From: a virus
Lineage: Duplodnaviria; Caudoviricetes
Strand: one strand, 5' to 3'
Length of the DNA: 53,918 bases
IMG/VR virus record: IMGVR_UViG_3300047554_000854
Location: 1-53,918 of that record
Shown piece by piece: positions 1-53,918 of this stretch. Positions within the stretch are counted from its first letter, which is position 1; every line of letters starts with the position of its first letter. The position numbers were made by a program, and so were the translations under genes. The notes under the pieces were generated by a model that searched no databases, was not told the DNA's origin, and saw nothing but the letters and a program-made list of their open reading frames with translations.

Positions 1-115
1 GCGTTCGAGCGTTCGCTGGAGTGGAGTTCTTTGGTCGTCAATCATGTAAGAAGTCTAACAGTTTGGGGCGAAATCGTCTTGGCTCCTAAGGTTAAAAGAG
101 GAAGCGGAGTGGAGA

Positions 116-309
116 TACTAGCAAGAAATTTTAGGGTTGAAGTATAGCATAGTGGGGCTGGAGTGTACTAGGGTTGGAGGGGAAAAGTCAAGGGGGAAGG
201 GGGAAAAGATACTAGCAGAGAAAAGTGGAGGGGAGAGAAAAAAGTGCTAGTACGTGGCAAAAGGTACTAGCAGGAAAAAATGTTTTCGGCGGAGCAAAAA
301 GTGCTAGTA
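116..309. repeat. Dispersed TACTAGCA motif cluster in purine-rich non-coding DNA
   Basis: TACTAGCA at 116, 210, 265; reverse complement TGCTAGTA at 245, 302; partial TACTAG at 166. Confidence 0.6.
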
Positions 310-527
310 CCTAACTAAACTGAATAAACCAACAAAGAAACTACTACGCGCATGGAAATCAGATTTCGCGGTAGTACTTTTCTCAGTTGGTTCATTTTTT
401 CAGTTGTTCTAGGTTGTTTAGGTTGGTTTCAGTTATGCTAGACTGGAGGGGTGGCAGAGCCACTTGACAAAACTTTTTTTGCAAGTCGGGTTTGCTTTCG
501 ATAACGGAAAATGCTAAGGTTGAAAAC

Positions 528-974
528 ATGAGTGCTTTTGATAAGTTAGGCGTTAGTGCAGATGATGCCAAAAACGCTTTGGAGAGAATCCAAGAAGAGA
601 GTGGCCGTAAGGATGGACGCATTTGCATCTGTGGTCACTCAAACGGTAGACACAGGATTGGGTACGCAGGTCTTATGACTTGCCAAGCAGCCAAACAGTT
701 CTGCCCATGTAAACAAGTTCGTCTGGTAATTACTGCCTCCGACACCAGACCCTTCCTTCGGAAGAGTTCTGGTGGAGATGGATTCCACGCTTTGATTCAG
801 GGTATCGCTGCTGCTGAAGAAAAGGGAATCGAGATTGAGTGGTTAGTTGACCCTAAGTGCGACAAGTGCGGAAGTGCTGAGAACATCTCGGTCGTAACGG
901 TAGATGCCAACGGATTCGAGTTGACAGAATCGAAGGGCTATGATATCTTTGTCTGTAGCCAGTGTAGAAACTAA
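528..974 (+). CDS. Cys-rich hypothetical protein, probably leaderless
   Basis: CxC and CxxC motifs; TTGCTT(492)-17 bp-TAAGGT(515), ATG at 528. Confidence 0.75.
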   Translation: MSAFDKLGVSADDAKNALERIQEESGRKDGRICICGHSNGRHRIGYAGLMTCQAAKQFCPCKQVRLVITASDTRPFLRKSSGGDGFHALIQGIAAAEEKGIEIEWLVDPKCDKCGSAENISVVTVDANGFELTESKGYDIFVCSQCRN

Positions 975-1000
975 CTGACACCAGCAGGAAGAGAGACGAA

Positions 1001-1477
1001 ATGACAACAGTTCTAAATCCAGCCAAAGCGCAACAGGTTATCTGGATAAAGCAGGAACCAGGGTTCCACAATCCTGGTGGAGCACCAAACACGATTTGGG
1101 TAGACAAACTAACTGAGCACAATGACGAAGTTCGTGTTTGCTTTGTTTCAGCATTTCTAGATGCGCCTGTCTCGGTAACATCCGAATGGCGTAGCAGTGA
1201 TGGTATCTTCTTCTGCGTCACGCTGGAGTATGTCCTTCGCGATGTCGATGATGTCTGCTTTGAAGACTTGATTGACGAAGCAGTTGAGAATCTGCCAGAA
1301 GGTATGAGCCTTCTACGAGTCGAGAACTACGACACCTTGGATGGCGGAATCTGGCGCAAGTGTGAAGATTGCCGTGGAGTTGGAACTAGAACCTCGTTCT
1401 CCTCTTATGGCAAAGACCGAGAAGTTACCTGCCTACCTTGTGGCGGCTATGGCAAACGTCAGGTTACGGAAGTCTAA
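1001..1477 (+). CDS. Hypothetical protein with C-terminal CxxCxGxG zinc finger
   Basis: CEDCRGVG...CLPCGGYG; stop overlaps next start. Confidence 0.75.
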   Translation: MTTVLNPAKAQQVIWIKQEPGFHNPGGAPNTIWVDKLTEHNDEVRVCFVSAFLDAPVSVTSEWRSSDGIFFCVTLEYVLRDVDDVCFEDLIDEAVENLPEGMSLLRVENYDTLDGGIWRKCEDCRGVGTRTSFSSYGKDREVTCLPCGGYGKRQVTEV

Positions 1478-1677
1478 TGGCACGAGGCTCTAATGGCACA
1501 ACCAAGTGTGGTTGGTGTATGACTGGTGAGCACGAGAGTTGCAAGCCAGAAGTCAAGTATTACGAAAAGATTTGGTACTGCACCTGTGAGCAGTGCCACC
1601 CAGAGAAAGAAAAGGAAGCACAAAATGAAGTGGCTGAAGAACCTACTGCAGAAGTTCAAGAAGAAGCAGAAGCCTAA
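1477..1677 (+). CDS. Small Cys-rich hypothetical protein
   Basis: TAATG coupling; CGWC...CTCEQCH, acidic tail. Confidence 0.7.
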   Translation: MARGSNGTTKCGWCMTGEHESCKPEVKYYEKIWYCTCEQCHPEKEKEAQNEVAEEPTAEVQEEAEA

Positions 1678-1909
1678 CGGATATCCAACCCAAGCAGATG
1701 TGAACCGAATGGTCGCTGACTATCACAAGTTCCTTGAAAGCATCAAGCGTGACGAAAAGGGTCGTTGGATTTTCCCAGACAATCAGGTTGTAAAAACTCC
1801 AGCAAGGTTTCAAGCGATTATTGATTCGAAGTGGAACGAAGCTAAGGGTACCCTAAGTAACCAGTGCGGATGTAACAATGGCGAGGGTTGCAAATGCAAG
1901 AAGATTTAA
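1625..1909 (+). CDS. Hypothetical protein
   Basis: ATG 1625 (MKWLKNLL) after GGAAG; overlaps neighbours. Confidence 0.55.
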   Translation: MKWLKNLLQKFKKKQKPNGYPTQADVNRMVADYHKFLESIKRDEKGRWIFPDNQVVKTPARFQAIIDSKWNEAKGTLSNQCGCNNGEGCKCKKI

Positions 1910-2361
1910 TCTTCCCTCAAGAGGCTGCCAAGAAGTTCTACGTTTCGCCCAGCATGATTTACTACTGGATTAAGAAAGGGCGAATCAAGAAATACTATCT
2001 TGAGAAGCCAGTGAACTTTCAGCCTTACAAGGTGAGCATCTCTGAGATTGAAGCTGCCAAGGGCGATTGGAAAGACCACGTTGCCCAGCAGAATCCGAAC
2101 CTCATGTCTCGGAAAGACGCTGCCGAGTTGATTGGCGTTTCCCCGAATCAGATTACTTACTACGCCAAGATGGGATACCTGAAACGGTACTACCTACTCG
2201 GCAATGACAAGCACTACCTCGTTGACCGAGAAGAAGTTCTCCAACAGCCAGCCCGAGTTCTTGCGATGTACCGCTCCGAGGAACGGCGAGAACACTTACG
2301 TCAGATTGCCAAAGCAGCACCGAGAGACGGCAAGCTCTTCATCAAGAAGACCGCCGAATAA
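1894..2361 (+). CDS. DNA-binding protein with two MerR/excisionase-like HTH repeats
   Basis: PQEAAKKFYVSPSMIYYWIKKGRI and SRKDAAELIGVSPNQITYYAKMGYL. Confidence 0.75.
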   Translation: MQEDLIFPQEAAKKFYVSPSMIYYWIKKGRIKKYYLEKPVNFQPYKVSISEIEAAKGDWKDHVAQQNPNLMSRKDAAELIGVSPNQITYYAKMGYLKRYYLLGNDKHYLVDREEVLQQPARVLAMYRSEERREHLRQIAKAAPRDGKLFIKKTAE

Positions 2362-2374
2362 CCTACCACCGACA

Positions 2375-2404
2375 GCCCCGAGCACCGAAATGGTCTCGGG
2401 GTTT
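2375..2404 (+). terminator. Intrinsic terminator
   Basis: GCCCCGAG-CACC-GAAA-TGGT-CTCGGGGT followed by T residues. Confidence 0.6.
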
Positions 2405-2731
2405 CGTCATTCTTAAGGTATCAAAACTTCAACGGAGTGGTTCTTTTGAACGGCCTGTCTAGAACAGATAACCGCTTTGGAAGTGAAATGTTGTTTATGA
2501 GGGGGAAAATGCCTGCCGTCGCCCTCACCACGCGCAAAAAATCGTCCCGACGAAAATAATGTACACTACGATTTGTACAACCGATTCGCAAGATAGTAAC
2601 CTTACCAGCCGTGATAAACTTAGTACGAAGGCAGCTTCGTCACAGTCCTCTCCCCAGCTGACGGAGCTGTCTTCACTTATCGGCGAGCACGAACTACTAA
2701 CTAATACGAAGTTGAAAGTTGCTAACCGCAC

Positions 2732-3661
2732 ATGACCGATGAATTTTTTAAGAGCGGCGAGGATGAACGCGCCGAATACGTAATTGACGAACCGCTAGAC
2801 CTTAGACCGAACTTGTCTGACCTCGGTATCGAAGAAGTTGACAAAGGTGTATGTGAGGATACATTTGAGAACCGTCAAGTCTTGCGGCGAGCGCAACTGA
2901 ACTGGGACCCAGTTTATTCAACTAACGGAATCCCAACGGGTCTCATCAAGGCCCGCTCGAAACAAACAACCGTTGAACGTCGCATCATGTCTCTTGCTGA
3001 GAAGAAGCCAATCATGGTTGACCCTGAGAACCGTAACTCAGACTTCCTAACGGGTCTCGACTTAATCGCAGAAGAGAAAACCGATTACCTGGTACCGCCT
3101 TGGGTTATTGGCGCTACCCGACTTTGGCTTAAGGAACAAGACGAAGGCGGCCCGCGCAGTGAAAAGCGTCAACCGCTTGCATTGCCGCACCGATGCAGAC
3201 AAATCAAGGATGACGGTATCCGCTGCATGCTTTGGTCCAGTGGACGTCTGAAGGATGACGGCCTGTGCCGTATCCATCTGCGCAGCACCAAACACAAAAC
3301 CTCGGACGACATCGAACGGGCCCGCGCGAAACTAGTACAGTCCGCGCCTTATGCCGTCGACGTTCTTGAAGAGTTGATGGAAACCGCTGAGTCAGAACCT
3401 GTTAAGCTCAAAGCAGCAACCGAGATTCTTGACCGTGCTGGTGTACGTGGTGGAATCGAAATTGACTCGACCGTCAACATTGACGTAAGACCAGCGGCCA
3501 GCATCATTGCAGAACGTTTGAACCGACTCGCCGTCGGAGCTTCCGAAGCTGCAGCTAAGTTGGTCGACGCAGGTGTTATGGTTGAAGCTGACAAAGAAAT
3601 CATCGACGCTGAAGTTATCGAAGACAACGGCCAGGAAGAGAGCTCCCCAACAAATGATTAA
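2732..3661 (+). CDS. Phage protein, possible terminase small subunit
   Basis: Cys/His finger RCRQ..GIRC..LCRIH, VKLKAATEILDRAG motif and IIDAEV tail recall TerS-like proteins; function inferred. Confidence 0.5.
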   Translation: MTDEFFKSGEDERAEYVIDEPLDLRPNLSDLGIEEVDKGVCEDTFENRQVLRRAQLNWDPVYSTNGIPTGLIKARSKQTTVERRIMSLAEKKPIMVDPENRNSDFLTGLDLIAEEKTDYLVPPWVIGATRLWLKEQDEGGPRSEKRQPLALPHRCRQIKDDGIRCMLWSSGRLKDDGLCRIHLRSTKHKTSDDIERARAKLVQSAPYAVDVLEELMETAESEPVKLKAATEILDRAGVRGGIEIDSTVNIDVRPAASIIAERLNRLAVGASEAAAKLVDAGVMVEADKEIIDAEVIEDNGQEESSPTND

Positions 3662-3893
3662 CATTGAGAACATCATTGATGCGGCCCGCGTTCACAGAGA
3701 TAACATAACCGCGGACATCAACAACGCATCAACGCGTCTCGAGCATGTACGTCTAACCGCACTTGCCCAGGAAGCCGAGAACCTTCTGACCGAGCTTGAG
3801 AATTTTGCCTACGGACTGGTATACTCGCACTCATCAACCGCAATTGAGCAACGTAAATTCGAAGAGCTCAGCGGCCTGGAGCTCGAAGGGTAA
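3654..3893 (+). CDS. Hypothetical protein
   Basis: ATG 3654 overlapping the end of the previous gene. Confidence 0.65.
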   Translation: MINIENIIDAARVHRDNITADINNASTRLEHVRLTALAQEAENLLTELENFAYGLVYSHSSTAIEQRKFEELSGLELEG

Positions 3894-3903
3894 CTTCACA
3901 TTA

Positions 3904-4743
3904 ATGTTTAGAAAGACGATTGCCGCCAGGGCCGCCAGGTTTACAGCAACGGCGAGCGCTTTTGCTGGGTACCAGGCAGGCCCGCTGCTTAGGAACCAAT
4001 TCGGAGAACGGGTTGGGTACAACAATCAACCTTGGGCTGGGTCCTTCATTGATGTGGTGGCCAGAGACAGCGGCCTGCATCTACCATCTTTCGCTTATAC
4101 CCCGACCGCACTAGCTGAGCTCAGCAAGAACGGATTAATCCGAAGTACACCGCTGCCTGGTGATGTCGTCTTCTTCAACTTCTCATCAGAGAATGCGGGG
4201 AACCCATTTGGGATGCCGCACGTAGGAATCGTTGTTGATACACGTGAATTCAAGACGACGGGAAGATTCTTAACGGTCGAAGGAAATGTGCGGCCCGCTA
4301 ATGCGAAGTACGGCCAGGATACCGACGGCGTGCACCAACGGGTACGTTACGACGGGGATGTCTTAGCATTTGCTCGAGTCGCGAAACCCATCGGCCCGCG
4401 GCCAGGACAACTTCTCACTAAGCTTATTGCGAAGCTCAGCTCAGCGGCCAGACTCGAAGCGCAAGCTTTTGAAGAAGCGGCCCGCGAACACAGGAACGTC
4501 GTAACCGCTGCGCTTAAACCAGGTTTACGTAACCGCCAGATTGAGACCGTGCAGCTTGCACTAGGTGTGACCGTTGGTCTGAAGTCTGCGACGCCAGGTA
4601 TCTGGGATGCTGCAACCGTCAATGCCTGTGCCAGGTACCAACGGAGCATCGGGTACGTAGGGACCGACGCCTCAGGAATTCCAAACCGAGCCACATTGCT
4701 GCGGCTAGCATCGGACACTGGACTGTTCCAGGTAGCGGACTGA
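3904..4743 (+). CDS. CHAP-like domain plus C-terminal peptidoglycan-binding-like domain
   Basis: QPWAGSFI...PGDVVFF...HVGIV...TVEGN; C-terminal VQLAL...GIWD..T...YQ...G...G.P. Confidence 0.7.
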   Translation: MFRKTIAARAARFTATASAFAGYQAGPLLRNQFGERVGYNNQPWAGSFIDVVARDSGLHLPSFAYTPTALAELSKNGLIRSTPLPGDVVFFNFSSENAGNPFGMPHVGIVVDTREFKTTGRFLTVEGNVRPANAKYGQDTDGVHQRVRYDGDVLAFARVAKPIGPRPGQLLTKLIAKLSSAARLEAQAFEEAAREHRNVVTAALKPGLRNRQIETVQLALGVTVGLKSATPGIWDAATVNACARYQRSIGYVGTDASGIPNRATLLRLASDTGLFQVAD

Positions 4744-4973
4744 CGAGTCCCCCAGACAAACTTCTCACTAACGATGTCGCGTGCGGCCCGCCGCGAAGGC
4801 CGCCAGGTCAACTTCGCATTAACGCTGATGGGAAGCTCGAGCTCGACGGCGAGCTCAGCTCGAAGCTGCAACTTCGCATTAACGGATGGAAGATTCCGCC
4901 GAACGCGCCTTCCAGGCCTAGGCGGGTTCTAGACCGACTTGACATCGACGGCGAGCGCTGCTACATTTGAAGA

Positions 4974-5213
4974 ATGAATCTTTTTGAATGCATCGACTGC
5001 AGTGTGGTCACCACGGATATCGACGAGTACTACATGGTCCATGATGGAATTTGGATGACGGCTTGTCCCAAGAAGAGCGGCATGCTTTGCATCGGGTGCC
5101 TGGAAGCGCGGCTTGGGAGGACTCTAACCGCTGCTGATTTCACGGATGCGCCAATTAACCACGGAGTCTTTCCTCAGTCTGAACGGCTAGCGGCCCGCCT
5201 AGCTGCGCACTAA
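4974..5213 (+). CDS. Small Cys-rich phage protein, leaderless
   Basis: CIDC...YMVHDGIW...LCIGCLEARLGR; TTGACA(4939)/TACATT(4962) promoter just upstream. Confidence 0.75.
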   Translation: MNLFECIDCSVVTTDIDEYYMVHDGIWMTACPKKSGMLCIGCLEARLGRTLTAADFTDAPINHGVFPQSERLAARLAAH

Positions 5214-5281
5214 CTTTGCACTAACGGCTTGCCTGGAAGACGGCGAGCGCTTCCCAGGAATCACTATTCCGAGAACCTAGT

Positions 5282-5581
5282 ATGCTCAACCGTATGAGAC
5301 ACATCGAGCTACACGTAATCGAAACCGAGTCCGACGCGGCAAGCGCAGAACGGAGCGGCCTGCCAGCTGACGCCAACCTGGTAACCGCTTGCGCTGACTG
5401 CGGGGATGACGTCGGAGCACTGGTCCCCTTCGAACCGTACTGCGTTGTACTAGACGGAGTCGCTGAGTGGTACCTCTGTACGTACTGCGCTGAGCCTGTA
5501 ACCGACCCTCAGCTAGACTCGGACCTGTACAGCGCTGAGCCGCTAGATGATGATGATGACTTCGTCGAGATAGACGACTAG
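5282..5581 (+). CDS. Small Cys-rich acidic protein (alternative start 5294)
   Basis: Two CxxC motifs, acidic tail. Confidence 0.65.
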   Translation: MLNRMRHIELHVIETESDAASAERSGLPADANLVTACADCGDDVGALVPFEPYCVVLDGVAEWYLCTYCAEPVTDPQLDSDLYSAEPLDDDDDFVEIDD

Positions 5582-5785
5582 CCGCTTTATTGAGTTGTCC
5601 CTGTAACCGAGAGTTACGCCTCAGACCTGAGCCGCCTTCCACAACTTCCGATTACTAATAAGAAGTATACACCATCTCGCGAACTTCGCAACAGTTTTCT
5701 TTGATTTCTTTCCCGCGGAAAAAACGAATACAAGCGTCAGCGGAAAAAACGAATACAGGGTGACACGCCGACTTCGGATTAGGAT

Positions 5786-5815
5786 TTGCGTAAATGTCCT
5801 AAGTCGTGATACGCT
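5786..5815 (+). promoter_or_regulatory. Sigma-70-type promoter of the first cassette
   Basis: TTGCGT-18 bp-TACGCT with TG extension; ATG at 5822. Confidence 0.7.
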
Positions 5816-5821
5816 CTCGGT

Positions 5822-6379
5822 ATGACGGAAATCAAATACGAACTAACCAACCTTGACGACACCCAGCGTGCTATGCGTGCTAGGGGAACACACAACAACG
5901 CCTCTGGTAGTGAGGAGGTGTGGCTTGGCGAACACTTCGGCATAGATGTATGGGCTGGCATTGACATTGGCAACTACCCTGACTATGGCGATAGTGGCAA
6001 GTATCTCAAAGAGAACTACACAGAGAAACAACTCAAGACTTACAGCAACTACCTAAGCCCTTACAGCATTTCTAGGATTATCTCTGGCGAGGTAAAGGCA
6101 ACTGAATACGACCTCAAATGGACGCTCGCAGATGTAAGCCTCTACTTCTATGTAATGAACACAGAGGTAGCAGAGAGTTACCTGTTTGCGACCAAGCAAG
6201 AGTTCGCATTTTGCCCAGAGGCGAACATTGTTGCTCTTGACGAGCCACAGGCGTTCGGCGTTCTAGATGTAGTCAGGAACGCTGTGCGTGGAAATGTCAG
6301 CCTGTTCGACTACGCTGTGAACAAAGCACTAGTGGAGGCGAAATCACTAGCCAGCGACATTTCCAGAAAACTCACCTAA
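5822..6379 (+). CDS. Hypothetical protein, leaderless
   Basis: 185-aa ORF directly after promoter. Confidence 0.8.
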   Translation: MTEIKYELTNLDDTQRAMRARGTHNNASGSEEVWLGEHFGIDVWAGIDIGNYPDYGDSGKYLKENYTEKQLKTYSNYLSPYSISRIISGEVKATEYDLKWTLADVSLYFYVMNTEVAESYLFATKQEFAFCPEANIVALDEPQAFGVLDVVRNAVRGNVSLFDYAVNKALVEAKSLASDISRKLT

Positions 6380-6387
6380 AAATAGAT

Positions 6388-6417
6388 TTGACAACTTCGC
6401 ATTAGTCGTGCTAAGTT
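6388..6417 (+). promoter_or_regulatory. Promoter with box B (AACTTCGCATTAG) in the spacer
   Basis: TTGACA-18 bp-TAAGTT, TG extension. Confidence 0.75.
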
Positions 6418-6469
6418 TGACCTTGTTGGAAACCTCCAGCAATAAACCCCCGAAAGGACGGAAACACAA

Positions 6470-6949
6470 ATGGCAGTAGGAACTATTGTCGGCAAGGGAC
6501 TTTACCTAGAGTTCGTGCCAACCACTCCCAAGAGTGGCAACCCTGTATTACAACTCCTCTTTACCCCAGAGGGCTTTGACGAGAAAGGTGCTTACACGCC
6601 TTTCTGCCTACACTCTCGCACTATCTCGGAGAACTCGCCAAGAAAACAATGGAGAGTTACCAAGTGCGGAACTGACAACAAAGAACTCCTAGCCTCTGGC
6701 GAACCTGTTGGTCAGGTCAAGGCACAGGAACTCGCTGTTCAGATGTTAGAGCGATTTGAAATGTCGGTTCAGAAAGCGATTTTCCCAAAGGGAACTGACG
6801 CAGAGTGGTCGCTACGCTCAAAGCCTATCGCTGTTGAAATCACCTCGTTCGACCTCCTAGAGGTGAACGAATACAAAACCCCAGCCCCAGCACTTCGGCG
6901 TATCCAGAAGTGTCGTGTAGCACTTGACTTCCCAGAGAAGTTAGTCTAA
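6470..6949 (+). CDS. Hypothetical protein
   Basis: RBS GAAAGGACGGAAAC, 159 aa. Confidence 0.8.
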   Translation: MAVGTIVGKGLYLEFVPTTPKSGNPVLQLLFTPEGFDEKGAYTPFCLHSRTISENSPRKQWRVTKCGTDNKELLASGEPVGQVKAQELAVQMLERFEMSVQKAIFPKGTDAEWSLRSKPIAVEITSFDLLEVNEYKTPAPALRRIQKCRVALDFPEKLV

Positions 6950-6986
6950 GGTCTAACTAAACAATCCACTAAGGACGGAAACTGAA

Positions 6987-8006
6987 ATGACAACAACCAC
7001 AGCACCAGAAACCAAGTCGCTAGACGACATTTACCCAGACCTCTCCAAGTTGGTCTATGGGGTAGCAATCCAGAGCCTAGACGCAGGTTCTATTCCCTCG
7101 GGACTAGAGAGCCTAATGCCTACTGCTGGTCGTGCTAACCTTAGAGCAAAGGGCGGAGAGAAATCAGCAAGCACCCCAAAGGCAAAGGCAGAGAAAATGG
7201 TGGACGCACTCGTAGGTGAGGAGAAATACACTCGCCCTAATGGTCGTGACTACTACGCTCGCAAGTGGGGCGAACACACCGACATTGAGGTTCTACGCAA
7301 GGCTCGTGAGGCAAAGCAGTATGTTCTGCTCTATGGCAACCCGGGCTGTGGCAAAACTGCTCTCGTTGAGGGTGCTTTCGGGGACGACCTCTACACCATT
7401 ATTGGAACAGGCGACACAGAGGTAGGCGACTTCCTCGGTGGCTATGTCCAGACCCCAAGTGGCGGTTTTGAGTGGGTGGACGGAGTTCTGACCAAAGCAG
7501 TTGAGGAGGGCAAAGTCCTACTCATTGACGAGATTGGTCTGATTGACCCAAAGGTTCTCTCGCTTGTCTATGGTCTTATGGACGGACGAGATGAACTCAC
7601 GATTACAGCCAACCCCGAGCGTGGCACTATCAAAGCCAAAGAGGGCTTTTATGTAATCTCGGCTACCAACCCGAACGCCCCAGGGGTTCGCTTGTCGGAG
7701 GCTCTGCTCTCTCGCCACTCAATCCACGCAGAAATGACTACTGATTGGGGTCTTGCTCGCAAGTTGGGTGTCCCTGTTTCGGCAGTTACTCTGGCACAGA
7801 ACCTCGCCAAGAAACAGGTCGCAGGTGAAGTTTCGTGGTCGCCAGCGTTCCGAGAGTTGGAGGCGTTTAGGGACTTGGCTACCACCTTTGGAACTCGGTG
7901 GGCTGTCCAGAACCTCCTAGCAACTGCCCCAGAAATGGACAGGTCAGTTGTGGCGGAACTCGCTACTCGTATCTTTGGCGAGGAGTGCCGACCAGCAAAG
8001 ATTTAG
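6987..8006 (+). CDS. MoxR/CbbQ-family AAA+ ATPase
   Basis: Walker A GNPGCGKT, Walker B LLIDE, ATNP sensor, ALLSR; next to a VWA gene. Confidence 0.9.
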   Translation: MTTTTAPETKSLDDIYPDLSKLVYGVAIQSLDAGSIPSGLESLMPTAGRANLRAKGGEKSASTPKAKAEKMVDALVGEEKYTRPNGRDYYARKWGEHTDIEVLRKAREAKQYVLLYGNPGCGKTALVEGAFGDDLYTIIGTGDTEVGDFLGGYVQTPSGGFEWVDGVLTKAVEEGKVLLIDEIGLIDPKVLSLVYGLMDGRDELTITANPERGTIKAKEGFYVISATNPNAPGVRLSEALLSRHSIHAEMTTDWGLARKLGVPVSAVTLAQNLAKKQVAGEVSWSPAFRELEAFRDLATTFGTRWAVQNLLATAPEMDRSVVAELATRIFGEECRPAKI

Positions 8007-8129
8007 TTTCCGTCCGAAACTAAAAGTGGAGGGTGTCAAGAAAGTTGCGAAATGGACTTGACACCTTTCCACGACCTATGCTAAGGTCTTACTAGCAACA
8101 ACAAACGAAGTCGGGAAAGGACTTTACAA

Positions 8130-9926
8130 ATGGGACACACTTCAAGATTGGCGACACGCACTAGTGCCACGCCTCCTGCTTGGCTAAAGGTTTGCTCGCA
8201 GATTGGCGAACAGGCTAACGCTTGGGCAGACAGAGGCGACCTCGCTGTTTATGGTGGAGAGGACGCAGGTATGGGTCAAGCCCTCGCTTGCTTTATCCAC
8301 GACACAGCAGAAATCGAAATCAACCTACCTATCGCTTTCGGCAAAGCCACCACTCCAGAAATGGTTGGCGACCTACGCCTACGCAAAAATCAGTATGAGT
8401 TCCCAGAGGCGACAGGCGTAATCCTCCACGAGGCATTTCACGCTCGCTACTCTGGCTGGGACTACCCTCGCCTAGAGAGCCTAGACCCAAAGGTGTCTGA
8501 CGCTTTTATGCTCTTGGAGGAGGCTCGCATTGAGGGGCTGGCTGTTTACCACTACCCACAGAACGCTCTGTTCCTACGAGCCTCGGCTATGGGACTTTCG
8601 TTCGCAGAGGCAGAGGAGAGTATGGAGGGCAAATCCACCACTAGTGCTTTCGCTCACCTTTCGGCTCTGACCCTCGCACGAGTGGACGCTGGCGTTCTGG
8701 ACGAGTTTGATGTTGCGAACTTGGAACGACTTATCCTGACCAAGATTAGCGAGGCTACTCTGGACACGCTACGAGAAATCTGGCGTGAGTTCCAGACCCT
8801 AAATGTTTCCCAGATTGCTCGGGGTATCGAACTTGCCGAGGCTTGGGTCAAGGCTGTTGCGGAACAGGCAGAGGCTAATGGCGAACCTGCCGAGCCAACA
8901 GAGGCAGAGAAAGAGGCTATGGCAGAGGCTATGGCACAGGCTCTCTCCGAGATTATGGACGCTCTGGGTGAGGCTATGGGAGATGTTGCCAGCGACAACG
9001 CTGACGCTCTCGCTGACCAAGAGCAGGACGAGAAACGCAAAGAGGAGGCAAAGGAACGAGCCTCTGCGAGCAAGGAGAAAGCCAAGCGTGAGGCAGAGGC
9101 AGAAAAGGTTTTCGCCTCGCCTAGTTCTGGTTCGCCTAGTGGCTCTGGCTCTCGTTCACGCCTACACCAAACTCGCCAGCCAAAAGGCGGAGAGCGAGCA
9201 GGGGCGGTCAAGTTGGCACAGATGTTAGAGAAAGCCAAGTATGTCGAACGCTCGGTTACAGAGGTGGACAGCGTAATCCCACAGGGTCGCCTCCGTCCTC
9301 GTGCTTTGGTTCAGAAAAAGGCGTTGGAGAGCAAGGGCGTTCGCTCTGACCTCCCGACTTGGAGAGCAACCAAGCGTAAGCACACAGACGACCCAGAACT
9401 TTCGATTGGCGTTATGGTGGACATTTCTGGTTCTATGGGTTCGGCTATGGAGAGTATGGCGAGTATCGCTTGGATTTTGTCCGAGGCAGGTCGCAGGGTT
9501 CAGGCTAGAACTGCTATGGTCTATTTCGGCTCGGGCGTATTCCCTACGCTCAAGGTCGGACAGCACCTCCCCGAAGTCAAGGTGTTCACAGCACCAGACG
9601 GAACAGAGGAGTTTGAAACAGGCTACAAAGCACTTGACGGAGTTCTCGGGCTGACCTACCGCTCGGGCGTGAAGTTGCTCGTAATCGTTTCGGACGGACA
9701 CTACCGCCACGACCAGACCGAGGCTCTGGACAAGGCACTCGCCGAGTGCGAGCGTTCAGGCGTGGGCGTTCTATGGATTACTCCGAAAGAGTGCTACTCG
9801 GGGATTGAGCGACAACTCGCCAGCACCCACGCAGAACACCTAACCGCCACCGACACCGACACGATTGCTATGGCTATCGGGAACTCGGTGAGCAAGGCAC
9901 TCGCTAGGATTGGAGGGAGGGTGTAA
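8130..9926 (+). CDS. VWA-domain protein with N-terminal HExxH region (CobT-like partner)
   Basis: ILHEAFHARY, LEEARIE; MIDAS VDISGSM and VSDG. Confidence 0.85.
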   Translation: MGHTSRLATRTSATPPAWLKVCSQIGEQANAWADRGDLAVYGGEDAGMGQALACFIHDTAEIEINLPIAFGKATTPEMVGDLRLRKNQYEFPEATGVILHEAFHARYSGWDYPRLESLDPKVSDAFMLLEEARIEGLAVYHYPQNALFLRASAMGLSFAEAEESMEGKSTTSAFAHLSALTLARVDAGVLDEFDVANLERLILTKISEATLDTLREIWREFQTLNVSQIARGIELAEAWVKAVAEQAEANGEPAEPTEAEKEAMAEAMAQALSEIMDALGEAMGDVASDNADALADQEQDEKRKEEAKERASASKEKAKREAEAEKVFASPSSGSPSGSGSRSRLHQTRQPKGGERAGAVKLAQMLEKAKYVERSVTEVDSVIPQGRLRPRALVQKKALESKGVRSDLPTWRATKRKHTDDPELSIGVMVDISGSMGSAMESMASIAWILSEAGRRVQARTAMVYFGSGVFPTLKVGQHLPEVKVFTAPDGTEEFETGYKALDGVLGLTYRSGVKLLVIVSDGHYRHDQTEALDKALAECERSGVGVLWITPKECYSGIERQLASTHAEHLTATDTDTIAMAIGNSVSKALARIGGRV

Positions 9927-10200
9927 GCCTCCCCCACAAGAACCCGATAGGGATTGAGCAACCGAGGAGTTTCCGTCCCCTTTCACCTCACCTGCTCTCC
10001 CTGTCGGTCAGAGAACCCCCGAGATTTCCTTCCCATTTCTCTCGGGGGTTTTCGCTTACCCCCGAGCCTGTATTCGTTTTTTCCTGAAGGCGGCAAGCAA
10101 CTTCTCATTAGTGTTGGAAAGTTTTACTGAAGGGGGTTGTTGACAACTTCGCACTAGTGGTGTAAGGTCTAGGTAAGGACGAAACGAAAGGACGGCAAGC

Positions 10201-10602
10201 GTGATTGACACAATGCCATTCCCATACCTCAACGAGTATGACCTAAACATCTGGATAGATGATGACGGATACTTACGAGCTAGTGCTTACCAACTCTGCC
10301 TTGATAAATCTATTGGGGTGGACGAACACGGAGAGCCTACCTACCAGCCTACGAACTACGGCTGTTCTGACGCATTTACTTTGGTCTGTATCCACGAACA
10401 CGAATACATTGGGATTGACAGGGACGAACTATACGCTCGCCTTGATGATGAGTGGGACACTATTACAGGGTTCTTGTCTGACCCTCGTGAGTGGAAGTCA
10501 GACTTCCCCGAGTTCTACGAGTTGGTCTGTGACGCAATCAAAGAGGAACTTATGGACGAGTTCGGAAACCTGAAGTATTACGAGGCTTGCCAACACGCCT
10601 AA
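10201..10602 (+). CDS. Hypothetical protein
   Basis: Promoter TTGACA(10140)/TAAGGT(10163), RBS GAAAGGA. Confidence 0.75.
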   Translation: MIDTMPFPYLNEYDLNIWIDDDGYLRASAYQLCLDKSIGVDEHGEPTYQPTNYGCSDAFTLVCIHEHEYIGIDRDELYARLDDEWDTITGFLSDPREWKSDFPEFYELVCDAIKEELMDEFGNLKYYEACQHA

Positions 10603-10668
10603 AAATGAACTTGACAACTTCTCACTAATCGTGGTAAGGTCTAAGTATCTCCTAGAAAGGGAAATGAA

Positions 10669-10953
10669 ATGGACGACAAAGAACTAGCCCTCTCGGCAAT
10701 CGTGCTGTTGGGCGTTACCATTGAGAGCCACACAGACATAGGGCTATCTACGCCTCTGTTCTATGACGCTCTTACTGGGGCAATCGAACTAGCACAGCAC
10801 CTCGGCATTGAGGAACTGACCACACGCCTACAATCTCTACAAATCGAAGTTGGCGAGATGAACCTAACTCTCGCCGAGAAAGCAAAGAAACTCGCCAGCG
10901 ACTTTGGCGACCTACACGAAGTATTGGAACAACTAGGTTCGGAGGAGAACTAA
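10669..10953 (+). CDS. Hypothetical protein
   Basis: Promoter TTGACA(10611)/TAAGGT(10635), RBS GAAAGGG. Confidence 0.8.
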   Translation: MDDKELALSAIVLLGVTIESHTDIGLSTPLFYDALTGAIELAQHLGIEELTTRLQSLQIEVGEMNLTLAEKAKKLASDFGDLHEVLEQLGSEEN

Positions 10954-12026
10954 TGCCAAACTGGGTTTACAACTATGTATCTATCTCTGGTAAGACAGAG
11001 GACTTGATTGCTTTTGCTAGGAAAGCAGAACAGCAACACGAAACTCAATGGCTCTCGGAGGAGTGGGTTCGCAACGAGGACGGAACTAACACTCGTATCC
11101 CCGAGGAGGAACGCAAGGTAGAGATAGAACTATCTGGCAAGAGCGACCTATCATTCTGGAACTTCATACGACCAACTGACGAGGAACTGCCTTACTACTT
11201 TGGGCACTTGGTCAAGGAGGAGGACAAGCCTGACCCTGACGCAACTTTGGACGAGCGTATGGCTAAGGCTATGTTGTTCTCTGGGTCTGGTTGGTATGAC
11301 TGGAACATACGCAACTGGGGTTGTAAGTGGGACGCTAGTGACGCAGAGTTGAGCACCGACCTTGCTGAACTAGACGGACACATAAACAACACCCTCTCCT
11401 ATCGGTTCTCTACGGCGTGGTCTGTTCCTCAACCTATCTTTGAGGCTATGGTCAAGCAACACCCCGAGTTGGACTTCGACTTTGAGAGCGAGGAGGAACA
11501 GGGCTGGGGCGTGAAGTTTACTTCGTCTGACGGCGAGGAGGACGGCGAGGAACGCTCGCTAATCGAAACCGAGAGTTGGGACATACCAGCAAGCCACGCC
11601 GACTATGTGGCGAGGGACAACATTGACGGCTGTGTTTGTAACTGGGGAGATGAGGAGGACGATTGGTTTGAGGATTGCCCTCGCCCTGAAAAGGACTTCT
11701 ATGTGGTCATTACCAAGACCTACCGAGTAACCACTCACTCTGCCGAGAACGCTTGGGAACTCGCACAGGACAACGACCCTGACGAGCAAATGGAACTCCT
11801 AGACGAAACTCAAATCTGGGTCAAGGGCGAGAACGGCGAGCGTCTGTATCCGACACTCGGGGACGGCGAGCCAACCGAGAAACTCTGTAACCACAGGTTC
11901 GTCCCTCGCTATGTCGCTGACGAGAACGGAGAGGGTTCTGTGTATTCAGGCGTGCTTGCTTGTGTGTTCTGTAACGAGGAACGAGCGAGCGAAACGGACG
12001 AGATTGTGACGGAGGTGAACAAATGA
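10953..12026 (+). CDS. DUF1281/YubB-like ferredoxin-fold phage protein
   Basis: MPNW.YN...WYDWNIRNWGCKWD...FSTAWSVP signature. Confidence 0.7.
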   Translation: MPNWVYNYVSISGKTEDLIAFARKAEQQHETQWLSEEWVRNEDGTNTRIPEEERKVEIELSGKSDLSFWNFIRPTDEELPYYFGHLVKEEDKPDPDATLDERMAKAMLFSGSGWYDWNIRNWGCKWDASDAELSTDLAELDGHINNTLSYRFSTAWSVPQPIFEAMVKQHPELDFDFESEEEQGWGVKFTSSDGEEDGEERSLIETESWDIPASHADYVARDNIDGCVCNWGDEEDDWFEDCPRPEKDFYVVITKTYRVTTHSAENAWELAQDNDPDEQMELLDETQIWVKGENGERLYPTLGDGEPTEKLCNHRFVPRYVADENGEGSVYSGVLACVFCNEERASETDEIVTEVNK

Positions 12027-12223
12027 GCAACCGAGTAATCAAGGTAGGTGTCACCTTTGAGTTCTACCCTGACGGAGAACACTCTGACCTGTTTGACGAG
12101 GAGGACACGCTGGACGAGATAATCGCCTACGCAAAGTCAATGACCTCCGAGGACATAGACCGCCTCGTGAAATACAACGAGGTCTGGGACGCACTCCAAG
12201 TGGAAGTCCTGACCGAGGAATAG
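12023..12223 (+). CDS. Hypothetical acidic protein
   Basis: ATGA overlap, GGAGG RBS. Confidence 0.75.
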   Translation: MSNRVIKVGVTFEFYPDGEHSDLFDEEDTLDEIIAYAKSMTSEDIDRLVKYNEVWDALQVEVLTEE

Positions 12224-12434
12224 ACCAACCCCCAGTAGAGGGTGACACCTGAGCAAGTGTTCTAAACTGCTCACCCAAACTTTAGCCACCTCTGTATTCG
12301 TTTTTTCCCCACGAAAAACTCGTTGGAAAATGGATTTGACATTAGAGAGCAGATGTGGTTCAATAGTTCTTGTCAGGTTCAGATAGCCTGATGAAACGCA
12401 AAGCCCAATGATACACGAGTAGAAAGTAAATCAA

Positions 12435-12809
12435 ATGGCAACTGCTATCAAGACAGCTGGACAGACAGCACAGGCAACACAGGCAGAGGCAGAGGTTCGT
12501 ATCTCTCCCAAAGCCCAGAAAGCGGTAAAGGCTCTCGCCTCTGCTCACGAGCAGGAGAAAGTCATTGACGCAATCATCAAGGAAAGTCGTGAGGCTATCC
12601 TCGCTGAACTCGGCAACGACACCAGCAAGTTTGGTGTGGACGCACGAGGCAAGCGTCTAGTCAAGGTTCAGGTCGTAATGCCCAAAGACCCTACTCGCTA
12701 CGACACAGCAGAGTTGGTCAAGTTCCTTGCCAAGACCCAGCCAGAAATCTTGGCTATGTTCAAGGCAGAGGACGCTAAGGCGACCACACGAGTTCTGACC
12801 CTCAACTAG
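12435..12809 (+). CDS. Hypothetical protein, paralog of 19626 and 32504
   Basis: Ala/Thr-rich N-terminus, helix ending ILAELG, D...L....PE motif. Confidence 0.8.
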   Translation: MATAIKTAGQTAQATQAEAEVRISPKAQKAVKALASAHEQEKVIDAIIKESREAILAELGNDTSKFGVDARGKRLVKVQVVMPKDPTRYDTAELVKFLAKTQPEILAMFKAEDAKATTRVLTLN

Positions 12810-13026
12810 GGTCAGACCCGAGGGGCGACAGAGAAACCCCCCTTTCGCTCTGTCGCCTCTCCCCAAAGCAAACGCTCTCTGGATAGATACTGCTACCTCT
12901 ATCCAGAGGGCGTTTCTTTTCACTCGGGCTGTATTCGTTTTTTCCCACGCCGAGTGTGCGAACGCCACGACTTTTGATTAGTGATTGGTTGTTGCGAAAT
13001 GTCTTAGGGTCTGGTAAGGTTTAGGT

Positions 13027-13494
13027 ATGGCAAAAGACAACTTGGCTCACTACTGCGAAATCTGTGGCTACACGCTACCAGAGGACGCTATTGAACCCTG
13101 CCCTTGTGTGAACAGACAGGACAGCGCGTTCTACACAGACGAGGCTGGACACGAGGTAGTTTGGTCTAGGTATGGCGAAGTTGCTTACCAAGTTATTCGT
13201 AATGGGGAAATGAAAATCCACTACACAGACCCCGAGGGAAAAGAACACACGATTAGATACACAGGCGACCTAGACGACTTGGGTATTGACACAGACGAGA
13301 AACTCTACGAGATGAACACGCTTGACGAGGAGAAATGGTCTTGGGTTCATAACTCTTGGTTTGAGGTATGGGACGCACAGGACGGGACTTTTGAGTTGGA
13401 CGAATACTACTCTGAACCTATTGACACACTTGACGAGGCTGTGGCTTATGCCTTAGAGTTACACGAGCAATACATCAAAGAGAGGACAAAGTAA
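13027..13494 (+). CDS. Hypothetical protein, leaderless
   Basis: TAAGGT at 13015, ATG at 13027. Confidence 0.8.
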   Translation: MAKDNLAHYCEICGYTLPEDAIEPCPCVNRQDSAFYTDEAGHEVVWSRYGEVAYQVIRNGEMKIHYTDPEGKEHTIRYTGDLDDLGIDTDEKLYEMNTLDEEKWSWVHNSWFEVWDAQDGTFELDEYYSEPIDTLDEAVAYALELHEQYIKERTK

Positions 13495-13785
13495 ATGCTT
13501 TACAGACACGCACTAGGAGAAGTTCTCCGAGAGGAACGCCACGCACAGGGTAAGACCCTACGCACGATTTCAGGCACAGGGCGTATCGCTCTGGGATACC
13601 TCTCCGAGATTGAGAGAGGCGACAAGGAGATTTCATCTGAAATCCTCGCTGGGGTTGCTGACGCTCTGGGACTACAAACCTCCGACATCATCATCAGGGC
13701 AGGTCTGCGTATGGCTGGGCTATTAGTTCCCGACACGGCAGAAACGCTACTTGACGAATACGCCGACCTTGTGGTAAGGTCTTAG
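13495..13785 (+). CDS. XRE-family HTH regulator, ClgR-like
   Basis: LGEVLREERHAQGKTLR...LGYLSEIERGDKEISSEIL matches the actinobacterial ClgR pattern. Confidence 0.8.
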   Translation: MLYRHALGEVLREERHAQGKTLRTISGTGRIALGYLSEIERGDKEISSEILAGVADALGLQTSDIIIRAGLRMAGLLVPDTAETLLDEYADLVVRS

Positions 13786-13809
13786 TAAGACATTCGGGAA
13801 GGAATGGAA

Positions 13810-13941
13810 ATGGAACAGACAACCTGCTACAAGTGCGACACCGAGATACAAGCACCAGAGAACGCGGTTCACCCGCTTTGCTCTGATTGCGACACCGCCT
13901 TTGACGATTGGTTCGCATTGGCTTTGGAGGGTAAGGCGTGA
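13810..13941 (+). CDS. Small zinc-finger protein, 43 aa (not in ORF track)
   Basis: MEQTTCYKC...LCSDC; RBS GGAAGG; GTGA overlap with next gene. Confidence 0.65.
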   Translation: MEQTTCYKCDTEIQAPENAVHPLCSDCDTAFDDWFALALEGKA

Positions 13942-14123
13942 GCAAACAGGTTTACTTTGTAGTCGCTGTGGATTTGGAAACAGGCGAGGTTGAGTTTGAT
14001 AACGACACCGCTGACGCTCGCTTCCCTGACGGACTACTCTGGGACGGCGAGGCTTGGCGAGCAGAAACCGAGGACGAGTTCCAAGAGGCTTACGCTAAGG
14101 TCAGACCGATACTTGATAACTAA
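13938..14123 (+). CDS. Hypothetical protein
   Basis: GGAGGG RBS, GTG start. Confidence 0.7.
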   Translation: MSKQVYFVVAVDLETGEVEFDNDTADARFPDGLLWDGEAWRAETEDEFQEAYAKVRPILDN

Positions 14124-14132
14124 ATAGACTTG

Positions 14133-14349
14133 CCTAGCACGGAAAACCCCGACGGTCGCCGAGGTGTTGGTGTGGGTATTCGGATACTAGTAAAGACGGA
14201 TACCTGCTGACCAACTGCCTTTTATGCTAGGGAAACCGACCGAGTATGTCGCTAAACTATGAAACGCTACACCAACGGCAATCCAGAAGTAATGGCGGAG
14301 TAACTCTCCGTATGAAAATGCGACCGAGGTTGTAGCGTTTCTCCTTTCT
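14133..14349 (+). ncRNA. Candidate structured non-coding RNA
   Basis: Helices CCTAGCA/TGCTAGG, GTTGGT/ACCAAC, GTGGGTATTCG/CGGATACCTGC, GAAACGCTACA/TGTAGCGTTTC; no credible ORF. Confidence 0.55.
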
Positions 14350-14491
14350 GGGGCGTGTATTCGTTTTTTCCCAGAAGAAAAATCTGAACCTGTCTAACTT
14401 CGCATTAGTGTTTTGATGTTGCGAAAATGTCCTAGCCTGTGGTAAGGTTGATTTGTTGTCGGAAAGGCTGGCAACAGAAAGGGATAGTCCA

Positions 14492-14974
14492 ATGGGGCTA
14501 GACATGTATTTAGAGGCTCGGAAGTATGTTTCGGGTTACGCACACAGACCTCTTGACGACCAGAACGAGTATGAGGAAACTCTGGCTCTAATGGGTCTGA
14601 CTAAGGCTGACTTCTCATCAGAGGCAAGCCCGTTTGGAAGTATCAGTTTGGGTGTCGCTTATTGGCGTAAGGCTAATCAGATACACGCTTGGTTCATCAA
14701 CAACCACGCACCAGAGGGCGTGGACGATTGCCGACCTTTCTTTGTGGGTGGCAAGGACGAACTACTTGTCCTACGAAACTTGTGTCAGGAAGTCTTAGAC
14801 GACCACGACAAGGCAGAGGAACTTCTACCTGTGGGCGAGGGCTTTTTCTTTGGGTCATACGAGTATGACGAGTATTACTTCTCTGACCTCACCAACACGA
14901 TTGAGCAGTTAGACCTACTCATCAAGAACCCGAAGTTTGATAACTTTGATTTTGTTTATCACGCAAGTTGGTAA
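14492..14974 (+). CDS. Conserved-type phage hypothetical protein
   Basis: MGLDMYL...YWRKANQIHAWF...GFFFGSYEYDEYY...Y.ASW; RBS GAAAGGG. Confidence 0.8.
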   Translation: MGLDMYLEARKYVSGYAHRPLDDQNEYEETLALMGLTKADFSSEASPFGSISLGVAYWRKANQIHAWFINNHAPEGVDDCRPFFVGGKDELLVLRNLCQEVLDDHDKAEELLPVGEGFFFGSYEYDEYYFSDLTNTIEQLDLLIKNPKFDNFDFVYHASW

Positions 14975-15156
14975 ACCCCTAAACTGAAAGACCCCTAGCG
15001 CACACTAGGGGTTTTTCTTTTGGCTGGGTATGTATTCGTTTTTTCCCGCAGCTCAAAAACGCGGGTTCAACTTCGCATTAGTATTTGCTTTTTGAATACA
15101 GGCGTGGTAGAGTGTAGGTATCAACAGGACGAAGCCAAGTAGTCCGAAAGGGAACA

Positions 15157-15534
15157 ATGTTCACAGAAACCATTACCGTTACAGGTTTGATTGCTACTAC
15201 GCCACGACACCTAGTTACGCAGGACGGCTTGCCGATTACCTCGTTCCGTCTAGCGTCAAGCAAGCGAACTTTCGACCGAGCCTCTATGGAGTGGAAAGAC
15301 GGAGATACCAATTGGTTCACCATCACTTCCTTCAAGAAACTCGCTATCAACGCCGCCAACAGCCTAAGCAAAGGCGAGCGCATTGTTGTAACAGGAACGC
15401 TTAGAGTGCGTGATTGGGACAACGGCGAGCGTTCTGGAACTTCCGTAGAAATCGAAGCCGACAGTATCGGACACGACTTATCGTGGGGAACCGCCACCTT
15501 TACACGAACCGTTCTCGTTCAGGACGCCGACTAG
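15157..15534 (+). CDS. ssb: Single-stranded DNA-binding protein (OB fold, short)
   Basis: ITVTG...FRLASS.R...W.DG.TNWF...LA.N...SL.KG.RIVV.G.L....W...EIEADSIG.DL. Confidence 0.9.
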   Translation: MFTETITVTGLIATTPRHLVTQDGLPITSFRLASSKRTFDRASMEWKDGDTNWFTITSFKKLAINAANSLSKGERIVVTGTLRVRDWDNGERSGTSVEIEADSIGHDLSWGTATFTRTVLVQDAD

Positions 15535-15537
15535 ACG

Positions 15538-15675
15538 GCGAGCCTAACGGCGTGGGTAGGTGAGCCTAACGGCTCGCCTACCTGCGCTCAACGGCAAGCC
15601 TGACGGCTTGCCTATGACCGACCATTGGCAAGCGTAACCGCTTGACAACAGGCAAGCCTAAGTGGTAGGCTTGCC
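15538..15675. repeat. Cluster of related palindromes with a GCC-T(A/G)AC-GGC-type core
   Basis: GTAGGTGAGCCTAACGGCTCGCCTAC, GGCAAGCCTGACGGCTTGCC, CAAGCGTAACCGCTTG, GGCAAGCCTAAGTGGTAGGCTTGCC. Confidence 0.7.
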
Positions 15676-15703
15676 CTAACCGCTACAACCGACAAGGACA
15701 GAA

Positions 15704-15949
15704 ATGACGACCGCTGAACTAACCGCTCTCGTGGAGAGCAAGACCGACAAGAGCAAGCAAGTAATCGCCCTCTACAACAAGGACGACCGCCTAGTAGGTG
15801 TCGTGAACGGATGGAGAGTTGCTGACGGAGTGATGGAGATGGACGCTACTATCAAGCGAGCCGTCTTGACCGCCGAACTATCGCCAGCCGAACTCTATGA
15901 GATTGACGACCAGATTGCCCGACTTCGGGATTTGAGAGGAACTCTCTAA
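15704..15949 (+). CDS. Hypothetical protein
   Basis: AAGGA RBS, terminator downstream. Confidence 0.75.
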   Translation: MTTAELTALVESKTDKSKQVIALYNKDDRLVGVVNGWRVADGVMEMDATIKRAVLTAELSPAELYEIDDQIARLRDLRGTL

Positions 15950-16113
15950 AAGCCTAGACCCGACCCCCGACATTTTGTTCGGGGGTTTTGGTTTTTCGGG
16001 AGTGTGTATTCGTTTTTTCCGTAGCCCGAAACTTTTTTGGTTTTGGTTCTTGACTTGTCTGTGGGTGCTGGTATTATGGGAAGTGTTGGAAACTCCAACG
16101 AGAAAGGGCAGTA

Positions 16114-16311
16114 ATGAAGTTTATGTTTCGTAGATTGCTACTAGGCGTAGTAATCGTTCCACTTATCGCTGTTGTCTATTTTGTGTTCTACGCTTTGTTA
16201 GTTGGTGGCGGTGCTGAACCAACAGCAACGCCTATCGAAGTTTGGAACAATGGACTTATGTTCGGCGTAGGGGTAACCCTAGTGTTCGCAGTATCGGCGG
16301 TGTTTGAGTAA
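16114..16311 (+). CDS. Small membrane protein
   Basis: Two hydrophobic segments; GAAAGGG RBS. Confidence 0.75.
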   Translation: MKFMFRRLLLGVVIVPLIAVVYFVFYALLVGGGAEPTATPIEVWNNGLMFGVGVTLVFAVSAVFE

Positions 16312-16514
16312 TGGCGTGGAAGTATGTAACTTTTCTAATCGCTTGCTACACGATTATTCTTTCTACGCTCTCCACGCTTAGGCAGTTTGAGAGTGGCGAA
16401 CTAGATAAAACGAGTTTGCTTTTTATGTGGCTACTCTCTCTTGCGTGGCTATTTGTTTCGCTAGTGCTACAAGTCGCAGACTTGCCACGAAAGCGAAAAA
16501 GACGCAGACGCTAA
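16311..16514 (+). CDS. Small membrane protein
   Basis: TAATG coupling; two hydrophobic segments, basic tail. Confidence 0.7.
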   Translation: MAWKYVTFLIACYTIILSTLSTLRQFESGELDKTSLLFMWLLSLAWLFVSLVLQVADLPRKRKRRRR

Positions 16515-16691
16515 CACGAATACGCTCGCAGAAATGCGAGCGTATTTTTTTTTGTCTAGGTGTGTATTCGTTTTTTCCCGAAGGCACGCCACAACAACAC
16601 ACGACTAATCCAATGTCGCAAAATGTCGTAGGGGTGCGATAAAATCTAAGTGTTGGTGAAATCGAAGTAATCAACAAGGAGAACGATACAG

Positions 16692-16925
16692 ATGCTTCAA
16701 GACGAAGTAATCGCACTACGCAACACGCTCAAAGCCTACAAGCGAGTAATCGCTGACCTAGAAAGTCAGGCAGACACCTACGAGCCAAACGCTCTGGATG
16801 AAACTCTGTCCAAACTCAACTATCGAGTTTGGGAGATTGAGAACATCTGGGGAGATGAGTTGGCGAAACTAGAAGCGTCTATGAAACGCCACCCTAGTCA
16901 CCCTGACTTTATGGGGTTCATCTAG
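16692..16925 (+). CDS. Hypothetical protein
   Basis: AAGGAG RBS in a box A cassette. Confidence 0.75.
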   Translation: MLQDEVIALRNTLKAYKRVIADLESQADTYEPNALDETLSKLNYRVWEIENIWGDELAKLEASMKRHPSHPDFMGFI

Positions 16926-17100
16926 AAACACAGCAAGGGGAACACGCTCGCAGAAATGCGGGCGTTTTCTTTTTACCCGAACACGAGTGGTGTATTCGTT
17001 TTTTCCGCCACACGAAACACGCTGGCAAATGGATTTGCGTTCAGGGCGGAACTATGCAATAATGGACTTGTTGCCGAAAGGGTCGGCACGAAAGGGAACT

Positions 17101-17418
17101 ATGAAAGAACTACCAATCTGCCCGAAGTGTTCGGGCTTTATTCCAAACAACGAAACCCCTGGGGCTTACTCTGGGGCTATCTCACGAGTAGATAACAAGA
17201 CTGAGATTTGCTCATCTTGCGGCACACAGGAAGCCCTAGACGCTTTCTTCGGCGAGCGAAACGAAGTAGAGCAAGCAGAAGACGAACTCTGGAACGCAAT
17301 CTTGAACTTCGCTAACAACACCGACACAACGCAATCCAGCGCACTTGCCGAAGATGTAAGCACGGCAATCATCAACCTAAAAAATGTTGTTCACCTAAGC
17401 AGAAAGGCAGGTGTCTAA
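17101..17418 (+). CDS. Zinc-ribbon hypothetical protein
   Basis: CPKC...GAISRVDNKTEICSSCG; RBS GAAAGGG. Confidence 0.75.
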   Translation: MKELPICPKCSGFIPNNETPGAYSGAISRVDNKTEICSSCGTQEALDAFFGERNEVEQAEDELWNAILNFANNTDTTQSSALAEDVSTAIINLKNVVHLSRKAGV

Positions 17419-17765
17419 TGGGAAACAGGTCTTCCATTGTTGTTGAGAGCGAGCGTTTCAAAGCGCCGATTACTCTCTATGGTCACTGGTCAGGCGCGGA
17501 AAACTTGGCGAGCGTGGCGAGCGTATTAGAGCGCACGGGCAGGGTAGGCGACCCGTCTTATCTCACGGCGCAACTCTTCTACGAGTTTGCCGTAGTGCGT
17601 GGCAAGTATGACGGCGAGTTGTCTTTCGGGATTGACGCTTTCGGCGGAACGCCAGACGAAGTAGATAAATGGATGGATGTGCCGACCATTGTAGTCAATG
17701 CCGATAACGGCACTTGGCGTTGGGCGATACCGCCAGAGCCAGCGGAAGAAGTCGTATTCGGGTAA
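17418..17765 (+). CDS. Hypothetical protein
   Basis: MGNRS...LYGHWSG; TAATG coupling. Confidence 0.8.
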   Translation: MGNRSSIVVESERFKAPITLYGHWSGAENLASVASVLERTGRVGDPSYLTAQLFYEFAVVRGKYDGELSFGIDAFGGTPDEVDKWMDVPTIVVNADNGTWRWAIPPEPAEEVVFG

Positions 17766-17979
17766 CCCCCTTTCCCCGAATACGAGTGGCGTGAGTTATC
17801 CGCCAAAACAGAACGGCAACCTTATCCCCTTTCGGTTGCCGTTTTGTTTTACCCTGTGGCGTATTCGTTTTTTCCTTACGCCGACAGATAACTTCTCATT
17901 AGTGTTGCGAAGTTGCGTAATGACGGCTCGCTATGGTAAACTCTTGGTATGGCGAAAGGCTCGCCAGAAAGGGACACAG

Positions 17980-18387
17980 ATGAAACTAGAAACAAGCATT
18001 TCGACAGGTTGTAACGGTTGCGAGTATTATGACGAGGACACCGATACTTACACCGAGGCGGACAGTTGCCAAGGGTATTGCTACGAAGATGCCGTTGAAG
18101 ACTACACCGAGAACCTGTTGAAACCTTGGCTAGAAGCCAAGGCGATTATGGCGGATAGTCCTGTTCGTATCCACGGCTCGGGTATGACTTGGCTACGCCG
18201 TTCAGGACACGCCGACACTTCGGCTCGCGCTATCTTGGACACACTTGCTATCAACGGTGACTTCACCATAAAAGCCGTCTATGAAGACGGCGAGTTGTCG
18301 TTCGTTCGCTACTCTCACGATGAACCGACAGGAGCGAGTTTCACCGTTGAGCCTATCTCGCTTGACGGAGAAACGGAGTGGGTGTGA
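17980..18387 (+). CDS. Hypothetical protein
   Basis: RBS GAAAGGG, ATG 17980, SHDEPTG motif. Confidence 0.75.
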   Translation: MKLETSISTGCNGCEYYDEDTDTYTEADSCQGYCYEDAVEDYTENLLKPWLEAKAIMADSPVRIHGSGMTWLRRSGHADTSARAILDTLAINGDFTIKAVYEDGELSFVRYSHDEPTGASFTVEPISLDGETEWV

Positions 18388-18494
18388 TGACCGAACCAAT
18401 GACCCTGACGGATGAGCAACTAGACGAGTTGATAGTGAGCCTATCGAACCGACTAGGGTTAGTGTTGGACACCGAACCTATCGAAGCGTTCTAA
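18387..18494 (+). CDS. Small protein, 35 aa (not in ORF track)
   Basis: TGATG coupling, ends just before a terminator. Confidence 0.5.
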   Translation: MTEPMTLTDEQLDELIVSLSNRLGLVLDTEPIEAF

Positions 18495-18671
18495 CCGAGA
18501 AACCCGACAACGAAAGTTGTCGGGTATTCTCTTGCTCGGCAAGCGTATTCGTTTTTTCCGCTACAACACCACACAAAAATAAAATACTAAATGGATTTGA
18601 CTTACACGACCATAGCCACTAAGATAGACTATGTAGCCAGAAAGTCTGGTTACAGAAAGGGGTTCTCCATT

Positions 18672-18986
18672 ATGGAAAACCAAACTCTAAATGGTGTCGA
18701 ACTCGCTACACTAGGCGACCTAGCCACCATGCTCGACATGAAGTATGTAACTGTTGTTGCTTGGCGTAATCGTTACAGCGACTTTCCAGCACCACTAATC
18801 ACGCTCAACGCTGGCGGAGAGCGACCACGACCTTTGTTTGACGCTAACGCAGTAAAGGCGTGGGCAGACGGGAAAGAAGTCCGAACTCGTGGCTACGCTG
18901 GCAAACTTGGAGCTAAGGTTCTGAACCTAGAAGCCACCAATCCAGAAGCGTTCGCTACGATTATGGAACTACTCAACGAGAAGTAG
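18672..18986 (+). CDS. AlpA/MerR-like HTH DNA-binding protein
   Basis: LGDLATMLDMKYVTVVAWRNRYSDFPAP...LFDANAVKAW. Confidence 0.7.
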   Translation: MENQTLNGVELATLGDLATMLDMKYVTVVAWRNRYSDFPAPLITLNAGGERPRPLFDANAVKAWADGKEVRTRGYAGKLGAKVLNLEATNPEAFATIMELLNEK

Positions 18987-19122
18987 CCACACGAAAGAAG
19001 TCCCCCGAGCAATCGGGGGATTTTCTTTTTTCACGGGGGTTGGCGAGTGTATTCGTTTTTTCCAGCACGACACGACTTTCTAAAATGGATTAGGTTTTTT
19101 GAAGTAATCGTGATAGACTTTA

Positions 19123-19432
19123 GGGGTAGCAGAGAAGTCCTAGGTTTCTCTAACTACTAGCGGGGAGTCGGCGAAGCAGACCTAGCGACATTACGGCGAA
19201 TCAGTATCCGAGGCCCTTGCGGAGTAGGGCAGAGCAGACATCTAGAAGGTCGGGTTGAACAGCGAGCCAGAACAGCGAGGAAGCACCAGCCGAGAGTGCG
19301 GGGTTACAACAGCCCGTAGGCATACGGGTTGGGTTGGCTGAGAGTCGCTCTCTCGGTGCGGGTTCGAATCCCGCTGACCTGCGAAAGTCCCCCGACTTTT
19401 TTTGCTCATACTTTCTTTGGCGGGGGACTTTC
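19123..19432 (+). ncRNA. Candidate ncRNA with a tRNA-like 3' domain, in its own cassette
   Basis: Box A and promoter upstream, no ORF; T-arm GCGGG-TTCGAAT-CCCGC (19358-19374), AGGTCG/TGACCT acceptor-like helix, several further helices. Confidence 0.65.
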
Positions 19433-19625
19433 CAATTTTTCCGACACGACAGCGTGTATTCGTTTTTTCCGCTGGACTATCTCCGTTATCAAAATGTTAC
19501 CTAATAACACGCCTAGGATTTGCTAAATGTCTATCGCATAGGGTAAGATTACTAATGTAATCGAAGTTCAAAAGCGGAAGTCCCGCCAGAGAGATTACCT
19601 AGACCTCACGAAAGGGGTTGGTAGT

Positions 19626-19976
19626 ATGGCTAAGTCAGCCACTACCCCAGCCGTAGCAACCGCTACCGCTGTCGTTACCGAGAACACTCGCAAGGTGTCC
19701 AAGGTTCTAGTTGCCAAGGTGGCCGAAATGGCACACCTACGCACCGAGATTGCCCGCTTGGAAAAGTTGGCTAAGTCGTTGCGTGCCGAAGTGCTTGACG
19801 AAGTCGGCACTGACCCTGTTGTGCTAATCCACAACAACATCAAGGTTGCGAAGTTGTCGGTCGTAATCACCGAGCGTGCTGACCTTGACGCTCTACGCAA
19901 GGCGTTCCCTGACGCTTGGAGTGCCGTCAAATACGACAGCCCTAGCGTCAAGGTGTCGCTAATCCACGAAGTCTAG
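19626..19976 (+). CDS. Hypothetical protein, paralog of 12435 and 32504
   Basis: LRAEVLDEVG...DLDALRKAFPDAW. Confidence 0.8.
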   Translation: MAKSATTPAVATATAVVTENTRKVSKVLVAKVAEMAHLRTEIARLEKLAKSLRAEVLDEVGTDPVVLIHNNIKVAKLSVVITERADLDALRKAFPDAWSAVKYDSPSVKVSLIHEV

Positions 19977-20177
19977 GCGACAGCCACCGAGCCAGCCAGC
20001 CCGAAAGGGTTGGCTGGTTTTGGCGTTCCCGATACGGCAGGTCGGGGAGTGTATTCGTTTTTTCCGCAGGGACACGACACTAAAAGAAATAACTTGCGTT
20101 GTCGGTGGATAGGAGTATAATGGAGTATGTAGTCAGGAAGCCAAGGTGGTTGAGGATTACACGAAAGGGCAATCAAG

Positions 20178-20549
20178 ATGCTTGATTGGAACGCAGTAGA
20201 AGACGCAGTAGAGAACGCAAGGGGCATTGCGTTTGAGAACTGCCACAAGATTTATGTTCTTATGGACACTTACCAAGTTGCCCTAATGCGTGAATACGAA
20301 TACGAGTTTGTAATCACCGACCAAGAGCAGACACCGAGCGAAATGCTCGCCACGCTAAAAGAGTGGTTTGAGCAGTCTTGCCCGCTACGCTTCATTGAAG
20401 CAGTAGCCACTAACCACGAAGACCCGAACGCTGGCTTTACCACGCTGATTGGTCAGTTTGAGCAAGACGATTGCGAAGACTGTGGTGAGCGCGGTTGCGC
20501 TGGGGTTTGCGCTGATGACGACTACGAAGACGAAGACGAAGACGAGTAG
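20178..20549 (+). CDS. Hypothetical protein
   Basis: CHKIYVLMD...WFEQSCPLRFI; RBS GAAAGGG. Confidence 0.8.
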   Translation: MLDWNAVEDAVENARGIAFENCHKIYVLMDTYQVALMREYEYEFVITDQEQTPSEMLATLKEWFEQSCPLRFIEAVATNHEDPNAGFTTLIGQFEQDDCEDCGERGCAGVCADDDYEDEDEDE

Positions 20550-20742
20550 CCCTAATCACGAAACGCCCGCTGGAAAATCGGCGGGCGTTTTCTTTTGCGC
20601 TGGCGAACACGGAAGCCCGCGGAAAAAACGAATACTCCTGGCGCGACACGGGGGCCAATGGATTTGACTTCCGCTCGAAAATGCTGTAAAGTCTATCTTG
20701 TAATCAACAACGATTACCTAAGCAAAGGGAAGCACCGAGATT

Positions 20743-20985
20743 ATGAACCTACTACAAGCCAGACTTCTAGTTCACAGTCTAGAAATGGAAATCAAGTTCG
20801 AAGGCAAGTTCCAGATGACCCGAGAGCCAGCAATGCGGGCACTTGGTCGCCTATGTGGCTTTGACGCATACGCCACCTTCGGCAAGGGCGTAAAGGGTCG
20901 CCAGAAGGCTCTGGATTGGTTGAACGAAACCATTACCGAGAACGAAAAGATTTACGGCTTAGAGCCAGGCGAAACCTTCGCCTAA
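20743..20985 (+). CDS. Hypothetical protein
   Basis: Box A cassette, terminator downstream. Confidence 0.75.
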   Translation: MNLLQARLLVHSLEMEIKFEGKFQMTREPAMRALGRLCGFDAYATFGKGVKGRQKALDWLNETITENEKIYGLEPGETFA

Positions 20986-21127
20986 GCCAACACGATAGCC
21001 CCCGCAGAAATGCGGGGGTTATTTTGTTGCCGAAAAATTTTTTAGGGGTGTATTCGTTTTTTCCGCTGAAAAAGCTGATACGGCGTGGCACTGGCAAAAT
21101 GTCGGGGGTATAGAGTATTATTTAGTT

Positions 21128-21346
21128 ATGGCAAACAACTACTCAAAACTGATGAAGTCAGTTATCGCTCTGGCTATCCAACATGGTTGGACAGTCAGCA
21201 TGACGAACAAGGGGCACTACAAGTTCGTATCACCAGACAAGACGCAACCCGTCATACACCTAAGCGGAACGCCTAGCGACCACATGACCTACATGTGTAG
21301 CATGGCGCAACTACGCAGACACGGGCTACCCGTTCCCAAGAAGTAA
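21128..21346 (+). CDS. HicA-like toxin-fold protein, leaderless
   Basis: GWTV....GHYKF..P...V......TPSD pattern with a His at the HicA catalytic position. Confidence 0.65.
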   Translation: MANNYSKLMKSVIALAIQHGWTVSMTNKGHYKFVSPDKTQPVIHLSGTPSDHMTYMCSMAQLRRHGLPVPKK

Positions 21347-21534
21347 TCAAGGGGAACGCCGATACTGAAAAGTGTCGGCGTTCTTTTTTGCTCGGCGTAG
21401 ATGTATTCGTTTTTTCCGCTGTAAAAAGTTTTTCGTGTTTCGATTTGCTTTTGTCTATGGTGTATGCTACGATGTATGTATCAGCACTTCAGCTGATACT
21501 TTGATAACTACATAGAGAAAAGGGGTTGAGTCTT

Positions 21535-21867
21535 ATGACTGAACAACAAACTTATCTTCCACGACCATACGAAGTGGGGGACGGCGACTTCGTAGATGTA
21601 GTCTGCGAGGACTGTGCTGTAAAGTTTGCCGAGGAGCGAGGACTGGTCTGGCGTGGCAACACTTCTCACCACTCGTTCACCGAGGACTCCGAGGAAAAGG
21701 GTTCATACGCTTCGTGCATTGAATCATACGCCCTTGGGGACGCTGACGCTCCCTACTCGTGTTGTGGGGTCTACCTAGACACGAACCTAACCCGAGACGG
21801 TTTTGACTACTTGGAGGAACACGACTTCCCCGAGTGGGTCAAGGAACTTTACGGGGCAACCAAGTAG
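21535..21867 (+). CDS. Hypothetical Cys-containing protein
   Basis: AAAAGGGG RBS, CEDC. Confidence 0.75.
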   Translation: MTEQQTYLPRPYEVGDGDFVDVVCEDCAVKFAEERGLVWRGNTSHHSFTEDSEEKGSYASCIESYALGDADAPYSCCGVYLDTNLTRDGFDYLEEHDFPEWVKELYGATK

Positions 21868-22049
21868 CGTGAAGAACCTACACCCTTCGGGGTGTGGGTT
21901 CTTTTTTTTTGCGGGGAAGTATGTATTCGTTTTTTCCGCAGAATAAAATAAATACGAAATAGATTTGACTTTGTGTTGGGGCTATGCTACGCTGTATGTA
22001 TCAGCGATTTCCACTCGGGAAATACTGAATAGTGCCTAAGGGGGCAACT

Positions 22050-22292
22050 ATGAGCTCACCAGCTCACACCAGCGGTTCAACCGCCGTTCCGTTCACAGAG
22101 CGTCAAATGAACGCTATCCACTCAGCGTTGCTAAGTGAAGTCTTCAACTTGCGTGGACTTCTTGAAGCATCCACCGACTCGCTCGTTGCAAACTACTTGC
22201 ACTGCGAACTTGCGGAAGCAGTCCAGACTGAAGCGGACTTCCGTAACTTCTGGCGTAACGCAATCACCGCTGACGCACTAGGGGGTGAGTAG
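22050..22292 (+). CDS. Hypothetical protein
   Basis: AAGGGGG RBS, ATG 22050. Confidence 0.75.
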   Translation: MSSPAHTSGSTAVPFTERQMNAIHSALLSEVFNLRGLLEASTDSLVANYLHCELAEAVQTEADFRNFWRNAITADALGGE

Positions 22293-22509
22293 TTTGACTG
22301 CGTTCATTTACAGACTGCGTGACCCGAAGTTCGCACCGTTCATCACCGCCCGTATCTTGGGGGAGTATCACTACCCCTATAAGGGCTTGACCTACTTCGA
22401 AATCGAAATCACGGATAGCCGTAAGCCAGTCGGTCTCCAGACTTCAATCACGCCTATTTGGGGCGGTAAGCACTTCCGTGAAGTTTTCGAGATTGACGGA
22501 CTAGCCTAA
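22285..22509 (+). CDS. Hypothetical protein
   Basis: Overlapping GTG start, terminator downstream. Confidence 0.65.
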   Translation: MSSLTAFIYRLRDPKFAPFITARILGEYHYPYKGLTYFEIEITDSRKPVGLQTSITPIWGGKHFREVFEIDGLA

Positions 22510-22899
22510 CCCGCTATCACCAAAAGCACCCCCGCCAAAGTGCGGGGGTTCTTTTTTGCCCCCGTCAGCGACCCGCTGGCGGGTTTTCAGCGTCTAGGTG
22601 GAGTGATTACCCGTCTAGACACTTCGACCCGTCTACGGGGCGCTGGTGGCGTTCTAGGGCATTGACCTACAAAACACGGGGGGGTAGATGACGCTTTTCG
22701 GGGGTGCGAGCTGGTGTATTCGTTTTTTCCCGCAACTAGACACGATTGCCCTAGGATTTTGTATTTTCGAATAATCGTGCTAAGATGTAGGTATCAAGTA
22801 AAACGCTTGATACTGCTGGTCATCCATCAGGTAAGAACGGGATAGGGATAGATGGCTTCTCCCCGACACCTAGCAGTTCCATCAAAGTAAAGGGCAACT

Positions 22900-23109
22900 A
22901 TGAGTTCGATTCAACTAGTCCCCGCATACGGGCGGGACTACAAAAGTCAGCGTGAAGTTCAAGAAGCGTGGGACGCTAATAAGGACTTTTGGACTGCCGA
23001 CATCATCAATGGCTATGGTGCGGCAACCAATAAGCAGGACTGCGACTCAATGGGTCTGCGTGTGGTTATTCGCTACGCACGCGGTATGAAACTCTACGCA
23101 GTCAAGTAA
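22900..23109 (+). CDS. Small phage hypothetical protein
   Basis: LVPAYGRDYKS...W...KDF; AAAGGG RBS. Confidence 0.8.
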   Translation: MSSIQLVPAYGRDYKSQREVQEAWDANKDFWTADIINGYGAATNKQDCDSMGLRVVIRYARGMKLYAVK

Positions 23110-23270
23110 AAGCCACGGGGATAGGTGTTTCCAATCACGCCTATCCCCGTTTTACTTTTGCCGCAGGGTGTATTCGTTTTTTCCTCTGGCGGGAACACGA
23201 TTGCGGGGTGATTTGATTTTGTCGGTGGTATCGTGTAAACTTGCCTTATCAAGTTGAAAGGGGTAGCCAA

Positions 23271-23717
23271 ATGGCAACCATCGAAACATACTCACCAGAC
23301 CACCGACCACAGCGTAAGCAGGAGTTCCTGTTGCTTACCGAGTTCGAACCTAAGATGGCGTTCGAAACTCACGAACTACTTGCGGGCGCGATTATCGCCA
23401 ACCCTGCGGGATTTGGCATTGACGGACTAGTGCTACGCGTAGAGGACTACTTCGGTAGCGTCAGCGCGGTCTATGTTCCAGAGGACTGCGAGCGCGAGCA
23501 CTGCGAATGCTCTTGGGCGCTGTATGAGTCAAAACGCCGTAGTATCGCTCGCTCACTCGCCGAAGGCGCTTCGTCTGTGACTTGGGTAGGCGGTCAAATC
23601 TACACGGAACCACTTCCCGAACTTGCGGTTGAGGATGTAGAGCGCGACCCCGAACACTGCGAACAGAGCGCCGAGTTTGAAACCGAGTGGGTGGAAATCT
23701 ACACGCCGACCCGATAG
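23271..23717 (+). CDS. Hypothetical protein
   Basis: GAAAGGGG RBS, ATG 23271. Confidence 0.75.
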   Translation: MATIETYSPDHRPQRKQEFLLLTEFEPKMAFETHELLAGAIIANPAGFGIDGLVLRVEDYFGSVSAVYVPEDCEREHCECSWALYESKRRSIARSLAEGASSVTWVGGQIYTEPLPELAVEDVERDPEHCEQSAEFETEWVEIYTPTR

Positions 23718-23895
23718 CGACTAGCGCGAGACCCCTGCCGATTTCGGCGGGGGTTTTGCTCTATCCCCGCGCCCGCCGAGTGTATTCGTTTTTTCCGTGC
23801 GACACGCTGGACACGGGGGCGATTAGGTTATTTGCTGGTTATGGTGTATACTAGAATCACAACAGGGCGAAAACGAAGTAGCCCAAAGGGGCATT

Positions 23896-24144
23896 ATGAA
23901 CATCTACGAAATAATCGAATCCTACGGCTTTCCTATGTTCGGTAACGAGGAACTAGGCACGCTAATCACTTGGAACGGCTCTAACACTTTCCTATGGTGG
24001 AACAGGGACTACTCGGTAGGCAACTGGACTAACTCGGACATTCGCACGAACTACGACCCTATGACGCTTCAGCAAGCAGAGGCAGAGGCTAAACGCTGGT
24101 TCGCTCAGGAAGTCGAAGCACTAGACGAAGCCCTAGACGCTTAG
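23896..24144 (+). CDS. Hypothetical protein
   Basis: AAAGGGG RBS. Confidence 0.8.
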   Translation: MNIYEIIESYGFPMFGNEELGTLITWNGSNTFLWWNRDYSVGNWTNSDIRTNYDPMTLQQAEAEAKRWFAQEVEALDEALDA

Positions 24145-24305
24145 TTAGAAGTCGAAGCAAGCCCCCGCAGAAATGCGGGGGTTTTGTTTTGCTCGGCGTG
24201 CTGGTAGGTGTATTCGTTTTTTCCCGAGACAGACACGGCGGGTGTGGGCGACTTGACTTTACTTCCTGGTCGTGGTAGACTTTCCTTGAAGGAAAGGAGG
24301 ACACA

Positions 24306-24434
24306 ATGCTTTCATACGAGTTCACTGGAACTTACACCCTCATTCTCGAGGCGGAGTCTGCTGAGGCTGCTCAGCAGGAGGCGGAGGACATCCTGGGCAA
24401 TACCGTCTGGGACTACACCATCGAGGAGGCGTAA
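24306..24434 (+). CDS. Small acidic protein, 42 aa (not in ORF track)
   Basis: Perfect GAAAGGAGG RBS; MLSYEFTGTYTLILEAESAEAA... Confidence 0.75.
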   Translation: MLSYEFTGTYTLILEAESAEAAQQEAEDILGNTVWDYTIEEA

Positions 24435-24627
24435 GCCACCAGCAGGAAGCCCCTGCCCCGAAAGGGGTGGGGGTTTTCTACTACCTGGTAGTAAAACCAG
24501 CGTATTCGTTTTTTCCTGCGCGAGCGACACAATGCGGAATGGATTTGACTTTGAAAATAAAACCTGGTAGACTCTACCTTGTAATCAAAAGATTACATCA
24601 GGGCAACACCAAACAAAGGGGAGCAAG

Positions 24628-24780
24628 ATGATTGTTCGGGTTCGTAAACTAAAGGGCGAAGGCCACCACGATTTCTATGACTGCGTTGAGTGCGGTCGCC
24701 GTTGGAAGTCAAGCGACAAAAAGATTGGACACACCCAGGTCGCGTGCGCACGATACAGGAAGCGCGTATACGGCTGGTAG
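24628..24780 (+). CDS. Small Cys/His protein, 50 aa (not in ORF track)
   Basis: AAAGGGG RBS; CVECGRRW...H...C. Confidence 0.7.
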   Translation: MIVRVRKLKGEGHHDFYDCVECGRRWKSSDKKIGHTQVACARYRKRVYGW

Positions 24781-24983
24781 CCAACCTGGCGAGAACCTGG
24801 AAGCAGAGCGCTTCCAGGTTTTCTTTTTGCCTAATGCGAAGTTGTGCGCCAGGTGCGTATTCGTTTTTTCCGTAGGGTGGACACGATACTAAATGGATTT
24901 GACTTGGGGGATAATCTATGGGAGAATAGAGGGGTAGTCAGGAGAGCAAGGGGCTTGAGGGCTACGAAAGGGAGTGGTCAGAA

Positions 24984-25232
24984 ATGACTAACGCAGTATT
25001 CGTTCTCACCGCCACCTCGCAGGGCGAGCGTGGACAGGCAGGACACAAGAAGGTCTACGAGATTATCGTAGAAGGCAACTGGGTAACTCTACGCTGGGGC
25101 AAGGCGGAAGAGATGACCCGACAGACGCAACGCAAGTGGTTCACGAACTCAAACCTCGCCCTCAACTTCGCACGAGAGAAGAAGTGGGCGAAGGTCGATA
25201 AGGGTTATGTAGTGGCTTACCAAGCACTCTAA
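24984..25232 (+). CDS. WGR-domain protein
   Basis: KVYEI....V.LRWGK......K.F....A......K..K..KGY. Confidence 0.7.
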   Translation: MTNAVFVLTATSQGERGQAGHKKVYEIIVEGNWVTLRWGKAEEMTRQTQRKWFTNSNLALNFAREKKWAKVDKGYVVAYQAL

Positions 25233-25467
25233 CCCCCGAAAGCCCAGCGGGGTTATTGCCCCCCTTTCGCCCCGCTGATGAGAAGCCCGCCAGTTCCCCC
25301 TACTGGCGGGTTTCGCTTTTCTCTGGACACTCAGGGCGTATTCGTTTTTTCCCTAGCGACACGCTTGGTCGTGGCGTGATTTGACTTGGCTTTGAAAATC
25401 CTGTAAGATTACTAATGTAATCAGGAAGCCAAGGGGGCGGAGGGTTACGGAAAGGGTAGGGGTTCCA

Positions 25468-25806
25468 ATGGGACTTCTAATCAGCATTTACCGCAGTGAC
25501 TACGACAGCACGATGAACGTTTTCCACGGAAAGCGTCAGTTGGTTCTGGTCAATGTTTCAGGACCGTTTGAGCCTTCGGAAGACGCACCAGCAGCCAAGT
25601 TGGTTCAGGGCTACCGCAACACTGCGATTATCGTTCCAGCAGACGAATACGCAGACGGCGTTCAGATGAGCGGTGGAACTTTCGGTTCGACCAGCGACAG
25701 CCGTTTCAGTGAAGCCGTCAAGGCTCTCACGGGGTCTTCACACTTCGCCGTGGCAATCCACGACCGCCGTGAAACTTGGGAAGAATACGAGCGGTTCAGC
25801 ATCTAG
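25468..25806 (+). CDS. Hypothetical protein
   Basis: MSGGTF..TSDSRF...AIHDR. Confidence 0.8.
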   Translation: MGLLISIYRSDYDSTMNVFHGKRQLVLVNVSGPFEPSEDAPAAKLVQGYRNTAIIVPADEYADGVQMSGGTFGSTSDSRFSEAVKALTGSSHFAVAIHDRRETWEEYERFSI

Positions 25807-25999
25807 CAACCAGCAAGACGCTCACCCGAAAGGGTGGGCGTTTTTGCGTTTCTGGGGTGGCGTGCGTGTGTCCCGAAAAAACGAATACGCACGCACACGG
25901 GAGTAGCTTGGGGAGTGCGAGTGTGGCGATTTGACTTTTCTCCGTTTGGGGTGTAGGCTATTCACATAGCCAGAAGGTCTGGTTCGAAAGGGGTCTTGG

Positions 26000-26458
26000 A
26001 TGTCCAAGCCAGCAAGCGAAAAGCAGGTTGCTTTTCTTTCTACGCTCGTGAGCGAGCGTCAGCACACCGAGAGCGTCAATCTTGACGCTCTAACTTCTGC
26101 CGAGGCTTCGGCTCTCATCACCACGCTTCTAAACGCACCACGCAAGGTTGGCGGTTCGGTTGAGCGTGTTACCGAGGTTGGCGTTTATCGCAACGCCGAG
26201 GGCGACATCTTTCGTGTCCAGAAGTCGCGCCAGAGCGGTAACCTCTACGCCAAGAAACTAGACATCTTTGATGGCGGTTTCCTCTATGTTCAGGGTGCTA
26301 TGCGTTTCATCAAGCCTAGCGACAAGATGACCCTAGACGAAGCCAAAGCCTTTGGCGTTCAGTTCGGTATCTGTTGCTGGTGCGGTGCTACCCTCACCGA
26401 CCCTGTGAGCGTTGAGCAGGGTATCGGTCCTGTCTGCGTGAAGCGTTGGGGCAGATAG
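26000..26458 (+). CDS. DUF6011-like zinc-finger protein
   Basis: C-terminal CCWCGATLTDPVSVEQGIGPVC; N-terminal ASEKQ. Confidence 0.7.
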   Translation: MSKPASEKQVAFLSTLVSERQHTESVNLDALTSAEASALITTLLNAPRKVGGSVERVTEVGVYRNAEGDIFRVQKSRQSGNLYAKKLDIFDGGFLYVQGAMRFIKPSDKMTLDEAKAFGVQFGICCWCGATLTDPVSVEQGIGPVCVKRWGR

Positions 26459-26646
26459 TCCGTAAGTAGTAAAGCCCCCCTTGCCAAACGGCAGGGGGGG
26501 TTTCTTTTCTTAGTGCGAAGTCGAGCTACTCACGGCAGCGTATTCGTTTTTTCCCGCCTATTTGACAAAGTTGAAAATCGGGGGTATCATTTAGTTATAA
26601 CTAAATAGATACACAAATCCACTACCAGAGATAAGGGGCAACACCA

Positions 26647-26907
26647 ATGACCACCACCACCTACGCAAGCGACCTAGGCAAGTGCTACAACAAGACCGAG
26701 GACGGCGGATACCGCCTCTACCGCGAGGATGGAAAGCCAAACGGCGCTTGGGTTATCTACTTCGTCTACAAGGGCGACAGCGGACGGCTGGAAGCCTACC
26801 CAGGCGGATACCTCTCCGACCCAGACAACTTCGACATCGGGGTTTACGAGTTGGAGTGCGAGAGCCGAGAGTTGGAGCGACAGGCTAGAGCAGAGTTCGG
26901 GTTCTAA
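26647..26907 (+). CDS. Hypothetical protein
   Basis: AAGGGG RBS. Confidence 0.75.
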   Translation: MTTTTYASDLGKCYNKTEDGGYRLYREDGKPNGAWVIYFVYKGDSGRLEAYPGGYLSDPDNFDIGVYELECESRELERQARAEFGF

Positions 26908-27116
26908 AAGTGTAGCTACACTTTCAGCGAGAGCCTCCCGCCACGGCGGGGGGTTCTTGCGTTTTTCGGTTGCTGGTTAGTAATCGGAAAAAACGAATAC
27001 CTGAACCCCGCCCCGACACGCCGAGGATTAGGTGATTTGGGAAATCTATGGTAACCTGGTTATGTAACCAGGACGGCAGATAGCAAGAGGGTTACTTGAA
27101 AGGGGATAGAAGTCTT

Positions 27117-27479
27117 ATGACTACTATTCAAATCTCGGTTGAAGTTTCGGACGAGGTCATCGACCAGGTCATCGACTCGGCTGGCTACTACATTGACTAC
27201 TGGGCAACCAAAGGTCAGCAGGACACCGAGGCCAAGACCTATAAGGTCTGGCTGGACGAAGAGGCTCGTGAAGAGCGTGGCGAGAAGAGCGTAACGCTCA
27301 CCTACGCCGACCTCGCTCTCGCTGGCGAGAAGTTGCTCACGGGCAGGGTCAAGGTTCGCTCGGACATTCGTGAGGCTCTCTCCGCTGGGTTCATCGCTGG
27401 GGATGCTGGCTCCATTGACGGCGAGGTGGCCGATGTTGTGGTTCAGGTTGCTATCTTCGGGGACATTATCTTCGGTTAG
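27117..27479 (+). CDS. Hypothetical protein
   Basis: GAAAGGGG RBS; D...AD.VVQVAIFGDIIFG C-terminus. Confidence 0.8.
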   Translation: MTTIQISVEVSDEVIDQVIDSAGYYIDYWATKGQQDTEAKTYKVWLDEEAREERGEKSVTLTYADLALAGEKLLTGRVKVRSDIREALSAGFIAGDAGSIDGEVADVVVQVAIFGDIIFG

Positions 27480-27512
27480 TGATACGGAAGCCCCCTGGCG
27501 AAAGCCAGGGGG

Positions 27513-27566
27513 TTATCCACACCTGTGGATAAGTTATCCACACCCTGTGGATAAGTCTGTGGATAA
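27513..27566. promoter_or_regulatory. Five perfect DnaA boxes
   Basis: TTATCCACA at 27513, 27534; TGTGGATAA at 27524, 27546, 27558. Confidence 0.85.
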
Positions 27567-27723
27567 CTTTTTTCACGGCTGGTATTCGTTTTTTCCGTAG
27601 AGTATGCTTCCGTTACCAATTCGTTACAGAAATAATGCGGATAATTCGTAAATTGTCGGATACCTATGGTATCCTTGTAGTAGTTGAAGTTGAAAGGTTC
27701 AACTCAACTGGAAGGGGAAACTA

Positions 27724-28005
27724 ATGGCAATGCCTAGTGTTTCGAAAATCCGCAAGGATGAGTGGCAGACTCTCTATGAGAGTGGATTAGTCAAGGTTGA
27801 GCGTGCGGAAGTCTATCTAGTGAATGTAATGGGCAGTAAGTATGAAATTTGCTCGCACGACACTCACGGAGCGTTTTACGCAGACTTTTACCGCATTACG
27901 AATGTTCGCACGAACAAGGTGAAAATCTTTTGGGGAGAAACTGGCTGGATGGACGCCCGCCGTTTCGCTAGCGACCTAGACTTCGGAGCGTTCGGCAGTA
28001 TCTAA
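27724..28005 (+). CDS. Hypothetical protein
   Basis: GAAGGGG RBS; FWGETGWMDARR. Confidence 0.8.
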   Translation: MAMPSVSKIRKDEWQTLYESGLVKVERAEVYLVNVMGSKYEICSHDTHGAFYADFYRITNVRTNKVKIFWGETGWMDARRFASDLDFGAFGSI

Positions 28006-28208
28006 GCCACGCACCGAACAAGGGAGTAAGCCTTCGGGCTTGCTCCCTTTTCGCTTGCTCGCTTCGGCTTCTTTCTCTCGCGGGCGGGCGTATTCGTTTT
28101 TTCAATGGCCACGACACTATACGGAATGGATTATGATTTTTCGGCCATCTATGTTACGATTGTAGTAACAAGCAAGGGCGAATAGAAGTAGCCCAAAAGG
28201 GGAAACAA

Positions 28209-28343
28209 ATGAACACTTGTCCACTATGCGGAAACGCAACTCACTCGCACCTCGGAGTCTATTTCGAGATTGAGTATGTAGACACAAACGAAGTTGTAAA
28301 AGATGTCTGCCGTCAATGCTACGATAAAGCCCTAGGCCGATAA
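28209..28343 (+). CDS. Small zinc-finger protein, 44 aa (not in ORF track)
   Basis: AAAAGGGG RBS; CPLCG...CRQC. Confidence 0.7.
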   Translation: MNTCPLCGNATHSHLGVYFEIEYVDTNEVVKDVCRQCYDKALGR

Positions 28344-28348
28344 GGAGA

Positions 28349-28588
28349 ATGGCGATGAGCAACTACGAAGGTTCAATGATGGGGTCGGGTATCTACTCAG
28401 AGGAGATTACCCGAGTAGTCGAATGCCCTAGCGAGAAGTGTGACTACAACGGCGAAGTGGAGTTAGTCACGGATGACTGGAAACGCTACGCATACGGCGA
28501 ATGCCCGAAGTGTGACGGCGACATCGAACTAGACATTAGCCCTGATGAGGATGAATACGAAACTCACTTCAACAATGACGGCGAGTAG
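28349..28588 (+). CDS. Small zinc-finger acidic protein
   Basis: AAGGAG RBS; CPSEKC...CPKC. Confidence 0.75.
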   Translation: MAMSNYEGSMMGSGIYSEEITRVVECPSEKCDYNGEVELVTDDWKRYAYGECPKCDGDIELDISPDEDEYETHFNNDGE

Positions 28589-28775
28589 TCGTCCATAGGC
28601 CGAAGTAAGCCCTTGCGGAAACGCAAGGGTTTTCTTTTGACTTCCACGGCGTATTCGTTTTTTCCGTAATCACGACACACAAAAATAGATAGCTAAATAA
28701 GTTGCGCTATCTGGCGTTTGTTTGGTAGAATCTAGGTAGCAACAAAAAACCAAACCAAACAAAGGGGCAAACAAA

Positions 28776-29084
28776 ATGGGAAACACAAACGCAGGAGTAG
28801 TAACTAAGGCTCTAAAAGCGAACGGCTTTGAGCAAGCGCAGTGGAACAAGGTCGGCGTAACTACTTGGAATGACGGCTTTATCACCGAGCGTGCTGGCAA
28901 CTTCAACAACTCGGTCGCGGTTAGCTGGTTGTTCGCTGGCTCTTACCGCACTCTCACCGCCGATGAAGTGGCAATCACCAAACAGAACCTAGCCGAAATG
29001 GCGATAACCCTAAACAAGCGTGGCTACGCAACAAAGATTATGGGCGGGAACGAGCCTTGGCTCTTGGTGAGCAAGTCCGCCTAA
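28776..29084 (+). CDS. Hypothetical protein
   Basis: AAAGGGG RBS. Confidence 0.8.
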   Translation: MGNTNAGVVTKALKANGFEQAQWNKVGVTTWNDGFITERAGNFNNSVAVSWLFAGSYRTLTADEVAITKQNLAEMAITLNKRGYATKIMGGNEPWLLVSKSA

Positions 29085-29321
29085 TCGTTCAGTATCAGGA
29101 ACGCTCTGCCGATAGGCAGGGCGTTTCTTTTTTGCTAATGCGAAGTGGCGTTATGTGGAAGTGCGCTCCCGTAGTCGCTGGCTCACGGGTCGTATTCGTT
29201 TTTTCCGTATGCGAGGACACGACAACAAAAAAGATAATCTATTGACTTGACTTATGCGATACAAAATGTTAGACTTGCTCCGTGCCAACGGCGCAACCAA
29301 ATCCTAGAAAGGGGATTTCAA

Positions 29322-29567
29322 ATGTCTGAACTTCTATCCGTTCGTGCGGTGTTCAAATACCGCAAGGTAGCCGAGCGTAATGTGTTCAAACTCTATCCGT
29401 CCTCGGGTATCACATTCAACGCCCTAGACATTAGGGTCGTCCACCAATGGGGCGTTTACTTCGTTGGTCATGTCGTCACGCCCGAAGCAGTCGCAACGAG
29501 TTGGATAAACCCGAAAGACTTGATTGAGATTGCGGACTACGCTGACTCGCGCTCTATGAAAGATTAG
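29322..29567 (+). CDS. Hypothetical protein
   Basis: GAAAGGGG RBS, ATG 29322. Confidence 0.7.
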   Translation: MSELLSVRAVFKYRKVAERNVFKLYPSSGITFNALDIRVVHQWGVYFVGHVVTPEAVATSWINPKDLIEIADYADSRSMKD

Positions 29568-29694
29568 AGTTGCGGTTCGCAAGTTGTATTCGTTTTTTCC
29601 GTATGCTCTGTGGACACGGCTGGCTGGGGATTCGATTTGCGCTTTGTCGGTGGGTCGTGATAGACTGGTCGCAGACCAGTTGAAAGGGGTTCAA

Positions 29695-29862
29695 ATGAAC
29701 AAGGCAAACGAAGCCAGACGCAAGGCAGAAGCAAACGCACTTGCGCTAATCCTGCGTGAGCGTTCACGCTCTAACGCTTCTGGCGTTCACGGCAACAAGG
29801 CAACCAAGCGTGCGAACACCCGTTCCGCAAGCAAGGCTAAGGCACTAAGGGAGTGGGCGTAA
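29695..29862 (+). CDS. Small basic protein
   Basis: RSRSNASGVH...R..TRS...KALREW. Confidence 0.75.
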   Translation: MNKANEARRKAEANALALILRERSRSNASGVHGNKATKRANTRSASKAKALREWA

Positions 29863-30290
29863 TGGCGAAACTTCTAGTGCTTCAAGGGCTACCCGCTAGT
29901 GGCAAGTCTACCTATGCTCGCGAGTTGCTGGCTTCGTATCCTGCGGGCTACGCTCTGCGGGTGAATAATGATGACCTAGCCACGATGCTATTTGGCACGG
30001 CGTTTGGTGGCGGAGAAAAGTCGGCGCAACTTCTAGGCAAAGTGCGTGCGGACTTGGTGCGTCAAGCGTTTCGCAATGGCTACGCTCTGGTGATTATGGA
30101 CAACACAAACCTAAACCCGAAGGCAGTCAAGGCGTTAGAGAAACTTGCGGAGAGTTGCGGGGCGGAGTTTGAGTTAGACAACTCATTTACTAGCGTGCCG
30201 ATTAGAGAGTGTCTGCGGAGAAATGCCACACGGGAAAATCCTGTTCCCGAAAAAGTCATTCTGGAAATGGCTCGCTTCATCGGGGACTAA
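29862..30290 (+). CDS. P-loop kinase, polynucleotide-kinase-like (AAA_33)
   Basis: GLPASGKST, DNTNL, CLRRNATRENPVPEKVI. Confidence 0.8.
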   Translation: MAKLLVLQGLPASGKSTYARELLASYPAGYALRVNNDDLATMLFGTAFGGGEKSAQLLGKVRADLVRQAFRNGYALVIMDNTNLNPKAVKALEKLAESCGAEFELDNSFTSVPIRECLRRNATRENPVPEKVILEMARFIGD

Positions 30291-30348
30291 TCACCAAAAC
30301 CAGAAACCTTTACAATAGAACCACACTAACAATAGAGAGTAGGTTGCT

Positions 30349-30543
30349 ATGGTTTGGATTCAAACGAACTTCACCGCAGAGTCTATGAACACGGGTCAGG
30401 CTAAGAAGCCTGCTGTTGCCGAGGTGAAGCCTGTTGTTGCCAAGAAAAAGGCAACCAAGGTTGAGCCAGTCGCTACACCCGTAGTCGCAGAACCCGAAGC
30501 CGTTGCTGTTGAGCCAGAGGTCGTTGAACCCGAAGCAGAGTAG
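30349..30543 (+). CDS. Low-complexity small protein
   Basis: Ala/Val/Pro/Glu/Lys-rich, terminator downstream. Confidence 0.6.
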   Translation: MVWIQTNFTAESMNTGQAKKPAVAEVKPVVAKKKATKVEPVATPVVAEPEAVAVEPEVVEPEAE

Positions 30544-30862
30544 TAGCAAGGCTTAGAAAATCCCCCGCTGAAAAGTTGGGGGATTTTTCTTTGCGGTGAG
30601 CGTATTCGTTTTTTCGCTATCATCTCACGGTAAACTTTCAACTAATAAAAAGTTTTGCGTTTGAACTTGACTTTTCGTTCTAGGGGTGGTAGACTGCTTT
30701 TAGCAGTCGTGGCAAGGCTCCCTCGGGATTGTCCGCCTCGCACCTGTCGGTTCTTTCAAAACTCCATACGCACGAGATTTCGCCCCCGAAAACTTCGGGG
30801 TTCTTCTGGTATCAACATAGACGGGCTAGCACCCATAACTGCTGTGAAAGGGGTTGATTTTT

Positions 30863-30973
30863 ATGGAAGATGATTTCTACGAACCTGACGAAAGTTGGTT
30901 TGACGCAGACGCTCTGGCTTCTGCGGGGTTTGGCACTGATGAAGATTACGGCTACTTTGGCGGTGATGAATAG
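30863..30973 (+). CDS. Small acidic protein, 36 aa (not in ORF track)
   Basis: GAAAGGGG RBS; DALASAGFGTDEDYGY. Confidence 0.7.
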   Translation: MEDDFYEPDESWFDADALASAGFGTDEDYGYFGGDE

Positions 30974-31157
30974 TTAGACCTCTCTTGTGCGTATGGGGTT
31001 ACGAAAGAACCTAGTTTTTTTGTGCGGTTGATGTATTCGTTTTTTCCGTATCGTGTGGGGACACGGCGAGTTTTGGCGTGATGGCTTGCTATTGTCTGCG
31101 GTATGTGATAGACTACTTGTGTAGTCAAATGGCTACCTAAATGAAAGGGCAGTAAAA

Positions 31158-31358
31158 ATGATTCACAGTCTAGTTGTCGAAATCGAACAGGCAAACGGAA
31201 ACACCTTGACCCCAATCTACGAGTGCCACGGCGCACGCAAGTTTGCCGAGTTTGTTGAGTGGCACGAGCAGAACCTAAGCGAGGGTTCTACGGCAGTGCT
31301 AAAAGGTTTCGACTACAACCAAGAAACCCCCGAAGTTGTTTGGACTATCAAGCGATAG
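31158..31358 (+). CDS. Hypothetical protein, paralog of 33555
   Basis: Shared PIYECH...FAEFV.WHE.NL...LKGFDYN. Confidence 0.8.
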   Translation: MIHSLVVEIEQANGNTLTPIYECHGARKFAEFVEWHEQNLSEGSTAVLKGFDYNQETPEVVWTIKR

Positions 31359-31564
31359 CCGAAAGCGAGAAGCCCCCTGCGAAAGCGGGGGGTTTCTTTT
31401 TTGTCTGCGGGTTAGTGCTAAGTTGCGGGGAAGCGTGCTGAAAAAACGAATACACTACACGGCAGCCAGACGACGCCTGGGGTGTGTCGATTTGCTTTGT
31501 GTCGGTGGTTCGTGGTAGGCTTAGGTCATAAGCCGAAAGGTTCGGCAGAAAGCAAAGGGACAAA

Positions 31565-31855
31565 ATGAAACTTCTAACTCAGGAAATCCGCAAGGCACTT
31601 CCAGCACTCTACTCGCAGGACGGACTAGGAACTAACCAAGTTGCCGTAGTCAAGTTCTTCGACCCTACGGGTTCTTGGACTTGGTATGCGAGCGAGTTTG
31701 ACGGCGAGGACTTGTTCTTCGGACTTGTGGACGGGTTCGAAAAGGAACTTGGCTACTTCTCGCTAAGCGAGTTGGAAAGCCTAGAACTTCCGTTTGGGCT
31801 ACGGATTGAGCGTGACCTACACTTCACGCCTAGACCAATCAGCGAGCTTCTCTAA
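31565..31855 (+). CDS. DUF2958-like protein
   Basis: [16 protein letters not shown]...[19 protein letters not shown]...IERD. Confidence 0.8.
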
Positions 31856-32026
31856 GCCAGCGAGCGAGCGACCGCCTAGCCGAAAGGTTGGGCGGTTTCT
31901 TGCGTGCGGGAGTGCGTATTCGTTTTTTCCGTTGCTCTCACCGCGACACGCTGGACACGGAGAGATGTAGCAAAATGTCTGCGGGGTATGGTAGGCTTGA
32001 CTTACAAGCCAGAGAAAGGGTAACAA

Positions 32027-32278
32027 ATGGCAAGCAGTATCGTAGTAGAGCAGAACCAGCAGACCGCTATGGCGTTTGTGCGTAGGTTGGTAGGCGGGGA
32101 CTTACTCGCCTATTTCCAGAGCGAGCAAGCAATCGCAAAGGCGTTTGCGGAGTGCGGGCGTAACACGGACATCCAGCGACTAACCACGAACTATGTCTGG
32201 GGTTCGTATGACCGAGCAAGCCACAATAAGCAAGCCCTAGAAGCCAAGTTGCGGGAAGTGTTCGGGCTACCCGCCTAG
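32027..32278 (+). CDS. Hypothetical protein
   Basis: GAAAGGG RBS. Confidence 0.75.
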   Translation: MASSIVVEQNQQTAMAFVRRLVGGDLLAYFQSEQAIAKAFAECGRNTDIQRLTTNYVWGSYDRASHNKQALEAKLREVFGLPA

Positions 32279-32503
32279 CCGAGCAGAACTAGCAGACCCC
32301 TAGCGAGAGTGCTAGGGGTTTTGCTTTATGCGGGTTAGTGCGAAGTTGCGGGTGTGTCTGCGGGTGTATTCGTTTTTTCCGTAGCGTGCGACACGGGCAA
32401 ACTTTTTGGCGTATGGATTTGACTTCACCGCCAAACTAAGGTAGGCTATGGGTATAGCCAAAAGGTTATAGCAATACACACCACTAGAAGCAAAGGGAAA
32501 CAA

Positions 32504-32824
32504 ATGACCACCAAAGTAGCAACCAAGACCCAGACCGCCACCACTTCGGTAGAACTTACCGCTAAGGGCGTGCGTGCGTTGAAGGCGTTCACGAAGGCAA
32601 AAGAAGCCGAAGCGAAGGCGAAGGCACTCAAAGCAAAGGCAGAAGCAATCCTGCGTGCGGAACTAGGCGAAGCAACTAAGGCGACCATTGAAGGCGTTGC
32701 GGTTGCGAGCGTAGTTGCGAGCGTGAACACTTCGTTTGACCGCGACCTAATGAAGGCGGTTTATCCAGAAGCCTTCGGTGCTTGCTTGAAGGCAACACCA
32801 TACACCTACATCAAGACCGCCTAG
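32504..32824 (+). CDS. Hypothetical protein, paralog of 12435 and 19626
   Basis: ILRAELG...FDRDLMKAVYPEAF. Confidence 0.8.
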   Translation: MTTKVATKTQTATTSVELTAKGVRALKAFTKAKEAEAKAKALKAKAEAILRAELGEATKATIEGVAVASVVASVNTSFDRDLMKAVYPEAFGACLKATPYTYIKTA

Positions 32825-32993
32825 CGGTTCGTGCGGTTCGCCCGCTAGCCCTTCGGGGTTAGCGGGTGTTCGTGCGTTTGCGGGTGTTCGTGCGTGCGTG
32901 CGGTGTATTCGTTTTTTCCGTATCGCAAACACGGCGAGCAACACGGCTGGGCTTGGACTTGACTTGGGCGAGCTTCGGGTGTAGGCTTTGAGT

Positions 32994-33134
32994 ATGGTGA
33001 ACATTACAAAGATTAGAAACACTTTTGGGCGAGTGCTTGCGGGCTTCGTCAAGCGTATCGGTAGCGTGGGCTTTACGGCTTGGAAGGCTTGCGAGTGGGC
33101 AAGTTTTCGACTACACCGCTGGGCGAGCAAGTGA
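32994..33134 (+). CDS. Small protein, 46 aa, leaderless (not in ORF track)
   Basis: TAGGCT -10 at 32982, ATG 32994, GTGA overlap with next gene. Confidence 0.55.
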   Translation: MVNITKIRNTFGRVLAGFVKRIGSVGFTAWKACEWASFRLHRWASK

Positions 33135-33328
33135 GTAACTTGGCGGGCGTTGCCTTCGTGCTTAGGTGCGTAGGTGGCGGGCTAGTCTTTATGTGGCTAG
33201 CGTCTTTCGTTATTGGCTATCAAGCCGATAGCGTGCGACCAATGTTTTTCTTTCTTGCGGTGGCGTTTTATTTCGTTGCTTGGCAAGTGAGCAAGGCAGA
33301 CACCGAAAGGCAAGACATCACGGATTAG
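33131..33328 (+). CDS. Small membrane protein
   Basis: Two hydrophobic segments. Confidence 0.55.
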   Translation: MSNLAGVAFVLRCVGGGLVFMWLASFVIGYQADSVRPMFFFLAVAFYFVAWQVSKADTERQDITD

Positions 33329-33349
33329 TCTGCGGTGCTATAATAGAAT

Positions 33350-33455
33350 CTCCCCTAGGCTTATCCCCTTTCGCCTAGGTGAGTAGAGTGCGGGAATGTT
33401 CGCCCCTTTCTCCCCGCGACTCCGAAAAAGGCTAGGCTTTTGTCTAGCCTTTTTT
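33350..33455 (+). ncRNA. Candidate ~105-nt sRNA with two CCCCUUUC loops
   Basis: Extended -10 TGcTATAAT (33336-33344), two hairpins, terminator 33425-33455. Confidence 0.7.
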
Positions 33456-33554
33456 GTTACCCTTTTGTTATCGTATTGACTTGACTTTTATGCGGTTAGG
33501 TGTTAGACTACTTATGTAGTCAAAAGGATTACACAAAACGAAAGGGCAACAAAA

Positions 33555-33758
33555 ATGGCAATCCACACTCTAAGCGTAGAAATCCACTACCACAACGGCG
33601 ACAAACTAAACCCAATCTACGAGTGCCACTCGGAAGAAAAGTTTGCTGAGTTTGTGGCTTGGCACGAAGCGAACTTGCCGATGAACACAACTACACTTCT
33701 AAAAGGTTTTGACTACAACAACTCGATTCCTGAAATCGTGCGGATAATCGTCAAGTAG
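33555..33758 (+). CDS. Hypothetical protein, paralog of 31158
   Basis: Same motifs as 31158. Confidence 0.8.
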   Translation: MAIHTLSVEIHYHNGDKLNPIYECHSEEKFAEFVAWHEANLPMNTTTLLKGFDYNNSIPEIVRIIVK

Positions 33759-33968
33759 TTAGGCAAGAAAAACCCTCGCTGAAAGGCGGGGGTTTTTTCT
33801 TTTGTCTGAACTTCTGATTAGTCTGCGGTTAGGCGTATTCGTTTTTTCACGAGTGCTTGGCGGGCGGGCGGGTGAGCGAGTGCGTTACTATTTTGTTATC
33901 TTTGTAACTTGACTTTATGCGGTGAGAGTGTTAGGCTTATAGCAAGCCTAATGAAAGGGGTAAAAGAA

Positions 33969-34190
33969 ATGTTAGTCAAAGTTATTCCGCGTTGTAACAA
34001 CCTAGTAACCGACACAACTAAGGCGGGCAATGTTGCTTGTTGCGGTAGGGTCGCTTGGTTCGGGATTACCCTAGCGAGTGGCGTAATCCATAACGCTTGC
34101 GTGGACTGCGTGGCAAAACGCTTGGCTATTCTTGCGGATAGCCTAGACACCGCTAGCGTTGTGTTCTACATAAAGGACAAAAAAGATTAG
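33969..34190 (+). CDS. Hypothetical Cys-containing protein
   Basis: GAAAGGGG RBS, ATG 33969. Confidence 0.7.
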   Translation: MLVKVIPRCNNLVTDTTKAGNVACCGRVAWFGITLASGVIHNACVDCVAKRLAILADSLDTASVVFYIKDKKD

Positions 34191-34273
34191 TCAAGTCGCT
34201 TGACTTTTCTAGTCTGCGGTGATAGAATAAACTTAGTTGCTACTTGGCAACTTGATTAGAGAAAAGGGAACAA

Positions 34274-34552
34274 ATGATTTTCAATCGTGACTACTTCGAA
34301 AAGGGCGAGGTTGCGGGCGGGCTAGTTGTAAGGGTAAAAGATTACGCTGGCTTAGTCGTAGACACCCGAACCTTTATCGGCGAACCTGCGGGCAAGTATG
34401 TTCTAACGCTTGCTTGGAGTGGCGGGCGAGAAACCAAACACTTCGACACCTTCGCAAAAGCCTTGGCTATGTCTGGCGGGTATTGGGCAAGGCAAGCAAT
34501 CTGGCACGAAACTTCGGAAGGCAAAAGAAAGCGAGTGCTTCGCTGGCAGTAG
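34274..34552 (+). CDS. Hypothetical protein
   Basis: GAAAAGGG RBS, own promoter and terminator. Confidence 0.75.
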   Translation: MIFNRDYFEKGEVAGGLVVRVKDYAGLVVDTRTFIGEPAGKYVLTLAWSGGRETKHFDTFAKALAMSGGYWARQAIWHETSEGKRKRVLRWQ

Positions 34553-34822
34553 CCTAGCAAATAGCAACCCGTCAAGTTGAACACTTGGCGGGTTTGCTTT
34601 TGTCTGCGGTGAAAGCGTGAAAGAAAGTTTTAGTTTCTTTCACAACTTCGCATTAGTGTTAGCGTGAAGAAATCGTTTGGACACAAACGAGTTTGCTCTG
34701 CGGTAAGCGTTCAGAGTGTTATCGTTTTGTTATAAATGTTTGCTAGTATAACTTGACTTTTTTTGTCTGCGGTGTTAGACTTACCCCATAAGTCGAAAGG
34801 TTCGGCTTATGAAAGGGAAGAA

Positions 34823-35023
34823 ATGAACAAGTTAGTTATCGTGAAATCGGTGGCAATCGTCAAGGCAGTCGCTAAGGGCGTGGCAGTCGCAACCGAAAAG
34901 AAAGCAACTACAAACCGAACCGCTAAGGTTGCTAACGAGGTGGCTAAGTGCGTTGCTGACTTGGGACTAAACCCCGTCAAGAGTATTGAGAGAGTGAACA
35001 AACTAATCGAAACCCTGCGGTAA
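34823..35023 (+). CDS. Small basic protein
   Basis: GAAAGGG RBS, ATG 34823. Confidence 0.7.
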   Translation: MNKLVIVKSVAIVKAVAKGVAVATEKKATTNRTAKVANEVAKCVADLGLNPVKSIERVNKLIETLR

Positions 35024-35238
35024 TCGTTTAGACAAACCCCGCTTAGTCGAAAGGCTAGGCGGGTTTTGTTTTGCTCGCTTGCTTGCTTTGTCTGCGGTGG
35101 CTAGTGTATTCGTTTTTTCTGTATGCTCGGCGGGCGGGCTAGTAAGTAGAAAGTTTTTTATTTAGGTGCTTGACTTTCTGCGGTGAGAGTGTTAGACTAC
35201 TAGTGTAGTCAAAAGGCTACTAAACGAAAGGGTAAAGA

Positions 35239-35451
35239 ATGAACAACAAGGCGAGAGAAACAAGGGCGGGCTTTGCGTTAGGTTCGCTAGGCTTGGCTAT
35301 GTTTTTAGGTGCTGATGCTTGGGCTAATCGCTTCACTTCGGACTATTATCACGAACAAGCAACACTAACAATCTTGGGCTTCGTTGCGGTGAGTGCTTCG
35401 CTATTCACTTGGAACGCTATCCAATACGCCCGACACCTTCGCAACAAGTAA
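35239..35451 (+). CDS. Small membrane protein
   Basis: Two hydrophobic segments; GAAAGGG RBS. Confidence 0.75.
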   Translation: MNNKARETRAGFALGSLGLAMFLGADAWANRFTSDYYHEQATLTILGFVAVSASLFTWNAIQYARHLRNK

Positions 35452-35499
35452 CGCCTAGCGAGTGAACGCCTAGCCAAAAGGCTAGGCGTTTGCTTTTGT

Positions 35500-36380
35500 C
35501 TGCGGTGAGTGCTTCGCTTGACTTTGTTAGTTGCTTGCTTCTTTGTAGTTGCTTCGCTAGGCGTGCTTGCTTCTTTGTCTGCGGTAATGCTTTGCTAGGT
35601 TACTTTGCTTCTTGCTTGCTTGCCTAGGCTAGTGCTTGGGCAGTTGCTTCTTGCTTAGTGCTTAGTTTGTAGTGTTATCACTTTGTTATCTAATACACTT
35701 GACTTTTATCTAACTACTGATAGAATAGTGATAGGCAGACTTCTTAGTGCGGTAAGCGTCTAGGCTTCGCTTCTTTGTGCTTTGCTTCTTGCTTCTAACT
35801 TCTTTGCTTTGTTTGTTAGTTGCTTGCTTTGCTTCGCTTTGCTTAGTGCTTTGCTTCTTTGTGCGGTGCTTGCTTCTAGGCGTATGCCTACACACCTACA
35901 CACCTACACACCTAGGCACTCATACACCTACACACCTAGGCACTTGCTTAGTGCTTAGTGCTACACACCTATACACCTACACGCCTAAGCTTTGCGGTAA
36001 TGCTTCACCCTACTCGCCTAGTGTTTGCGGTAATAGTGCTTAGAGTATCTAGCAACGCCTAGGCTTCACCTAACTAACTAGGTTGCTTCACTAGTGGCTT
36101 GGCTAGTGGCTTGGCTTGACTAACACTAACTATTGTTATACACTACTAGGCTACTAGGCTACACTCATACACTACTATTATACCTAGGCAATAGTGATTA
36201 GTCAAGTCTATTTCTGCGGTGATTACTTCTAGGCGTATGCCTAGCCTAGCCTAGTGTTAGGTGATACACCTAGGCACTCACCTACTTACCTACTCACCTA
36301 CTCACCTACTCACCTAGTCATTGACTTACTCACTCACCTACTCACTCACTCAACTACTCAACTACTCAACTACTCAACTA
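35500..36380. repeat. Low-complexity non-coding tract with short tandem repeats
   Basis: TTGCTT-rich block, then CCTACACA, ACTCACCT and ACTCAACT 8-mers; many CTAG. Confidence 0.8.
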
Positions 36381-36391
36381 GTCATCACTAA

Positions 36392-36603
36392 TCATTTGCT
36401 TCCTAATGACTTGACTAGTCATCACTAATCATTTGCTTCCTAATGAAAGTCATTTGCTTCCTAACGAAAGTCATTTGTATCCTAATGATTAGTGGCGAGT
36501 GAAAAAACGAATACTAATCGTTCGTATCCAAACGATAATCGTTCGTATCCAAACGAAAACTAGGTCATTCGTATCCAAACGAAAGTCATTCGTATCCTAA
36601 TGA
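36392..36603. repeat. Eight 18-bp iteron-like repeats TCRTTYGYWTCCWAAYGA around a box A copy
   Basis: Starts at 36392,36429,36450,36471,36518,36539,36565,36586. Confidence 0.85.
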
Positions 36604-36732
36604 CCCCGACCCCGAAACAAATCGGCCGAAGTGCTCGTAGAGACGGAGCCGTCTCACCCGTCAAAAGCAGTTGACGTTAAGGTATCAATTTTTTAGCACA
36701 GTAGAGCCGCTATCCGTGCTAGTATGTACCTT

Positions 36733-37236
36733 ATGGAGAGAAGACCCGCAAGGAAACAGCCCCTTCCACCAAAGGAAGCCGCTTACCTAAATACCCTCAA
36801 CCAGGACGACCTCATGGCTCGCGCCTACGAACTTTACAATGCAGGCTGGACGCTGCAGGCCATTGGGGATGCGCTTGAGCCGCCACGCCCACGCTCAACT
36901 GTGCGTTCCTGGCTGCTGCGTTATCAGCTTCCCGTAGACGCAAGTAAGCCCAGCAAAATCCCGTCACCTCTCTATAAGACTCACCAGGATGGCTACCAGA
37001 AGAAGAAGCACTCCCCAGGTATCCAGCCAGACGAGTTGGCTCTTATTCAGGAACTTGCTCCGCTTGCCCGCACCTATCGAGCCAAGATGTCTACGAACTC
37101 GACTGCAGCTGTGGCAAACGACCAGCTGACTGCTATCTGCGTCCGCCTACACGCTACTGGCGTCACCACATCCGAACTTGCAAAAGCCGCTGGAGTGACG
37201 TATCGTGCTATGGTGAAGCGTCTAGGAAAACGCTAG
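36733..37236 (+). CDS. Double-HTH DNA-binding protein, paralog of 39107 (alternative start 36724)
   Basis: GWTLQAIGDA...RSTVRSW and GVTTSELAKAAGVTYRAM. Confidence 0.75.
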   Translation: MERRPARKQPLPPKEAAYLNTLNQDDLMARAYELYNAGWTLQAIGDALEPPRPRSTVRSWLLRYQLPVDASKPSKIPSPLYKTHQDGYQKKKHSPGIQPDELALIQELAPLARTYRAKMSTNSTAAVANDQLTAICVRLHATGVTTSELAKAAGVTYRAMVKRLGKR

Positions 37237-37406
37237 ATTTGACACAAACCCCGTGAGGGTGTGCTAGGCTTTTAAGTGGAGAGCATATCGACCACTAAAA
37301 GGTAGGTATGCTCTTTCGCATAACCAACACAACTGAAAAGTGAAAGCAACAAGTCAACCAAGACAAAACGCGACCAAGTACTAACGCAAGGAAAGGTAGG
37401 TCGAAT

Positions 37407-38033
37407 ATGAAATGGCTAATTGGAATAGTCACCGCATCGGTGGTAATGCTTCCAGGGTGTGTAACCCCGACAGCATCTGCCGCTAATGTTCAGTTTGTAG
37501 TTGCCAAAGAGAAGGCTCCGAAAAATATTCAGAGCTTTGTCTTTGGAGGTGAGACAGTTACAAACGACTCGTATGTTGTCTCAGCTGAGATTGCAAAGGC
37601 AAGAATGCTAAAGCAAGCAAAGCTGACCAGCAACGCCAAGAGAGTAAGTAAAGCTGTAAAGGCTCTACTGAACTCTCAGAGAAAGCACCGAACATGGTAT
37701 GCCTTCTCAGGTTCTAGCCCACGAGGCTGGGACTGCTCAGGATTGGTCCTCTGGACCTACCAGCAGATTGGCGTAGAGTTGCCCCACAGGGCATCTGAGC
37801 AAGGCGAACTTGGTAGAAAGGTCAACACCAAAAATGGTGAGAAGCCTAAATACGGAGACATCGTCGTGTTCAAATACAAAGGTTCTTCTTCGGCGTACCA
37901 CGTCGGAATCTACCTGAGTAAGGATAAGATGATGCACGCTCCTCGACCAGGGTCTAGCACCAGGGTTGAGTCCATCAGAACTTTTGGTGGAAACTACAGC
38001 AAAGTGTCGTACATCCGAGTTCTAGAGAACTGA
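37407..38033 (+). CDS. Secreted NlpC/P60 cell-wall peptidase
   Basis: Hydrophobic N-terminus; WDCSGLV, GDIVVF, HVGIY, MMHAP. Confidence 0.9.
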   Translation: MKWLIGIVTASVVMLPGCVTPTASAANVQFVVAKEKAPKNIQSFVFGGETVTNDSYVVSAEIAKARMLKQAKLTSNAKRVSKAVKALLNSQRKHRTWYAFSGSSPRGWDCSGLVLWTYQQIGVELPHRASEQGELGRKVNTKNGEKPKYGDIVVFKYKGSSSAYHVGIYLSKDKMMHAPRPGSSTRVESIRTFGGNYSKVSYIRVLEN

Positions 38034-38123
38034 CGAATACGCAACTAAACAAAGTCCTGGGCCATGACTAAAAACTGGCCCACTTTCTTGCACATTGCTA
38101 ACTTTACCCTGTAGGATGTAAAC

Positions 38124-38390
38124 ATGACAGAATACACATGGGCTCTCGTAGCCGCACTTATTGCAACCACCGTTGGCGTCTCTCTAGTCGCCATCCGACA
38201 GACCAAGCGTCTAGTCGCCCTTAAGAAAGAGAAAGCACACTCGGACGCACTAGCTCGCCTAGCCGAGAAAGAGCTTGCTCTAGCAAAGCACCGCGAAGCA
38301 GCCAAGAAGGCTCTGAACGACACTAAGCAGAAGCCAAAGCAGGCACCTCTCCTTGGCGTAGTCGAACCTAAGAAGAAAGGCACCAAGTAA
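38124..38390 (+). CDS. Membrane-anchored basic protein
   Basis: N-terminal hydrophobic segment, Lys-rich tail. Confidence 0.7.
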   Translation: MTEYTWALVAALIATTVGVSLVAIRQTKRLVALKKEKAHSDALARLAEKELALAKHREAAKKALNDTKQKPKQAPLLGVVEPKKKGTK

Positions 38391-38554
38391 TGACCCGCTT
38401 CATCACCTTCCTACGTTCCCTCATCTGGACCTCGGTCTTCTCGGTCGCAGCGGTTCTAGTAGCAACACTACTTGCGCTGACCAACTTCAACCCAACCGTT
38501 CCAATCACGTTAGCCATCTCAGCAGTAGCTCTGGCTATTCTTTCTAAGGACTAA
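38390..38554 (+). CDS. Small two-TM protein (not in ORF track)
   Basis: TAATG coupling, hydrophobic, 54 aa. Confidence 0.65.
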   Translation: MTRFITFLRSLIWTSVFSVAAVLVATLLALTNFNPTVPITLAISAVALAILSKD

Positions 38555-38558
38555 CCCC

Positions 38559-38723
38559 ATGCTTGACGCATTGCTAACAACGGCTACCTGGATTGGACTT
38601 ACAGTCTTAGGTACGGCTGTCATCTTCATTCTTGCGATGGTTGCCGCCTTTGTTGCCACCATCTTTGGTGCAGACAAAGCCGATGGATTCGACTTCTACA
38701 AAGGAGACCTAGACGATGACTAG
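38559..38723 (+). CDS. Small membrane protein (not in ORF track)
   Basis: AAGGA RBS, hydrophobic with acidic tail, 54 aa. Confidence 0.65.
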   Translation: MLDALLTTATWIGLTVLGTAVIFILAMVAAFVATIFGADKADGFDFYKGDLDDD

Positions 38724-38985
38724 TTCTATCAACTTGATTGTCCACAGCGCGGAAGAGTTCCGAGCAGCTCTGCCAGAAAGCGGATTGTTCGACATGTACG
38801 ACTGCGCGATGCAGATGGAAGTTCCGACAGACGCTCCTGTTCAGGAAATTGAAGAAATGACCAAGACTCTGCAGTCTTTCATTCACGTAACTGACGTTGA
38901 GGTCATTCCAGTTCCAGACAGCCTCGGTCAGTATTACATCTCGATTGTGGAGACTCCATTTTCAAAGAGAAAACCTAAATCCTAG
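38716..38985 (+). CDS. Hypothetical protein
   Basis: AAAGGAG RBS. Confidence 0.7.
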   Translation: MTSSINLIVHSAEEFRAALPESGLFDMYDCAMQMEVPTDAPVQEIEEMTKTLQSFIHVTDVEVIPVPDSLGQYYISIVETPFSKRKPKS

Positions 38986-39106
38986 AACGACCCCTTTTCG
39001 AAAAATCCGAAAAAAATTTTTTCAAAAAATTTCGTTCCAGACTTGCGCTTAGCAAATCTACCTCATACACTGGAAACATAACGACGCCCTACAAGGAGAA
39101 AAAGAC

Positions 39107-39658
39107 ATGCCTACCCCATACATCAAGAAGCACCAGGTTCTACCTCAGAACGTTAAGGAAGCCTTCAGCTCAATTCTTGACACCGAGACTAGAGACGAAT
39201 ACATCCGCTCACTACGCAAGGCAGACTGGACTCTAGAATCCATCGCTGCAGCTGCGGAACTTACTCGCGAGCGTGTTCGCCAGATTAGCCTCAGCCCGTC
39301 AACCTCGGAACTACCTGAAGACTTCAGCGTTCCAACCCCACCGCTAAAGCCAGAGCGTCCAAAGCCTGTTTACATCGAGCCAAGCCCAGAGACTCTAGCC
39401 CGACTACTCGAGCTACAGCCTTACGCTCAGCAGGTCCGCTCTAACGGAACCAAGTACCGCGCCGAGGCAGAAGAGTACACAGCACTGCTCAACCACGCTC
39501 ACGTCAACGAGGGTGTAACTCTGTACCGCCTAGCAAAGCGTCTCGGTGTTACTCACGGTGCTCTACGCTTCCGCCTTGTACGCTACGGCTACAAGACTCC
39601 AGTAAACGCAACCTCTAAGGTTTACACCCGCATTCTTGACGAGAACCGAGCACGATAA
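39107..39658 (+). CDS. Double-HTH DNA-binding protein, paralog of 36733
   Basis: WTLESIAAAAELTRERVRQI and GVTLYRLAKRLGVTHGAL. Confidence 0.8.
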   Translation: MPTPYIKKHQVLPQNVKEAFSSILDTETRDEYIRSLRKADWTLESIAAAAELTRERVRQISLSPSTSELPEDFSVPTPPLKPERPKPVYIEPSPETLARLLELQPYAQQVRSNGTKYRAEAEEYTALLNHAHVNEGVTLYRLAKRLGVTHGALRFRLVRYGYKTPVNATSKVYTRILDENRAR

Positions 39659-39921
39659 TGAGCGAAGAACTTACTACTCAAGAAGCCCGCGAAAAGGGTA
39701 TCGGCTACAACTTCACAGTCAAGGACCAGGCAGACGGCTACCGCAAGGATGACACGTTGTGGTTTGGAACCTGCACTTCCTGCGGAGAACGTGTTGTTAA
39801 CTCGCTCCGCGACGGCAAGTGGATGCACGAAGAAATCATTGAAGCCGAATACCACCCAGATGGTCAGCTCTTCACAAAGAAGACTCGCCAGCTAGATTAC
39901 TGCCCAACATCGGAGGTGTAA
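39658..39921 (+). CDS. Hypothetical protein
   Basis: TAATG coupling, CTSC. Confidence 0.7.
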   Translation: MSEELTTQEAREKGIGYNFTVKDQADGYRKDDTLWFGTCTSCGERVVNSLRDGKWMHEEIIEAEYHPDGQLFTKKTRQLDYCPTSEV

Positions 39922-39956
39922 ATCTACGTCCTACAAAAGAGGACTAGAATATACCT

Positions 39957-41345
39957 ATGGGTAAATCAATCATGGAGCAGCTTGCTCTCCTCTCGCCAGA
40001 AGAGCAGGCTGAAGCTCTACGCGGTATGGACCCAGACCAACTCCTGTGGGACTGGTCTGTATGGGGTCGCCCAGAACAACAGGCTCCCGAAGGTGACTGG
40101 AACGTATGGCTCGTACTTGCGGGTCGTGGTTTTGGTAAAACCCGTCTTGCATCTGAGTGGGTTCGCGAACAAGCTAAATACACAAATACGGGCCAACGCC
40201 GTTTCGGTCTAGTTGCCCGTACCGCTGGTGACGTGCGTGACGTTATCGTTGAAGGTGAATCTGGAATCCTTAACGTTACGCCTCCTAGCGAGCGTCCGCT
40301 CTACGAGCCGTCTAAGCGACGCCTAACCTGGCCCAACGGAAACGTAGCCTCTCTCTTTACCGCTGACGAGCCTGACTCGCTCCGTGGTCCTCAGTTCACT
40401 CACGCCTGGGGCGATGAGATTGCAGCCTGGCGACAGACTCCTGACGCTGCAGGTATGACCGCGTTCGACAACTTGCGTGTTGGTACTCGTCTAGGAGCCA
40501 ACCCTAAAATTCTTGTTACCACCACCCCGAAACGAACTCCACTGCTTTACAAGCTCATTGAAGAGTCGAAAGGTGGTGGCGTTGCAATCACCCGTGGTTC
40601 GACCATGGACAACGCTGGTAACCTTTCTGGCGCATACCTCGACACAATGCTTGGCGTTTACGAGGGAACCTCTCTCGCCCGCCAGGAACTTTATGGTGAA
40701 ATGCTCGAGGCCATGGAAGGCGCAATGTGGACGGAAGAGCTTATCGAGCGTAGCCGTCACTCGTACATGCCTCAGAGTGCTCCGATGCGTGTAATCGGCG
40801 TTGACCCTAGCGTTGCCGAAAACCCACGAGACGAATGTGGAATTGTTGTTGTTGGCTCGACTTCGGAGTACGACCTCTACAAGCGTCAAGCCTGGGTTTT
40901 GGAGGACGCATCGGTTCTCGGCTCGCCAGACGTTTGGGCACGCAAAGTTGTTGAGATGGCTCGTAAGTGGGGTTGCCCTGTTGTAGCCGAAGTAAACCAG
41001 GGTGGAGCCTTGGTTCGAAACGCCATCAACACAATCGACCCAACCATCAAGGTTCTTGAAGTCCACTCAAAGCAGGGTAAGCAGCTCCGCGCTGAGCCAA
41101 TCACCATGGCATATGAGCAAGACCGCGTTCACCACGTTGGAAAGAGCATGGTTGACCTCGAAACTCAGATGATTACGTGGATTCCAGGCGAGGGAAAGTC
41201 TCCAGACCGCGTCGACGCACTGGTTCACGCCCTCACTGCACTACTTATTAAGCCTCCAGCAGGCTTCTCGGGCGGAAAAATCCGTGCTAGAAGCCTTGCT
41301 GCACGCCGTTTACCAGGTTCTAGCTCAACTTTTAGGGTTCGATAG
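39957..41345 (+). CDS. terL: Terminase large subunit
   Basis: AGRGFGKT Walker A, LRGPQF..AWGDE Walker B, TTTP coupling motif, IGVDP and SPDRVDALV nuclease motifs. Confidence 0.95.
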   Translation: MGKSIMEQLALLSPEEQAEALRGMDPDQLLWDWSVWGRPEQQAPEGDWNVWLVLAGRGFGKTRLASEWVREQAKYTNTGQRRFGLVARTAGDVRDVIVEGESGILNVTPPSERPLYEPSKRRLTWPNGNVASLFTADEPDSLRGPQFTHAWGDEIAAWRQTPDAAGMTAFDNLRVGTRLGANPKILVTTTPKRTPLLYKLIEESKGGGVAITRGSTMDNAGNLSGAYLDTMLGVYEGTSLARQELYGEMLEAMEGAMWTEELIERSRHSYMPQSAPMRVIGVDPSVAENPRDECGIVVVGSTSEYDLYKRQAWVLEDASVLGSPDVWARKVVEMARKWGCPVVAEVNQGGALVRNAINTIDPTIKVLEVHSKQGKQLRAEPITMAYEQDRVHHVGKSMVDLETQMITWIPGEGKSPDRVDALVHALTALLIKPPAGFSGGKIRARSLAARRLPGSSSTFRVR

Positions 41346-41346
41346 C

Positions 41347-41706
41347 ATGAAAATCATCAAAGATTTGTTTCCTTGCCACGTTGTAGCCGTTGCTGCGGGC
41401 ATTTTTGACGACCCAAGAGACATTACGAGCTACCAACCGAGCCCAGAAGGCACTTATGTTGGAAAAACACGCGTAGTTTTGACCGATGAAGCCATTGTTA
41501 TCGCTGTTGACGGGGCTACAGGCCCTGTTGTTGCCTTCCAAGAGCGTTATGTTGACTACTTTGCCGCCGAAAAAGACACCGAAGACAGCCATGTCATCAC
41601 AAAATCGGGCAAAATGATTGCTTTTAAGAAGGATACGAGCTGCGGATGTGGCTCAAGGCTCCGTTCTTGGCACGCTTACAACACTTTGACTGCGCTAGGA
41701 TACTAA
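41347..41706 (+). CDS. Hypothetical protein
   Basis: Follows terL; CGCGSRLRSW. Confidence 0.75.
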   Translation: MKIIKDLFPCHVVAVAAGIFDDPRDITSYQPSPEGTYVGKTRVVLTDEAIVIAVDGATGPVVAFQERYVDYFAAEKDTEDSHVITKSGKMIAFKKDTSCGCGSRLRSWHAYNTLTALGY

Positions 41707-41707
41707 T

Positions 41708-41995
41708 ATGCCTATCGACGCCCTAAATTTCCTAATTCTTGCGCTTGCCATCTTCAGATTGACCCGTTTGGTTACAACTGACACGATTTTTAACGAATTG
41801 CGGGAGAAAATCTGGAACAAGTTTCCTCCTAACCGAATCAACATCGGTTATTTGATTACTTGCGACTGGTGTACAAGTATTTGGGTGGCCGCTGGCTACG
41901 TTCCACTCGCTCTCCTCTTTCCACAAGTGGTTTTTGTGGTATCATTAGTTCTAGCAACCTCCGCCGTTGTTGGAATCTTAGCCGCACGATTCTAA
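41708..41995 (+). CDS. DUF1360-like membrane protein
   Basis: FRLTRLVTTDTIF..LR...LITCDWCTSIW. Confidence 0.75.
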   Translation: MPIDALNFLILALAIFRLTRLVTTDTIFNELREKIWNKFPPNRINIGYLITCDWCTSIWVAAGYVPLALLFPQVVFVVSLVLATSAVVGILAARF

Positions 41996-42028
41996 TGAGT
42001 CGTTCCGTTATCGAAGACAGGACCCACC

Positions 42029-43834
42029 TTGGGAATTTTTAAACGTGATGGTGGCAATCAGCCGCGCAAGCAATCACCTAACGGCGTTCGTGCTACCAGC
42101 CCTGGCATGAGACCTACTCAGCCTCCTGTATTTCGCGATTCTTTTGGAATTGTCTACGCTACCCCTGCTGCTTTCAACGAACCACGCCCTCTAACTGCTG
42201 CTGCAGCTCAAATTAAGATTGGCGACCAGGGCGAGGCCCTAATTTTCAAGTCTCGACGTCAATCGGCGTCTTCTGCATGGCAGAAGGAGGCTTGGGAGTA
42301 CTACGACGCGATTGGAGAAATCAAATATGCGTTTAACCTCGTTGCTTCAGTTGTATCACGTATCCGACTCTATGCTGCTAGCGTTGATGACCCAGCAGAG
42401 GCTCCTGTTACGGTACGTAAATCAGAGGTAGTCAAGCCAGAGCTTGCTGCCGCAGCTGAGCGAGCCCTTGCTCGCCTAGATAGTGCCTACGGAGGCCAGT
42501 CAGGTTTGCTCAAAGACTGTGCTCTAAACCTTCAGGTTACTGGCGAGTGCTATCTTGTTCAGGTTCCAGAGCGTATTGGCTCTGGCTTGCCTGAGTCTTG
42601 GGATATCCGCTCGACTGACGAGCTTCAGGTTGATGCCAAGGGTAACTACATCATTAACCCACGCCGCGAGGTTGGTAATGGTGGAGCCAGCATCATGTCT
42701 GGTGGTGGCGCAGAGGTCATCAGACTCCCTAAGGACGCTTTTATCGGCCGTATGTGGAAAGCACACCCACGCTACTCCCAGGAGTCTGACAGCTCGCTAC
42801 GTGGCCTCCTAGACCTATGTGCGGAGCTCTTGCTCCTCAACCGCACCTTCCGTGCGACCGCCCGCTCTCGCCTCAACGCTGGTGCTCTTTACTTGCCAGA
42901 CGGCCTCTCGGTTGCAGCTACCGCTGACCCTGACTACCCTTACGACGAAGAGGGAAACTACAACGAGCAGTACAACGCTGAAGAGGCTGCTGACGATTTC
43001 GAAGACCAGCTCATCGATGCGATGACCACTCCTATCAAGGACGAGGACTCGGCATCTGCAGTTGTTCCACTTATCATCCGTGGTCCTGCTGAACTTGGCG
43101 ACAAGATTAAGCAGTTCAAGTTTGAGCGTTCATTCGACCCTGCTCTAGCCGAGCGTTCAGAGCGTGTCCTAGAACGCATCATGCAGGGCCTAGACGTTCC
43201 TAAGGACATCGTTTCGGGTCTGGCTAACGTCAAGTACTCAAATGCCCTCCAGATTGACGAGAGCCTCTACAAGGCCCACATTGAGCCACTGATGTTGCTC
43301 ATTGCTGACGCCATCACAGTTGTCTACTTGCGCCCATACCTTATCGCCAACGGCTATCCAGAGGCAGAGGTAAACCGCCTTGTTATCTGGTACGACCCAA
43401 GCCAGGTTGCTACTCGCAACGACCGCGCTGCAGACGCAGACGCAGGCTTCAACAACATGGCGGTATCCTACGAAACTTGGAGACGTGCTCACGGCTTCTC
43501 GGACCAGGACGCTCCTACTCCTATGGAGTTGGCTCTTCGTCTTGTAATCAATAAGGGTGCTATCACCCCTGAACTTACCGAAGCAATGCTTGGTGCTGTT
43601 GCTCCAGAAATCATGGAGAAGATTAAGGGCATCCAGCAGGCTAACTCGGTAGCACCAGTTCCGCCAGAGGTCGAGGCAGCTCTCGCCCAGGCGGCTCCAA
43701 CTGGACCAATTAACCCAACCGAATCAGCGGAAGGTCAGGAAGTTACCGCACCCGAGGGACTTCTAGCTGAGCCATCTGCCGCTCCAACCGAGGCTGCTCC
43801 TCCAGGGCTAGCCGAACCAACCCCTGAAGGATAA
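42029..43834 (+). CDS. Portal protein
   Basis: Position after terL, 601 aa, WQKEAWEYYDAIGEIKYA...GECYL pattern of actinophage portals. Confidence 0.8.
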   Translation: MGIFKRDGGNQPRKQSPNGVRATSPGMRPTQPPVFRDSFGIVYATPAAFNEPRPLTAAAAQIKIGDQGEALIFKSRRQSASSAWQKEAWEYYDAIGEIKYAFNLVASVVSRIRLYAASVDDPAEAPVTVRKSEVVKPELAAAAERALARLDSAYGGQSGLLKDCALNLQVTGECYLVQVPERIGSGLPESWDIRSTDELQVDAKGNYIINPRREVGNGGASIMSGGGAEVIRLPKDAFIGRMWKAHPRYSQESDSSLRGLLDLCAELLLLNRTFRATARSRLNAGALYLPDGLSVAATADPDYPYDEEGNYNEQYNAEEAADDFEDQLIDAMTTPIKDEDSASAVVPLIIRGPAELGDKIKQFKFERSFDPALAERSERVLERIMQGLDVPKDIVSGLANVKYSNALQIDESLYKAHIEPLMLLIADAITVVYLRPYLIANGYPEAEVNRLVIWYDPSQVATRNDRAADADAGFNNMAVSYETWRRAHGFSDQDAPTPMELALRLVINKGAITPELTEAMLGAVAPEIMEKIKGIQQANSVAPVPPEVEAALAQAAPTGPINPTESAEGQEVTAPEGLLAEPSAAPTEAAPPGLAEPTPEG

Positions 43835-43836
43835 CC

Positions 43837-44319
43837 ATGCACGACCTAAACAACCCAATGGCAATGAAGGGCAGCCCAGCACTAGCTCAGTCGCTGGCTA
43901 AGTTCCTTGCGTCTACCGTTGTACTCAAGTTCACCGCTCACGGCTTCCACTGGAACGTCAAGGGCAAAGACTTCCGCGAGATGCACGACTTCTTTGGCGA
44001 CATCTACGAGGACCTAGAAGGCTCGCTAGACGCTATTGGCGAGAACATCCTTAAGCTCGGCTACGACGCACCTTACATGCTGACTGACTTCCTAGAGCTT
44101 TCGTGCATCGAGCCATGCGACCGCATCTCTGACGGCGACCACCACAAGATGCTGCAGCGTCTACACGCTGACAACCACAAGCTACTCAAGGAAGCCTTCG
44201 AGGCTTTCAAGATTGCTAGCGACTGCAACGAGCAGGGCATTGCTGACTTCCTAGCTGGACGCATTGACATGCTTCAGAAGTGGAACTGGCAGCTCTCGGC
44301 AACACTCAACATCCAGTAG
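43837..44319 (+). CDS. dps: Dps family ferritin-like DNA-protection protein
   Basis: HGFHWNVKGKDF.EMH.FF..IYE......D.IGE, QKWNWQL. Confidence 0.9.
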   Translation: MHDLNNPMAMKGSPALAQSLAKFLASTVVLKFTAHGFHWNVKGKDFREMHDFFGDIYEDLEGSLDAIGENILKLGYDAPYMLTDFLELSCIEPCDRISDGDHHKMLQRLHADNHKLLKEAFEAFKIASDCNEQGIADFLAGRIDMLQKWNWQLSATLNIQ

Positions 44320-44329
44320 AAGGTAACTC

Positions 44330-45088
44330 ATGTCTAAGTATCTCTCCGACGTCCTGAAGGCCAGTCCCGCGACTGTAGCCCAGACGTTAGCTGCACCTGC
44401 GGTAGAGGAAGAGCCAATCACTGCTAGCGGTGGTGCTGGAGCTCCTGCTGAAGTTCTAGTTGAAGGCGCTGTCAAGAAGCCTTCTAAGGGAGAGAAACTG
44501 AAAGCCCCTACTGGCAAAGACGCTCGCAAGGTTGCTTTCTCAAAGGCAGTCCAGAATGTTCTAGCCAACAAGGTCAAGGAATGCAACGTTGACGCTTTCG
44601 ATGGCCGTGAGGCTACCTACGAAATGCTCAGTGCTGTTTACCGCCGTGGAGCTGGTTCTTACTCTGCATCGGACAACGGAGCCATGAGCCGCCACGAATG
44701 GGCTATGACCCGCGTCAACGCATTTGTATCTTTGCTGCAGGGCGTAGACGGACTAAACCCAAGCTACACCGCAGACTTTGACCTACTTCCTGTAAACCAC
44801 CCTCACTCGGAGATGGTTCTCACTGCTGGAGCTGGTGAGTACAACTACGAAGACGAGTTGACTGTTCACCTTTACGACAGTGAAGAAGACTACGAGTCAC
44901 AGGAACACGCAATCTTCAGCCTGGCTGAATTCTCTGGCCTTGGCTACGAGACAATCCCCGCAATCCGAGCAGCATGGATGCGTGGAATCAAAAACAATGA
45001 AAACCCATACGAGCGTGCGGCAGTTCTTGCTTCGGCTCTCTACGACAGCCCAGACGCTGACCTGCTCCCTAAGAAAGGCATTCTCTAA
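44330..45088 (+). CDS. Head-module hypothetical protein
   Basis: VYRRGAGSY...WAMTRVNAF...D.DLLP..HP. Confidence 0.75.
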   Translation: MSKYLSDVLKASPATVAQTLAAPAVEEEPITASGGAGAPAEVLVEGAVKKPSKGEKLKAPTGKDARKVAFSKAVQNVLANKVKECNVDAFDGREATYEMLSAVYRRGAGSYSASDNGAMSRHEWAMTRVNAFVSLLQGVDGLNPSYTADFDLLPVNHPHSEMVLTAGAGEYNYEDELTVHLYDSEEDYESQEHAIFSLAEFSGLGYETIPAIRAAWMRGIKNNENPYERAAVLASALYDSPDADLLPKKGIL

Positions 45089-45090
45089 AA

Positions 45091-46215
45091 ATGAGCACTA
45101 CTCCTGAAATCATTGAAACCGACGAGGTAGTCAGCGTTGACCCTGACACCTTTACCCAGGCGGAACTGAACTCGCTAATCGCTTCGGCTAACGCATCGGT
45201 GCTTCACCCTACCCGTAAGGTAAAGCGCGAGTTTGTTGACGAAGTAGTTCAGCGTACCTACATCGAGACCGAGGGTCTGTCGTTGCAGTCTCGCAACTTT
45301 GCAATTCGCAAGGCTGTGCAGAACTACATTGACCTACAGACCAAGGGTATCGTTGCCAGCGCATCGGTGAACCACTTCGACGTTCTACCTCCAGCCAACC
45401 CGTACTCGACCTCTGACACAGTCTGGTCTGAAGAGAAGGTCCGCGAGGCACGTGCTCAGTGGATTGCTGCCGAGCCTGGTATTGCTCCAGAGCACCGCTC
45501 GATTGTTGCTTCTGCCTACGCTCAGGTTCCTGGCAGCCTCGAGGCTATGCACGCAGAGGTTCGTGTTATGGCTCTCACTGCTACTGGTGCTGTTCCTGTA
45601 AAGGTCACCGAGTACAGCCAGGCAATCACAGCCAGCGGTTCTTATGACCGAGTCCCTAGCCTAGAAGAGCAGCTAGATGCATACAACCAAGCACGCTACG
45701 ACCTAATCGAAGTTGTAGACAGCCAGGTTGCCCTCACTGCTGGTGGACAGCACCTCTACGACTACCGTGGAGACCTTTCTCACCGTATTGAGCGTGGCGA
45801 CAGCCGCGAGTCCATTCTTGCTTACCTAGGACGCAGCCCACGCTTCCAGGAGAGCTTGTCGACCATGAACCTCGACCTAAGCAACGCTGACCCATACACC
45901 CAGTTCGGTCAGGAGCAGTTCCGCTTGTTCTACAACATGCTAGAGAACCTGCCTAACTCGCCAGTCCCTGTTGACTACGTAAAGCGAGCAGTAGATGCTG
46001 TTAAGTCTTACGACGTTGATGGTTCGGCTACCGATGCAATTGTTGCAGGCGCAGGCTCGGAGTTTGTTCTGAGCAAGCTTGAGAAGTCTTCTGCATGGAA
46101 AGCTGCACTGGCCGAATCTAGTGATGAGTTCATTGCTCACTACGCTGCGATTACTGACTTGGATTCGCTGCCTGTAGGGTTCCACTCGTTCGAAGATGTG
46201 CTTCCAGCCAAATAA
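45091..46215 (+). CDS. Head-module hypothetical protein with repeated [IL][TVI]A[SGT] motifs
   Basis: 374-aa ORF in the operon after the portal. Confidence 0.75.
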   Translation: MSTTPEIIETDEVVSVDPDTFTQAELNSLIASANASVLHPTRKVKREFVDEVVQRTYIETEGLSLQSRNFAIRKAVQNYIDLQTKGIVASASVNHFDVLPPANPYSTSDTVWSEEKVREARAQWIAAEPGIAPEHRSIVASAYAQVPGSLEAMHAEVRVMALTATGAVPVKVTEYSQAITASGSYDRVPSLEEQLDAYNQARYDLIEVVDSQVALTAGGQHLYDYRGDLSHRIERGDSRESILAYLGRSPRFQESLSTMNLDLSNADPYTQFGQEQFRLFYNMLENLPNSPVPVDYVKRAVDAVKSYDVDGSATDAIVAGAGSEFVLSKLEKSSAWKAALAESSDEFIAHYAAITDLDSLPVGFHSFEDVLPAK

Positions 46216-46298
46216 CCTTCTTCAAAGTTCTATACACTTTTAGTAGGTAACTTTTTTGGGATACATTTCCCTCGACGACCTTAACTGAAGGAATCTTA

Positions 46299-49200
46299 AT
46301 GTCTGACTACATGGACAATCTCTACGAGAACTTGAACGAGGAAAGCCTCGCAGCCATCACTGCCTCCCTTGGATATAACGATGGAGCTAACAAGGGCTTC
46401 TGGCGTAAGCAGCCTCGCAAGAAGTGGGGTAAGGGCAAGGGTCAGTGGATTGAGATGGGTGCGAGACTTCGTGCTCTCTTCAAGATTGAGGGACAGCTAA
46501 AGAGCATCACTGGTCGTTCTGGTGGTTCTGACGGTACTCCTGACGGCGTTCGTTTCCTTCCAGACGCAGGTCAGCCAGGTGTTGACAGCAACAAGATTTA
46601 TGGCGTAAAGACCGAGCACGTCGAAGAGATTCAGGCTACTCTTCCAGAGAACTACGTTGAGGCTCAGGGCGTTGACGTTGACCGTCAGCAGACTGGTACT
46701 GGCAGCGTTGTTTCTACTGCTAACATCCCAGACATCGAAGACATGGAGACTGCTGACGTAACTCCTGACGACATCCGCATGATTGACGAGGGTGTCAACT
46801 CTGTAGAGGGTCAGGAAGCAGAAAACTACAAGAACACTGACGAAGGTAAGCAAGTTGCTAGCCTTGACCAGGAAGCCGCAGAGGGCGTCCTTGAGACCCC
46901 AACCGAGATTCAGAACCTCCTAGACCAGGGCGGTCAGGAGATGTTTAGGGACGAGCCATCTTCGGCCGTACCGACTCCAGAAGACCTTGGTGACATTGCT
47001 GCGCCTAAGAAGTACAAGGGTCTAAAGGAAATTGCTCCTGGCGTTTTTGAGTATAAAGATGGCTCTGACCGCTACCGTATGCGCCAGGGCAAGGATGGCA
47101 GATGGAGAATTGACTCCGAAGCTAGCAACTCTGACTATGACTTCGATAGTGCTGCCGATAGAAGAGGCGCTAAAGACTCGTGGTACAAGTTGGACGGCTC
47201 GTTTGACAGCGTAGACGACGTTATGGAAAACTTCTTTGCCGTTGAGCCTATCGCCCCTAGAGGCGCTAAGAAAGCTCCAGAGGATGTTATTCCTCTTAGC
47301 GATGCTACGGACAAAGAAAAAGCCGTAACCGAACAAATTTCAAAAGCTGCTAGCGACATCGCTGCTCTCCAGATGAATGCCTCGACACGTAACGATGCTC
47401 CAGAGGCAATGAGAAAAGCTGTTGAAGGTCTAGACCTTACCGACGTTAGACCAGGATATCTAGAAAGCCTCAAGACTGTAAACGAGTCACTAGGTGAACT
47501 AGATACTCGCGTTAGCCAAAGCACTAAGTTTGAAAGAGAAAACGAAGCTAAAATTGCTGAAGCTGCTCTAGCAAAACTACAAGGTCCTGCCCAGGGTGGC
47601 GACCTAACCAGCCCTAAGACTCTCAAAGACTTCGCTGGCTTTGACGCTGTAGACCGTACTGTAGCTGACGTTGTACTCAACAGCCCATCACACTATTGGG
47701 GCGACAACGCTGACATAGAAAACTACAGCAAAGCAGAGTTTGACGCTACTGAAGCAGTCCTTAAGAAGTTCTCTGAGCTAGAAGATTCTGACCTTCCTGA
47801 CTCTGAGATGGTTCCAGAGTTTAGGGACTTTGTTCAGAACTTGGACGGTCTAGAGGGGGGCCTTCGTAGCGATATCCTATCTTCGCTTGACTACTACGAC
47901 AAAGAAAACAAGAAGAAGATTGCAGCCCTAGAACAAGCTGACGACCTAGTCCAGCGTGCCATGGATGGCGAGCCTATCAACATTGACGACGCTCTAAGAA
48001 GCCGCCCTCTAGGCGCAGATGTCGATGACGAAGACGAGTTCGACTACGACAAGGAAGAGCCTTCTGAAGAAGACCTAGCTCGACTTGAAAGTGTAGAGCC
48101 TGACTTTGATATGGACGCTGACTGGAACGACCAGCGTCGTACCGTCGATGTTGTAACACCTTACGACGTATCTCCTGGAGACTACATCCTCACCAAGGAT
48201 GGTCGAGTAGGTCTTGTTCGCGACATTGAAGAGAAAAATGATGGCGACTTCCGAGTAACTTACGTCGAGTCTGAAGATGGCGGAGAGCAGTCCTTCAACC
48301 AGCCATGGGACGGCAACATGAAGCTTGTCACCCTTGGTGTTGGTCCAGAGCCTAAGAAGGTAGACACACCTGCTCCTGCCCCAGCTAAGACTCCTGACGT
48401 AACTCCAGATGTAACTCCTGACGATGACGAAGAAGAGGTACTGGACACCCCCGCTCCAGACACCGCCAGAAGTGACTATGCCCCAGAGGACATCGAGCCT
48501 GGCGACGAGTTCTACACCAAAGACGGTTCTAAGATGCTTGGAACTGTTGTTTGGATTAGAAAGAGCTCGACTCAGCGTGGCCAGTGGGAGATGAAGATTG
48601 CTGACCCAGAGACTGGTCGCCCTATGAGCGGTACATGGCCGTTCACGCAGGGAGAGACTCTCATCAACAAGCCAAACGGTGAGAAGCAGCCTGAGCCAGA
48701 AGTAACTCCAGAACCAGAGGCAGTCGCAACACCTGAACCAGAAGTTACTCCAGAGCCAGAGGTAGTTAACCCTGAGCCAGAGCCAATTCCTCTAGTTGTT
48801 GCTGAGCCAGAGGCTCCAGCTGTAGCTATTCCTGATGCTGGTCCAGCTGTAGTACCTGCTACTAAGCGTACTAAGCCTAAGGTCGACAAGACCGAGCGCA
48901 GACTACCTGAGCCAGTCAAACCTACCGAGATGGAGACTGATGATGGTCAGTCTGAAATTTACTTTCCTCCTGGCGGCGGAGGCCTGGGCGGTCCTGATGA
49001 CCCAGAGGGTCCGAACGGTATCCGTAACGCCAAGGTAGACGTTCTTCGTGATGTAAATGGAAACGTCATTTACGAAGCCGACGAAGATGGTAACCCAATC
49101 TACGTAAACGGTAAGAAGATTCCTATGCTTGACCCTGAAGCGGTCAAGGCTCTTATTAAGAAGTTCTTCCCTAACGCAAAGATTACCCCAGATGGCTTGG

Positions 49201-50573
49201 GTATTAACATCTGGCGTCAGTCGATTGACGGCAACACCTTCGAGATGGGTATTAAGCGCACTGACGCTGGTAACCACGTTGTTGTAGTTGCAGTCACAGA
49301 CGACGCTACTGGTGAGCGTAAAGAGTACATCAGCATTGGTGACCGTAAGTCATGGCAGTCGGTATGGAACTTCCGTAAGGACGGTGGAGGTAACAGCCCA
49401 TTCGCTATTCACCGACTAATTACTGGCACAGCTAAGAGTGCTAAGTTCGGTCGTGACGACTACTCTAAGAAGCCAACCGCTCTAGAGCGTTTCCAATACT
49501 ACCGTCGTCAGAAGAGCATCACCCCTGGTGTACCTCGCTTTGCTACGGCTCAGGAATTCTTCAACGGTATCGTGAATGGTCGCGAAGAGAAGCTAAACTT
49601 CTCGCTACCTATGAACCCTAAGACTGGTATGCGTTACACAATGGATGAGTGGATGGACCCATCCAACCTCCAGGCACGTCTCGACAGCCCTACTTGGATG
49701 ACAGTTAGAGCTGCTCAAGTTGGCTCTTTGAAGAGTGCTATGGATAAGGGTCTTGCTACTGGAGACTACACCGATGCATACTTCTTGATGCTACAGATGA
49801 AGGGTCGTCTACCTCAGGACTTGAACTCGCTTGCTAATCTTCGCAACATGTTCACTGACTACTTTAAGGAGAACTTCCCTAAGGCTAGCCAGCAGAAGAT
49901 TTCTGGTGTTGTTACCTCTGTATCGAACCTCATTACTAGCGGTTTGAAGAGCCCTTCGAAGCTTGAGACCCCATACATCAGTGCTGACGGTCACACCGAA
50001 ATCAAACCTGGTATGTGGATTAAGTACAAGAACATCATGGGTAAGTGGTCTGTCGGTAAAGTTGTGGACCGCCGTCCAAGCGACGACATTGCTCGACCTA
50101 AGCAGACTCCTGATGGTGCATCGTTCCAGCACCACGACCAAGTTGTCGTTGAGTTTGCCAACGGTGAGAAAATCGACCAGATTACTTCTGAGCACCTATA
50201 CCCTCTGAAGAAGACTGACCCAGAGTACAACAACCCTACCAAGTATGAAGGTAAGCCAGAAAAGAGCGAGCGTATCGCTGAGCGTGAGGCCATTATGGGT
50301 CTTCTCTCGGAGATGTACGATGGCGATGGTGACAACGAAGGCGATGAGGATGGCGATGGCCCTACTCCGCCAGCTGGCCCATCTAAGGTCGATGACCTAG
50401 CCCCTGGTGATGGTTTCTACTCTAAGTCTGGTGACCTACTAGGCGAGGTTGTAAAGATTCAGCCAATCAACTCTGGTGGTAAGGCTGGATTTGCTATCGC
50501 CTACGTAACTCCTGAAGGTGAGACCAAGGTTGTTAAGGTTGCAGCTGGAGAACTCCGCGGCCCAAAAGCGTAG
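46299..50573 (+). CDS. Large acidic protein, probably virion-associated (1424 aa; N-terminal part of a frameshift product)
   Basis: QPR...G.WIEMG N-terminal motif, several short beta-rich modules (xPGD), PEPEVT linker repeats. Confidence 0.85.
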   Translation: MSDYMDNLYENLNEESLAAITASLGYNDGANKGFWRKQPRKKWGKGKGQWIEMGARLRALFKIEGQLKSITGRSGGSDGTPDGVRFLPDAGQPGVDSNKIYGVKTEHVEEIQATLPENYVEAQGVDVDRQQTGTGSVVSTANIPDIEDMETADVTPDDIRMIDEGVNSVEGQEAENYKNTDEGKQVASLDQEAAEGVLETPTEIQNLLDQGGQEMFRDEPSSAVPTPEDLGDIAAPKKYKGLKEIAPGVFEYKDGSDRYRMRQGKDGRWRIDSEASNSDYDFDSAADRRGAKDSWYKLDGSFDSVDDVMENFFAVEPIAPRGAKKAPEDVIPLSDATDKEKAVTEQISKAASDIAALQMNASTRNDAPEAMRKAVEGLDLTDVRPGYLESLKTVNESLGELDTRVSQSTKFERENEAKIAEAALAKLQGPAQGGDLTSPKTLKDFAGFDAVDRTVADVVLNSPSHYWGDNADIENYSKAEFDATEAVLKKFSELEDSDLPDSEMVPEFRDFVQNLDGLEGGLRSDILSSLDYYDKENKKKIAALEQADDLVQRAMDGEPINIDDALRSRPLGADVDDEDEFDYDKEEPSEEDLARLESVEPDFDMDADWNDQRRTVDVVTPYDVSPGDYILTKDGRVGLVRDIEEKNDGDFRVTYVESEDGGEQSFNQPWDGNMKLVTLGVGPEPKKVDTPAPAPAKTPDVTPDVTPDDDEEEVLDTPAPDTARSDYAPEDIEPGDEFYTKDGSKMLGTVVWIRKSSTQRGQWEMKIADPETGRPMSGTWPFTQGETLINKPNGEKQPEPEVTPEPEAVATPEPEVTPEPEVVNPEPEPIPLVVAEPEAPAVAIPDAGPAVVPATKRTKPKVDKTERRLPEPVKPTEMETDDGQSEIYFPPGGGGLGGPDDPEGPNGIRNAKVDVLRDVNGNVIYEADEDGNPIYVNGKKIPMLDPEAVKALIKKFFPNAKITPDGLGINIWRQSIDGNTFEMGIKRTDAGNHVVVVAVTDDATGERKEYISIGDRKSWQSVWNFRKDGGGNSPFAIHRLITGTAKSAKFGRDDYSKKPTALERFQYYRRQKSITPGVPRFATAQEFFNGIVNGREEKLNFSLPMNPKTGMRYTMDEWMDPSNLQARLDSPTWMTVRAAQVGSLKSAMDKGLATGDYTDAYFLMLQMKGRLPQDLNSLANLRNMFTDYFKENFPKASQQKISGVVTSVSNLITSGLKSPSKLETPYISADGHTEIKPGMWIKYKNIMGKWSVGKVVDRRPSDDIARPKQTPDGASFQHHDQVVVEFANGEKIDQITSEHLYPLKKTDPEYNNPTKYEGKPEKSERIAEREAIMGLLSEMYDGDGDNEGDEDGDGPTPPAGPSKVDDLAPGDGFYSKSGDLLGEVVKIQPINSGGKAGFAIAYVTPEGETKVVKVAAGELRGPKA

Positions 50574-50620
50574 AGGCTTCTGACTCTACGCCTCGGGCTG
50601 CCGAGGCAACCCCAGAAGCC
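50561..50620 (+). other. Putative programmed -1 frameshift signal
   Basis: C CCA AAA heptamer one codon before TAG; stem GGCTTCTG/CAGAAGCC enclosing GCCTCGG/CCGAGGC. Confidence 0.7.
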
Positions 50621-53600
50621 CCGCGTAAGACTGGACTCTTCAATGAATACTCTTCCGACCGTCTAAATCAGGCTACCGCTGAGAGCACCCCTCTCACGGA
50701 GCTGGGGTTTGACCCAGAAGAAGAGATTACCGTCTATCGTGGCGTACCCGAAGGCGCTGAAGGAATTAATCCTGGCGATTGGGTAACTGACAACAAGCAG
50801 TTGGCTCAGGACTACGCTGGCACTGGCAAGGTTGTCTCGATGAAAGTCAAGGCAAAAGACCTACTAGCTGATAAGTCATCTGGAGAAGGTGCTTACACCG
50901 AAGAGATGGTCTATCGTCCAGCTAAAGCTCTAGACAGCCTAGGCATCGACTTCCAGTCAGCAACTATGGATGCTAGCGGTACTCGCTTGCCTACTCCTGG
51001 AGCCTTCACTGGCCGCTTCCAGAAAATTATGGAAGGTGCTAAGAACTGGAAAGACGTTGCTAAGCGTCTAAAAGGTGAGACAGTAACCTACTTTGACTTC
51101 GAAACAACTGGTATCCCAGACTACGACGGTCAGAACATTACCAACGACCCAGTGCAGCTTGGCGCAGTTCAGGTTAAAGATGGAAAGATTGTAAAGCGTT
51201 TCAACGTCTACATCAATCCAGAAAGCAAACTATCTGATTGGTCAGCTAATAACCTCAAGCGTGACGTTGTAGATGAGAATGGCGACAGAGTTCTTGATGA
51301 GAACGGACGTCCAGAGTCTACGCTAGTCACTCCAGAGTGGTTGGCTCAGCAGACCAGCCAGGAACAGGCTCTGAAGGACTTCATTGAGTTCATCGGACCT
51401 AACGCTTTGCTTGGTGGTCAGAATGTCCCATTCGATGTTGAGATTCTAAAGCGCATGGCTGACAAGTTCGGCATTGACCTAGACATCGCTGGAACCATCG
51501 ACTCGAAGGACCTTGCTTCACTTCTTCCTAAGTATGACCCAGAGAAGGGAATCGACGGACCTAAGGCTCCAGACCGCAAGACTGGTGAGATTAGAGCAAC
51601 CTCTAGCCTCGGTCCAGTTGCAAACTTCCTAGGCTTTGAGCCAGCTAACTGGCACTCAGCTGATGGTGACGCGGAAGACTCCTACAACTTGGTCTCGAAG
51701 ATTATCGACCGTGCTGGTAAGGAAGGCAACGAGGACCTAAGCCTCCTCGACTTCCCTGCAATGGCAGAGCGTTACAAGCAGCGTATGGACGAGTTCAAGG
51801 CTGTTGTTTCCCCTGACAGCCCAATCACCGAGGCTCAGCAGCGTGCTCTACAGAACTTTGCTGACTCCGAATCTTTGAACGTCTCTGACAAAGCTAAGGA
51901 GGCTCTTGCTAACGCATCAACCCGTGGTGAAGCGGCAAAGGCATTAGCAGATATCCACGCTGAAGATGAAGCAGATAGAGCTAGGTCAAATCGACCTCTA
52001 GGTGCTAACCCAGAGAATGGAACCCCTGAGTCATTTGAGCCAGATTTCGATGACGAAGAGTCTGACCCTGACTTTGATGATGTAGACCTTTCTGACTTCC
52101 TAGCCGAGATTAACGAGACCCCTATCCCGCAGCCAGCACCTAAGCCAGTTGCAAAACCTGCAGCTGTTGCTGGTTCAGTCAGAGAAAAGGCCTCAGAGTT
52201 TTCAGCTAGACGCCGTCTAGGTATGAAGCGCAATGAGATTCCTAAGCTGGCTATTGATGTAGAGAATTTGACAGAACTTAGAATCCCTGGTGCTAAACCA
52301 CGTGTAAGGGCTTATGCCCCAACCAGCGAGGCAATAGAGGTTAAAGATGAGATGGTGGCTCTAGGTAGAGAGCTAGTAGACCAGTCTCTAGCCGAGGTAA
52401 CAGCCGAGCTAAAGTCAGAAGGAATTATTGACGAATCTTTCGAGACTGTAGACGAGGCAGTTCAAGCATTTAGTGCCATGAACCTAGAGGCAAACCAAGA
52501 GCTTACAGATACTCAGCGGTTGATGGTTCCGACCATTAGAACCCTGAGAATGGATGCTTTTGATGAACTTACCGCCGAGCAGCGCAAAGAGATTGCCAAC
52601 GAGCTAAACTCAAAGCTTGGTCTTGAAATGACAGAAGCTCAGGTTTTGGATTTTATGGAATCTGGCGACCCAATAGAAATAAAAGACAAGAGCGAATACA
52701 ACAGCATTTGGGATACAGAGAAGCTTTCCGAGGAGCAGCTGGAGGCCAACAAGCTCATCAACGTTAAGCGTAGAGCTGTCAGAGAAAAAATTGAAGACTT
52801 GATTAATGAGAAAGTCTTTAAAACTCCTGTTGGCGATTACAAACTAACCGACAATGAGTGGGGGATTGTCAGGGAACTGCATCTAAAAGAGTTAGCTGGC
52901 ATTGTAGCTCTACAAAAGAGCGATGAAAAGCTTGCTCAGATTCAGAAATTAGCTGACTCCATGAATGAACTAGGGAAAACTAGAAGAAAATTTGACCCTG
53001 ACACCTTAACCAAAGAGATAAACAAACGCCTTCGCGATAAGGCAATGAAGACGCTTAAGGATAATGGATTTAAGTTTGACTCGGTACCACTAAGCGCGTG
53101 GGATGGAGTATTAATCTCTTCTGGCAGTGGACGTAAACCTATTAGCGAGCGAAGCGCTCTAGGTAAGATGTTGCTTGAAGCTTTCCAGTATGTCCCGCAG
53201 AATGTGCTCCTTGCGTCTATTGACATGTTGAAGCTAAATAAACGTAAGCTGACCATTAGGCAGACTAAACCACATGTTCGCGCTCATTTCATGGAACGTG
53301 ACCTCCTAATTAGAGGCGGAACTGCTGACTTTTTGCTACATGAGTTCTGGCACTTTGTCCAATCTGGTAATAAAAATATTCGTGCCCTCGAACACGCATG
53401 GCTTTATGGGAGAATGGCAGATAAAGACGGACAGCTTCCTGGTCTTATTGCAACTGGAGCTTCGAGCGCCGAGCAAGCTTTTGCTGTTAACGGATTGAAC
53501 GAAACATACATTTCTAAGCAGTACGAGGATTTCCGCAGCGGATGGGCCTTTTTCCACCCAAAGAACTCTGCCACCGAGGTAACTACTACATTGATGCAGG

Positions 53601-53857
53601 ACTTGTTTACTGATGTTGGAAGATACTCAAAGCCAAAGGGAAGAACGGCAAAGACAGGTAATGGCCCTAGTACTAAGGTCTATGAGGACCCTTACTACGA
53701 TGAGGCAACTGGCATCTGGTATGCTGACAGTACCAAACAAACAGTAATCCAGCCTAGACTTGTCTATGGTCGCGATGCCTCTCAGGGCATAGACTATGAC
53801 TTCAAAGCTTTTGGATTCGGTCTGCTTATGGCACTACACGACTGGGATGCAAAATGA
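50561..53857 (+). CDS. -1-frame extension: ART-like domain, DEDDh 3'-5' exonuclease and HExxH region
   Basis: Frame open from 50537 with no ATG/GTG/TTG before 50801; ITVYRGVP..INPGDWVT; YFDFETTG, GQNVPFD, HSADGDA; LLHEFWH. Confidence 0.8.
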   Translation, partial: PKSVEASDSTPRAAEATPEAPRKTGLFNEYSSDRLNQATAESTPLTELGFDPEEEITVYRGVPEGAEGINPGDWVTDNKQLAQDYAGTGKVVSMKVKAKDLLADKSSGEGAYTEEMVYRPAKALDSLGIDFQSATMDASGTRLPTPGAFTGRFQKIMEGAKNWKDVAKRLKGETVTYFDFETTGIPDYDGQNITNDPVQLGAVQVKDGKIVKRFNVYINPESKLSDWSANNLKRDVVDENGDRVLDENGRPESTLVTPEWLAQQTSQEQALKDFIEFIGPNALLGGQNVPFDVEILKRMADKFGIDLDIAGTIDSKDLASLLPKYDPEKGIDGPKAPDRKTGEIRATSSLGPVANFLGFEPANWHSADGDAEDSYNLVSKIIDRAGKEGNEDLSLLDFPAMAERYKQRMDEFKAVVSPDSPITEAQQRALQNFADSESLNVSDKAKEALANASTRGEAAKALADIHAEDEADRARSNRPLGANPENGTPESFEPDFDDEESDPDFDDVDLSDFLAEINETPIPQPAPKPVAKPAAVAGSVREKASEFSARRRLGMKRNEIPKLAIDVENLTELRIPGAKPRVRAYAPTSEAIEVKDEMVALGRELVDQSLAEVTAELKSEGIIDESFETVDEAVQAFSAMNLEANQELTDTQRLMVPTIRTLRMDAFDELTAEQRKEIANELNSKLGLEMTEAQVLDFMESGDPIEIKDKSEYNSIWDTEKLSEEQLEANKLINVKRRAVREKIEDLINEKVFKTPVGDYKLTDNEWGIVRELHLKELAGIVALQKSDEKLAQIQKLADSMNELGKTRRKFDPDTLTKEINKRLRDKAMKTLKDNGFKFDSVPLSAWDGVLISSGSGRKPISERSALGKMLLEAFQYVPQNVLLASIDMLKLNKRKLTIRQTKPHVRAHFMERDLLIRGGTADFLLHEFWHFVQSGNKNIRALEHAWLYGRMADKDGQLPGLIATGASSAEQAFAVNGLNETYISKQYEDFRSGWAFFHPKNSATEVTTTLMQDLFTDVGRYSKPKGRTAKTGNGPSTKVYEDPYYDEATGIWYADSTKQTVIQPRLVYGRDASQGIDYDFKAFGFGLLMALHDWDAK

Positions 53858-53918
53858 GTATATTAGATAGCTACGAATACGGAATCAATTCAACCAGTGC
53901 AGGCTTCTCTAAGTTGGA
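53854..53918 (+). CDS. Start of next gene (truncated by window end)
   Basis: ATGA overlap, open to the end of the window. Confidence 0.55.
   Translation, partial: MSILDSYEYGINSTSAGFSKL

Follow-up and report, generated by a model that had tools for sequence, protein, structure and literature searches.

Complementarity between ribosome-binding leaders and 3′ hairpins as a conserved feature of an ATPase–VWA gene module in an actinophage and its relatives

Organization of the ATPase–VWA locus

The window studied here, i.e. the whole stretch of 53,918 nucleotides that was analyzed, carries on its plus strand an ATPase gene (6987–8006) encoding a 339-aa protein of the AAA_5 type (MoxR/CobS-like; PF07728, E 2e-18), followed by a gene for a 598-aa CoxE-like VWA protein (8130–9926; PF05762, E 4.6e-6), the match of which scored 26.7 bits (cut-off 26.4). 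Upstream of the ATPase gene lies gene A (6470–6949, 159 aa), which is kept in relatives and matches neither a Pfam nor a PHROG family. Reading a repeat by eye we noted two promoter-like elements on the same strand, with P1 (6388–6417; TTGACA at 6388–6393, an 18-nt spacer and TAAGTT at 6412–6417) presumed to be the start of a gene A–ATPase transcript, and P2 (8058–8087; TTGACA at 8058–8063 and TAAGGT at 8082–8087) being located upstream of the VWA gene. The motif TTGACA-N17/18-TAAG(G/T)T recurs in the window at positions 6388, 8058, 10140 and 10611, and P1 was absent from the list produced by a consensus promoter scan.

The leader of gene A (GAAAGGACGGAAAC, 6452–6465) consists of a Shine–Dalgarno sequence and spacer and is the partner of the VWA-tail loop described below, that of the ATPase gene (GGACGGAAACTGAA, 6973–6986) covers part of the Shine–Dalgarno sequence together with the spacer and abuts the ATG at 6987, and that of the VWA gene is GGGAAAGGAC (8113–8122). 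At the ends of the genes, the plus strand can form a hairpin at the ATPase tail (8002–8024; 5′ arm UUUAGUUUC, loop CGUCC, 3′ arm GAAACUAAA) and another one at the VWA tail (9944–10007), having an 18-nt apical loop (AGUUUCCGUCCCCUUUCA, 9968–9985) that displays an anti-leader sequence at 9969–9984. Thereafter follows a terminator-like hairpin (10011–10053) with a 14-bp stem and a 15-nt loop, succeeded by UUUUCGCUU, which we presume from its sequence to be the 3′ end of the transcripts; a scan with a loop limit of 8 omits this hairpin, its loop being 15 nt. A megablast search of 6000–10400 against GenBank phages gave 0 matches, with relatives being found via protein, and Rfam covariance models gave 0 matches to either strand of the same region at E up to 1.

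Complementary sequences within the window

The original prediction held that the end of the ATPase gene and the loop following the VWA gene can each pair with a leader in the same block, and both duplexes were confirmed in the sequence. Thus, TTTAGTTTCCGTCC (8002–8015) pairs with the ATPase leader (6973–6986) over 14 positions with one G-U, and GTTTCCGTCCCCTTTC (9969–9984) pairs with the gene A leader (6452–6465) as 6 + 8 bp with a CC bulge in between, the latter pair enclosing the former so that the two are nested. The 10-mer GGACGGAAAC had exactly four perfect copies in the 54-kb window, two of them in sense orientation (+ 6456, in the gene A leader, and + 6973, in the ATPase leader) and two in antisense (– 8006–8015, in the hairpin spanning the stop codon of the ATPase gene, and – 9969–9978, in the VWA-tail apical loop), as compared to 0 forward and 0 reverse copies when the same 10-mer was read backwards as a control. 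Allowing up to one mismatch gave eight copies, to be compared with 4.05 ± 2.0 for shuffled sequences, and since 4 of 100 shuffles reached eight it is only for the exact 10-mer that the copy number is notable.

When duplex energies were calculated for the 75 leaders of the window, the best partner of the ATPase tail was its own leader (–22.9 kcal/mol), with the gene A leader as second best (–18.8 kcal/mol) and a mean for all leaders of –8.2 kcal/mol (sd 3.5). The top leaders for the VWA loop were those of gene A (–19.8 kcal/mol) and the ATPase (–19.7 kcal/mol), with generic GAAAGGGG leaders close behind at –19.4 to –18.5 kcal/mol, and the VWA loop pairing is thereby less specific by energy. With the VWA leader itself (8113–8122) the VWA-tail loop of the window pairs over just 6 + 2 nt. 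For the 73 other genes of the window, the complement between own leader and own tail was 3–8 nt. A genome-wide habit of the phage could be ruled out, the feature being restricted to the ATPase–VWA module in the window as well as in the relatives.

Covariation in related loci

Covariation in related phages had been put forward with the original prediction as a check, and the outcome was strongly positive, with permutation z values of 10–13 and supporting contrasts between sister pairs. For the ATPase gene we compared 62 distinct loci out of 81 usable ones, with the window among them, determining the longest Watson–Crick complement between the leader (–25 to +3) and the tail (stop –12 to +40). 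The mean complement was 7.34 nt, compared with 5.27 ± 0.14 nt for shuffled pairings, and the duplex energy was –16.0 compared with –12.1 kcal/mol, with 0 of 10000 shuffles reaching the true value in either case. At least 7 nt were paired in 46 of the 62 loci, using more than 20 different core sequences, and fewer than 7 nt in the other 16. The pairing register was seen to shift from locus to locus.

Using 42 representative loci with <90% ATPase identity, z was 12.5 for the ATPase leader with its tail, 10.2 for the VWA leader with its tail and 9.4 for the gene A leader with the ATPase tail, and an own complement of at least 8 nt was found for the ATPase in 21/42 and for VWA in 24/42. Own pairings were also compared with swapped ones in 24 disjoint sister pairs, where they were better in 14, tied in 10 and worse in 0 for the ATPase, the corresponding numbers for VWA being 10, 13 and 1. 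The closest relative (L014) has the gene A leader GGACGAAAAC and the VWA loop GTTTTCGTCC, which is a compensatory change.

The strongly positive covariation among relatives indicates that the complementarity between 3′ elements and leaders in the ATPase–VWA module is under selection, and RNA pairing from end to end would be its simplest cause. Judging from the loci compared, the feature is a conserved property of this module across the whole phage family. The suggested end-to-end or 3′-UTR-derived RNA pairing was in this respect supported by the covariation as regards the pairing as such, but its scope had been drawn too narrowly for what appears as a family-wide property of the module.

Specificity of the complementarity

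Strong enrichment was limited to the reverse-complement orientation, with direct and reversed comparisons giving z values between –0.6 and 0.6 and complement-only comparisons giving 0.5, 2.9 and 3.9. A position scan located the signal to stop –3 to +22 (z 10.3), with z 0.9 for the coding stretch +3 to +33. Matching the VWA leader with the ATPase tail from its own genome gave z –2.2 for the 42 representatives, and the ATPase tail had a longer complement with its own leader than with the VWA leader in 38 of the 42 loci and a shorter one in 0. Another 443 genes from these 42 loci were scored as well, and 10 of them reached a complement of 8 nt and 0 reached 9. A possible second helix, between sequence following the ATPase hairpin and the leader, gave a weak signal (z 3.5), mostly deriving from a clade that has an anti-RBS in a second hairpin farther downstream.

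These controls bear on whether the antisense copies could be ribosome-binding sites of the minus strand, or products of chance and composition as generic Shine–Dalgarno sequences meet a pyrimidine-rich tail, which we find barely credible. All leaders being purine-rich, some 5 nt of complement do remain in shuffled pairings, and a 55-codon minus-strand ORF (9961–9794, starting with TTG) begins 7 nt past the minus-strand copy at 9969–9978. However, the controls by permutation, by orientation, within the same genome and with other genes exclude chance and composition, and a minus-strand ORF of at least 40 codons at the right distance was present in merely 8 of 34 representatives for the ATPase and 1 of 28 for VWA.

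Reverse-complement symmetry belongs to DNA as much as to RNA. When G-U wobble was compared with A-C at the duplex flanks no excess of G-U was found (6/65 and 2/56 at own flanks, with 49/449 and 113/743 in controls), so that it is the context alone that marks plus-strand RNA as the pairing species. This result, having no RNA-strand signature, would also agree with short inverted repeats flanking the genes and serving a DNA-binding protein or a recombination/inversion system. Such repeats would nevertheless be just 7–14 bp long and of more than 20 core types, so that a protein would need to co-evolve with them each time, one copy is always positioned on a ribosome-binding site with the other in or beside a hairpin loop right after a stop codon, and a Pfam scan of five ORFs (5822–6376, gene A, ATPase, VWA and 10201–10599) identified no recombinase. 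An explanation at the DNA level hence seems very improbable.

Variants and exceptions among relatives

That the VWA loop is aimed at the leader of gene A, as predicted from the window, did not turn out to be general, the loop in most relatives instead matching the leader of the VWA gene itself. One locus (L039) has abutting ATPase and VWA genes and no ATPase hairpin, and there the VWA-tail loop is complementary to the ATPase leader over 14 nt. In Microbacterium phage Pumpernickel translation of the ATPase is coupled to that of gp226, and 11 nt of the gp226 leader have their complement in the hairpin following the ATPase gene. The complement covers the Shine–Dalgarno sequence with gene-specific flanks or, in one clade, the spacer and AUG, and in the clade of L053, L062, L070 and L072 no VWA anti-leader was found. 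Several relatives have a leader motif that is common to many genes of the genome, such as AAAGGACAA with about 10 occurrences in L033 and L005, and in such relatives the loop is not gene-specific. Gordonia phage Forza, at 42% ATPase identity, had no complement longer than 7 nt, and the feature does not reach this distant a phage.

The targets of the VWA loop also bear on a possible action in trans, whereby the 3′ hairpin and terminator would be released as a stable small RNA derived from the 3′-UTR, using the loop as a seed for repression of the module leaders. Small RNAs derived from 3′ ends are usually built as a hairpin plus terminator, and in the window the VWA-tail hairpin with its exposed loop directly precedes the terminator-like hairpin, with the loop fitting the gene A and ATPase leaders (10–11 nt) better than its own (6 nt). 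However, comparing the VWA tail with its own and the ATPase leader in the 42 loci, the own complement was longer in 26, equal in 9 and shorter in 7, for which no diffusible RNA is needed, and the ATPase-tail hairpin overlaps a stop codon and is without a terminator. Action in trans is in our view unlikely.

Structure of the 3′ hairpins

The ATPase-tail hairpin (8002–8024) has a 9-bp stem with the UAG stop codon (8004–8006) inside its 5′ arm, and a stop codon was likewise found within a hairpin arm of the ATPase tail in 29 of the 42 representatives. The anti-leader sequence (8002–8015) comprises the 5′ arm and loop, with 9 of its 14 bases being held in the stem. We also considered this hairpin as a canonical intrinsic terminator, which would be recognized by a G+C-rich stem and a U tract, but rejected that assignment since no U tract lies downstream; the stem has 2 G-C pairs among its 9 bp and is followed by AAGUGGAGGG, and the hairpin was absent from the list of the terminator scan. 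A G-rich run is found 3′ of the hairpin.

The VWA tail (9927–10065) folds at –53.1 kcal/mol (z –5.4), with 0 of 200 shuffles folding as well, and among the representatives the VWA-tail stems are long (10–18 bp). In 28 representatives with a VWA complement of at least 7 nt, the anti-leader was 80% unpaired compared with 49% for the whole tail. For the ATPase tails, the mean unpaired fraction of the anti-leader in MFE folds was 0.54 compared with 0.47 for the whole tail, and many of these folds have some of the anti-leader bases paired. The mean folding z of the tails against shuffles was –3.4 and –2.1, with –0.5 and 0.0 for coding controls. Folding leader and tail together using RNAcofold predicted the ATPase duplex with a gain of –17.3 kcal/mol, and the gain of 0 for VWA is uninformative, since the pairing of a loop with a leader cannot be represented by that program.

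Such structures could also suggest that pairing mainly affects the stability or processing of the mRNA instead of repressing translation, either by shielding the 5′ region from RNases, or by a ribosome-free leader invading the 3′ hairpin and thereby exposing the mRNA to 3′ exonucleases or RNase III. The hbs mRNA of Bacillus subtilis is an example of the former, with a 14-bp interaction between its 5′- and 3′-UTRs described as overlapping an RNase Y site, modulating cleavage and protecting the mRNA (PMC5737220), and the long VWA-tail stems, as well as the 9-bp hairpin that the window leader would have to open in order to pair with 8002–8015, agree with the idea. The complement is, on the other hand, centered on the ribosome-binding region (–25 to +3), such that it must block 30S binding when paired, and effects on stability and translation can coexist. 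A role chiefly in stability or processing we consider improbable.

Discussion

Our preferred reading, which we give a probability of about 0.6, is that long-range 5′–3′ RNA pairing occludes the ribosome-binding sites of the ATPase–VWA module genes, acting in cis. The hairpins following the ATPase and VWA genes would accordingly be RNA elements that show an anti-leader of 7–14 nt, mostly in their loops, directed at the ribosome-binding region of their own cistron or of the first one in the same transcription unit. After transcription of the 3′ end, the loop would pair with a leader about 1–3.5 kb upstream, whereupon the ribosome-binding site would be occluded and less translation initiated, with the paired mRNA probably being opened to decay. 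Pairing of leader and tail is supported by the covariation, and from the sequences we infer that both partners are on one RNA and pair in vivo, and that they presumably repress translation in cis as a feedback.

A more elaborate and rather doubtful version would have the ATPase-tail hairpin act as a termination-gated switch in a closed-loop, ribosome-sensing phage mRNA. As the last codons and the stop are located in the 5′ arm and the anti-leader extends no more than about 15 nt past the stop, a terminating ribosome must melt the hairpin and strip off the leader. Initiation would with such gating be possible only during transcription or while ribosomes reach the end of the mRNA, and an idle mRNA would lock shut. 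If true, this would be a device that arose separately for the individual genes of a two-protein machine so that their output is fixed.

Returning to pairing in cis that occludes ribosome-binding sites, its confinement to two genes among hundreds of neighbors suggests that these phages depend critically on the dosage of the ATPase and the VWA protein. A dosage link would provide a handle on the role of the ATPase–VWA module. Dozens of compensatory variants, natural and independent of one another, are available here in one gene module, and because a version is present in the cultured Microbacterium phage Pumpernickel the proposal can be tested at the bench. It also calls for caution in annotation, as hairpins following stop codons are not always terminators.

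Distant complementary segments that govern access to a ribosome-binding site are known from RNA phages such as MS2. Those concern the genomic RNA of single-stranded RNA phages, whereas here the mRNAs are of a large double-stranded DNA actinophage with the element 3′ of the regulated gene, and our literature searches found no earlier phage example of pairing between a 3′ hairpin and a ribosome-binding site. Very few natural long-range 5′–3′ interactions are known in bacterial mRNAs, three being cited in the discussion of PMC12697547. In the B. subtilis reporters described in that article, pyrimidine-rich anti-SD-like 8-mers pair with a ribosome-binding site located hundreds of nt upstream of them, inhibit initiation and promote decay. 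Those 8-mers are synthetic and are depleted in natural genes according to that account, while the phage sequences are conserved and change in concert with the leader, which argues for selection for the interaction and provides evolutionary evidence that selection can favor distal anti-RBS sequences, beyond avoiding them. The hbs mRNA shares with the phage module a long-range pairing of similar length that joins both ends of the mRNA, but covers an RNase Y site where the phage pairing covers a ribosome-binding site.

On the best reading of the sequences, the pairing in the phage module would be of the kind found for icaR, i.e. a 5′–3′ pairing that sequesters the Shine–Dalgarno region. The 3′-UTR of icaR reportedly belongs to a 390-nt class. 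In this Staphylococcus aureus mRNA, a 3′ anti-Shine–Dalgarno motif, UCCCCUG, is described as pairing with its own Shine–Dalgarno region, with experimental proof (PMC3868564). In both cases a motif following the stop codon complements the Shine–Dalgarno region of its own gene or unit, and the proposed outcome is the same, with a blocked initiation complex and decay. While icaR is a single, experimentally proven bacterial gene, the phage case rests on covariation across about 60 loci, and differs from icaR in having gene-specific complements of 7–14 nt, display in hairpin loops, a stop codon inside the hairpin, and two or three genes in the module each having a partner of its own.

Complementary leaders and tails in a three-gene block

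The window is a piece of an uncultured viral contig with an estimated completeness of 33%. Its AAA ATPase shares 73% identity with the counterpart in DSL-LC01, a metagenome-assembled Actinomycetia phage whose host is predicted to belong to the Actinomycetia (PMC10611076), and 57% with the one encoded by Microbacterium phage Pumpernickel. The pairing sites studied here lie around a block of three plus-strand genes, gene A (6470–6949, no family), the AAA_5 ATPase (6987–8006) and a VWA/CoxE-like protein (8130–9926), followed on the same strand by a long hairpin with an 18-nt apical loop (the VWA-tail hairpin, 9944–10007) and then by a terminator-like hairpin with a U tract (10011–10053). In the predicted fold these two hairpins jointly reach −53.1 kcal/mol (z −5.4). 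The gene 3′ of the ATPase encodes a VWA/CoxE-like or ‘cobalamin biosynthesis’ protein in both the window and DSL-LC01; in Microbacterium phage Cece (L088, 4443–7774) the two genes 3′ of the ATPase are annotated as rIIA-like and rIIB-like.

The original prediction held that 3′-end hairpins of the ATPase and VWA genes are complementary to leaders of the same block, and both pairs were found where it had placed them. The ATPase leader GGACGGAAACTGAA (6973–6986) can pair with TTTAGTTTCCGTCC (8002–8015) over 14 positions including one G–U, and the gene A leader GAAAGGACGGAAAC (6452–6465) pairs with GTTTCCGTCCCCTTTC (9969–9984) through 6 + 8 bp separated by a CC bulge. Exact matches to their common core, GGACGGAAAC, number four in the 53.9 kb, half of them sense and half antisense, and all lie inside a 3.5-kb stretch; the backwards-read control gave 0 and 0, and the number of copies with up to one mismatch was unremarkable (8 versus 4.05 ± 2.0 in shuffles). 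Of the antisense copies, the first makes up the 5′ arm plus loop of a 9-bp hairpin having the ATPase stop codon inside the arm, and the second lies in the VWA-tail hairpin and takes up its apical loop.

When duplex energies were determined against 75 window leaders, the ATPase tail preferred its own leader (−22.9 kcal/mol; mean −8.2, sd 3.5) by a wide margin over the others. For the VWA loop, gene A and the ATPase came out on top, with generic GAAAGGGG leaders barely behind. A stereotyped leader, GAAAGGG(G)-N-AAC-AA-ATG, precedes most plus-strand genes at ~15000–35500. Such leaders would pair with a 16S rRNA whose extreme 3′ end reads ...CCUCCUUUCU. The loop of the terminator-like hairpin (10025–10039, AUUUCCUUCCCAUUU, complement GGGAAGGAA) is also anti-SD-like, and no partner leader for it was found in the module. 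The minus strand opposite the 3′ end of the VWA gene has a TTG-initiated ORF of 55 codons (9794–9961), beginning 7 nt past a minus-strand copy of the leader motif; as this pattern is not conserved among the relatives, the ORF is probably spurious.

Covariation among related loci

A protein-guided scan of IMG/VR gave 80 related loci with ATPase identities of 53–83%, for each of which the 30 nt before the ATPase start were read side by side with the 40 nt past the stop. The post-stop sequence contains the reverse complement of the Shine-Dalgarno region and its flanks from the same locus, with letters that vary from locus to locus (for example CCAAGGAGT/ACTCCTTGG, GGGAGGATGG/CCATCCTCCC, GAAAGGACAA/TTGTCCTTTC, CACAGGGAG/CTCCCTGTG or GGAGACC/GGTCTCC). 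From 81 usable loci, including the window and DSL-LC01 and leaving out one truncated locus, we obtained 62 distinct ATPase leader–tail pairs. The test for covariation in related phages was positive, with the longest exact complement averaging 7.34 nt in true pairs versus 5.27 ± 0.14 nt in shuffled ones, and duplex energies of −16.0 versus −12.1 kcal/mol; none of 10000 shuffles reached the true value in either measure. Complements of at least 7 nt occurred in 46 of the 62 pairs and of at least 8 nt in 30, as compared with 231 of 3782 mismatched pairs at the latter length, and the feature was absent from 16 of the 62.

The VWA gene displays the same pattern, having past its stop a long stem with a large loop that contains a complement of the VWA leader, such as GAAAGGAACGGAA (13 nt) in L006 and TGACGGAAGGAC (12 nt) in L064, with one clade of VWA tails lacking this anti-leader throughout. 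Some genomes have the leader motif at many genes, so that their loop is not gene-specific. Using 42 representatives (<90% ATPase identity) out of 50 loci with all three genes, we found z scores of 12.5 for ATPase leader with ATPase tail, 10.2 for VWA leader with VWA tail, 9.4 for gene A leader with ATPase tail, 4.9 for gene A leader with VWA tail and 4.4 for ATPase leader with VWA tail. A compensatory change separates the window from L014, its closest relative: the gene A leader reads GGACGGAAAC versus GGACGAAAAC, and the VWA loop GTTTCCGTCC versus GTTTTCGTCC.

Control comparisons

With the wrong partner from the same genome, VWA leader against ATPase tail, z was −2.2 in the 42 representatives; in 38 of the 42 loci the match of the ATPase tail to its own leader was longer than that to the VWA leader, and in none was it shorter, and the VWA tail matched its own leader longer than, equally to or shorter than the ATPase leader in 26, 9 and 7, respectively. 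Strong enrichment was seen for the reverse complement only (direct and reversed orientations, z −0.6 to 0.6; complement-only, z 0.5 to 3.9). The signal was located at leader positions −25 to +3 combined with stop −3 to +22 (z 10.3), and the first 30 coding bases gave z 0.9. Other genes of the 42 loci (n = 443) had own-tail complements of 5.05 nt on average, reaching at least 8 nt in 10 and at least 9 nt in none, with at least 8 nt seen for 21/42 ATPase and 24/42 VWA genes; for the other 73 window genes the range was 3–8 nt. Among 24 disjoint nearest-relative pairs, own pairing exceeded swapped pairing in 14, with 10 ties and no loss, for the ATPase, and in 10, with 13 ties and one loss, for VWA. 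No G–U excess was seen at the flanks of the complementary cores.

Hairpin anatomy and rearranged modules

In ATPase tails the 5′ arm of the hairpin consists of the last codons, usually with the stop codon (in the arm in 29/42), and the anti-leader follows in the loop. These tails and the VWA tails fold better than shuffles; coding controls do not. In the predicted fold, 80% of the VWA anti-leader is unpaired versus 49% of the whole tail (28 representatives with at least 7 nt), and in many ATPase tails, including that of the window, local base-pairing is predicted for some of the anti-leader. A G-rich run (GGGAGG, GGGGAG) lies 3′ of the ATPase hairpin in many loci (for example window 8027–8035, L052, L054, L070, L084) and often pairs with the pyrimidine-rich anti-leader in MFE folds; it could be a local competitor.

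In one clade (L009, L012, L032) the loops are instead CATTGGGTG-like, belong to a second hairpin and are complementary to spacer and start codon. At L039 there is no ATPase hairpin, the ATPase and VWA genes lie directly against each other, and the VWA-tail loop is complementary to the ATPase leader over 14 nt. In Pumpernickel (L086) the beginning of the ATPase gene and the stop of gp226 overlap; gp226 is distantly homologous to gene A (24% identity, E 7e-6), and the hairpin 3′ of the ATPase has an 11-nt complement to the gp226 leader. The L039 and Pumpernickel rearrangements both fit an end-to-end pairing of a transcription unit. The annotated TTG start of Pumpernickel gp228 (4354) lies inside that hairpin, and its true start may be farther downstream. 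Cece has an 8–9 nt complement, and none was seen in Gordonia phage Forza.

Promoter-like sites

In our reading, the promoter-like string TTGACA-N17/18-TAAG(G/T)T recurs at 6388, 8058, 10140 and 10611, with a weaker copy at 13751. Its fuller form, TTGACA(ACTTCGCA)-N-TG-N-TAAG(G/T)T, sits ahead of successive small gene blocks. A sigma-70 consensus scan of the window did not list the four sites because of the −10 element being TAAGGT. A perfect 9-bp inverted repeat with a 16-nt gap (GGTGTCAAG, 8032–8040; CTTGACACC, 8057–8065) includes in its 3′ arm the −35 hexamer of the site at 8058, and could serve as an operator or form a structure in read-through RNA; similar GGGAGTGTCAAAAAAGTT...ATGGACTTGACA strings occur 3′ of the ATPase hairpin in L007, L016, L017 and L079.

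Proposed mechanism and relation to known systems

That selection keeps a loop complementary to a ribosome-binding region 1–3.5 kb upstream of it has its simplest explanation in base pairing inside the mRNA. Such pairing would keep the Shine-Dalgarno sequence from 16S rRNA, and reduced initiation, probably with mRNA decay, is therefore to be expected; in B. subtilis, synthetic distal anti-SD 8-mers have been shown to act in this way (PMC12697547), as has the icaR 3′-UTR (PMC3868564). Weighing against this reading are the missing G–U excess at the core flanks, the ATPase pairs and the clade of VWA tails that lack the feature, the leader motifs found at many genes of some genomes and the anti-leaders predicted to be locally paired. 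The window pairs would be nested: in a transcript of ~6425–10053, predicted from sequence, the gene A leader would join the VWA-tail loop, and inside that pair the ATPase leader would have the ATPase-tail hairpin as its partner; a shorter predicted transcript from ~8095 would make only a 6 + 2-bp contact with the VWA-tail loop.

Comparative support for the putative element is unusually strong, and its architecture invites a bolder, more speculative reading: the stop codon lies in the hairpin, the loop displays the anti-leader, and the two genes of a two-protein module each have a partner of their own. In the literature searched, no phage element of this sort turned up, nor was there a mention of it in the consulted parts of the DSL-LC01 paper (PMC10611076). 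Related to it are distal anti-SD effects (PMC12697547) and the hbs interaction (PMC5737220). Among known systems, the icaR 5′–3′ UTR interaction of S. aureus is the closest; the sequence features that define the icaR type, together with covariation, are found in the phage module.

Follow-up and report, generated by a model that had tools for sequence, protein, structure and literature searches.

Conserved C-rich hairpin loops behind the genes of a freshwater actinophage as candidate anti-Shine-Dalgarno elements

The DNA analysed here, called the window throughout, is a 54-kb part of a ~126-129 kb freshwater actinophage genome akin to DSL-LC01. The phage is uncultured and belongs to a freshwater group with actinobacterial hosts; Actinomycetia is the host class predicted in a part of PMC10611076, and portal relatives point to the same class. 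Seven hairpins located behind + strand genes of the window carry the pyrimidine-rich 8-mer CCCCTTTC. The first of these, site 1, follows an operon made of gene X, an AAA-ATPase gene and a VWA gene, and comprises two adjacent hairpins, A and B.

6456..6469, + strand: translation-initiation region of gene X (6470-6949), in which GGACGGAAAC (6456-6465) complements the site 1 loop
6973..6986, + strand: translation-initiation region of the ATPase gene (6987-8006; Pfam AAA_5)
9945..10006, + strand: site 1 hairpin A, folding as a long stem with interruptions just behind the stop (9926) of the VWA gene
9968-9985, + strand: apical loop of hairpin A, containing GTTTCCGTCCCCTTTC
10016..10054, + strand: site 1 hairpin B, an intrinsic terminator (stem arms 10016-10024 and 10040-10048, TTTTCG behind them)
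10025-10039, + strand: pyrimidine-rich loop of hairpin B

The other six sites are distributed over the remainder of the window together with their terminators, a promoter-like element and the ribosome-binding site that matches two of the loops best.

12820..12861, + strand: site 2 hairpin behind gene 12435-12809; stem of 14 bp, loop 12834-12847 (AAACCCCCCTTTCG)
17752..17785, + strand: site 3 hairpin, loop 17763-17774 (TAACCCCCTTTC); the 5' arm overlaps the stop codon of gene 17418-17765
17805..17856, + strand: site 4 hairpin with a stem of 17 bp, loop 17822-17833 (TTATCCCCTTTC) and a T run behind it; terminator of the site 3/4 cassette
25245..25277, + strand: site 5 hairpin A, stem CAGCGGGG/CCCCGCTG, loop TTATTGCCCCCCTTTCG, after WGR-domain gene 24984-25232
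25285..25315, + strand: site 5 hairpin B, a terminator, loop TTCCCCCTA (25294-25302), then TTTCG
27098..27116, + strand: ribosome-binding site GAAAGGGGATA (gene 27117-27479), with 11 nt the longest complementary match to the TTATCCCCTTTC loops at sites 4 and 6
33336..33344, + strand: extended -10-like element TGcTATAAT, 6 nt upstream of hairpin 6
33351..33382, + strand: site 6 hairpin, whose loop at 33361-33372 (TTATCCCCTTTC) repeats that of site 4 exactly
33389..33418, + strand: site 7 hairpin, loop AATGTTCGCCCCTTTCTC
33426..33458, + strand: intrinsic terminator closing the site 6/7 unit

We observed 17 copies of CCCCTTTC on both strands of the window against 2.06 expected, a count reached by none of 100 shuffles. 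On the + strand, seven copies (9977, 12839, 17767, 17826, 25261, 33365 and 33403) were found where 200 second-order Markov simulations predicted 0.61, an excess of ~11-fold. All seven fell in a hairpin loop in unconstrained 71-nt folds. Under a stricter rule requiring 8 fully unpaired nt and a contiguous closing stem of at least 5 bp, five of the seven still passed, compared with 40 of 3000 random 8-nt segments (1.3%) and 26 of 2000 segments drawn from the 120 nt preceding the cassette repeat. The two failures were at 9977, where the upper stem atop the long hairpin has just 4 bp, and at 17767, where two weak pairs are predicted within the loop. Furthermore, nine of the ten copies on the - strand serve + strand ORFs as GAAAGGGG ribosome-binding sites (18655, 19610, 23256, 25986, 27098, 29307, 29682, 30846 and 33953), located 7-13 nt upstream of the ATG, and the tenth (24460) belongs to a terminator with a GAAA loop. 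The 6-mer CCTTTC is neither enriched nor depleted in the window (15 observed, 15.07 expected). Many further terminators of the window carry unrelated GAAA-type loops.

Every one of the seven sites is placed after a + strand stop codon and before or within a terminator, with transcript ends predicted from the sequence, and the loops conform to a consensus of about UUAYC4-6UUUC. The usual layout is a two-hairpin unit in which the terminator presents a second C-rich loop: two adjacent C-loop hairpins occur at sites 1, 3/4, 5 and 6/7 of the window, and tandem pairs recur in the relatives L142, L143, L146 and L149. The site 2 hairpin is followed by a separate terminator. A T run follows a G+C-rich stem at site 4, at hairpins B of sites 1 and 5 and at the 33426-33458 hairpin; no T run directly follows the other six CCCCTTTC hairpins (9945, 12820, 17752, 25245, 33351 and 33389).

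These observations bear on an earlier note that described, between 9944 and 25310, a family of hairpins after genes with loops complementary to the phage ribosome-binding sites. Every loop that it quoted is present where it was reported, the loops are exact reverse complements of the GAAAGGG(G) sites, and the loop enrichment that it proposed to look for was found (seven of seven sense-strand copies in loops, against the 1.3% background). The family is real and extends beyond that range, which leaves out two of the seven sites (33365 and 33403). Its placement after genes was likewise confirmed, with the qualification that the hairpin at 17826 is itself an intrinsic terminator and that most hairpins belong to two-hairpin units.

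The hairpins recur in related phages with their loops retained and their stems altered by compensatory substitutions, such that conserved loops on diverged stems, as the earlier note had it, hold both inside the window and between relatives. In the relative G001, sites 1, 2 and 5 have orthologues that retain the loop motif; at site 2 the G001 loop reads CAGTTATCCCCTTTCAC and the hairpin is itself the terminator. The site 3 hairpin is absent from G001, and the three-hairpin layout of its region recurs in L143 and L140, which also have in common with site 4 the core GCAACC-loop-GGTTGC (L140 16697, L143 20331). The 15-nt loop of site 5 is identical in the window, G001 and L052, on three different stems. 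Some of the conserved loop bases, the UUA and UAUUG prefixes, extend beyond the Shine-Dalgarno (SD) complement, and SD pairing alone does not account for them.

The site 1 unit is the best conserved. An orthologue of hairpin A follows the VWA gene in 12 of 12 related IMG/VR loci (9 distinct), and the orthologous hairpin B terminator has a C-rich loop in 11 of the 12, the exception being L139. A covariance model built from the window and G001 recovered the element in all 11 distinct sources. In the resulting alignment of 11 sequences, which was fitted to the model's structure and favours it, 258 of 276 cells are standard pairs and compensatory changes on both sides were seen at 18 of 27 pairs; independent events are fewer than rows because window/G001, L147/L148 and possibly DSL/L139 are related pairs. 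The middle part of hairpin A, GGATTGAGCA...GCTCTCC, is also conserved.

Comparison of the site 1 loop with its own operon revealed extended complementarity. In the window, GGACGGAAACT (6973-6983), upstream of the ATPase gene, is a perfect 11-nt complement of the loop, a match reached by none of 95 other initiation regions and by 3 of 2000 shuffled loops; the gene X initiation region is complementary over 10 nt. The loop matches 13 nt of the VWA 5'UTR in DSL-LC01 (0/211 other regions, 0/2000 shuffles) and the VWA site over 15 nt in L139 (0/38, 0/2000), 13 nt in L147 (1/49, 0/2000) and 12 nt in L148 (1/45, 0/2000). Thus, four versions of the loop are complementary over 11-15 contiguous nt to initiation regions of their own operon, and loop and target change together, as base pairing predicts. 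Consistent with this, GTCCTTT loops are found where AAGGAC sites are common (22/70 in DSL, 4/24 in L139), and CCCTTTCTAAA loops where TTTAGAAAGGG sites are found. The G001 loop matches only 9 nt (reached by 2/173 other regions and 18/2000 shuffles), and in L140, L143, L142, L146 and L149, five of the 11 orthologues tested, the operon match is just 6-9 nt, like that of other genes or shuffled loops. Bearing both on the pairing and on the preference for phage over host sites that the earlier note conjectured, GGGAA and not GGGG prevails among the ribosome-binding sites of G001 and L140/L143, and the loops nevertheless carry C4-6.

The loops of sites 2-7 show generic complementarity, which extends over 9-11 nt of GAAAGGGG-type sites and falls mostly on the SD itself, and the site 5 loop is complementary to its own gene's site over 8 nt (CGAAAGGG). 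The operon preceding site 1 is the clearest predicted target of any loop, which points to feedback from a 3'UTR to a 5' region as much as to the distributed trans network that the earlier note had put forward; its interpretation as a whole is partly supported. Only sites 6/7 have a possible promoter of their own. The TGcTATAAT element at 33336-33344 may make them a stand-alone small RNA, a weak suggestion since a consensus scan called no -35/-10 pair there.

Structure, conservation, stem covariation, complementarity and loop-target co-variation are thus all observed, and we favour, at a probability of roughly 60%, a reading in which the hairpins serve as 3'UTR anti-SD seeds and bind ribosome-binding sites of the phage in cis or in trans. 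They would be functional RNA elements at the 3' untranslated ends of sense-strand phage transcripts, each lying between a stop codon and an intrinsic terminator or being itself the terminator. The stable stem would present the pyrimidine loop single-stranded, and the loop would base-pair with the G-rich ribosome-binding region (GAAAGGGG and following bases) of phage mRNAs, either on the same mRNA, 3'UTR to 5' region, or on other molecules via a stable 3' fragment. Such pairing, which we infer to take place inside cells, would hinder 30S binding and probably expose the duplex to nucleases, resulting in feedback or progressive damping of translation; it could also stabilise rather than repress. 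The site 1 unit is predicted to target the initiation regions of the X / AAA-ATPase / VWA operon that it follows.

C-rich anti-SD seeds are an established means of translation control in Gram-positive bacteria (6C, RsaE, RNAIII, icaR 3'UTR). The phage elements resemble the 6C sRNA of Actinobacteria, the phylum predicted to include the host, in their adjacent pair of hairpins with C-rich loops. According to PMC6486639, 6C needs no chaperone: its C-rich loops bind G-rich ribosome-binding sites through contacts between two loops or between a loop and a single strand. For the phage loops, the corresponding evidence is complementarity and co-variation only. Unlike 6C, which is one conserved chromosomal gene, the phage elements are 3'UTR parts of protein-coding cassettes, and their loops have a UUUC extension that completes the SD complement. 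Against the Rfam 6C covariance model (RF01066, gathering cut-off 47 bits), hairpins A and B of site 5 gave the only match, at 28.9 bits (E 7.6). We found no 6C among the 11, 15 and 12 weak Rfam matches at sites 1, 6/7 and 3/4, respectively, nor among 13 Rfam matches in L142, L146 and L149. A 6C genome search passed in none of 3 records and is insensitive, since none of 14 control genomes, Corynebacterium glutamicum included, passed the cut-off. Matches to RsaE (13.7 and 11.6 bits, cut-off 79) were rejected as noise.

The icaR 3'UTR of Staphylococcus aureus offers a second parallel. Its UCCCCUG motif pairs with the SD of its own mRNA, which blocks initiation and makes an RNase III substrate, and the relevant section of PMC3868564 leaves open whether this occurs in cis or in trans. 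Site 1 fits best, as a C-rich anti-SD motif in a 3'UTR that complements the ribosome-binding region of the same transcript, at 11-15 nt in the window, DSL-LC01, L139, L147 and L148; in L140, L143, L142, L146 and L149 the complement does not go beyond 6-9 nt. In contrast to icaR, the phage motif occupies the apical loop of a conserved, covarying hairpin adjoining a terminator, in many copies per genome; it is phage-encoded, in an actinobacterial system and on a polycistronic transcript, its 11-15-nt complement includes spacer bases, and it is known from sequence alone. The UCCC-motif sRNAs of Firmicutes (RNAIII, RsaE/RoxS), whose C-rich motifs bind SD regions fast and prevent formation of the initiation complex (PMC3868564, same section), share a C-rich single-stranded motif with the phage loops and differ in sequence and host. 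In mRNAs of Bacillus subtilis, according to PMC12697547, a pyrimidine-rich aSD-like 8-mer can pair with a ribosome-binding site that lies hundreds of nt upstream of it, with the effect that initiation is inhibited and decay promoted; these 8-mers were engineered substitutions, and natural genes are depleted of aSD-like sequences. Conversely, selection maintains the phage aSD-like sequence, which a hairpin displays, and the 6-mer is not depleted in the window. A full-text literature search, not exhaustive, found no description of a phage with a multi-copy conserved family of 3'UTR anti-SD elements.

The resemblance to 6C also raises the possibility that the RNAs are, by architecture, phage copies of 6C that act mainly on the host, complementarity to phage sites being secondary. 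The shared layout, the highest-scoring Rfam match of the window (25241-25318, to 6C over the whole length of the model), the predicted Actinomycetia host (PMC10611076) and the repression of dnaB and panD by 6C loops (PMC6486639) favour it. However, that match is far below the cut-off, no 6C match was obtained at sites 1, 3/4 and 6/7 or for the tandem pairs in L142, L146 and L149, and the site 1 loop co-varies with sequences of the phage operon and with nothing of the host; we consider this explanation unlikely. Slightly harder to credit is that the loops serve a protein as binding sites or decoys and are not antisense seeds; an RNA-binding protein of the phage or the host, a nuclease or a factor recognising the pyrimidine 3' end of 16S rRNA would be candidates. 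This would explain why entire 12-15-nt loops are conserved, including the UUAY and UAUUG prefixes unneeded for SD pairing, and why the internal part of site 1 is conserved in sequence beyond pairing. Yet a fixed binding site is unlikely to shift to the GTCCTTT or CCCTTTCTAAAAG forms, which match initiation regions in the same operon over 12-15 nt, and no candidate protein was found, RNA-binding domains being absent from the upstream genes.

Intrinsic terminators resemble the family in that site 4 and all hairpin B units have a G+C-rich stem followed by a T run. Every hairpin lies at a 3' end, the G001 orthologue of site 2 also terminates, and the GAAA-type loops of other terminators are unrelated, as if these were ordinary terminators or 3'-end-stabilising hairpins whose loop sequence has no function of its own. 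Termination, however, leaves loop sequence unconstrained, whereas here loops are kept to the base as stems drift, six of the seven hairpins have no T run after them, the + strand excess of CCCCTTTC is confined to loops, and loops co-vary with targets. A terminator-only reading is already disfavoured, and we consider it improbable. Finally, the loops read GAAAGGGG on the - strand, and a 55-aa TTG ORF (9961-9794) begins 15 nt past the site 1 motif, as would suit ribosome-binding sites, or their relics, of opposite-strand genes. None of eight AAAGGGG copies on the - strand has, 3-15 nt behind it, a start codon that opens at least 25 codons, the site 1 ORF is reduced to 34 codons in G001 and to 4 codons in L143 and L140 (the relatives checked), and the terminator T runs lie on the + strand. 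We rejected this very improbable reading for practical purposes.

If the hairpins are anti-SD seeds, a broader and more tentative picture, which we hold possible though doubtful, is that of a freshwater actinophage clade with a genome-wide riboregulatory layer. Five transcription units in the 54-kb piece, and more copies per relative, would end in stable two-hairpin RNAs whose C-rich loops act as 6C-like riboregulators in trans, tuned to and co-evolving with the G-rich site flavour of the phage. Accumulating 3' fragments would set when early cassettes are shut off, would exert feedback on the AAA/VWA operon and, by their resemblance to 6C, may also take over part of the host's 6C regulon. If the anti-SD reading is true, these phages would provide natural co-evolving pairs of loops and ribosome-binding sites for studying 3'UTR-to-5' and chaperone-free loop pairing in Actinobacteria, and a hairpin loop that complements the phage's own ribosome-binding flavour would serve as a signature for annotation. 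Large actinophages would then apply RNA-level feedback to the AAA/VWA operon.

The window (53,918 bases) is one whole contig and encodes a portal protein, a large terminase, an endolysin, an AAA ATPase and a VWA protein. Among named phages it is closest to the uncultured Actinomycetia phage DSL-LC01 (129,469 bp), with which it shares synteny and a 74% identical portal; as described by its authors, this phage is of freshwater origin and has a predicted actinobacterial host (PMC10611076). A second relative, the IMG/VR sequence G001 (125,776 bp), is collinear with the window at ~70-80% nucleotide identity. Given the sizes of these two genomes and this collinearity, the window represents ~40% of an actinophage genome of ~126-129 kb. 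Parts of this phage occur in twenty DNA sequencing runs belonging to 8 named studies, with no RNA run among the listed holders. The segment at ~10-35 kb is made of small-gene cassettes. Every cassette contains a terminator together with a 15-nt repeat, and its short gene comes with a sigma-70-like promoter, a 5' hairpin and a GAAAGGG(G) ribosome-binding site.

We observed that CCCCTTTC occurs 17 times over both strands of the window versus 2.06 expected, a count reached by none of 100 shuffles. The ten copies on the - strand read as GAAAGGGG on the + strand, where nine of them lie 7-13 nt upstream of the ATG of a + strand ORF; the tenth (24460) is a terminator stem-loop. The seven + strand copies (0.61 expected) are all located 3' of + strand genes, and unconstrained local folds placed every one of them in a hairpin loop. 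Motif scanning positioned these copies as follows:

9977, + strand, CCCCTTTC in the site 1 hairpin (from 9945)
12839, + strand, CCCCTTTC in the site 2 hairpin (from 12820)
17767, + strand, CCCCTTTC in the site 3 hairpin (from 17752)
17826, + strand, CCCCTTTC in the site 4 hairpin (from 17805)
25261, + strand, CCCCTTTC in the site 5 hairpin (from 25245)
33365, + strand, CCCCTTTC in the site 6 hairpin (from 33351)
33403, + strand, CCCCTTTC in the site 7 hairpin (from 33389)

Under a strict loop rule, five of the seven copies passed versus 40 of 3000 random segments. Stem sequences are unrelated to one another, the loops at 17822 and 33361 are identical, and the hairpin at 17826 is itself a terminator. 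These results confirmed the claim of the earlier note that C-rich loops are carried on unrelated stems after genes; the range that it proposed, 9944-25310, holds for most sites but leaves out two members (33365 and 33403). At the 6-mer level, words resembling an anti-Shine-Dalgarno (aSD) sequence were not depleted in the coding sequence of the window. A further pyrimidine-loop hairpin, with a perfect 16-bp stem and the C-rich loop CAGTCCTCTCCCCAGC, lies outside the cassette region at 2627-2674, just 5' of the gene at 2732-3661.

Comparison with the relatives bore out the proposal that the loop is kept while the stem diverges. At site 5, G001 carries the identical loop on a different stem, and a third orthologue, in the related sequence L052, places this 15-nt loop on yet another stem. 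The site 1 loop of G001 is identical to that of the window, and its site 2 loop retains CCCCTTTC on a partly changed stem, within a hairpin that is a terminator there. Sites 3 and 4 are absent from G001, which has a unit resembling sites 6 and 7 with different stems. Furthermore, a search with the VWA protein revealed 12 IMG/VR loci (47-60% identity, nine distinct), all 12 with two hairpins directly 3' of the gene. Hairpin A (9945-10006 in the window) is long; its middle part, GGATTGAGCA...GCTCTCC, is conserved and its apical loop is C-rich. Hairpin B (10016-10054) is a terminator whose loop is C-rich too at 11 of the 12 loci.

On plain MAFFT alignments, RNAalifold returned either the terminator only or an alternative pairing, with the 3' arm off by one column. 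The structure was therefore supplied by hand to a covariance model built from two sequences, the window and G001 copies. This model matched the VWA-linked element in 11 of 11 distinct sources (139 down to 15 bits) and, more weakly, site 5 units (L052, 32.7 bits; window, 23.5; G001, 18.3), site 2 units (19.9 and 11 bits) and two tandem pairs (16.8 and 9.9 bits). Over the 11 VWA-linked rows, standard pairs occupied 258 of 276 cells and 18 of 27 pairs had changes on both sides, in a model-fitted alignment that favours the structure. The relatives bear many more hairpins with TTAYCCCC(C)TTT(C)-type loops, often in tandem pairs (L142, L143, L146 and L149) laid out as window sites 3 and 4. The hairpins form a genuine family of structured RNAs whose loop sequence is under selection. 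The cultured Microbacterium phages Pumpernickel and A3Wally have a VWA-like gene with no C-rich-loop hairpin behind it, and the family seems confined to an uncultured freshwater clade.

The window loops are complementary to 9-11 nt of GAAAGGGG-type ribosome-binding sites, such as TTATCCCCTTTC to GAAAGGGGATA at 27098, as anticipated when they were read as complements of the GAAAGGG(G)-type sites of the phage. At the six sites other than site 1, this complementarity is generic only. The decisive match is that of the site 1 loop, which holds GTTTCCGTCC besides CCCCTTTC. GTTTCCGTCC exactly complements the ribosome-binding site and spacer of two genes in the operon ended by site 1, which comprises gene X (6470-6949), the AAA ATPase gene (6987-8006) and the VWA gene (stop at 9926):

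6456, site 1 target of gene X, 10 nt complement
6973, site 1 target of the AAA ATPase gene, 11 nt complement

The 11-nt match was equalled in none of 95 other initiation regions and by 3 of 2000 shuffled loops. In relatives, the site 1 loop and its operon target both differ from those of the window.

Complementarity of the site 1 loop of related sequences to its own operon (match; other initiation regions; shuffled loops equalling it)
DSL-LC01: 13 nt to the VWA 5'UTR; 0/211; 0/2000
L139: 15 nt to the VWA ribosome-binding site; 0/38; 0/2000
L147: 13 nt to the VWA ribosome-binding site; 1/49; 0/2000
L148: 12 nt to the VWA ribosome-binding site; 1/45; 0/2000
G001: 9 nt to the gene X and AAA gene initiation regions; 2/173; 18/2000

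In L140, L143, L142, L146 and L149, the 6-9 nt matches to operon regions did not rise above other regions or shuffled loops. GTCCTTT loops were found in lineages where AAGGAC sites are common (DSL-LC01 and L139), and CCCTTTCTAAA loops where TTTAGAAAGGG sites occur (L147 and L148); in these lineages, loop flavour follows the general ribosome-binding-site flavour. The site 1 loop co-varies with initiation regions in its operon, in few and partly related lineages, as expected of RNA-RNA pairing.

This co-variation would be expected neither from a plain terminator nor from a fixed protein site. The C-rich loops may also have a protein-binding role, given that loop bases outside the Shine-Dalgarno (SD) complement are conserved and SD complementarity does not account for them. 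Ribosome-binding sites or genes on the opposite strand were rejected, as none of the eight - strand AAAGGGG copies precedes a usable start codon with an ORF, and the one candidate ORF at site 1 shrinks from 55 codons in the window to 34 in G001 and 4 in L143 and L140, the three relatives compared. A pseudoknot with adjacent upstream sequence was rejected, as CGAAAG lies just 5' of site 5 only, and not of sites 1 and 2. Targeting of the next downstream gene by the site 1 loop was discarded since that gene varies among relatives. Kissing of the 3' loops with GAAAGG 5'UTR hairpins was likewise set aside, as these fold into small GAAA-type loops with AAAGG mostly in stems. Three cassettes share a conserved 5'UTR hairpin just before the ribosome-binding site (24933-24983, 25410-25467 and 20120-20177), with a GTAGTC/GCTAC-type stem and a purine-rich loop containing AAGGGG, which is kept in G001 and L052 and is a possible loop partner of the C-rich loops.

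The 15-mer GTATTCGTTTTTTCC is found at 43 places in 5717-36514 with up to 2 mismatches (0.15 expected), 36 of them on the + strand, each with a terminator on one side and, on the other, the promoter of the following small-gene cassette. Variants are present in relatives, and contigs from other metagenome runs have swapped cassettes with break points adjoining the copies:

10070-10084, GTATTCGTTTTTTCC repeat
12931-12945, GTATTCGTTTTTTCC repeat
25338-25352, GTATTCGTTTTTTCC repeat
24547>24852, cassette-replacement joint beside GTATTCGTTTTTTCC
27044>27490, cassette-replacement joint beside GTATTCGTTTTTTCC
31471>31966, cassette-replacement joint beside GTATTCGTTTTTTCC

This repeat may serve for recombination at cassette boundaries or for binding of a regulator. 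In DSL-LC01, the intergenic region 31400-31760 has five copies of a different, GCGTGACCGTGAGC-like repeat in place of the 15-mer of the window clade. Approximately 16 tandem 8-nt units (36253-36388), then several ~21-nt iteron-like repeats (36428-36603), coincide with a turn in cumulative GC skew and a change of gene and repeat orientation, making 36253-36603 a possible replication origin. Right after a terminator, 27514-27568 holds five 9-mers of type TTATCCACA / TGTGGATAA in both orientations within 55 nt, which we take to resemble DnaA boxes. At 32981-33134, an ATG (32994) lies 6 nt past TAGGCT, the -10-like element of a sigma-70-like promoter, which points to a leaderless small gene of 46 codons in the cassette ending with sites 6 and 7.

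Under the reading of the hairpins as aSD elements, each would keep a seed unpaired at the message's 3' end, and pairing of this seed with a ribosome-binding region, either intramolecular or between molecules, would compete with the 30S subunit and expose the duplex to double-strand nucleases. Site 1 pairing would then exert feedback on translation of the AAA/VWA operon itself, and the generic TTAYC4-6TTTC loops would act on those cassettes that have GGGG-type sites; the direction of the effect, its action in cis or in trans and its timing are inferred. By base-pair rules alone, GGGG is a perfect partner for a C4 loop, and the A in the host-type GAAAGGAG named in the earlier note gives a mismatch; this is consistent with the candidate preference for phage sites suggested there.

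A similar logic of a 3'UTR C-rich motif against an SD is reported for icaR, whose mRNA carries a UCCCCUG motif that pairs with its own SD, preventing initiation and triggering RNase III (PMC3868564). C-rich loops facing G-rich ribosome-binding sites likewise recall the actinobacterial 6C sRNA, described as binding such sites through two C-rich loops with no chaperone (PMC6486639), and, according to a 2025 preprint, aSD-like 8-mers located hundreds of nt downstream repress in Bacillus subtilis (PMC12697547). The top-scoring Rfam match in the whole window was 6C at site 5 (28.9 bits versus a cut-off of 47; E 7.6), and 6C had no match at the other window sites or in the relatives scanned with Rfam models. 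This sub-cut-off score does not support membership in 6C; the phage elements are akin to 6C and icaR in their proposed logic. In a non-exhaustive full-text literature search, phage-borne families of C-rich-loop or aSD hairpins were not found described.

What the first reader, a model, noticed from the sequence alone, without database searches (positions are those of the whole stretch)
33336..33455. Stand-alone sRNA gene with two anti-RBS loops
Seen: consensus extended -10 TGcTATAAT, hairpin 1 with loop TTATCCCCTTTC, hairpin 2 with loop containing TGTTCGCCCCTTTC, then an intrinsic terminator, with no ORF and no box A. Loop 1 can pair over 12 nt (one G-U) with the leader GAAAGGGGATAG at 27098. 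Loop 2 can pair with AAAGGGGCAAACA at 28761 (one mismatch). Inference: a dedicated trans-acting translational repressor of the cassette genes.
Basis: partly seen in the sequence, partly recalled or inferred. Interest (0 to 1): 0.85.

Follow-up and report, generated by a model that had tools for sequence, protein, structure and literature searches.

The report
Phage RNA tail with anti-ribosome-site loops
An uncultured lake phage that probably infects actinobacteria carries a folded non-coding RNA of about 105 bases whose two open loops mirror the ribosome-binding sites of the phage's own small early genes, so it probably dampens their translation, although no transcript has been seen.

Summary
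These are TGCTATAAT (33336-33344), hairpin 1 (loop TTATCCCCTTTC), hairpin 2 (loop AATGTTCGCCCCTTTCTC) and a 15-bp terminator (33423-33456). The fold is far better than shuffles (z -6.55), and both CCCCUUUC cores are predicted to be unpaired (0.94 and 0.97).

It is not clearly a stand-alone gene. It is the 3' tail of a leaderless two-ORF cassette (32994-33328) and supplies that cassette's only terminator. The closest relative keeps hairpin 1 and the terminator but has no TGNTATAAT.

It is one member of a family. 6 of 8 CCCCTTT sites on the + strand sit in hairpin loops, against 0 of 15 on the - strand. Related phages keep the loops while the stems change by compensating substitutions.

The core is the exact complement of GAAAGGGG. 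G-run ribosome sites are confined to the cassette array (21 of 67 rough gene calls, against 0 of 21 outside).

No Rfam family matches; 6C, RsaE and the cuckoo RNAs are analogues, not relatives.

The scan has already found related C-loop RNAs on other DNA (e1-5969426, e1-6140230).

Most likely reading (about 0.5): a C-loop anti-SD riboregulator. I found no expression data.

The parts
33336..33344 (+). Extended -10-like motif TGCTATAAT. It is a possible internal promoter that would start a free RNA of about 105 nt near 33350. It has no -35 and no box A.
   Evidence: Sequence. It is the only TGNTATAAT in the window. It is unchanged in two metagenome contigs that span the region. It is absent from the homologue in L007. 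Function is not shown.
33350..33383 (+). Hairpin 1, with stem CUC.CCUAGGC / GCCUAGG.GAG and the 12-nt loop UUAUCCCCUUUC (33361-33372).
   Evidence: Fold. Loop core unpaired with probability 0.94. In L007 the loop is identical and two stem pairs are swapped in a compensating way. All 10 pairs of this helix show changes on both sides in alignment A5 (that alignment was fitted to the model).
33386..33422 (+). Hairpin 2, with the 18-nt loop AAUGUUCGCCCCUUUCUC (33395-33412).
   Evidence: Fold. Core unpaired with probability 0.97 in the free RNA and 0.70 when folded together with the upstream message. The second hairpin is C-rich in L009 and L030 but not in L007.
33423..33456 (+). Intrinsic terminator with 15 pairs, a 4-nt loop and a T-run. 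It is the only terminator of the upstream cassette.
   Evidence: Fold. The scan lists its core at 33434-33450. It is homologous in L007 and L009, with compensating changes in L009.
32959..33328 (+). Upstream cassette whose 3' UTR is the element. It comprises -35 TTGACT (32959-32964), TGTAGGCT (32980-32987), a leaderless ATG (32994), ORF A (32994-33134) and ORF B, a predicted small hydrophobic protein (my reading of its sequence), coupled through a GTGA overlap (33131-33328).
   Evidence: Sequence and ORF list. The same layout occurs in L007. Pfam finds nothing. The leaderless start is inferred from promoter spacing.
17749..17856 (+). Paralogous module. A hairpin with loop UAACCCCCUUUC lies at the stop codon of gene 17418-17765, followed by a small hairpin and then a terminator whose loop UUAUCCCCUUUC is identical to loop 1.
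   Evidence: z -7.19. Model R1 scores it 33.6 bits, E 1.8e-5.
12820..12861 (+). 3'-UTR hairpin with a 14-bp stem and loop AAACCCCCCUUUCG, after ORF 12435-12809.
   Evidence: z -5.02. An orthologue in G001 keeps CCCCTTTC.
25245..25277 (+). 3'-UTR hairpin with loop UAUUGCCCCCCUUUC, after gene 24984-25232.
   Evidence: In the G001 orthologue the loop is identical at 15 of 15 positions and the stem is changed with compensation.
27098..27109 (+). Leader GAAAGGGGATAG of gene 27117-27479. It is the best computed partner of loop 1.
   Evidence: Duplex of -17.8 kcal/mol with 12 pairs. It is no better than random-flank controls (124 of 300).
28761..28773 (+). Leader AAAGGGGCAAACA of gene 28776-29084.
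   Evidence: Duplex of -17.5 kcal/mol, ranked 4th for loop 2. It is no better than the controls (219 of 300).

Best explanation
The element is a conserved structured RNA module of about 105-110 nt, made of two hairpins and an intrinsic terminator. It displays two unpaired CCCCUUUC loops. It is transcribed at least as the 3' tail of the leaderless cassette 32994-33328. In this phage it may also be transcribed on its own from TGCTATAAT.

It belongs to a family of hairpins with C-run loops placed after stop codons in this group of freshwater phages. The group is probably actinobacterial.

Most likely mechanism (inferred): the C-run loops pair with the G-run Shine-Dalgarno sites (GAAAGGGG) that only the phage's small-gene cassettes use. 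This would block 30S binding and turn down translation of those early messages. Genes outside the array, with GGAG or AAGG sites, would be left alone.

Shown: the structure, loop exposure in silico, loop conservation with stem covariation, and the distribution of site types. Inferred: that the RNA accumulates, that it pairs in trans, and that pairing represses.
For: - Structure: z -6.55; loops open at 0.94 and 0.97.
- Loop placement: 6 of 8 + strand CCCCTTT sites lie in loops of stems of 6 bp or more, against 0 of 15 on the - strand (Fisher p 0.0003). Of the 34 other orderings of the same letters, none had more than 2 loop placements except the overlapping CCCTTTC.
- Conservation, closest relative: L007 keeps loop 1 exactly, with two compensated stem pairs.
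- Conservation, L009 and L030: both keep the layout of hairpin 1, a C-rich hairpin 2 and a terminator.
- Conservation, second group: L021, L026, L097 and G003 keep invariant loops AGUUAUCCCCCUUUC and CCCCCC, and 12 of 42 pairs are compensated.
- Conservation, G001 orthologue of 25261: the loop is identical at 15 of 15 positions over a changed stem.
- Model-based alignment of 12 matches: 95.3% of cells are paired, 21 of 25 pairs have changes on both sides, and 0 of 500 shuffles reach this (the alignment was fitted to the model and mixes orthologues with paralogues).
- Targets: 14 of 15 + strand AAAGGGG sites lie 4-11 nt before an ATG ORF. GGGG-type sites occur in 21 of 67 rough gene calls inside the array and 0 of 21 outside (p 0.002).
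- Computed duplexes: GAAAGGGG with the loops gives -12.2 and -13.5 kcal/mol. GAAAGGAG(G) with the loops gives only -7.0 and -8.4.
- The upstream message has no SD of its own, so a purely self-directed role is unlikely.
- Precedent: 6C sRNA C-rich loops bind G-rich ribosome sites without a chaperone (PMC6486639, passages read).
Against: - No RNA data. No RNA holder was listed.
- The promoter motif is at chance frequency and is not conserved in L007.
- Complementarity beyond the 8-nt core is at chance level for both loops.
- Across genomes the length of the C-run in loops does not track the length of the G-run in ribosome sites. G007 has C9 and C11 loops but almost no G-run sites in the 20 kb sampled.
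- Model R1 finds the module in only 4 of 9 held relatives' records at E <= 0.01, and two of those four records (G000, G001) hold sequences the model was built from. MAG DSL-LC01, the closest GenBank record, has none in its first 50 kb.
- In the closest relative, hairpin 2 has no C-run.
- The gene calls behind the site statistics come from my own rough heuristic.
- The host 16S tail used was recalled, not fetched.
Confidence: 0.5

Rival explanations
1. The module is a purely cis-acting 3'-UTR element. It terminates and stabilises the upstream message. Alternatively, on read-through transcripts it masks the ribosome site of the next gene (33555, leader GAAAGGGC). It has no free sRNA form and no trans targets.
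For: In every relative the module follows a stop codon and provides the cassette terminator. L007 has no promoter. The scan's earlier follow-ups on other phages favoured pairing between a message's tail and its head.
Against: A stabiliser would not need an invariant loop sequence over changing stems. The upstream message has no SD to mask. Only about 4 of roughly 45 cassettes carry such hairpins, so this is not general insulation. The next gene has its own promoter 25 nt after the terminator.
Confidence: 0.2
2. The C-run loops act on host messages, not phage ones. The module would be a functional mimic of actinobacterial C-loop sRNAs such as 6C, which target G-rich ribosome sites of genes such as dnaB and panD. 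The phage would use it to arrest host functions.
For: The design matches 6C: C-rich loops, chaperone-free G-C pairing and G-rich ribosome sites (PMC6486639). Portal relatives are phages of Microbacterium, Arthrobacter, Gordonia and Mycobacterium. G007 has long C-runs but few G-run phage sites.
Against: There is no sequence or structure match to the 6C model. The conserved UUUC next to the C-run fits the phage's GAAAGGGG site exactly. No host genome was available to test.
Confidence: 0.12
3. The loops are protein- or factor-binding sites, not pairing sites. They differ from the recalled 3' tail of 16S rRNA by a single U-to-C change. They could act as a decoy for a factor that recognises that tail, or as a site for a phage RNA-binding protein.
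For: The whole loop, including the non-complementary UUAU, recurs exactly in four hairpins with unrelated stems: window 33361 and 17822, L007, and within L094 12843.
Against: No candidate protein was found, and the flanking ORFs have no Pfam match. The motif is the exact complement of an abundant functional site in the same genome, which pairing explains more simply.
Confidence: 0.1
4. The element has no dedicated function. It is an ordinary terminator region whose loops resemble anti-SD by chance or by a DNA-level process such as cassette shuffling or ssDNA hairpins.
For: The array is highly recombinogenic, with 44 box A copies. The promoter motif and the long pairings are at chance level.
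Against: Loop placement is strongly non-random and strand-specific. Loops are conserved over compensated stems in orthologues. The motif is not part of box A or of the promoter modules.
Confidence: 0.06

Closest known systems
Actinobacterial 6C / B11 sRNA (Rfam RF01066; Mai et al. 2019, PMC6486639, passages read)
   Same: It is a small RNA with hairpins whose C-rich loops pair with G-rich ribosome sites and repress translation without Hfq or ProQ. It works in the same presumed host phylum.
   Different: No match to the 6C covariance model in the window, in a relative's copy or in 5 phage records. The window's loops have 4 C followed by UUUC, not 6 C. The element is phage-borne, sits in a 3' UTR and occurs in several dispersed copies.
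Cuckoo RNAs / alpha-r14 and alpha-r7 of Alphaproteobacteria (Rfam ar14, ar7; Reinkensmeier and Giegerich 2015, PMC4615179, passages read)
   Same: They consist of 2-4 adjacent hairpins that each carry the same anti-SD-like loop motif. The stems are highly variable through compensating changes, and the loop is the only conserved sequence.
   Different: The loop motif there is CCUCCUCCC, not CCCCUUUC. A relative's copy (L097) scores only 30.3 bits on ar7 (cut-off 60) and 22.3 on ar14 (cut-off 58.8). The window's copy hits neither. The host phylum differs and those RNAs are chromosomal.
RsaE/RoxS and RNAIII-type C-rich-loop sRNAs of Firmicutes (Rfam RF01820; RNAIII role as cited in PMC4615179)
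   Same: UCCC or C-rich motifs in hairpin loops, including the terminator loop, pair with ribosome sites.
   Different: RsaE scores 13.7 bits against a cut-off of 79. There is no sequence relationship.
icaR mRNA 5'-3' UTR pairing in Staphylococcus aureus (PMC3868564, abstract read)
   Same: An anti-SD motif (UCCCCUG) in a 3' UTR pairs with an SD region and blocks initiation.
   Different: There the target is the SD of the same message. Here the carrying message appears leaderless, so it has no SD to mask.
3'-UTR-derived sRNAs with an internal promoter (a general class, recalled)
   Same: The RNA shares its terminator with the upstream gene, and a possible promoter lies inside or just after the coding region.
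   Different: The promoter is unproven and is absent in the closest relative. No transcript data exist.

Membership tests
Rfam 6C (RF01066) | Covariance-model score at or above the gathering cut-off (47 bits) | tested here: not met
   No hit at gathering level in the whole window. 6C is absent even at E <= 10 in 33300-33480 and in L097 8470-8640. 0 of 5 phage records match (in that call's control genomes no hit passed the cut-off either, so that test is weak).
Rfam 6C (RF01066) | Two hairpin loops, each with a run of about six C (recalled definition) | tested here: not met
   The window's loops hold runs of 4 C. Relatives have 5 to 11.
Cuckoo / ar14 (and ar7) | CCUCCUCCC motif in every hairpin loop (PMC4615179) | tested here: not met
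   The loops read UUAUCCCCUUUC and AAUGUUCGCCCCUUUCUC.
Cuckoo / ar14 (and ar7) | Covariance-model score at or above the cut-off | tested here: not met
   The window has no ar14 or ar7 hit at E <= 10. The relative L097 scores 30.3 against 60 on ar7 and 22.3 against 58.8 on ar14.
RsaE/RoxS (RF01820) | Covariance-model score at or above the cut-off (79 bits) | tested here: not met
   13.7 bits, E 4.9.
Intrinsic (Rho-independent) terminator | G+C-rich stem-loop followed by a U-run on the transcribed strand | tested here: met
   15-bp stem and T-run at 33423-33456.
3'-UTR-embedded regulatory RNA | Lies between a stop codon and that gene's terminator on the same strand | tested here: met
   The stop codon is at 33326-33328. 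No strong terminator-like site lies before 33423; the scan lists only a weak 7-pair site at 33181-33201, inside the ORF. Relatives have the same layout.
Stand-alone sRNA gene | Own promoter giving a discrete transcript | tested here: inconclusive
   TGCTATAAT is present once, at chance frequency, with no -35. It is not conserved in L007. No RNA runs were listed.
Stand-alone sRNA gene | Observed RNA of the predicted size | not testable with these tools
   No RNA holder was listed for the stretch.
icaR-type 5'-3' UTR self-pairing | Anti-SD motif of the 3' UTR complementary to the SD of the same message | tested here: not met
   The carrying message starts at an ATG 6 nt after its -10, and its second ORF is coupled by a GTGA overlap. 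No SD is present (the transcript start is inferred).

The most novel reading that the evidence does not exclude
The phage runs a private translation circuit. Its early one-gene cassettes use a G-run dialect of the Shine-Dalgarno site (GAAAGGGG). That site still reaches the ribosome through a G-U wobble, but it pairs perfectly with phage-made CCCCUUUC loops. The loops are carried on several message tails and on this two-loop RNA. As these stable RNAs build up they switch off the whole early set. The genes outside the array (structural and other), which use GGAG or AAGG sites, are untouched. This would be an RNA-only counterpart of the protein-based early shut-off of T4 (RegA/RegB, recalled).
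Probability: 0.3. Interest if true: 0.8.

Novelty: new variant of a known kind. Interest (0 to 1): 0.58.

Why it matters
Phage-encoded riboregulators are few, and in two literature searches I found none described for phages of actinobacteria.

If the loops act as proposed, a large and widespread family of freshwater phages times its early genes with RNA loops matched to a phage-specific ribosome-site dialect. 476 terminase relatives were found in IMG/VR. That would be a simple, portable and orthogonal translation switch.

It would also give a function to the many 3'-UTR hairpins with conserved loops that this scan keeps finding in uncultured phages.

The claim can be tested with reporter fusions and compensating mutants in a harmless actinobacterial laboratory host.

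Tried and rejected
- blastn of 32800-34200 against 50,697 GenBank phage records found no match.
- The Rfam gathering-level scan of the whole window gave 0 hits. Sub-threshold hits in the window are driven by the terminator.
- blastn-short and nhmmer with the element against 80 terminase-anchored loci found only L007.
- The IMG/VR pattern scan gave 1 stretch, on the same contig as L007.
- The IMG/VR pattern scan gave 10 stretches, 9 of them unrelated.
One search sorted them into 67 RBS-like sites on the opposite strand, 38 others and 11 hairpins. Only 2 of the 11 hairpins belong to this phage family.
- The MAFFT alignment of 18 single hairpins (A1) did not keep the stems in register, so I did not use it for a model.
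- The four-way alignment A2 misaligned L030. I rebuilt the model from three sequences with a hand-written structure.
- Specific long loop-leader pairings are at chance level. The same holds for the 9977 loop (154 of 300).
- Matched run-length covariation between C-run loops and G-run ribosome sites across six genomes was not seen.
- A type I toxin-antitoxin reading (small hydrophobic protein plus adjacent RNA) has no antisense or SD basis. The long-sequence duplex computed is not meaningful.
- Self-pairing of tail to head was rejected because the message is leaderless.
- Host identification by one genome-contig scan with the NlpC/P60 protein gave 1 irrelevant hit.
- Pfam on 10 nearby ORFs found nothing for the flanking genes.
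- No RNA holder was listed for 30000-36000.
- Metagenome contigs X3 and X7 span 32900-33700 with 8 and 11 differences, none inside 33290-33476. About 1.6 would be expected in the element by my arithmetic, so this is only a weak sign of constraint.
- L006 and L007 are not held for whole-record searches.
- Supplements of the papers were not opened.

Full report
WHAT THE WINDOW IS

The window is an entire IMG/VR virus record of 53,918 bases that CheckV rates 33% complete. All large ORFs lie on the + strand. A large terminase is at 39957-41345 and a portal protein at 42029-43834.

The terminase has 476 relatives in IMG/VR, mostly on contigs of 90-155 kb; the best 80 loci were kept. The portal's closest named relatives are the metagenome-assembled 'Actinomycetia phage DSL-LC01' (74% identity) and phages of Microbacterium, Arthrobacter, Gordonia and Mycobacterium. 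DSL-LC01 has no cultured host (PMC10611076, search listing only). An actinobacterial host is therefore an inference.

Between about 5.7 and 36.5 kb lies an array of small one-gene cassettes. It is marked by a 15-mer, GTATTCGTTTTTTCC, with 44 copies at up to 3 mismatches against 1.4 expected. The cassettes have TTGACT-N17-TAGACT-type promoters and strong terminators.

THE OBSERVATION

- TGCTATAAT at 33336-33344.
- Hairpin 1 at 33350-33383, with loop TTATCCCCTTTC.
- Hairpin 2 at 33386-33422, with loop AATGTTCGCCCCTTTCTC.
- A 15-bp terminator with a T-run at 33423-33456.

The 107-nt RNA folds at -48.9 kcal/mol, against -26.7 +/- 3.4 for shuffles (z -6.55, 0 of 200 as good). The two CCCCUUUC cores are unpaired with probability 0.94 and 0.97. 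There is no box A between 32905 and 33835 and no credible ORF. TGNTATAAT occurs only here in the window, but one or two are expected by chance, so the motif by itself proves nothing.

CONTEXT: A 3' TAIL, NOT CLEARLY A SEPARATE GENE

Upstream lies a cassette with -35 TTGACT (32959-32964) and TGTAGGCT (32980-32987). An ATG follows only 6 nt later (32994), so the message is probably leaderless. ORF A is 32994-33134. ORF B is a predicted small hydrophobic protein (my reading of its sequence), starts in a GTGA overlap and runs 33131-33328. No strong terminator-like site lies between its stop codon and 33423; the only one listed before that, at 33181-33201, is a weak 7-pair site inside the ORF. The element is therefore that message's 3' UTR and its terminator.

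The only close homologue found is on IMGVR_UViG_3300012665_000925 (L007 3918-4032). It has the same upstream gene pair and the same loop 1. Its hairpin 1 stem has two pairs swapped in a compensating way (CCTAGGC/GCCTAGG becomes CCTAGCG/CGCTAGG), and its terminator is homologous. Its stop codon lies 9 nt before hairpin 1, it has no TGNTATAAT, and its hairpin 2 has no C-run.

An independent ~105-nt transcript is therefore possible in this phage but is not a conserved property.

A FAMILY, NOT A SINGLETON

On the + strand, CCCCTTT occurs 8 times, and 6 of these sit in loops of stems of 6 bp or more:
- 12839
- 17767
- 17826 (its loop is identical to loop 1, and the hairpin is itself a terminator)
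- 25261
- 33365
- 33403

On the - strand, 0 of 15 occurrences do so (Fisher p 0.0003). Other orderings of the same seven letters show at most 2 loop placements, apart from the overlapping CCCTTTC. All six lie just after stop codons. The stretch 17745-17860 folds into a second module that runs from a C-loop hairpin to a C-loop terminator (z -7.19).

RELATIVES

In the 80 terminase-anchored loci (1,078,184 bases), 6 of 34 gene-strand CCCCTTT sites are in hairpin loops, against 1 of 35 on the other strand.

Positional counterparts 5-9 kb upstream of the terminase, and in further regions fetched from G001, G002, G003 and G007, show the same design. Each follows a stop codon and ends in the cassette terminator:
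- L009 (G001): hairpin 1 loop UUGUUUCCCCCUUUCC, hairpin 2 loop with CCCCC, and a terminator homologous to the window's.
- L030 (G003): loops UUAUCCCCCUUU and CCCCCU.
- L021, L026, L097 and a second G003 copy: an extra 5' hairpin, then loop AGUUAUCCCCCUUUC, then a terminator with a CCCCCC loop. In RNAalifold on these four, 12 of 42 pairs carry compensating changes while both loops stay invariant.
- G007: loops with runs of 9 and 11 C.

A covariance model was built from the window, L007 and L009. It recovers L030 (36 bits), window 17749-17856 (33.6 bits), and L097, L021 and L026 (29-33 bits) among 90 sources totalling 1.32 Mb.

On the resulting alignment, 95.3% of cells pair and 21 of 25 pairs have changes on both sides. 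No shuffle of 500 reaches this, and slid controls give 36-55% paired. That alignment is fitted to the model and mixes orthologues with paralogues, so the orthologous comparisons are the cleaner evidence. The G001 orthologue of hairpin 25261 has an identical 15-nt loop over a changed, compensated stem. The element at 9977 is identical over about 70 nt while the coding flank diverges.

The distribution is patchy. The model matches 4 of 9 held records at E <= 0.01, and two of those four (G000, G001) hold sequences it was built from. The first 50 kb of DSL-LC01 hold no CCCCTTT, no AAAGGGG and no box A.

WHAT THE LOOPS COULD BIND

AAAGGGG occurs 23 times against 7.5 expected. Of the 15 copies on the + strand, 14 lie 4-11 nt before an ATG that opens an ORF of 30 aa or more.

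I used rough gene calls of my own: 88 ORFs, with starts chosen by SD strength. By these, GGGG-type sites occur in 21 of 67 genes inside the array and 0 of 21 outside. Sites with a run of at least three G (the AAAGGG-type and GGGG-type classes) occur in 37 of 67 inside and 0 of 21 outside (p 0.002 and 1e-6).

Nearest-neighbour energies favour the loops for GAAAGGGG (-12.2 and -13.5 kcal/mol). They disfavour the loops for GAAAGGAG(G) (-7.0 and -8.4). A recalled 16S tail does the opposite (-10.6, against -11.5 and -15.0). The loop core thus fits the cassette dialect specifically.

The named long pairings do not add evidence. With random flanks around the fixed core, an equally good leader is found in 124 of 300 trials for loop 1 and 219 of 300 for loop 2. 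Across six genomes, C-run length in the loops does not track G-run length in the ribosome sites, and G007 is an outright exception in the 20 kb sampled.

POPULATION AND EXPRESSION DATA

No RNA run was listed. Contigs from two other studies span 32900-33700 with 8 and 11 differences, none within 33290-33476. This is weak, since only about 1.6 changes would be expected in the element.

COMPARISON WITH WHAT IS KNOWN

No Rfam family reaches its cut-off.
- In permissive mode the window's best hits rest on the terminator (STnc390, 26.5 bits). RsaE scores 13.7 against a cut-off of 79, and 6C is absent.
- A relative's copy scores 30.3 against 60 on ar7 and 22.3 against 58.8 on ar14. These are alphaproteobacterial RNAs with anti-SD-like loops.
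- 6C is not found in 5 phage records.

Functionally the design matches three known cases:
- 6C: C-rich loops bind G-rich ribosome sites without a chaperone (PMC6486639, passages).
- Cuckoo RNAs: the same loop motif sits on variable stems (PMC4615179, passages).
- The icaR 3' UTR: an anti-SD motif lies in a 3' UTR (PMC3868564, abstract).

Two literature searches returned no phage example of this kind. The scan itself has met the relatives' twin C-loop RNA and the L007-like copy before on other DNA.

VERDICT

The element is a real, conserved RNA module with C-run anti-SD loops. It most likely pairs with the cassette-type ribosome sites in trans. It sits in a message tail, its independent promoter is unproven, and its named targets are not special.

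I rate it a new variant of a known kind (C-rich-loop anti-SD riboregulators), with interest 0.58.

Noticed in passing
window 5717-36514: The 15-mer GTATTCGTTTTTTCC occurs 44 times at up to 3 mismatches (36 of them exact), against 1.4 expected. Most copies are on the + strand, after terminators and before cassette promoters. G001 has at least 41 copies of its 13-nt core in 40 kb. G002, G007 and DSL-LC01 have none in the parts examined.
   Followed up: partly
window 32959-33328 and L007 3530-3916: The cassette upstream of the element appears leaderless, with its ATG 6 nt after the -10. It holds two small ORFs joined by a GTGA start/stop overlap; the second looks like a small hydrophobic protein. 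The layout is conserved in the closest relative. Pfam finds nothing.
   Followed up: partly
window, whole + strand: The canonical anti-SD heptamer CCTCCTT is absent from the + strand of all 53.9 kb, and several related orderings are also at zero. The variant CCCCTTT occurs 8 times.
   Followed up: no
window 9955-10000 and L094 about 10180-10260: A weak hairpin after the 598-aa gene shows the loop GUUUCCGUCCCCUUUCA. About 70 nt around it are identical in G001 although the coding flank diverges. Its long match to the leaders of 6470 and 6987 was not above my random-flank control (154 of 300).
   Followed up: partly
L098 5150-5270 (- strand; G007): A two-hairpin module whose loops hold runs of 9 and 11 C followed by UUUC. 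The surrounding 20 kb uses AAGGAG-type rather than G-run ribosome sites.
   Followed up: partly
L106, L143, L182, L185, L213 (and L102, L109, L123, L138, L139 with one stem change); L150; L169, L208: Other IMG/VR contigs carry hairpins displaying GTTATCCCCCTTTC in the loop, and I did not check whether they are related to this phage. One recurs in contigs of about 82-153 kb from a single data set, and one is a terminator. Similar anti-SD loop hairpins may therefore exist in other phage groups.
   Followed up: no
window 33481-33758: The cassette just downstream has a promoter at 33481-33509 and gene 33555-33758. It has no box A and starts only 25 nt after the element's terminator, unlike most cassettes of the array.
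   Followed up: no
L097 8470-8640: The relatives' three-hairpin version gives a sub-threshold but non-trivial hit to Rfam ar7 (30.3 bits, E 1e-4 for that small search). The aligned loops are UUAUCCCCCU in both. This is probably convergence on an anti-SD loop.
   Followed up: partly

Follow-up and report, generated by a model that had tools for sequence, protein, structure and literature searches.

A probable programmed -1 ribosomal frameshift joining a giant head-region protein to an enzyme-bearing extension in a phage family

The stretch of DNA analysed here, referred to as the window, comprises 53,918 nucleotides of the viral record IMGVR_UViG_3300047554_000854 (Duplodnaviria; Caudoviricetes). 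In the head module of this phage, past the genes for terminase and portal, a long reading frame (ORF1) ends at a TAG codon and the -1 frame (ORF2) runs on for more than a thousand codons with no start of its own close to the junction. The question raised by this arrangement is how ORF2 is translated. The original prediction was that a programmed -1 frameshift fuses the two frames, in a setting outside the usual tail assembly chaperones. The gene position bears out the setting, and the frameshift itself is judged highly probable on the basis of the heptamer, the downstream hairpin, the conservation of the frame break and the loss of the slippery site in fused relatives. The elements of the junction are as follows.

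46,299 to 50,573, plus strand: ORF1 (short form), 1424 aa, C-terminus ...GELRGPKA
50,547 to 50,550, plus strand: GGAG, 10 nt 5' of the heptamer, possible Shine-Dalgarno-like stimulator as suggested by its sequence
50,561 to 50,567, plus strand: slippery heptamer C CCA AAA in X XXY YYZ phase with ORF1, identical in L024, L025, L026, L027 and L029
50,568 to 50,574, plus strand: 7-nt spacer GCGTAGA, holding the 0-frame TAG (50,571-50,573) one sense codon past the heptamer
50,567 to 53,857, plus strand: -1 frame after the shift, 1096 codons and a stop

ORF1 does end with GGC CCA AAA GCG TAG, and the proposed fit of its last codons to the X XXY YYZ pattern is exact. Only two in-phase heptamers occur within the 1424 codons of ORF1, the second being GGGGGGC at 47,855. 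The -1 frame was found to be open from 50,537 to 53,857, the end of its stop codon, as had been claimed, and the sum of 1423 and 1096 residues gives the expected long form of 2519 aa with the predicted junction peptide ...GPK/SVEASDSTPR. Residues 2-1105 of the -1 translation are matched by a relative with 60 % identity. The GGAG motif is not kept in relatives (GGTG in L024, L026 and L027) and is also dictated by the Gly-Glu codons; the 0-frame stop is replaced by TAA in L029.

A frame break of this kind could come from an assembly or sequencing error, or the gene could be decaying and have been inactivated by a mutation not long ago. The window is a fragment assembled from a metagenome (CheckV completeness 33), and the break sits at a homopolymer. 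The reading was checked against contigs from two independent studies that span the junction, and no inserted or deleted letters were found: record 7 of X3 covers 50,522-50,672 with 0 differences, and record 10 of X4 covers 50,394-50,707 with 6 substitutions and 0 gaps. The frame break is therefore real. An error or a decaying gene is made exceedingly improbable also by the presence of the same break in relatives with 24-70 % protein identity, by protein ends at this very point in 42 of 51 clusters, and by a downstream frame that is open for more than 1000 codons and encodes recognisable domains.

Conservation of the break was followed in 18 viral-contig loci, which reduce to 14 distinct split junctions, the window included. 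All 14 show a heptamer in phase with the upstream frame, followed one codon on by a stop and then by a hairpin. The heptamer, always in the same place, is CCCAAAA in six junctions and AAAAAAA in eight, and 3 nt separate it from the stop in every case. Beyond the stop the -1 frame stays open for 261-1092 aa at all 14 junctions and the +1 frame is closed within 1-17 codons. At the protein level, 51 cluster representatives have homology to the C-terminus of ORF1, and 42 of them end in ...PK or ...KK followed by 0-1 residue. As a control, the plus-strand ORFs with 100 aa or more in 13 loci (n=130) were screened for an in-phase heptamer within the last three codons. Ten were found and all ten were ORF1 homologues (0/120 among the others), so the heptamer at the end of ORF1 is more than a chance occurrence.

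The nested stem predicted to start 7 nt downstream of the heptamer was recovered by folding.

50,575 to 50,620, plus strand: nested hairpin, outer stem of 8 bp (50,575-50,582 with 50,613-50,620)
50,590-50,596 with 50,601-50,607, plus strand: inner stem of the nested hairpin, 7 bp, loop 50,597-50,600

The 80-nt fold has an energy of -33.6 kcal/mol (z -3.83), and the pairing was also obtained from a 55-nt fold. In four related sequences from the clade of the window standard pairs occupy 98.3 % of 60 pair cells, versus 35-50 % when the partners are slid. The pair changes, which leave the stems paired, comprise one both-sided change, G-C to A-U, and two from C-G or U-A to U-G; the same covariation score was reached by 133 of 500 shuffles, and the covariation signal within this clade is thin. 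A search of Rfam with the hairpin gave no match. Among the minimum-energy folds of the 14 distinct junctions, ten have a GC-rich hairpin 5-8 nt past the heptamer and four are without a simple hairpin at that spacing, with z-scores ranging from -0.37 to -4.60. The hairpin sequence varies from clade to clade. The window and L004 are identical over 30 nt that begin shortly before the heptamer and reach into the 5' arm, at an ORF1 protein identity of 24 %.

The long form could also be produced by RNA polymerase slippage on the A run, with one A added to some of the transcripts. In bacteria such slippage is known at runs of seven or more A; runs of at least seven A are present at 8 of the 14 junctions, and in the AAAAAAA clade nearly the same protein would result. 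The window and five other junctions, however, offer just four A. A heptamer exactly in X XXY YYZ phase and, at a spacing of 5-8 nt, a stable hairpin that is conserved are features of ribosomal shifting; polymerase slippage does not need them. Slippage of the polymerase is thus considered very unlikely and we infer that the shift is ribosomal.

Another explanation is that ORF1 and ORF2 are separate genes, ORF2 being translated by itself, perhaps coupled to ORF1 termination, and the heptamer being a by-product of a conserved Gly-Pro-Lys ending. The start candidates to be considered are TTG 50,801, ATG 50,966 and the non-canonical CTG 50,702, ATT 50,726 and ATT 50,765. The first of these and the module that surrounds it are located as follows.

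50,801 to 50,803, plus strand: TTG, first canonical start of the -1 frame, inside a module of ~100 aa, no Shine-Dalgarno-like motif upstream
50,624 to 50,926, plus strand: shuffled module of ~100 aa (KTGLFNEY...VYRGVP...GDWVT...EEMVYRP), identified by BLASTP and PHROG

Database gene calls do begin in this region: at TTG 50,801 in P0055, a 98 %-identical copy, and at MDASG in P0058, P0059, P0063 and P0070. The Met of ...ATMDASG is invariant in a three-way alignment. The Met of ATG 50,966 is retained in many homologues and is taken as the start by gene callers. That same ATMDASG Met is, however, internal in the single-frame protein P0057. TTG 50,801 is indeed the first ATG, GTG or TTG of the -1 frame, which leaves 230 nt without a canonical start, and initiation there would cut the YRG...GDWVT domain as had been predicted, since, with residues numbered from the heptamer, the TTG falls at 81 and the homology module spans ~22-122. 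In BLASTP this module, lying upstream of the called starts, aligns at 57-77 % identity with interior stretches of over 25 large proteins, and the homology to such stretches of other giant proteins begins 1-22 residues past the slip site. Of the other gene starts listed for the window, 13 in all, the majority have a Shine-Dalgarno-like motif upstream; none was found before TTG 50,801 or ATG 50,966, nor before any other candidate start. Across the split junctions the first canonical start lies 80-293 nt past the stop at varying places, and even in close relatives its position is not conserved (83 vs 188 nt). The region upstream of the first start carries 8 synonymous and 1 non-synonymous changes between L026 and L027; the uninformative counts in three other close pairs are 2:2, 0:1 and 2:5. 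Given the 230 nt without a start, the missing Shine-Dalgarno-like motif, the unconserved start position and the homology that sets in so soon after the slip site, independent initiation of ORF2 is unsupported; an additional internal start may be in use beside the frameshift.

Homologues that encode both parts in a single frame would speak against a programmed shift if they pointed to an error in the window. Such homologues exist, as 9 of 51 representatives run on in frame into ORF2-like modules, but they are distant and nested among the split ones and indicate no error here. The continuation was compared for eight of them, P0021 being left out. Six have ...SDPDFDLD... or close acidic linkers and C-termini like that of the -1 ORF of L004, and for the other two, P0034 and P0043, the match is to the C-terminal region of ORF2. 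P0034, a protein of 2576 aa, runs colinear first with ORF1 and further on with ORF2: its residues 1-150 align to ORF1 5-164, 1496-1995 to ORF1 929-1410 and 2011-2558 to ORF2 547-1103 (E 7e-45). At the DNA level six fused loci read GGA CCT AAT, GGC CCT AAG or GGA CCT AAG with no stop. Gly-Pro-Lys/Asn is thus retained with non-slippery codons, so the residues by themselves fail to explain CCA AAA in the split genes, and the same fact supports the fusion as the functional product. Together with the stop placed exactly one codon past the heptamer in 14 of 14 junctions, this makes two separate genes a clearly improbable explanation.

The N-terminus of ORF1 carries a conserved motif, GANKGFW..Q.R....G.W.EMG, which it shares with single-ORF giant proteins; the protein also has linkers rich in Pro and Glu, modules of small beta-barrels and, at the C-terminal side, a conserved core of ~520 aa. 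No Pfam or PHROG family was matched by ORF1. The predicted structure of the core (mean pLDDT 77.9) gave in structural comparison only Tudor/KOW-like barrel resemblances, all below significance. In the extension, the ~100-aa module matches PHROG 2579 (E 4.1e-10) and residues 131-198 of P0098 (54 % identity); from the Pfam ART-PolyVal score below cutoff (E 0.19) and Atlas leads to PARP and Arr (scores 0.82-0.83), it may be ADP-ribosyltransferase-like. Two enzyme domains follow.

51,059 to 51,787, plus strand: DnaQ-like 3'-5' exonuclease domain (Pfam RNase_T, PHROG 192)
53,084 to 53,851, plus strand: zincin-like metallopeptidase domain, HEFWH motif at 53,339-53,353

The exonuclease assignment comes from RNase_T (E 5.1e-11, 43.8 bits vs a cutoff of 24) and from PHROG 192 (E 2.9e-17 across residues 175-417 of P0002). 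The metallopeptidase domain gave no match in Pfam; H, E and H of its motif are invariant among 12 aligned homologues, and its model (mean pLDDT 86.2) has lethal-factor-type and Pro-Pro endopeptidase zincins as top structural matches (Z 7.9, 6.4 and 6.3, model residues 330-585). ORF2 homologues contain RNase_T, ADP-ribosyltransferase and GNAT domains in differing orders, and helicase modules are also found among them.

Several known systems resemble this one in part. The -1 signal of E. coli dnaX consists of an A-rich heptamer, a downstream hairpin and an upstream Shine-Dalgarno-like motif; the window shares the A-rich heptamer, a hairpin rather than a pseudoknot and possibly the GGAG ~10 nt upstream, but the latter is unconserved among relatives, and the dnaX shift shortens its product whereas here it would be lengthened. 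In the major head protein of Lactobacillus phage A2 and in T7 gene 10A/10B some copies likewise gain a C-terminal extension through a -1 shift at the head gene's 3' end, and A2 reportedly uses the same heptamer C CCA AAA with a downstream stem-loop. Those extensions are short and structural, whereas here a giant non-capsid protein would be nearly doubled and gain catalytic modules. In retroviral Gag/Gag-Pol, enzymes that lack a start enter the particle solely when a frameshift has fused them to a carrier made in larger amounts, and the fusion is then cut by a protease within it, of which the C-terminal zincin-like domain would be the analogue here. Neither the virus realm nor the proteins are related to those of the phage, and packaging, ratio and self-cleavage in the phage are put forward as suggestions.

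Tail assembly chaperones of the lambda gpG/gpGT type also make a short and a long protein with a common N-terminal part by a conserved -1 shift near the end of the upstream ORF, the heptamer being described as lying near the 0-frame stop at a position conserved despite sequence divergence (PRFect paper). Here the gene belongs to the head module and is not flanked by the genes for tail tube and tape measure, the extension has 1096 aa with enzyme domains, and no homology of ORF1 to the chaperones was detected with Pfam and PHROG. The domain set itself is that of a phage 'polyvalent protein'. In their study of polyvalent proteins of phages and conjugative elements, Iyer, Burroughs, Anand, de Souza and Aravind (Iyer et al. 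2017, PMC5512222) describe giant multidomain proteins of portal-terminase phages with shuffled effector domains and, as the hub, a zincin-like metallopeptidase related to the lethal-factor peptidase. The HExxH domain with its lethal-factor-type matches and the ADP-ribosyltransferase, GNAT and helicase modules of the homologues agree with that account, though none of the Pfam polyvalent-protein models reached its cutoff on this protein. In that paper the word frameshift does not occur and the proteins are single polypeptides by annotation, whereas in the present phage a conserved recoding site divides the array. No earlier report of this frameshift was found in the papers searched; it very probably represents a canonical programmed -1 ribosomal event in a new gene context, shared across the family.

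In the proposed mechanism, a ribosome translating ORF1 would arrive at C CCA AAA, its P site holding the Pro tRNA and its A site the Lys tRNA, and would meet the nested hairpin while on the heptamer. In a fraction of ribosomes both tRNAs would re-pair one base back, on CCC AAA. The unshifted ribosomes would read GCG, stop at TAG and release the 1424-aa short form; the shifted ones would translate 1096 more codons. ORF1 would be the carrier part of the giant protein, to which the extension adds the shuffled module, the exonuclease and the metallopeptidase. Most likely, then, this freshwater phage makes a head-region protein of 1424 residues and an enzyme-bearing version of 2519 residues by a -1 slip. 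Gene position and the account of Iyer et al. 2017 (PMC5512222) are the basis for suggesting that the protein may be packaged into the capsid and injected, and that the metallopeptidase may cleave the long form into pieces. By the logic of Gag/Gag-Pol or gpG/gpGT, the ratio of short to long form would set the number of enzyme-bearing copies that enter the capsid.

The short-form reading frame ORF1 and the −1-frame extension beyond it, ORF2, overlap at a site with the features of a slippery junction:

46299..50573: ORF1, 1424 aa, last codons GGC CCA AAA GCG TAG
50561-50567: slippery heptamer C CCA AAA, in X XXY YYZ phase with ORF1 and within its overlap with the open −1 frame
50537 to the stop codon at 53855-53857: open −1 frame, whose first ATG/GTG/TTG is the TTG at 50801

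A tandem −1 slip on the heptamer would lead from ...GPK into SVEASDSTPR... and give a long form of 1423 + 1096 = 2519 aa. This figure, put forward in the original prediction, agrees with the −1 translation, and every sequence fact on which it was based (the end of ORF1, the phase of the heptamer, the hairpin, the open −1 frame and the TTG at 50801) was found to be correct. When the 80 nt from the heptamer were folded, a nested hairpin was predicted with an outer stem beginning 7 nt past the heptamer, and the fold energy was −33.6 kcal/mol in comparison to −21.9 ± 3.1 kcal/mol in dinucleotide shuffles (z −3.83). No Rfam family matched 50450-50750 at E up to 1. As a control, the last three codons of 130 ORFs on the plus strand, each 100 aa or longer and together drawn from 13 loci, were screened for an in-phase heptamer, which was present in 10 ORFs, all of them homologues of ORF1, and in none of the 120 unrelated ones. 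The best reading of these sequences is a classical −1 ribosomal frameshift that would produce a 1424-aa carrier and a 2519-aa form comprising the carrier plus enzymes.

The junction was then compared with those of related loci in which ORF1 and ORF2 lie in different frames (split loci). An ORF2 homologue, 60 % identical in the best segment, is encoded by a 127-kb viral contig (L002, the same as L024), where the end of ORF1 (CCCAAAA, GCG, TAG) and the outer stem after it are the same as in the window. A third contig, L004 (the same as L025), was found by a pattern scan; its ORF1 is 24 % identical to that of the window and the two share an identical 30-nt stretch that begins shortly 5' of the heptamer and reaches into the 5' arm of the hairpin. 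Profile-guided scans added 19 loci of a more distant clade and four contigs (L026-L029). The 18 split loci represent 14 distinct junctions and four identical copies. An in-phase heptamer is present in all 14 (CCCAAAA in 6, AAAAAAA in 8), the 0-frame stop follows it after exactly one sense codon in each, the −1 frame stays open for 261-1092 codons beyond that stop and the +1 frame is closed within 1-17 codons. The stop codon itself varies, L004 having TAG and its near relative L029 TAA.

A GC-rich hairpin begins 5-8 nt past the heptamer in 10 of the 14 minimum-energy folds, and the remaining four extend into the spacer or take another form; z-scores across the folds range from −0.37 to −4.60. 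The hairpin sequence is clade-specific: the window clade has the nested stem, L026 and L027 have a 6-bp stem of another sequence, and CCCCT/AGGGG, CCCCC/GGGGG or CCCCGA/TCGGGG stems with loops of varying length occur in the AAAAAAA clade. Within the four sequences of the window clade 98.3 % of 60 pair cells hold standard pairs, in comparison to 35-50 % with slid partners; one pair has become A-U from G-C, with both sides changed, and two have become U-G. The shuffle control for this pairing is weak with four sequences: 133 of 500 shuffles score equally well. Polymerase slippage could contribute in the AAAAAAA clade, but it is unlikely on the four A of CCCAAAA and leaves the conserved spacing and hairpin unexplained.

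The original prediction had proposed that the frame break be checked for an indel and for its conservation in relatives. Contigs from four sequencing runs were aligned on 50200-51000; being contigs and not raw reads, they are blind to rare variants. The record from run X3, which belongs to another study, spans 50522-50672 with no differences and no gaps, and that from X4, of a third study, spans 50394-50707 with six substitutions and no gap. X1 is possibly the source sample and so not independent, and X6 leaves the site uncovered. For none of the four runs was an insertion or deletion listed within 50200-51000. At the contig level the junction is bridged gap-free in X3 and X4, and in the split loci the break is kept at all 14 distinct junctions. 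Since independent contigs bridge the site and the break is conserved family-wide, its being an error or a product of decay is excluded.

Synthesis of ORF2 solely by independent initiation is unlikely on several grounds. The −1 frame of the window contains no ATG, GTG or TTG for 230 nt, up to 50801, and no AGGA/GGAG-like motif precedes either this TTG or the ATG at 50966; such a motif lies 6-10 nt 5' of most of the 13 other listed gene starts in the window. More than 25 large proteins contain internal segments with 57-77 % identity to the 152 residues past the heptamer, and the homology begins at residue 1-22 of these. The L002 match covers residues 2-1105 of the window −1 translation and therefore begins upstream of any start codon. 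The TTG at 50801 corresponds to residue 81 and cuts a module of about 100 aa (KTGLFNEY...VYRGVP...GDWVT...EEMVYRP). That initiation there would split the YRG...GDWVT domain had been foreseen, and the module homology indeed brackets residue 81.

In the relatives the first canonical start lies 80-293 nt past the stop, and within the close pair L026/L027 it shifts from 83 to 188 nt. Upstream of the first start these two differ by 8 synonymous changes and 1 non-synonymous change; the corresponding counts for three other close pairs (2:2, 0:1 and 2:5) are uninformative. An extra internal start may be used in addition to the frameshift. The database protein P0055, a 98 %-identical copy of 50801-53857, was called from the TTG within the module and named 'DNA polymerase III epsilon subunit-like protein'. 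Automatic annotation truncates or mis-starts ORF2 and misnames it.

At the protein level, the last 520 aa of ORF1 were searched against about 15 billion proteins clustered at 50 % identity, each cluster standing as one representative, and 51 proteins matched at E 0.001 or better. The C-terminus of 42 of them is PK or KK plus 0-1 residue (GPKA in 10, PKKA in 6, GPK in 6, SPK in 4, and others). Such endings would be the expected product of a conserved C CCA AAA or A AAA AAR site with a near stop. The other nine representatives run on in the same frame. Five of these fused homologues (P0017, P0020, P0022, P0023 and P0030) pass from ...GE.RGP(K/R/N) through a linker into an acidic ...SDPDFDLD... 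motif; in P0035 the variant ending GEIRAPK leads into the linker and ...SDPGF... takes the place of that motif. The C-terminus of all six resembles that of the L004 −1 ORF. P0034, a single-frame protein of 2576 aa, follows ORF1 and then ORF2 in colinear order: its residues 1-150 correspond to ORF1 5-164, 1496-1995 to ORF1 929-1410 and 2011-2558 to ORF2 547-1103 (E 7e-45). P0043 also has matches to both ORF1 and ORF2. Residues 339-993 of P0034 hold a UvrD-type helicase inserted in the ORF1-like part (Pfam UvrD-helicase, E 1.8e-17).

Six fused loci recovered as DNA carry GGA CCT AAT, GGC CCT AAG or GGA CCT AAG (Gly-Pro-Asn/Lys) at the junction; these codons are non-slippery and are not followed by a stop. 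A tree was built from 36 rows, leaving out 16 of the 51 hits with partial matches and removing the last six aligned residues. In this unrooted tree the fused forms are nested among the split forms, with at least three changes of state. Judged by these sequences, a large family from uncultured phages has kept a canonical −1 site (42 of the 51 clusters at 50 % identity), which would join a carrier protein to a long enzyme array.

No Pfam or PHROG family was assigned to ORF1. Its conserved 520-aa core was modelled from 27 sequences with a mean pLDDT of 77.9, and Foldseek searches of PDB and BFVD with this model gave nothing at E 0.001 or better, the sub-threshold matches being small Tudor/KOW-like barrels only. 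Many giant proteins encoded by a single ORF have the N-terminal motif of ORF1 at their own N-terminus, and these proteins also bear the ~100-aa module and ADP-ribosyltransferase domains.

ORF2 encodes a DnaQ-like exonuclease (Pfam RNase_T, PF00929, 43.8 bits against a cutoff of 24, E 5.1e-11; PHROG 192, E 2.9e-17) with the acidic motifs FDFETTG and HSADGD, which we take to be Exo motifs. In its C-terminal domain the sequence HEFWH (HExxH) is invariant in 12 homologues. The model of this domain has a mean pLDDT of 86.2 and its best matches are zincins of the lethal-factor type and Pro-Pro endopeptidases (Z 7.9, 6.4 and 6.3, in alignments spanning 139-154 residues), where Z below 8 gives moderate support only. 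Foldseek with the same model found nothing in PDB at E 0.001 or better, and the zincin-like region had no Pfam match; relatives show sub-threshold ATLF or Peptidase_M57 matches at E about 0.007. For the ~100-aa module the sole Pfam match at relaxed E was ART-PolyVal (E 0.19), and the atlas search yielded leads only.

The order of these domains is not fixed among close ORF2 homologues, as seen when the window was compared with the database proteins P0058, P0059 and P0063. The ~100-aa module precedes the exonuclease in the window (50624-51787) and follows it in the database proteins P0059 and P0063; in L002 it is absent and another small module (WKM..VTYT.SNGY) is present instead. Homologues carry ADPrib_exo_Tox, ART-PolyVal, GNAT and UvrD helicase domains. 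From these comparisons domain shuffling 3' of the slip site appears to be fast.

Module boundaries repeatedly carry a short acidic motif of the (E/S)DPDFD(D/L).(D/E)L type. In the window it was located at approximately 48125-48160 in ORF1 (...EPDFDMDADW...) and 52040-52100 in ORF2 (...EPDFDDEESDPDFDDVDLSDF...), and it is also found in L004, L005-L008 and the fused P0017-P0030. In many relatives it stands just past the frameshift junction, and in the fused forms likewise just past the junction. It could serve the metallopeptidase as a cleavage site, or act as a docking motif.

The window is a viral contig of 53,918 bases in IMG/VR, of the class linear, with an estimated completeness of 33 %, and its plus strand carries nearly all the long ORFs. 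The genes upstream of ORF1 are as follows:

39957..41345: large terminase
41708-41995, plus strand: small ORF between the terminase and portal genes (Pfam DUF1360, E 3.6e-15)
42029..43834: portal (PHROG 776, E 1.6e-105)
43837..44319, plus strand: ferritin/Dps-like gene directly 3' of the portal gene (Pfam Ferritin, E 9.1e-16)

Next come two ORFs with no match to any family. The ferritin/Dps-like gene, which bears the PHROG 3636 label 'DNA binding protein', is unusual for a head module. The portal shares 74 % identity with its counterpart in the lake-water Actinomycetia phage DSL-LC01 and 58-65 % with those of large Microbacterium phages. The runs containing the window stretch are mostly labelled as freshwater metagenomes, and none of those listed is recorded as RNA. 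By portal identity the nearest cultured phages are DSL-LC01 and Pumpernickel. Giant unannotated ORFs lie just 3' of the portal in both: one of 3289 aa in DSL-LC01 (L030, OQ999401.1 52800-62669) and two of 2235 and 1534 aa in Pumpernickel (L031, NC_073468.1, 33383-40090 and 40711-45315).

BLASTP found no significant similarity between the syntenic 3289-aa ORF of DSL-LC01 and ORF1 or ORF2 (best E 0.11 and 0.21). Among the cultured phages in the collection no homologue was detected with the junction DNA (no match) or by tblastn with the ORF1 core (none), and tblastn with ORF2 gave a single weak match. Genome contigs searched with the alignment A4 revealed no prophage copy or host, searches of viral contigs with A4 and with the database protein P0024 gave no confirmed relative, and a 20-nt junction word had 0 matches in metagenome contigs.

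The pair was also considered as a tail assembly chaperone G/GT pair and rejected as such. ORF1 is 1424 aa long and follows portal and head-region genes with no flanking tail genes in the window, whereas a chaperone pair is formed by two overlapping ORFs of small size that sit between the major tail gene and the tape measure gene. Pumpernickel, a cultured relative, has its annotated chaperone pair in another place, ahead of the tape measure gene.

The long form matches the polyvalent proteins as these are described by Iyer et al. 2017 (PMC5512222): giant multidomain proteins of phages with portal and terminase genes, with a lethal-factor-like metallopeptidase as a hub domain, for which packaging in the head and processing are proposed. 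The 2519-aa product would likewise hold several domains, namely an RNase_T exonuclease, a putative zincin-like domain and the shuffled ~100-aa module, and its gene sits with head genes, with terminase and portal upstream. The word 'frameshift' has 0 occurrences in that paper (PMC5512222). In tailed phages, annotated programmed frameshifts are nearly confined to tail chaperone genes, with a few in capsid genes, and the PRFect training set comprises essentially the same two kinds. In the main text of open-access papers and preprints no earlier case of such a gene context was found and nothing relevant to the heptamer; publications joining frameshift, polyvalent protein and phage were by title on other matters. 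The −1 site itself is of an ordinary type, and what is new to us is the gene context in which it lies.

With the −1 frameshift as the preferred reading, the ratio of short to long form would set the number of enzyme-bearing copies made, and these copies may be loaded into capsids. A broader picture can be offered tentatively, since taken as a whole it has in our estimate slightly less than an even chance of being right: the fixed −1 site would serve as a 'plug-in socket' in a family of head-module giant proteins of uncultured freshwater phages, probably of Actinobacteria. The carrier ORF would end at a conserved beta-barrel domain, and the downstream effector array (exonuclease, ADP-ribosyltransferase-like module, metallopeptidase and others) would be swapped freely and reach the capsid only as a sub-stoichiometric frameshift fusion, a Gag-Pol strategy, with lineages switching repeatedly between the frameshifted and the fused form.

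Because ORF2 is cut short or begun at the wrong place by gene callers, the probable true products of about 2500 aa are missing from protein databases. The fused relatives with non-slippery codons and the split relatives provide natural paired controls for the effect of the signal. If the short:long ratio controls the loading of effectors into capsids, it would constitute a simple and testable dosage control of injected proteins.
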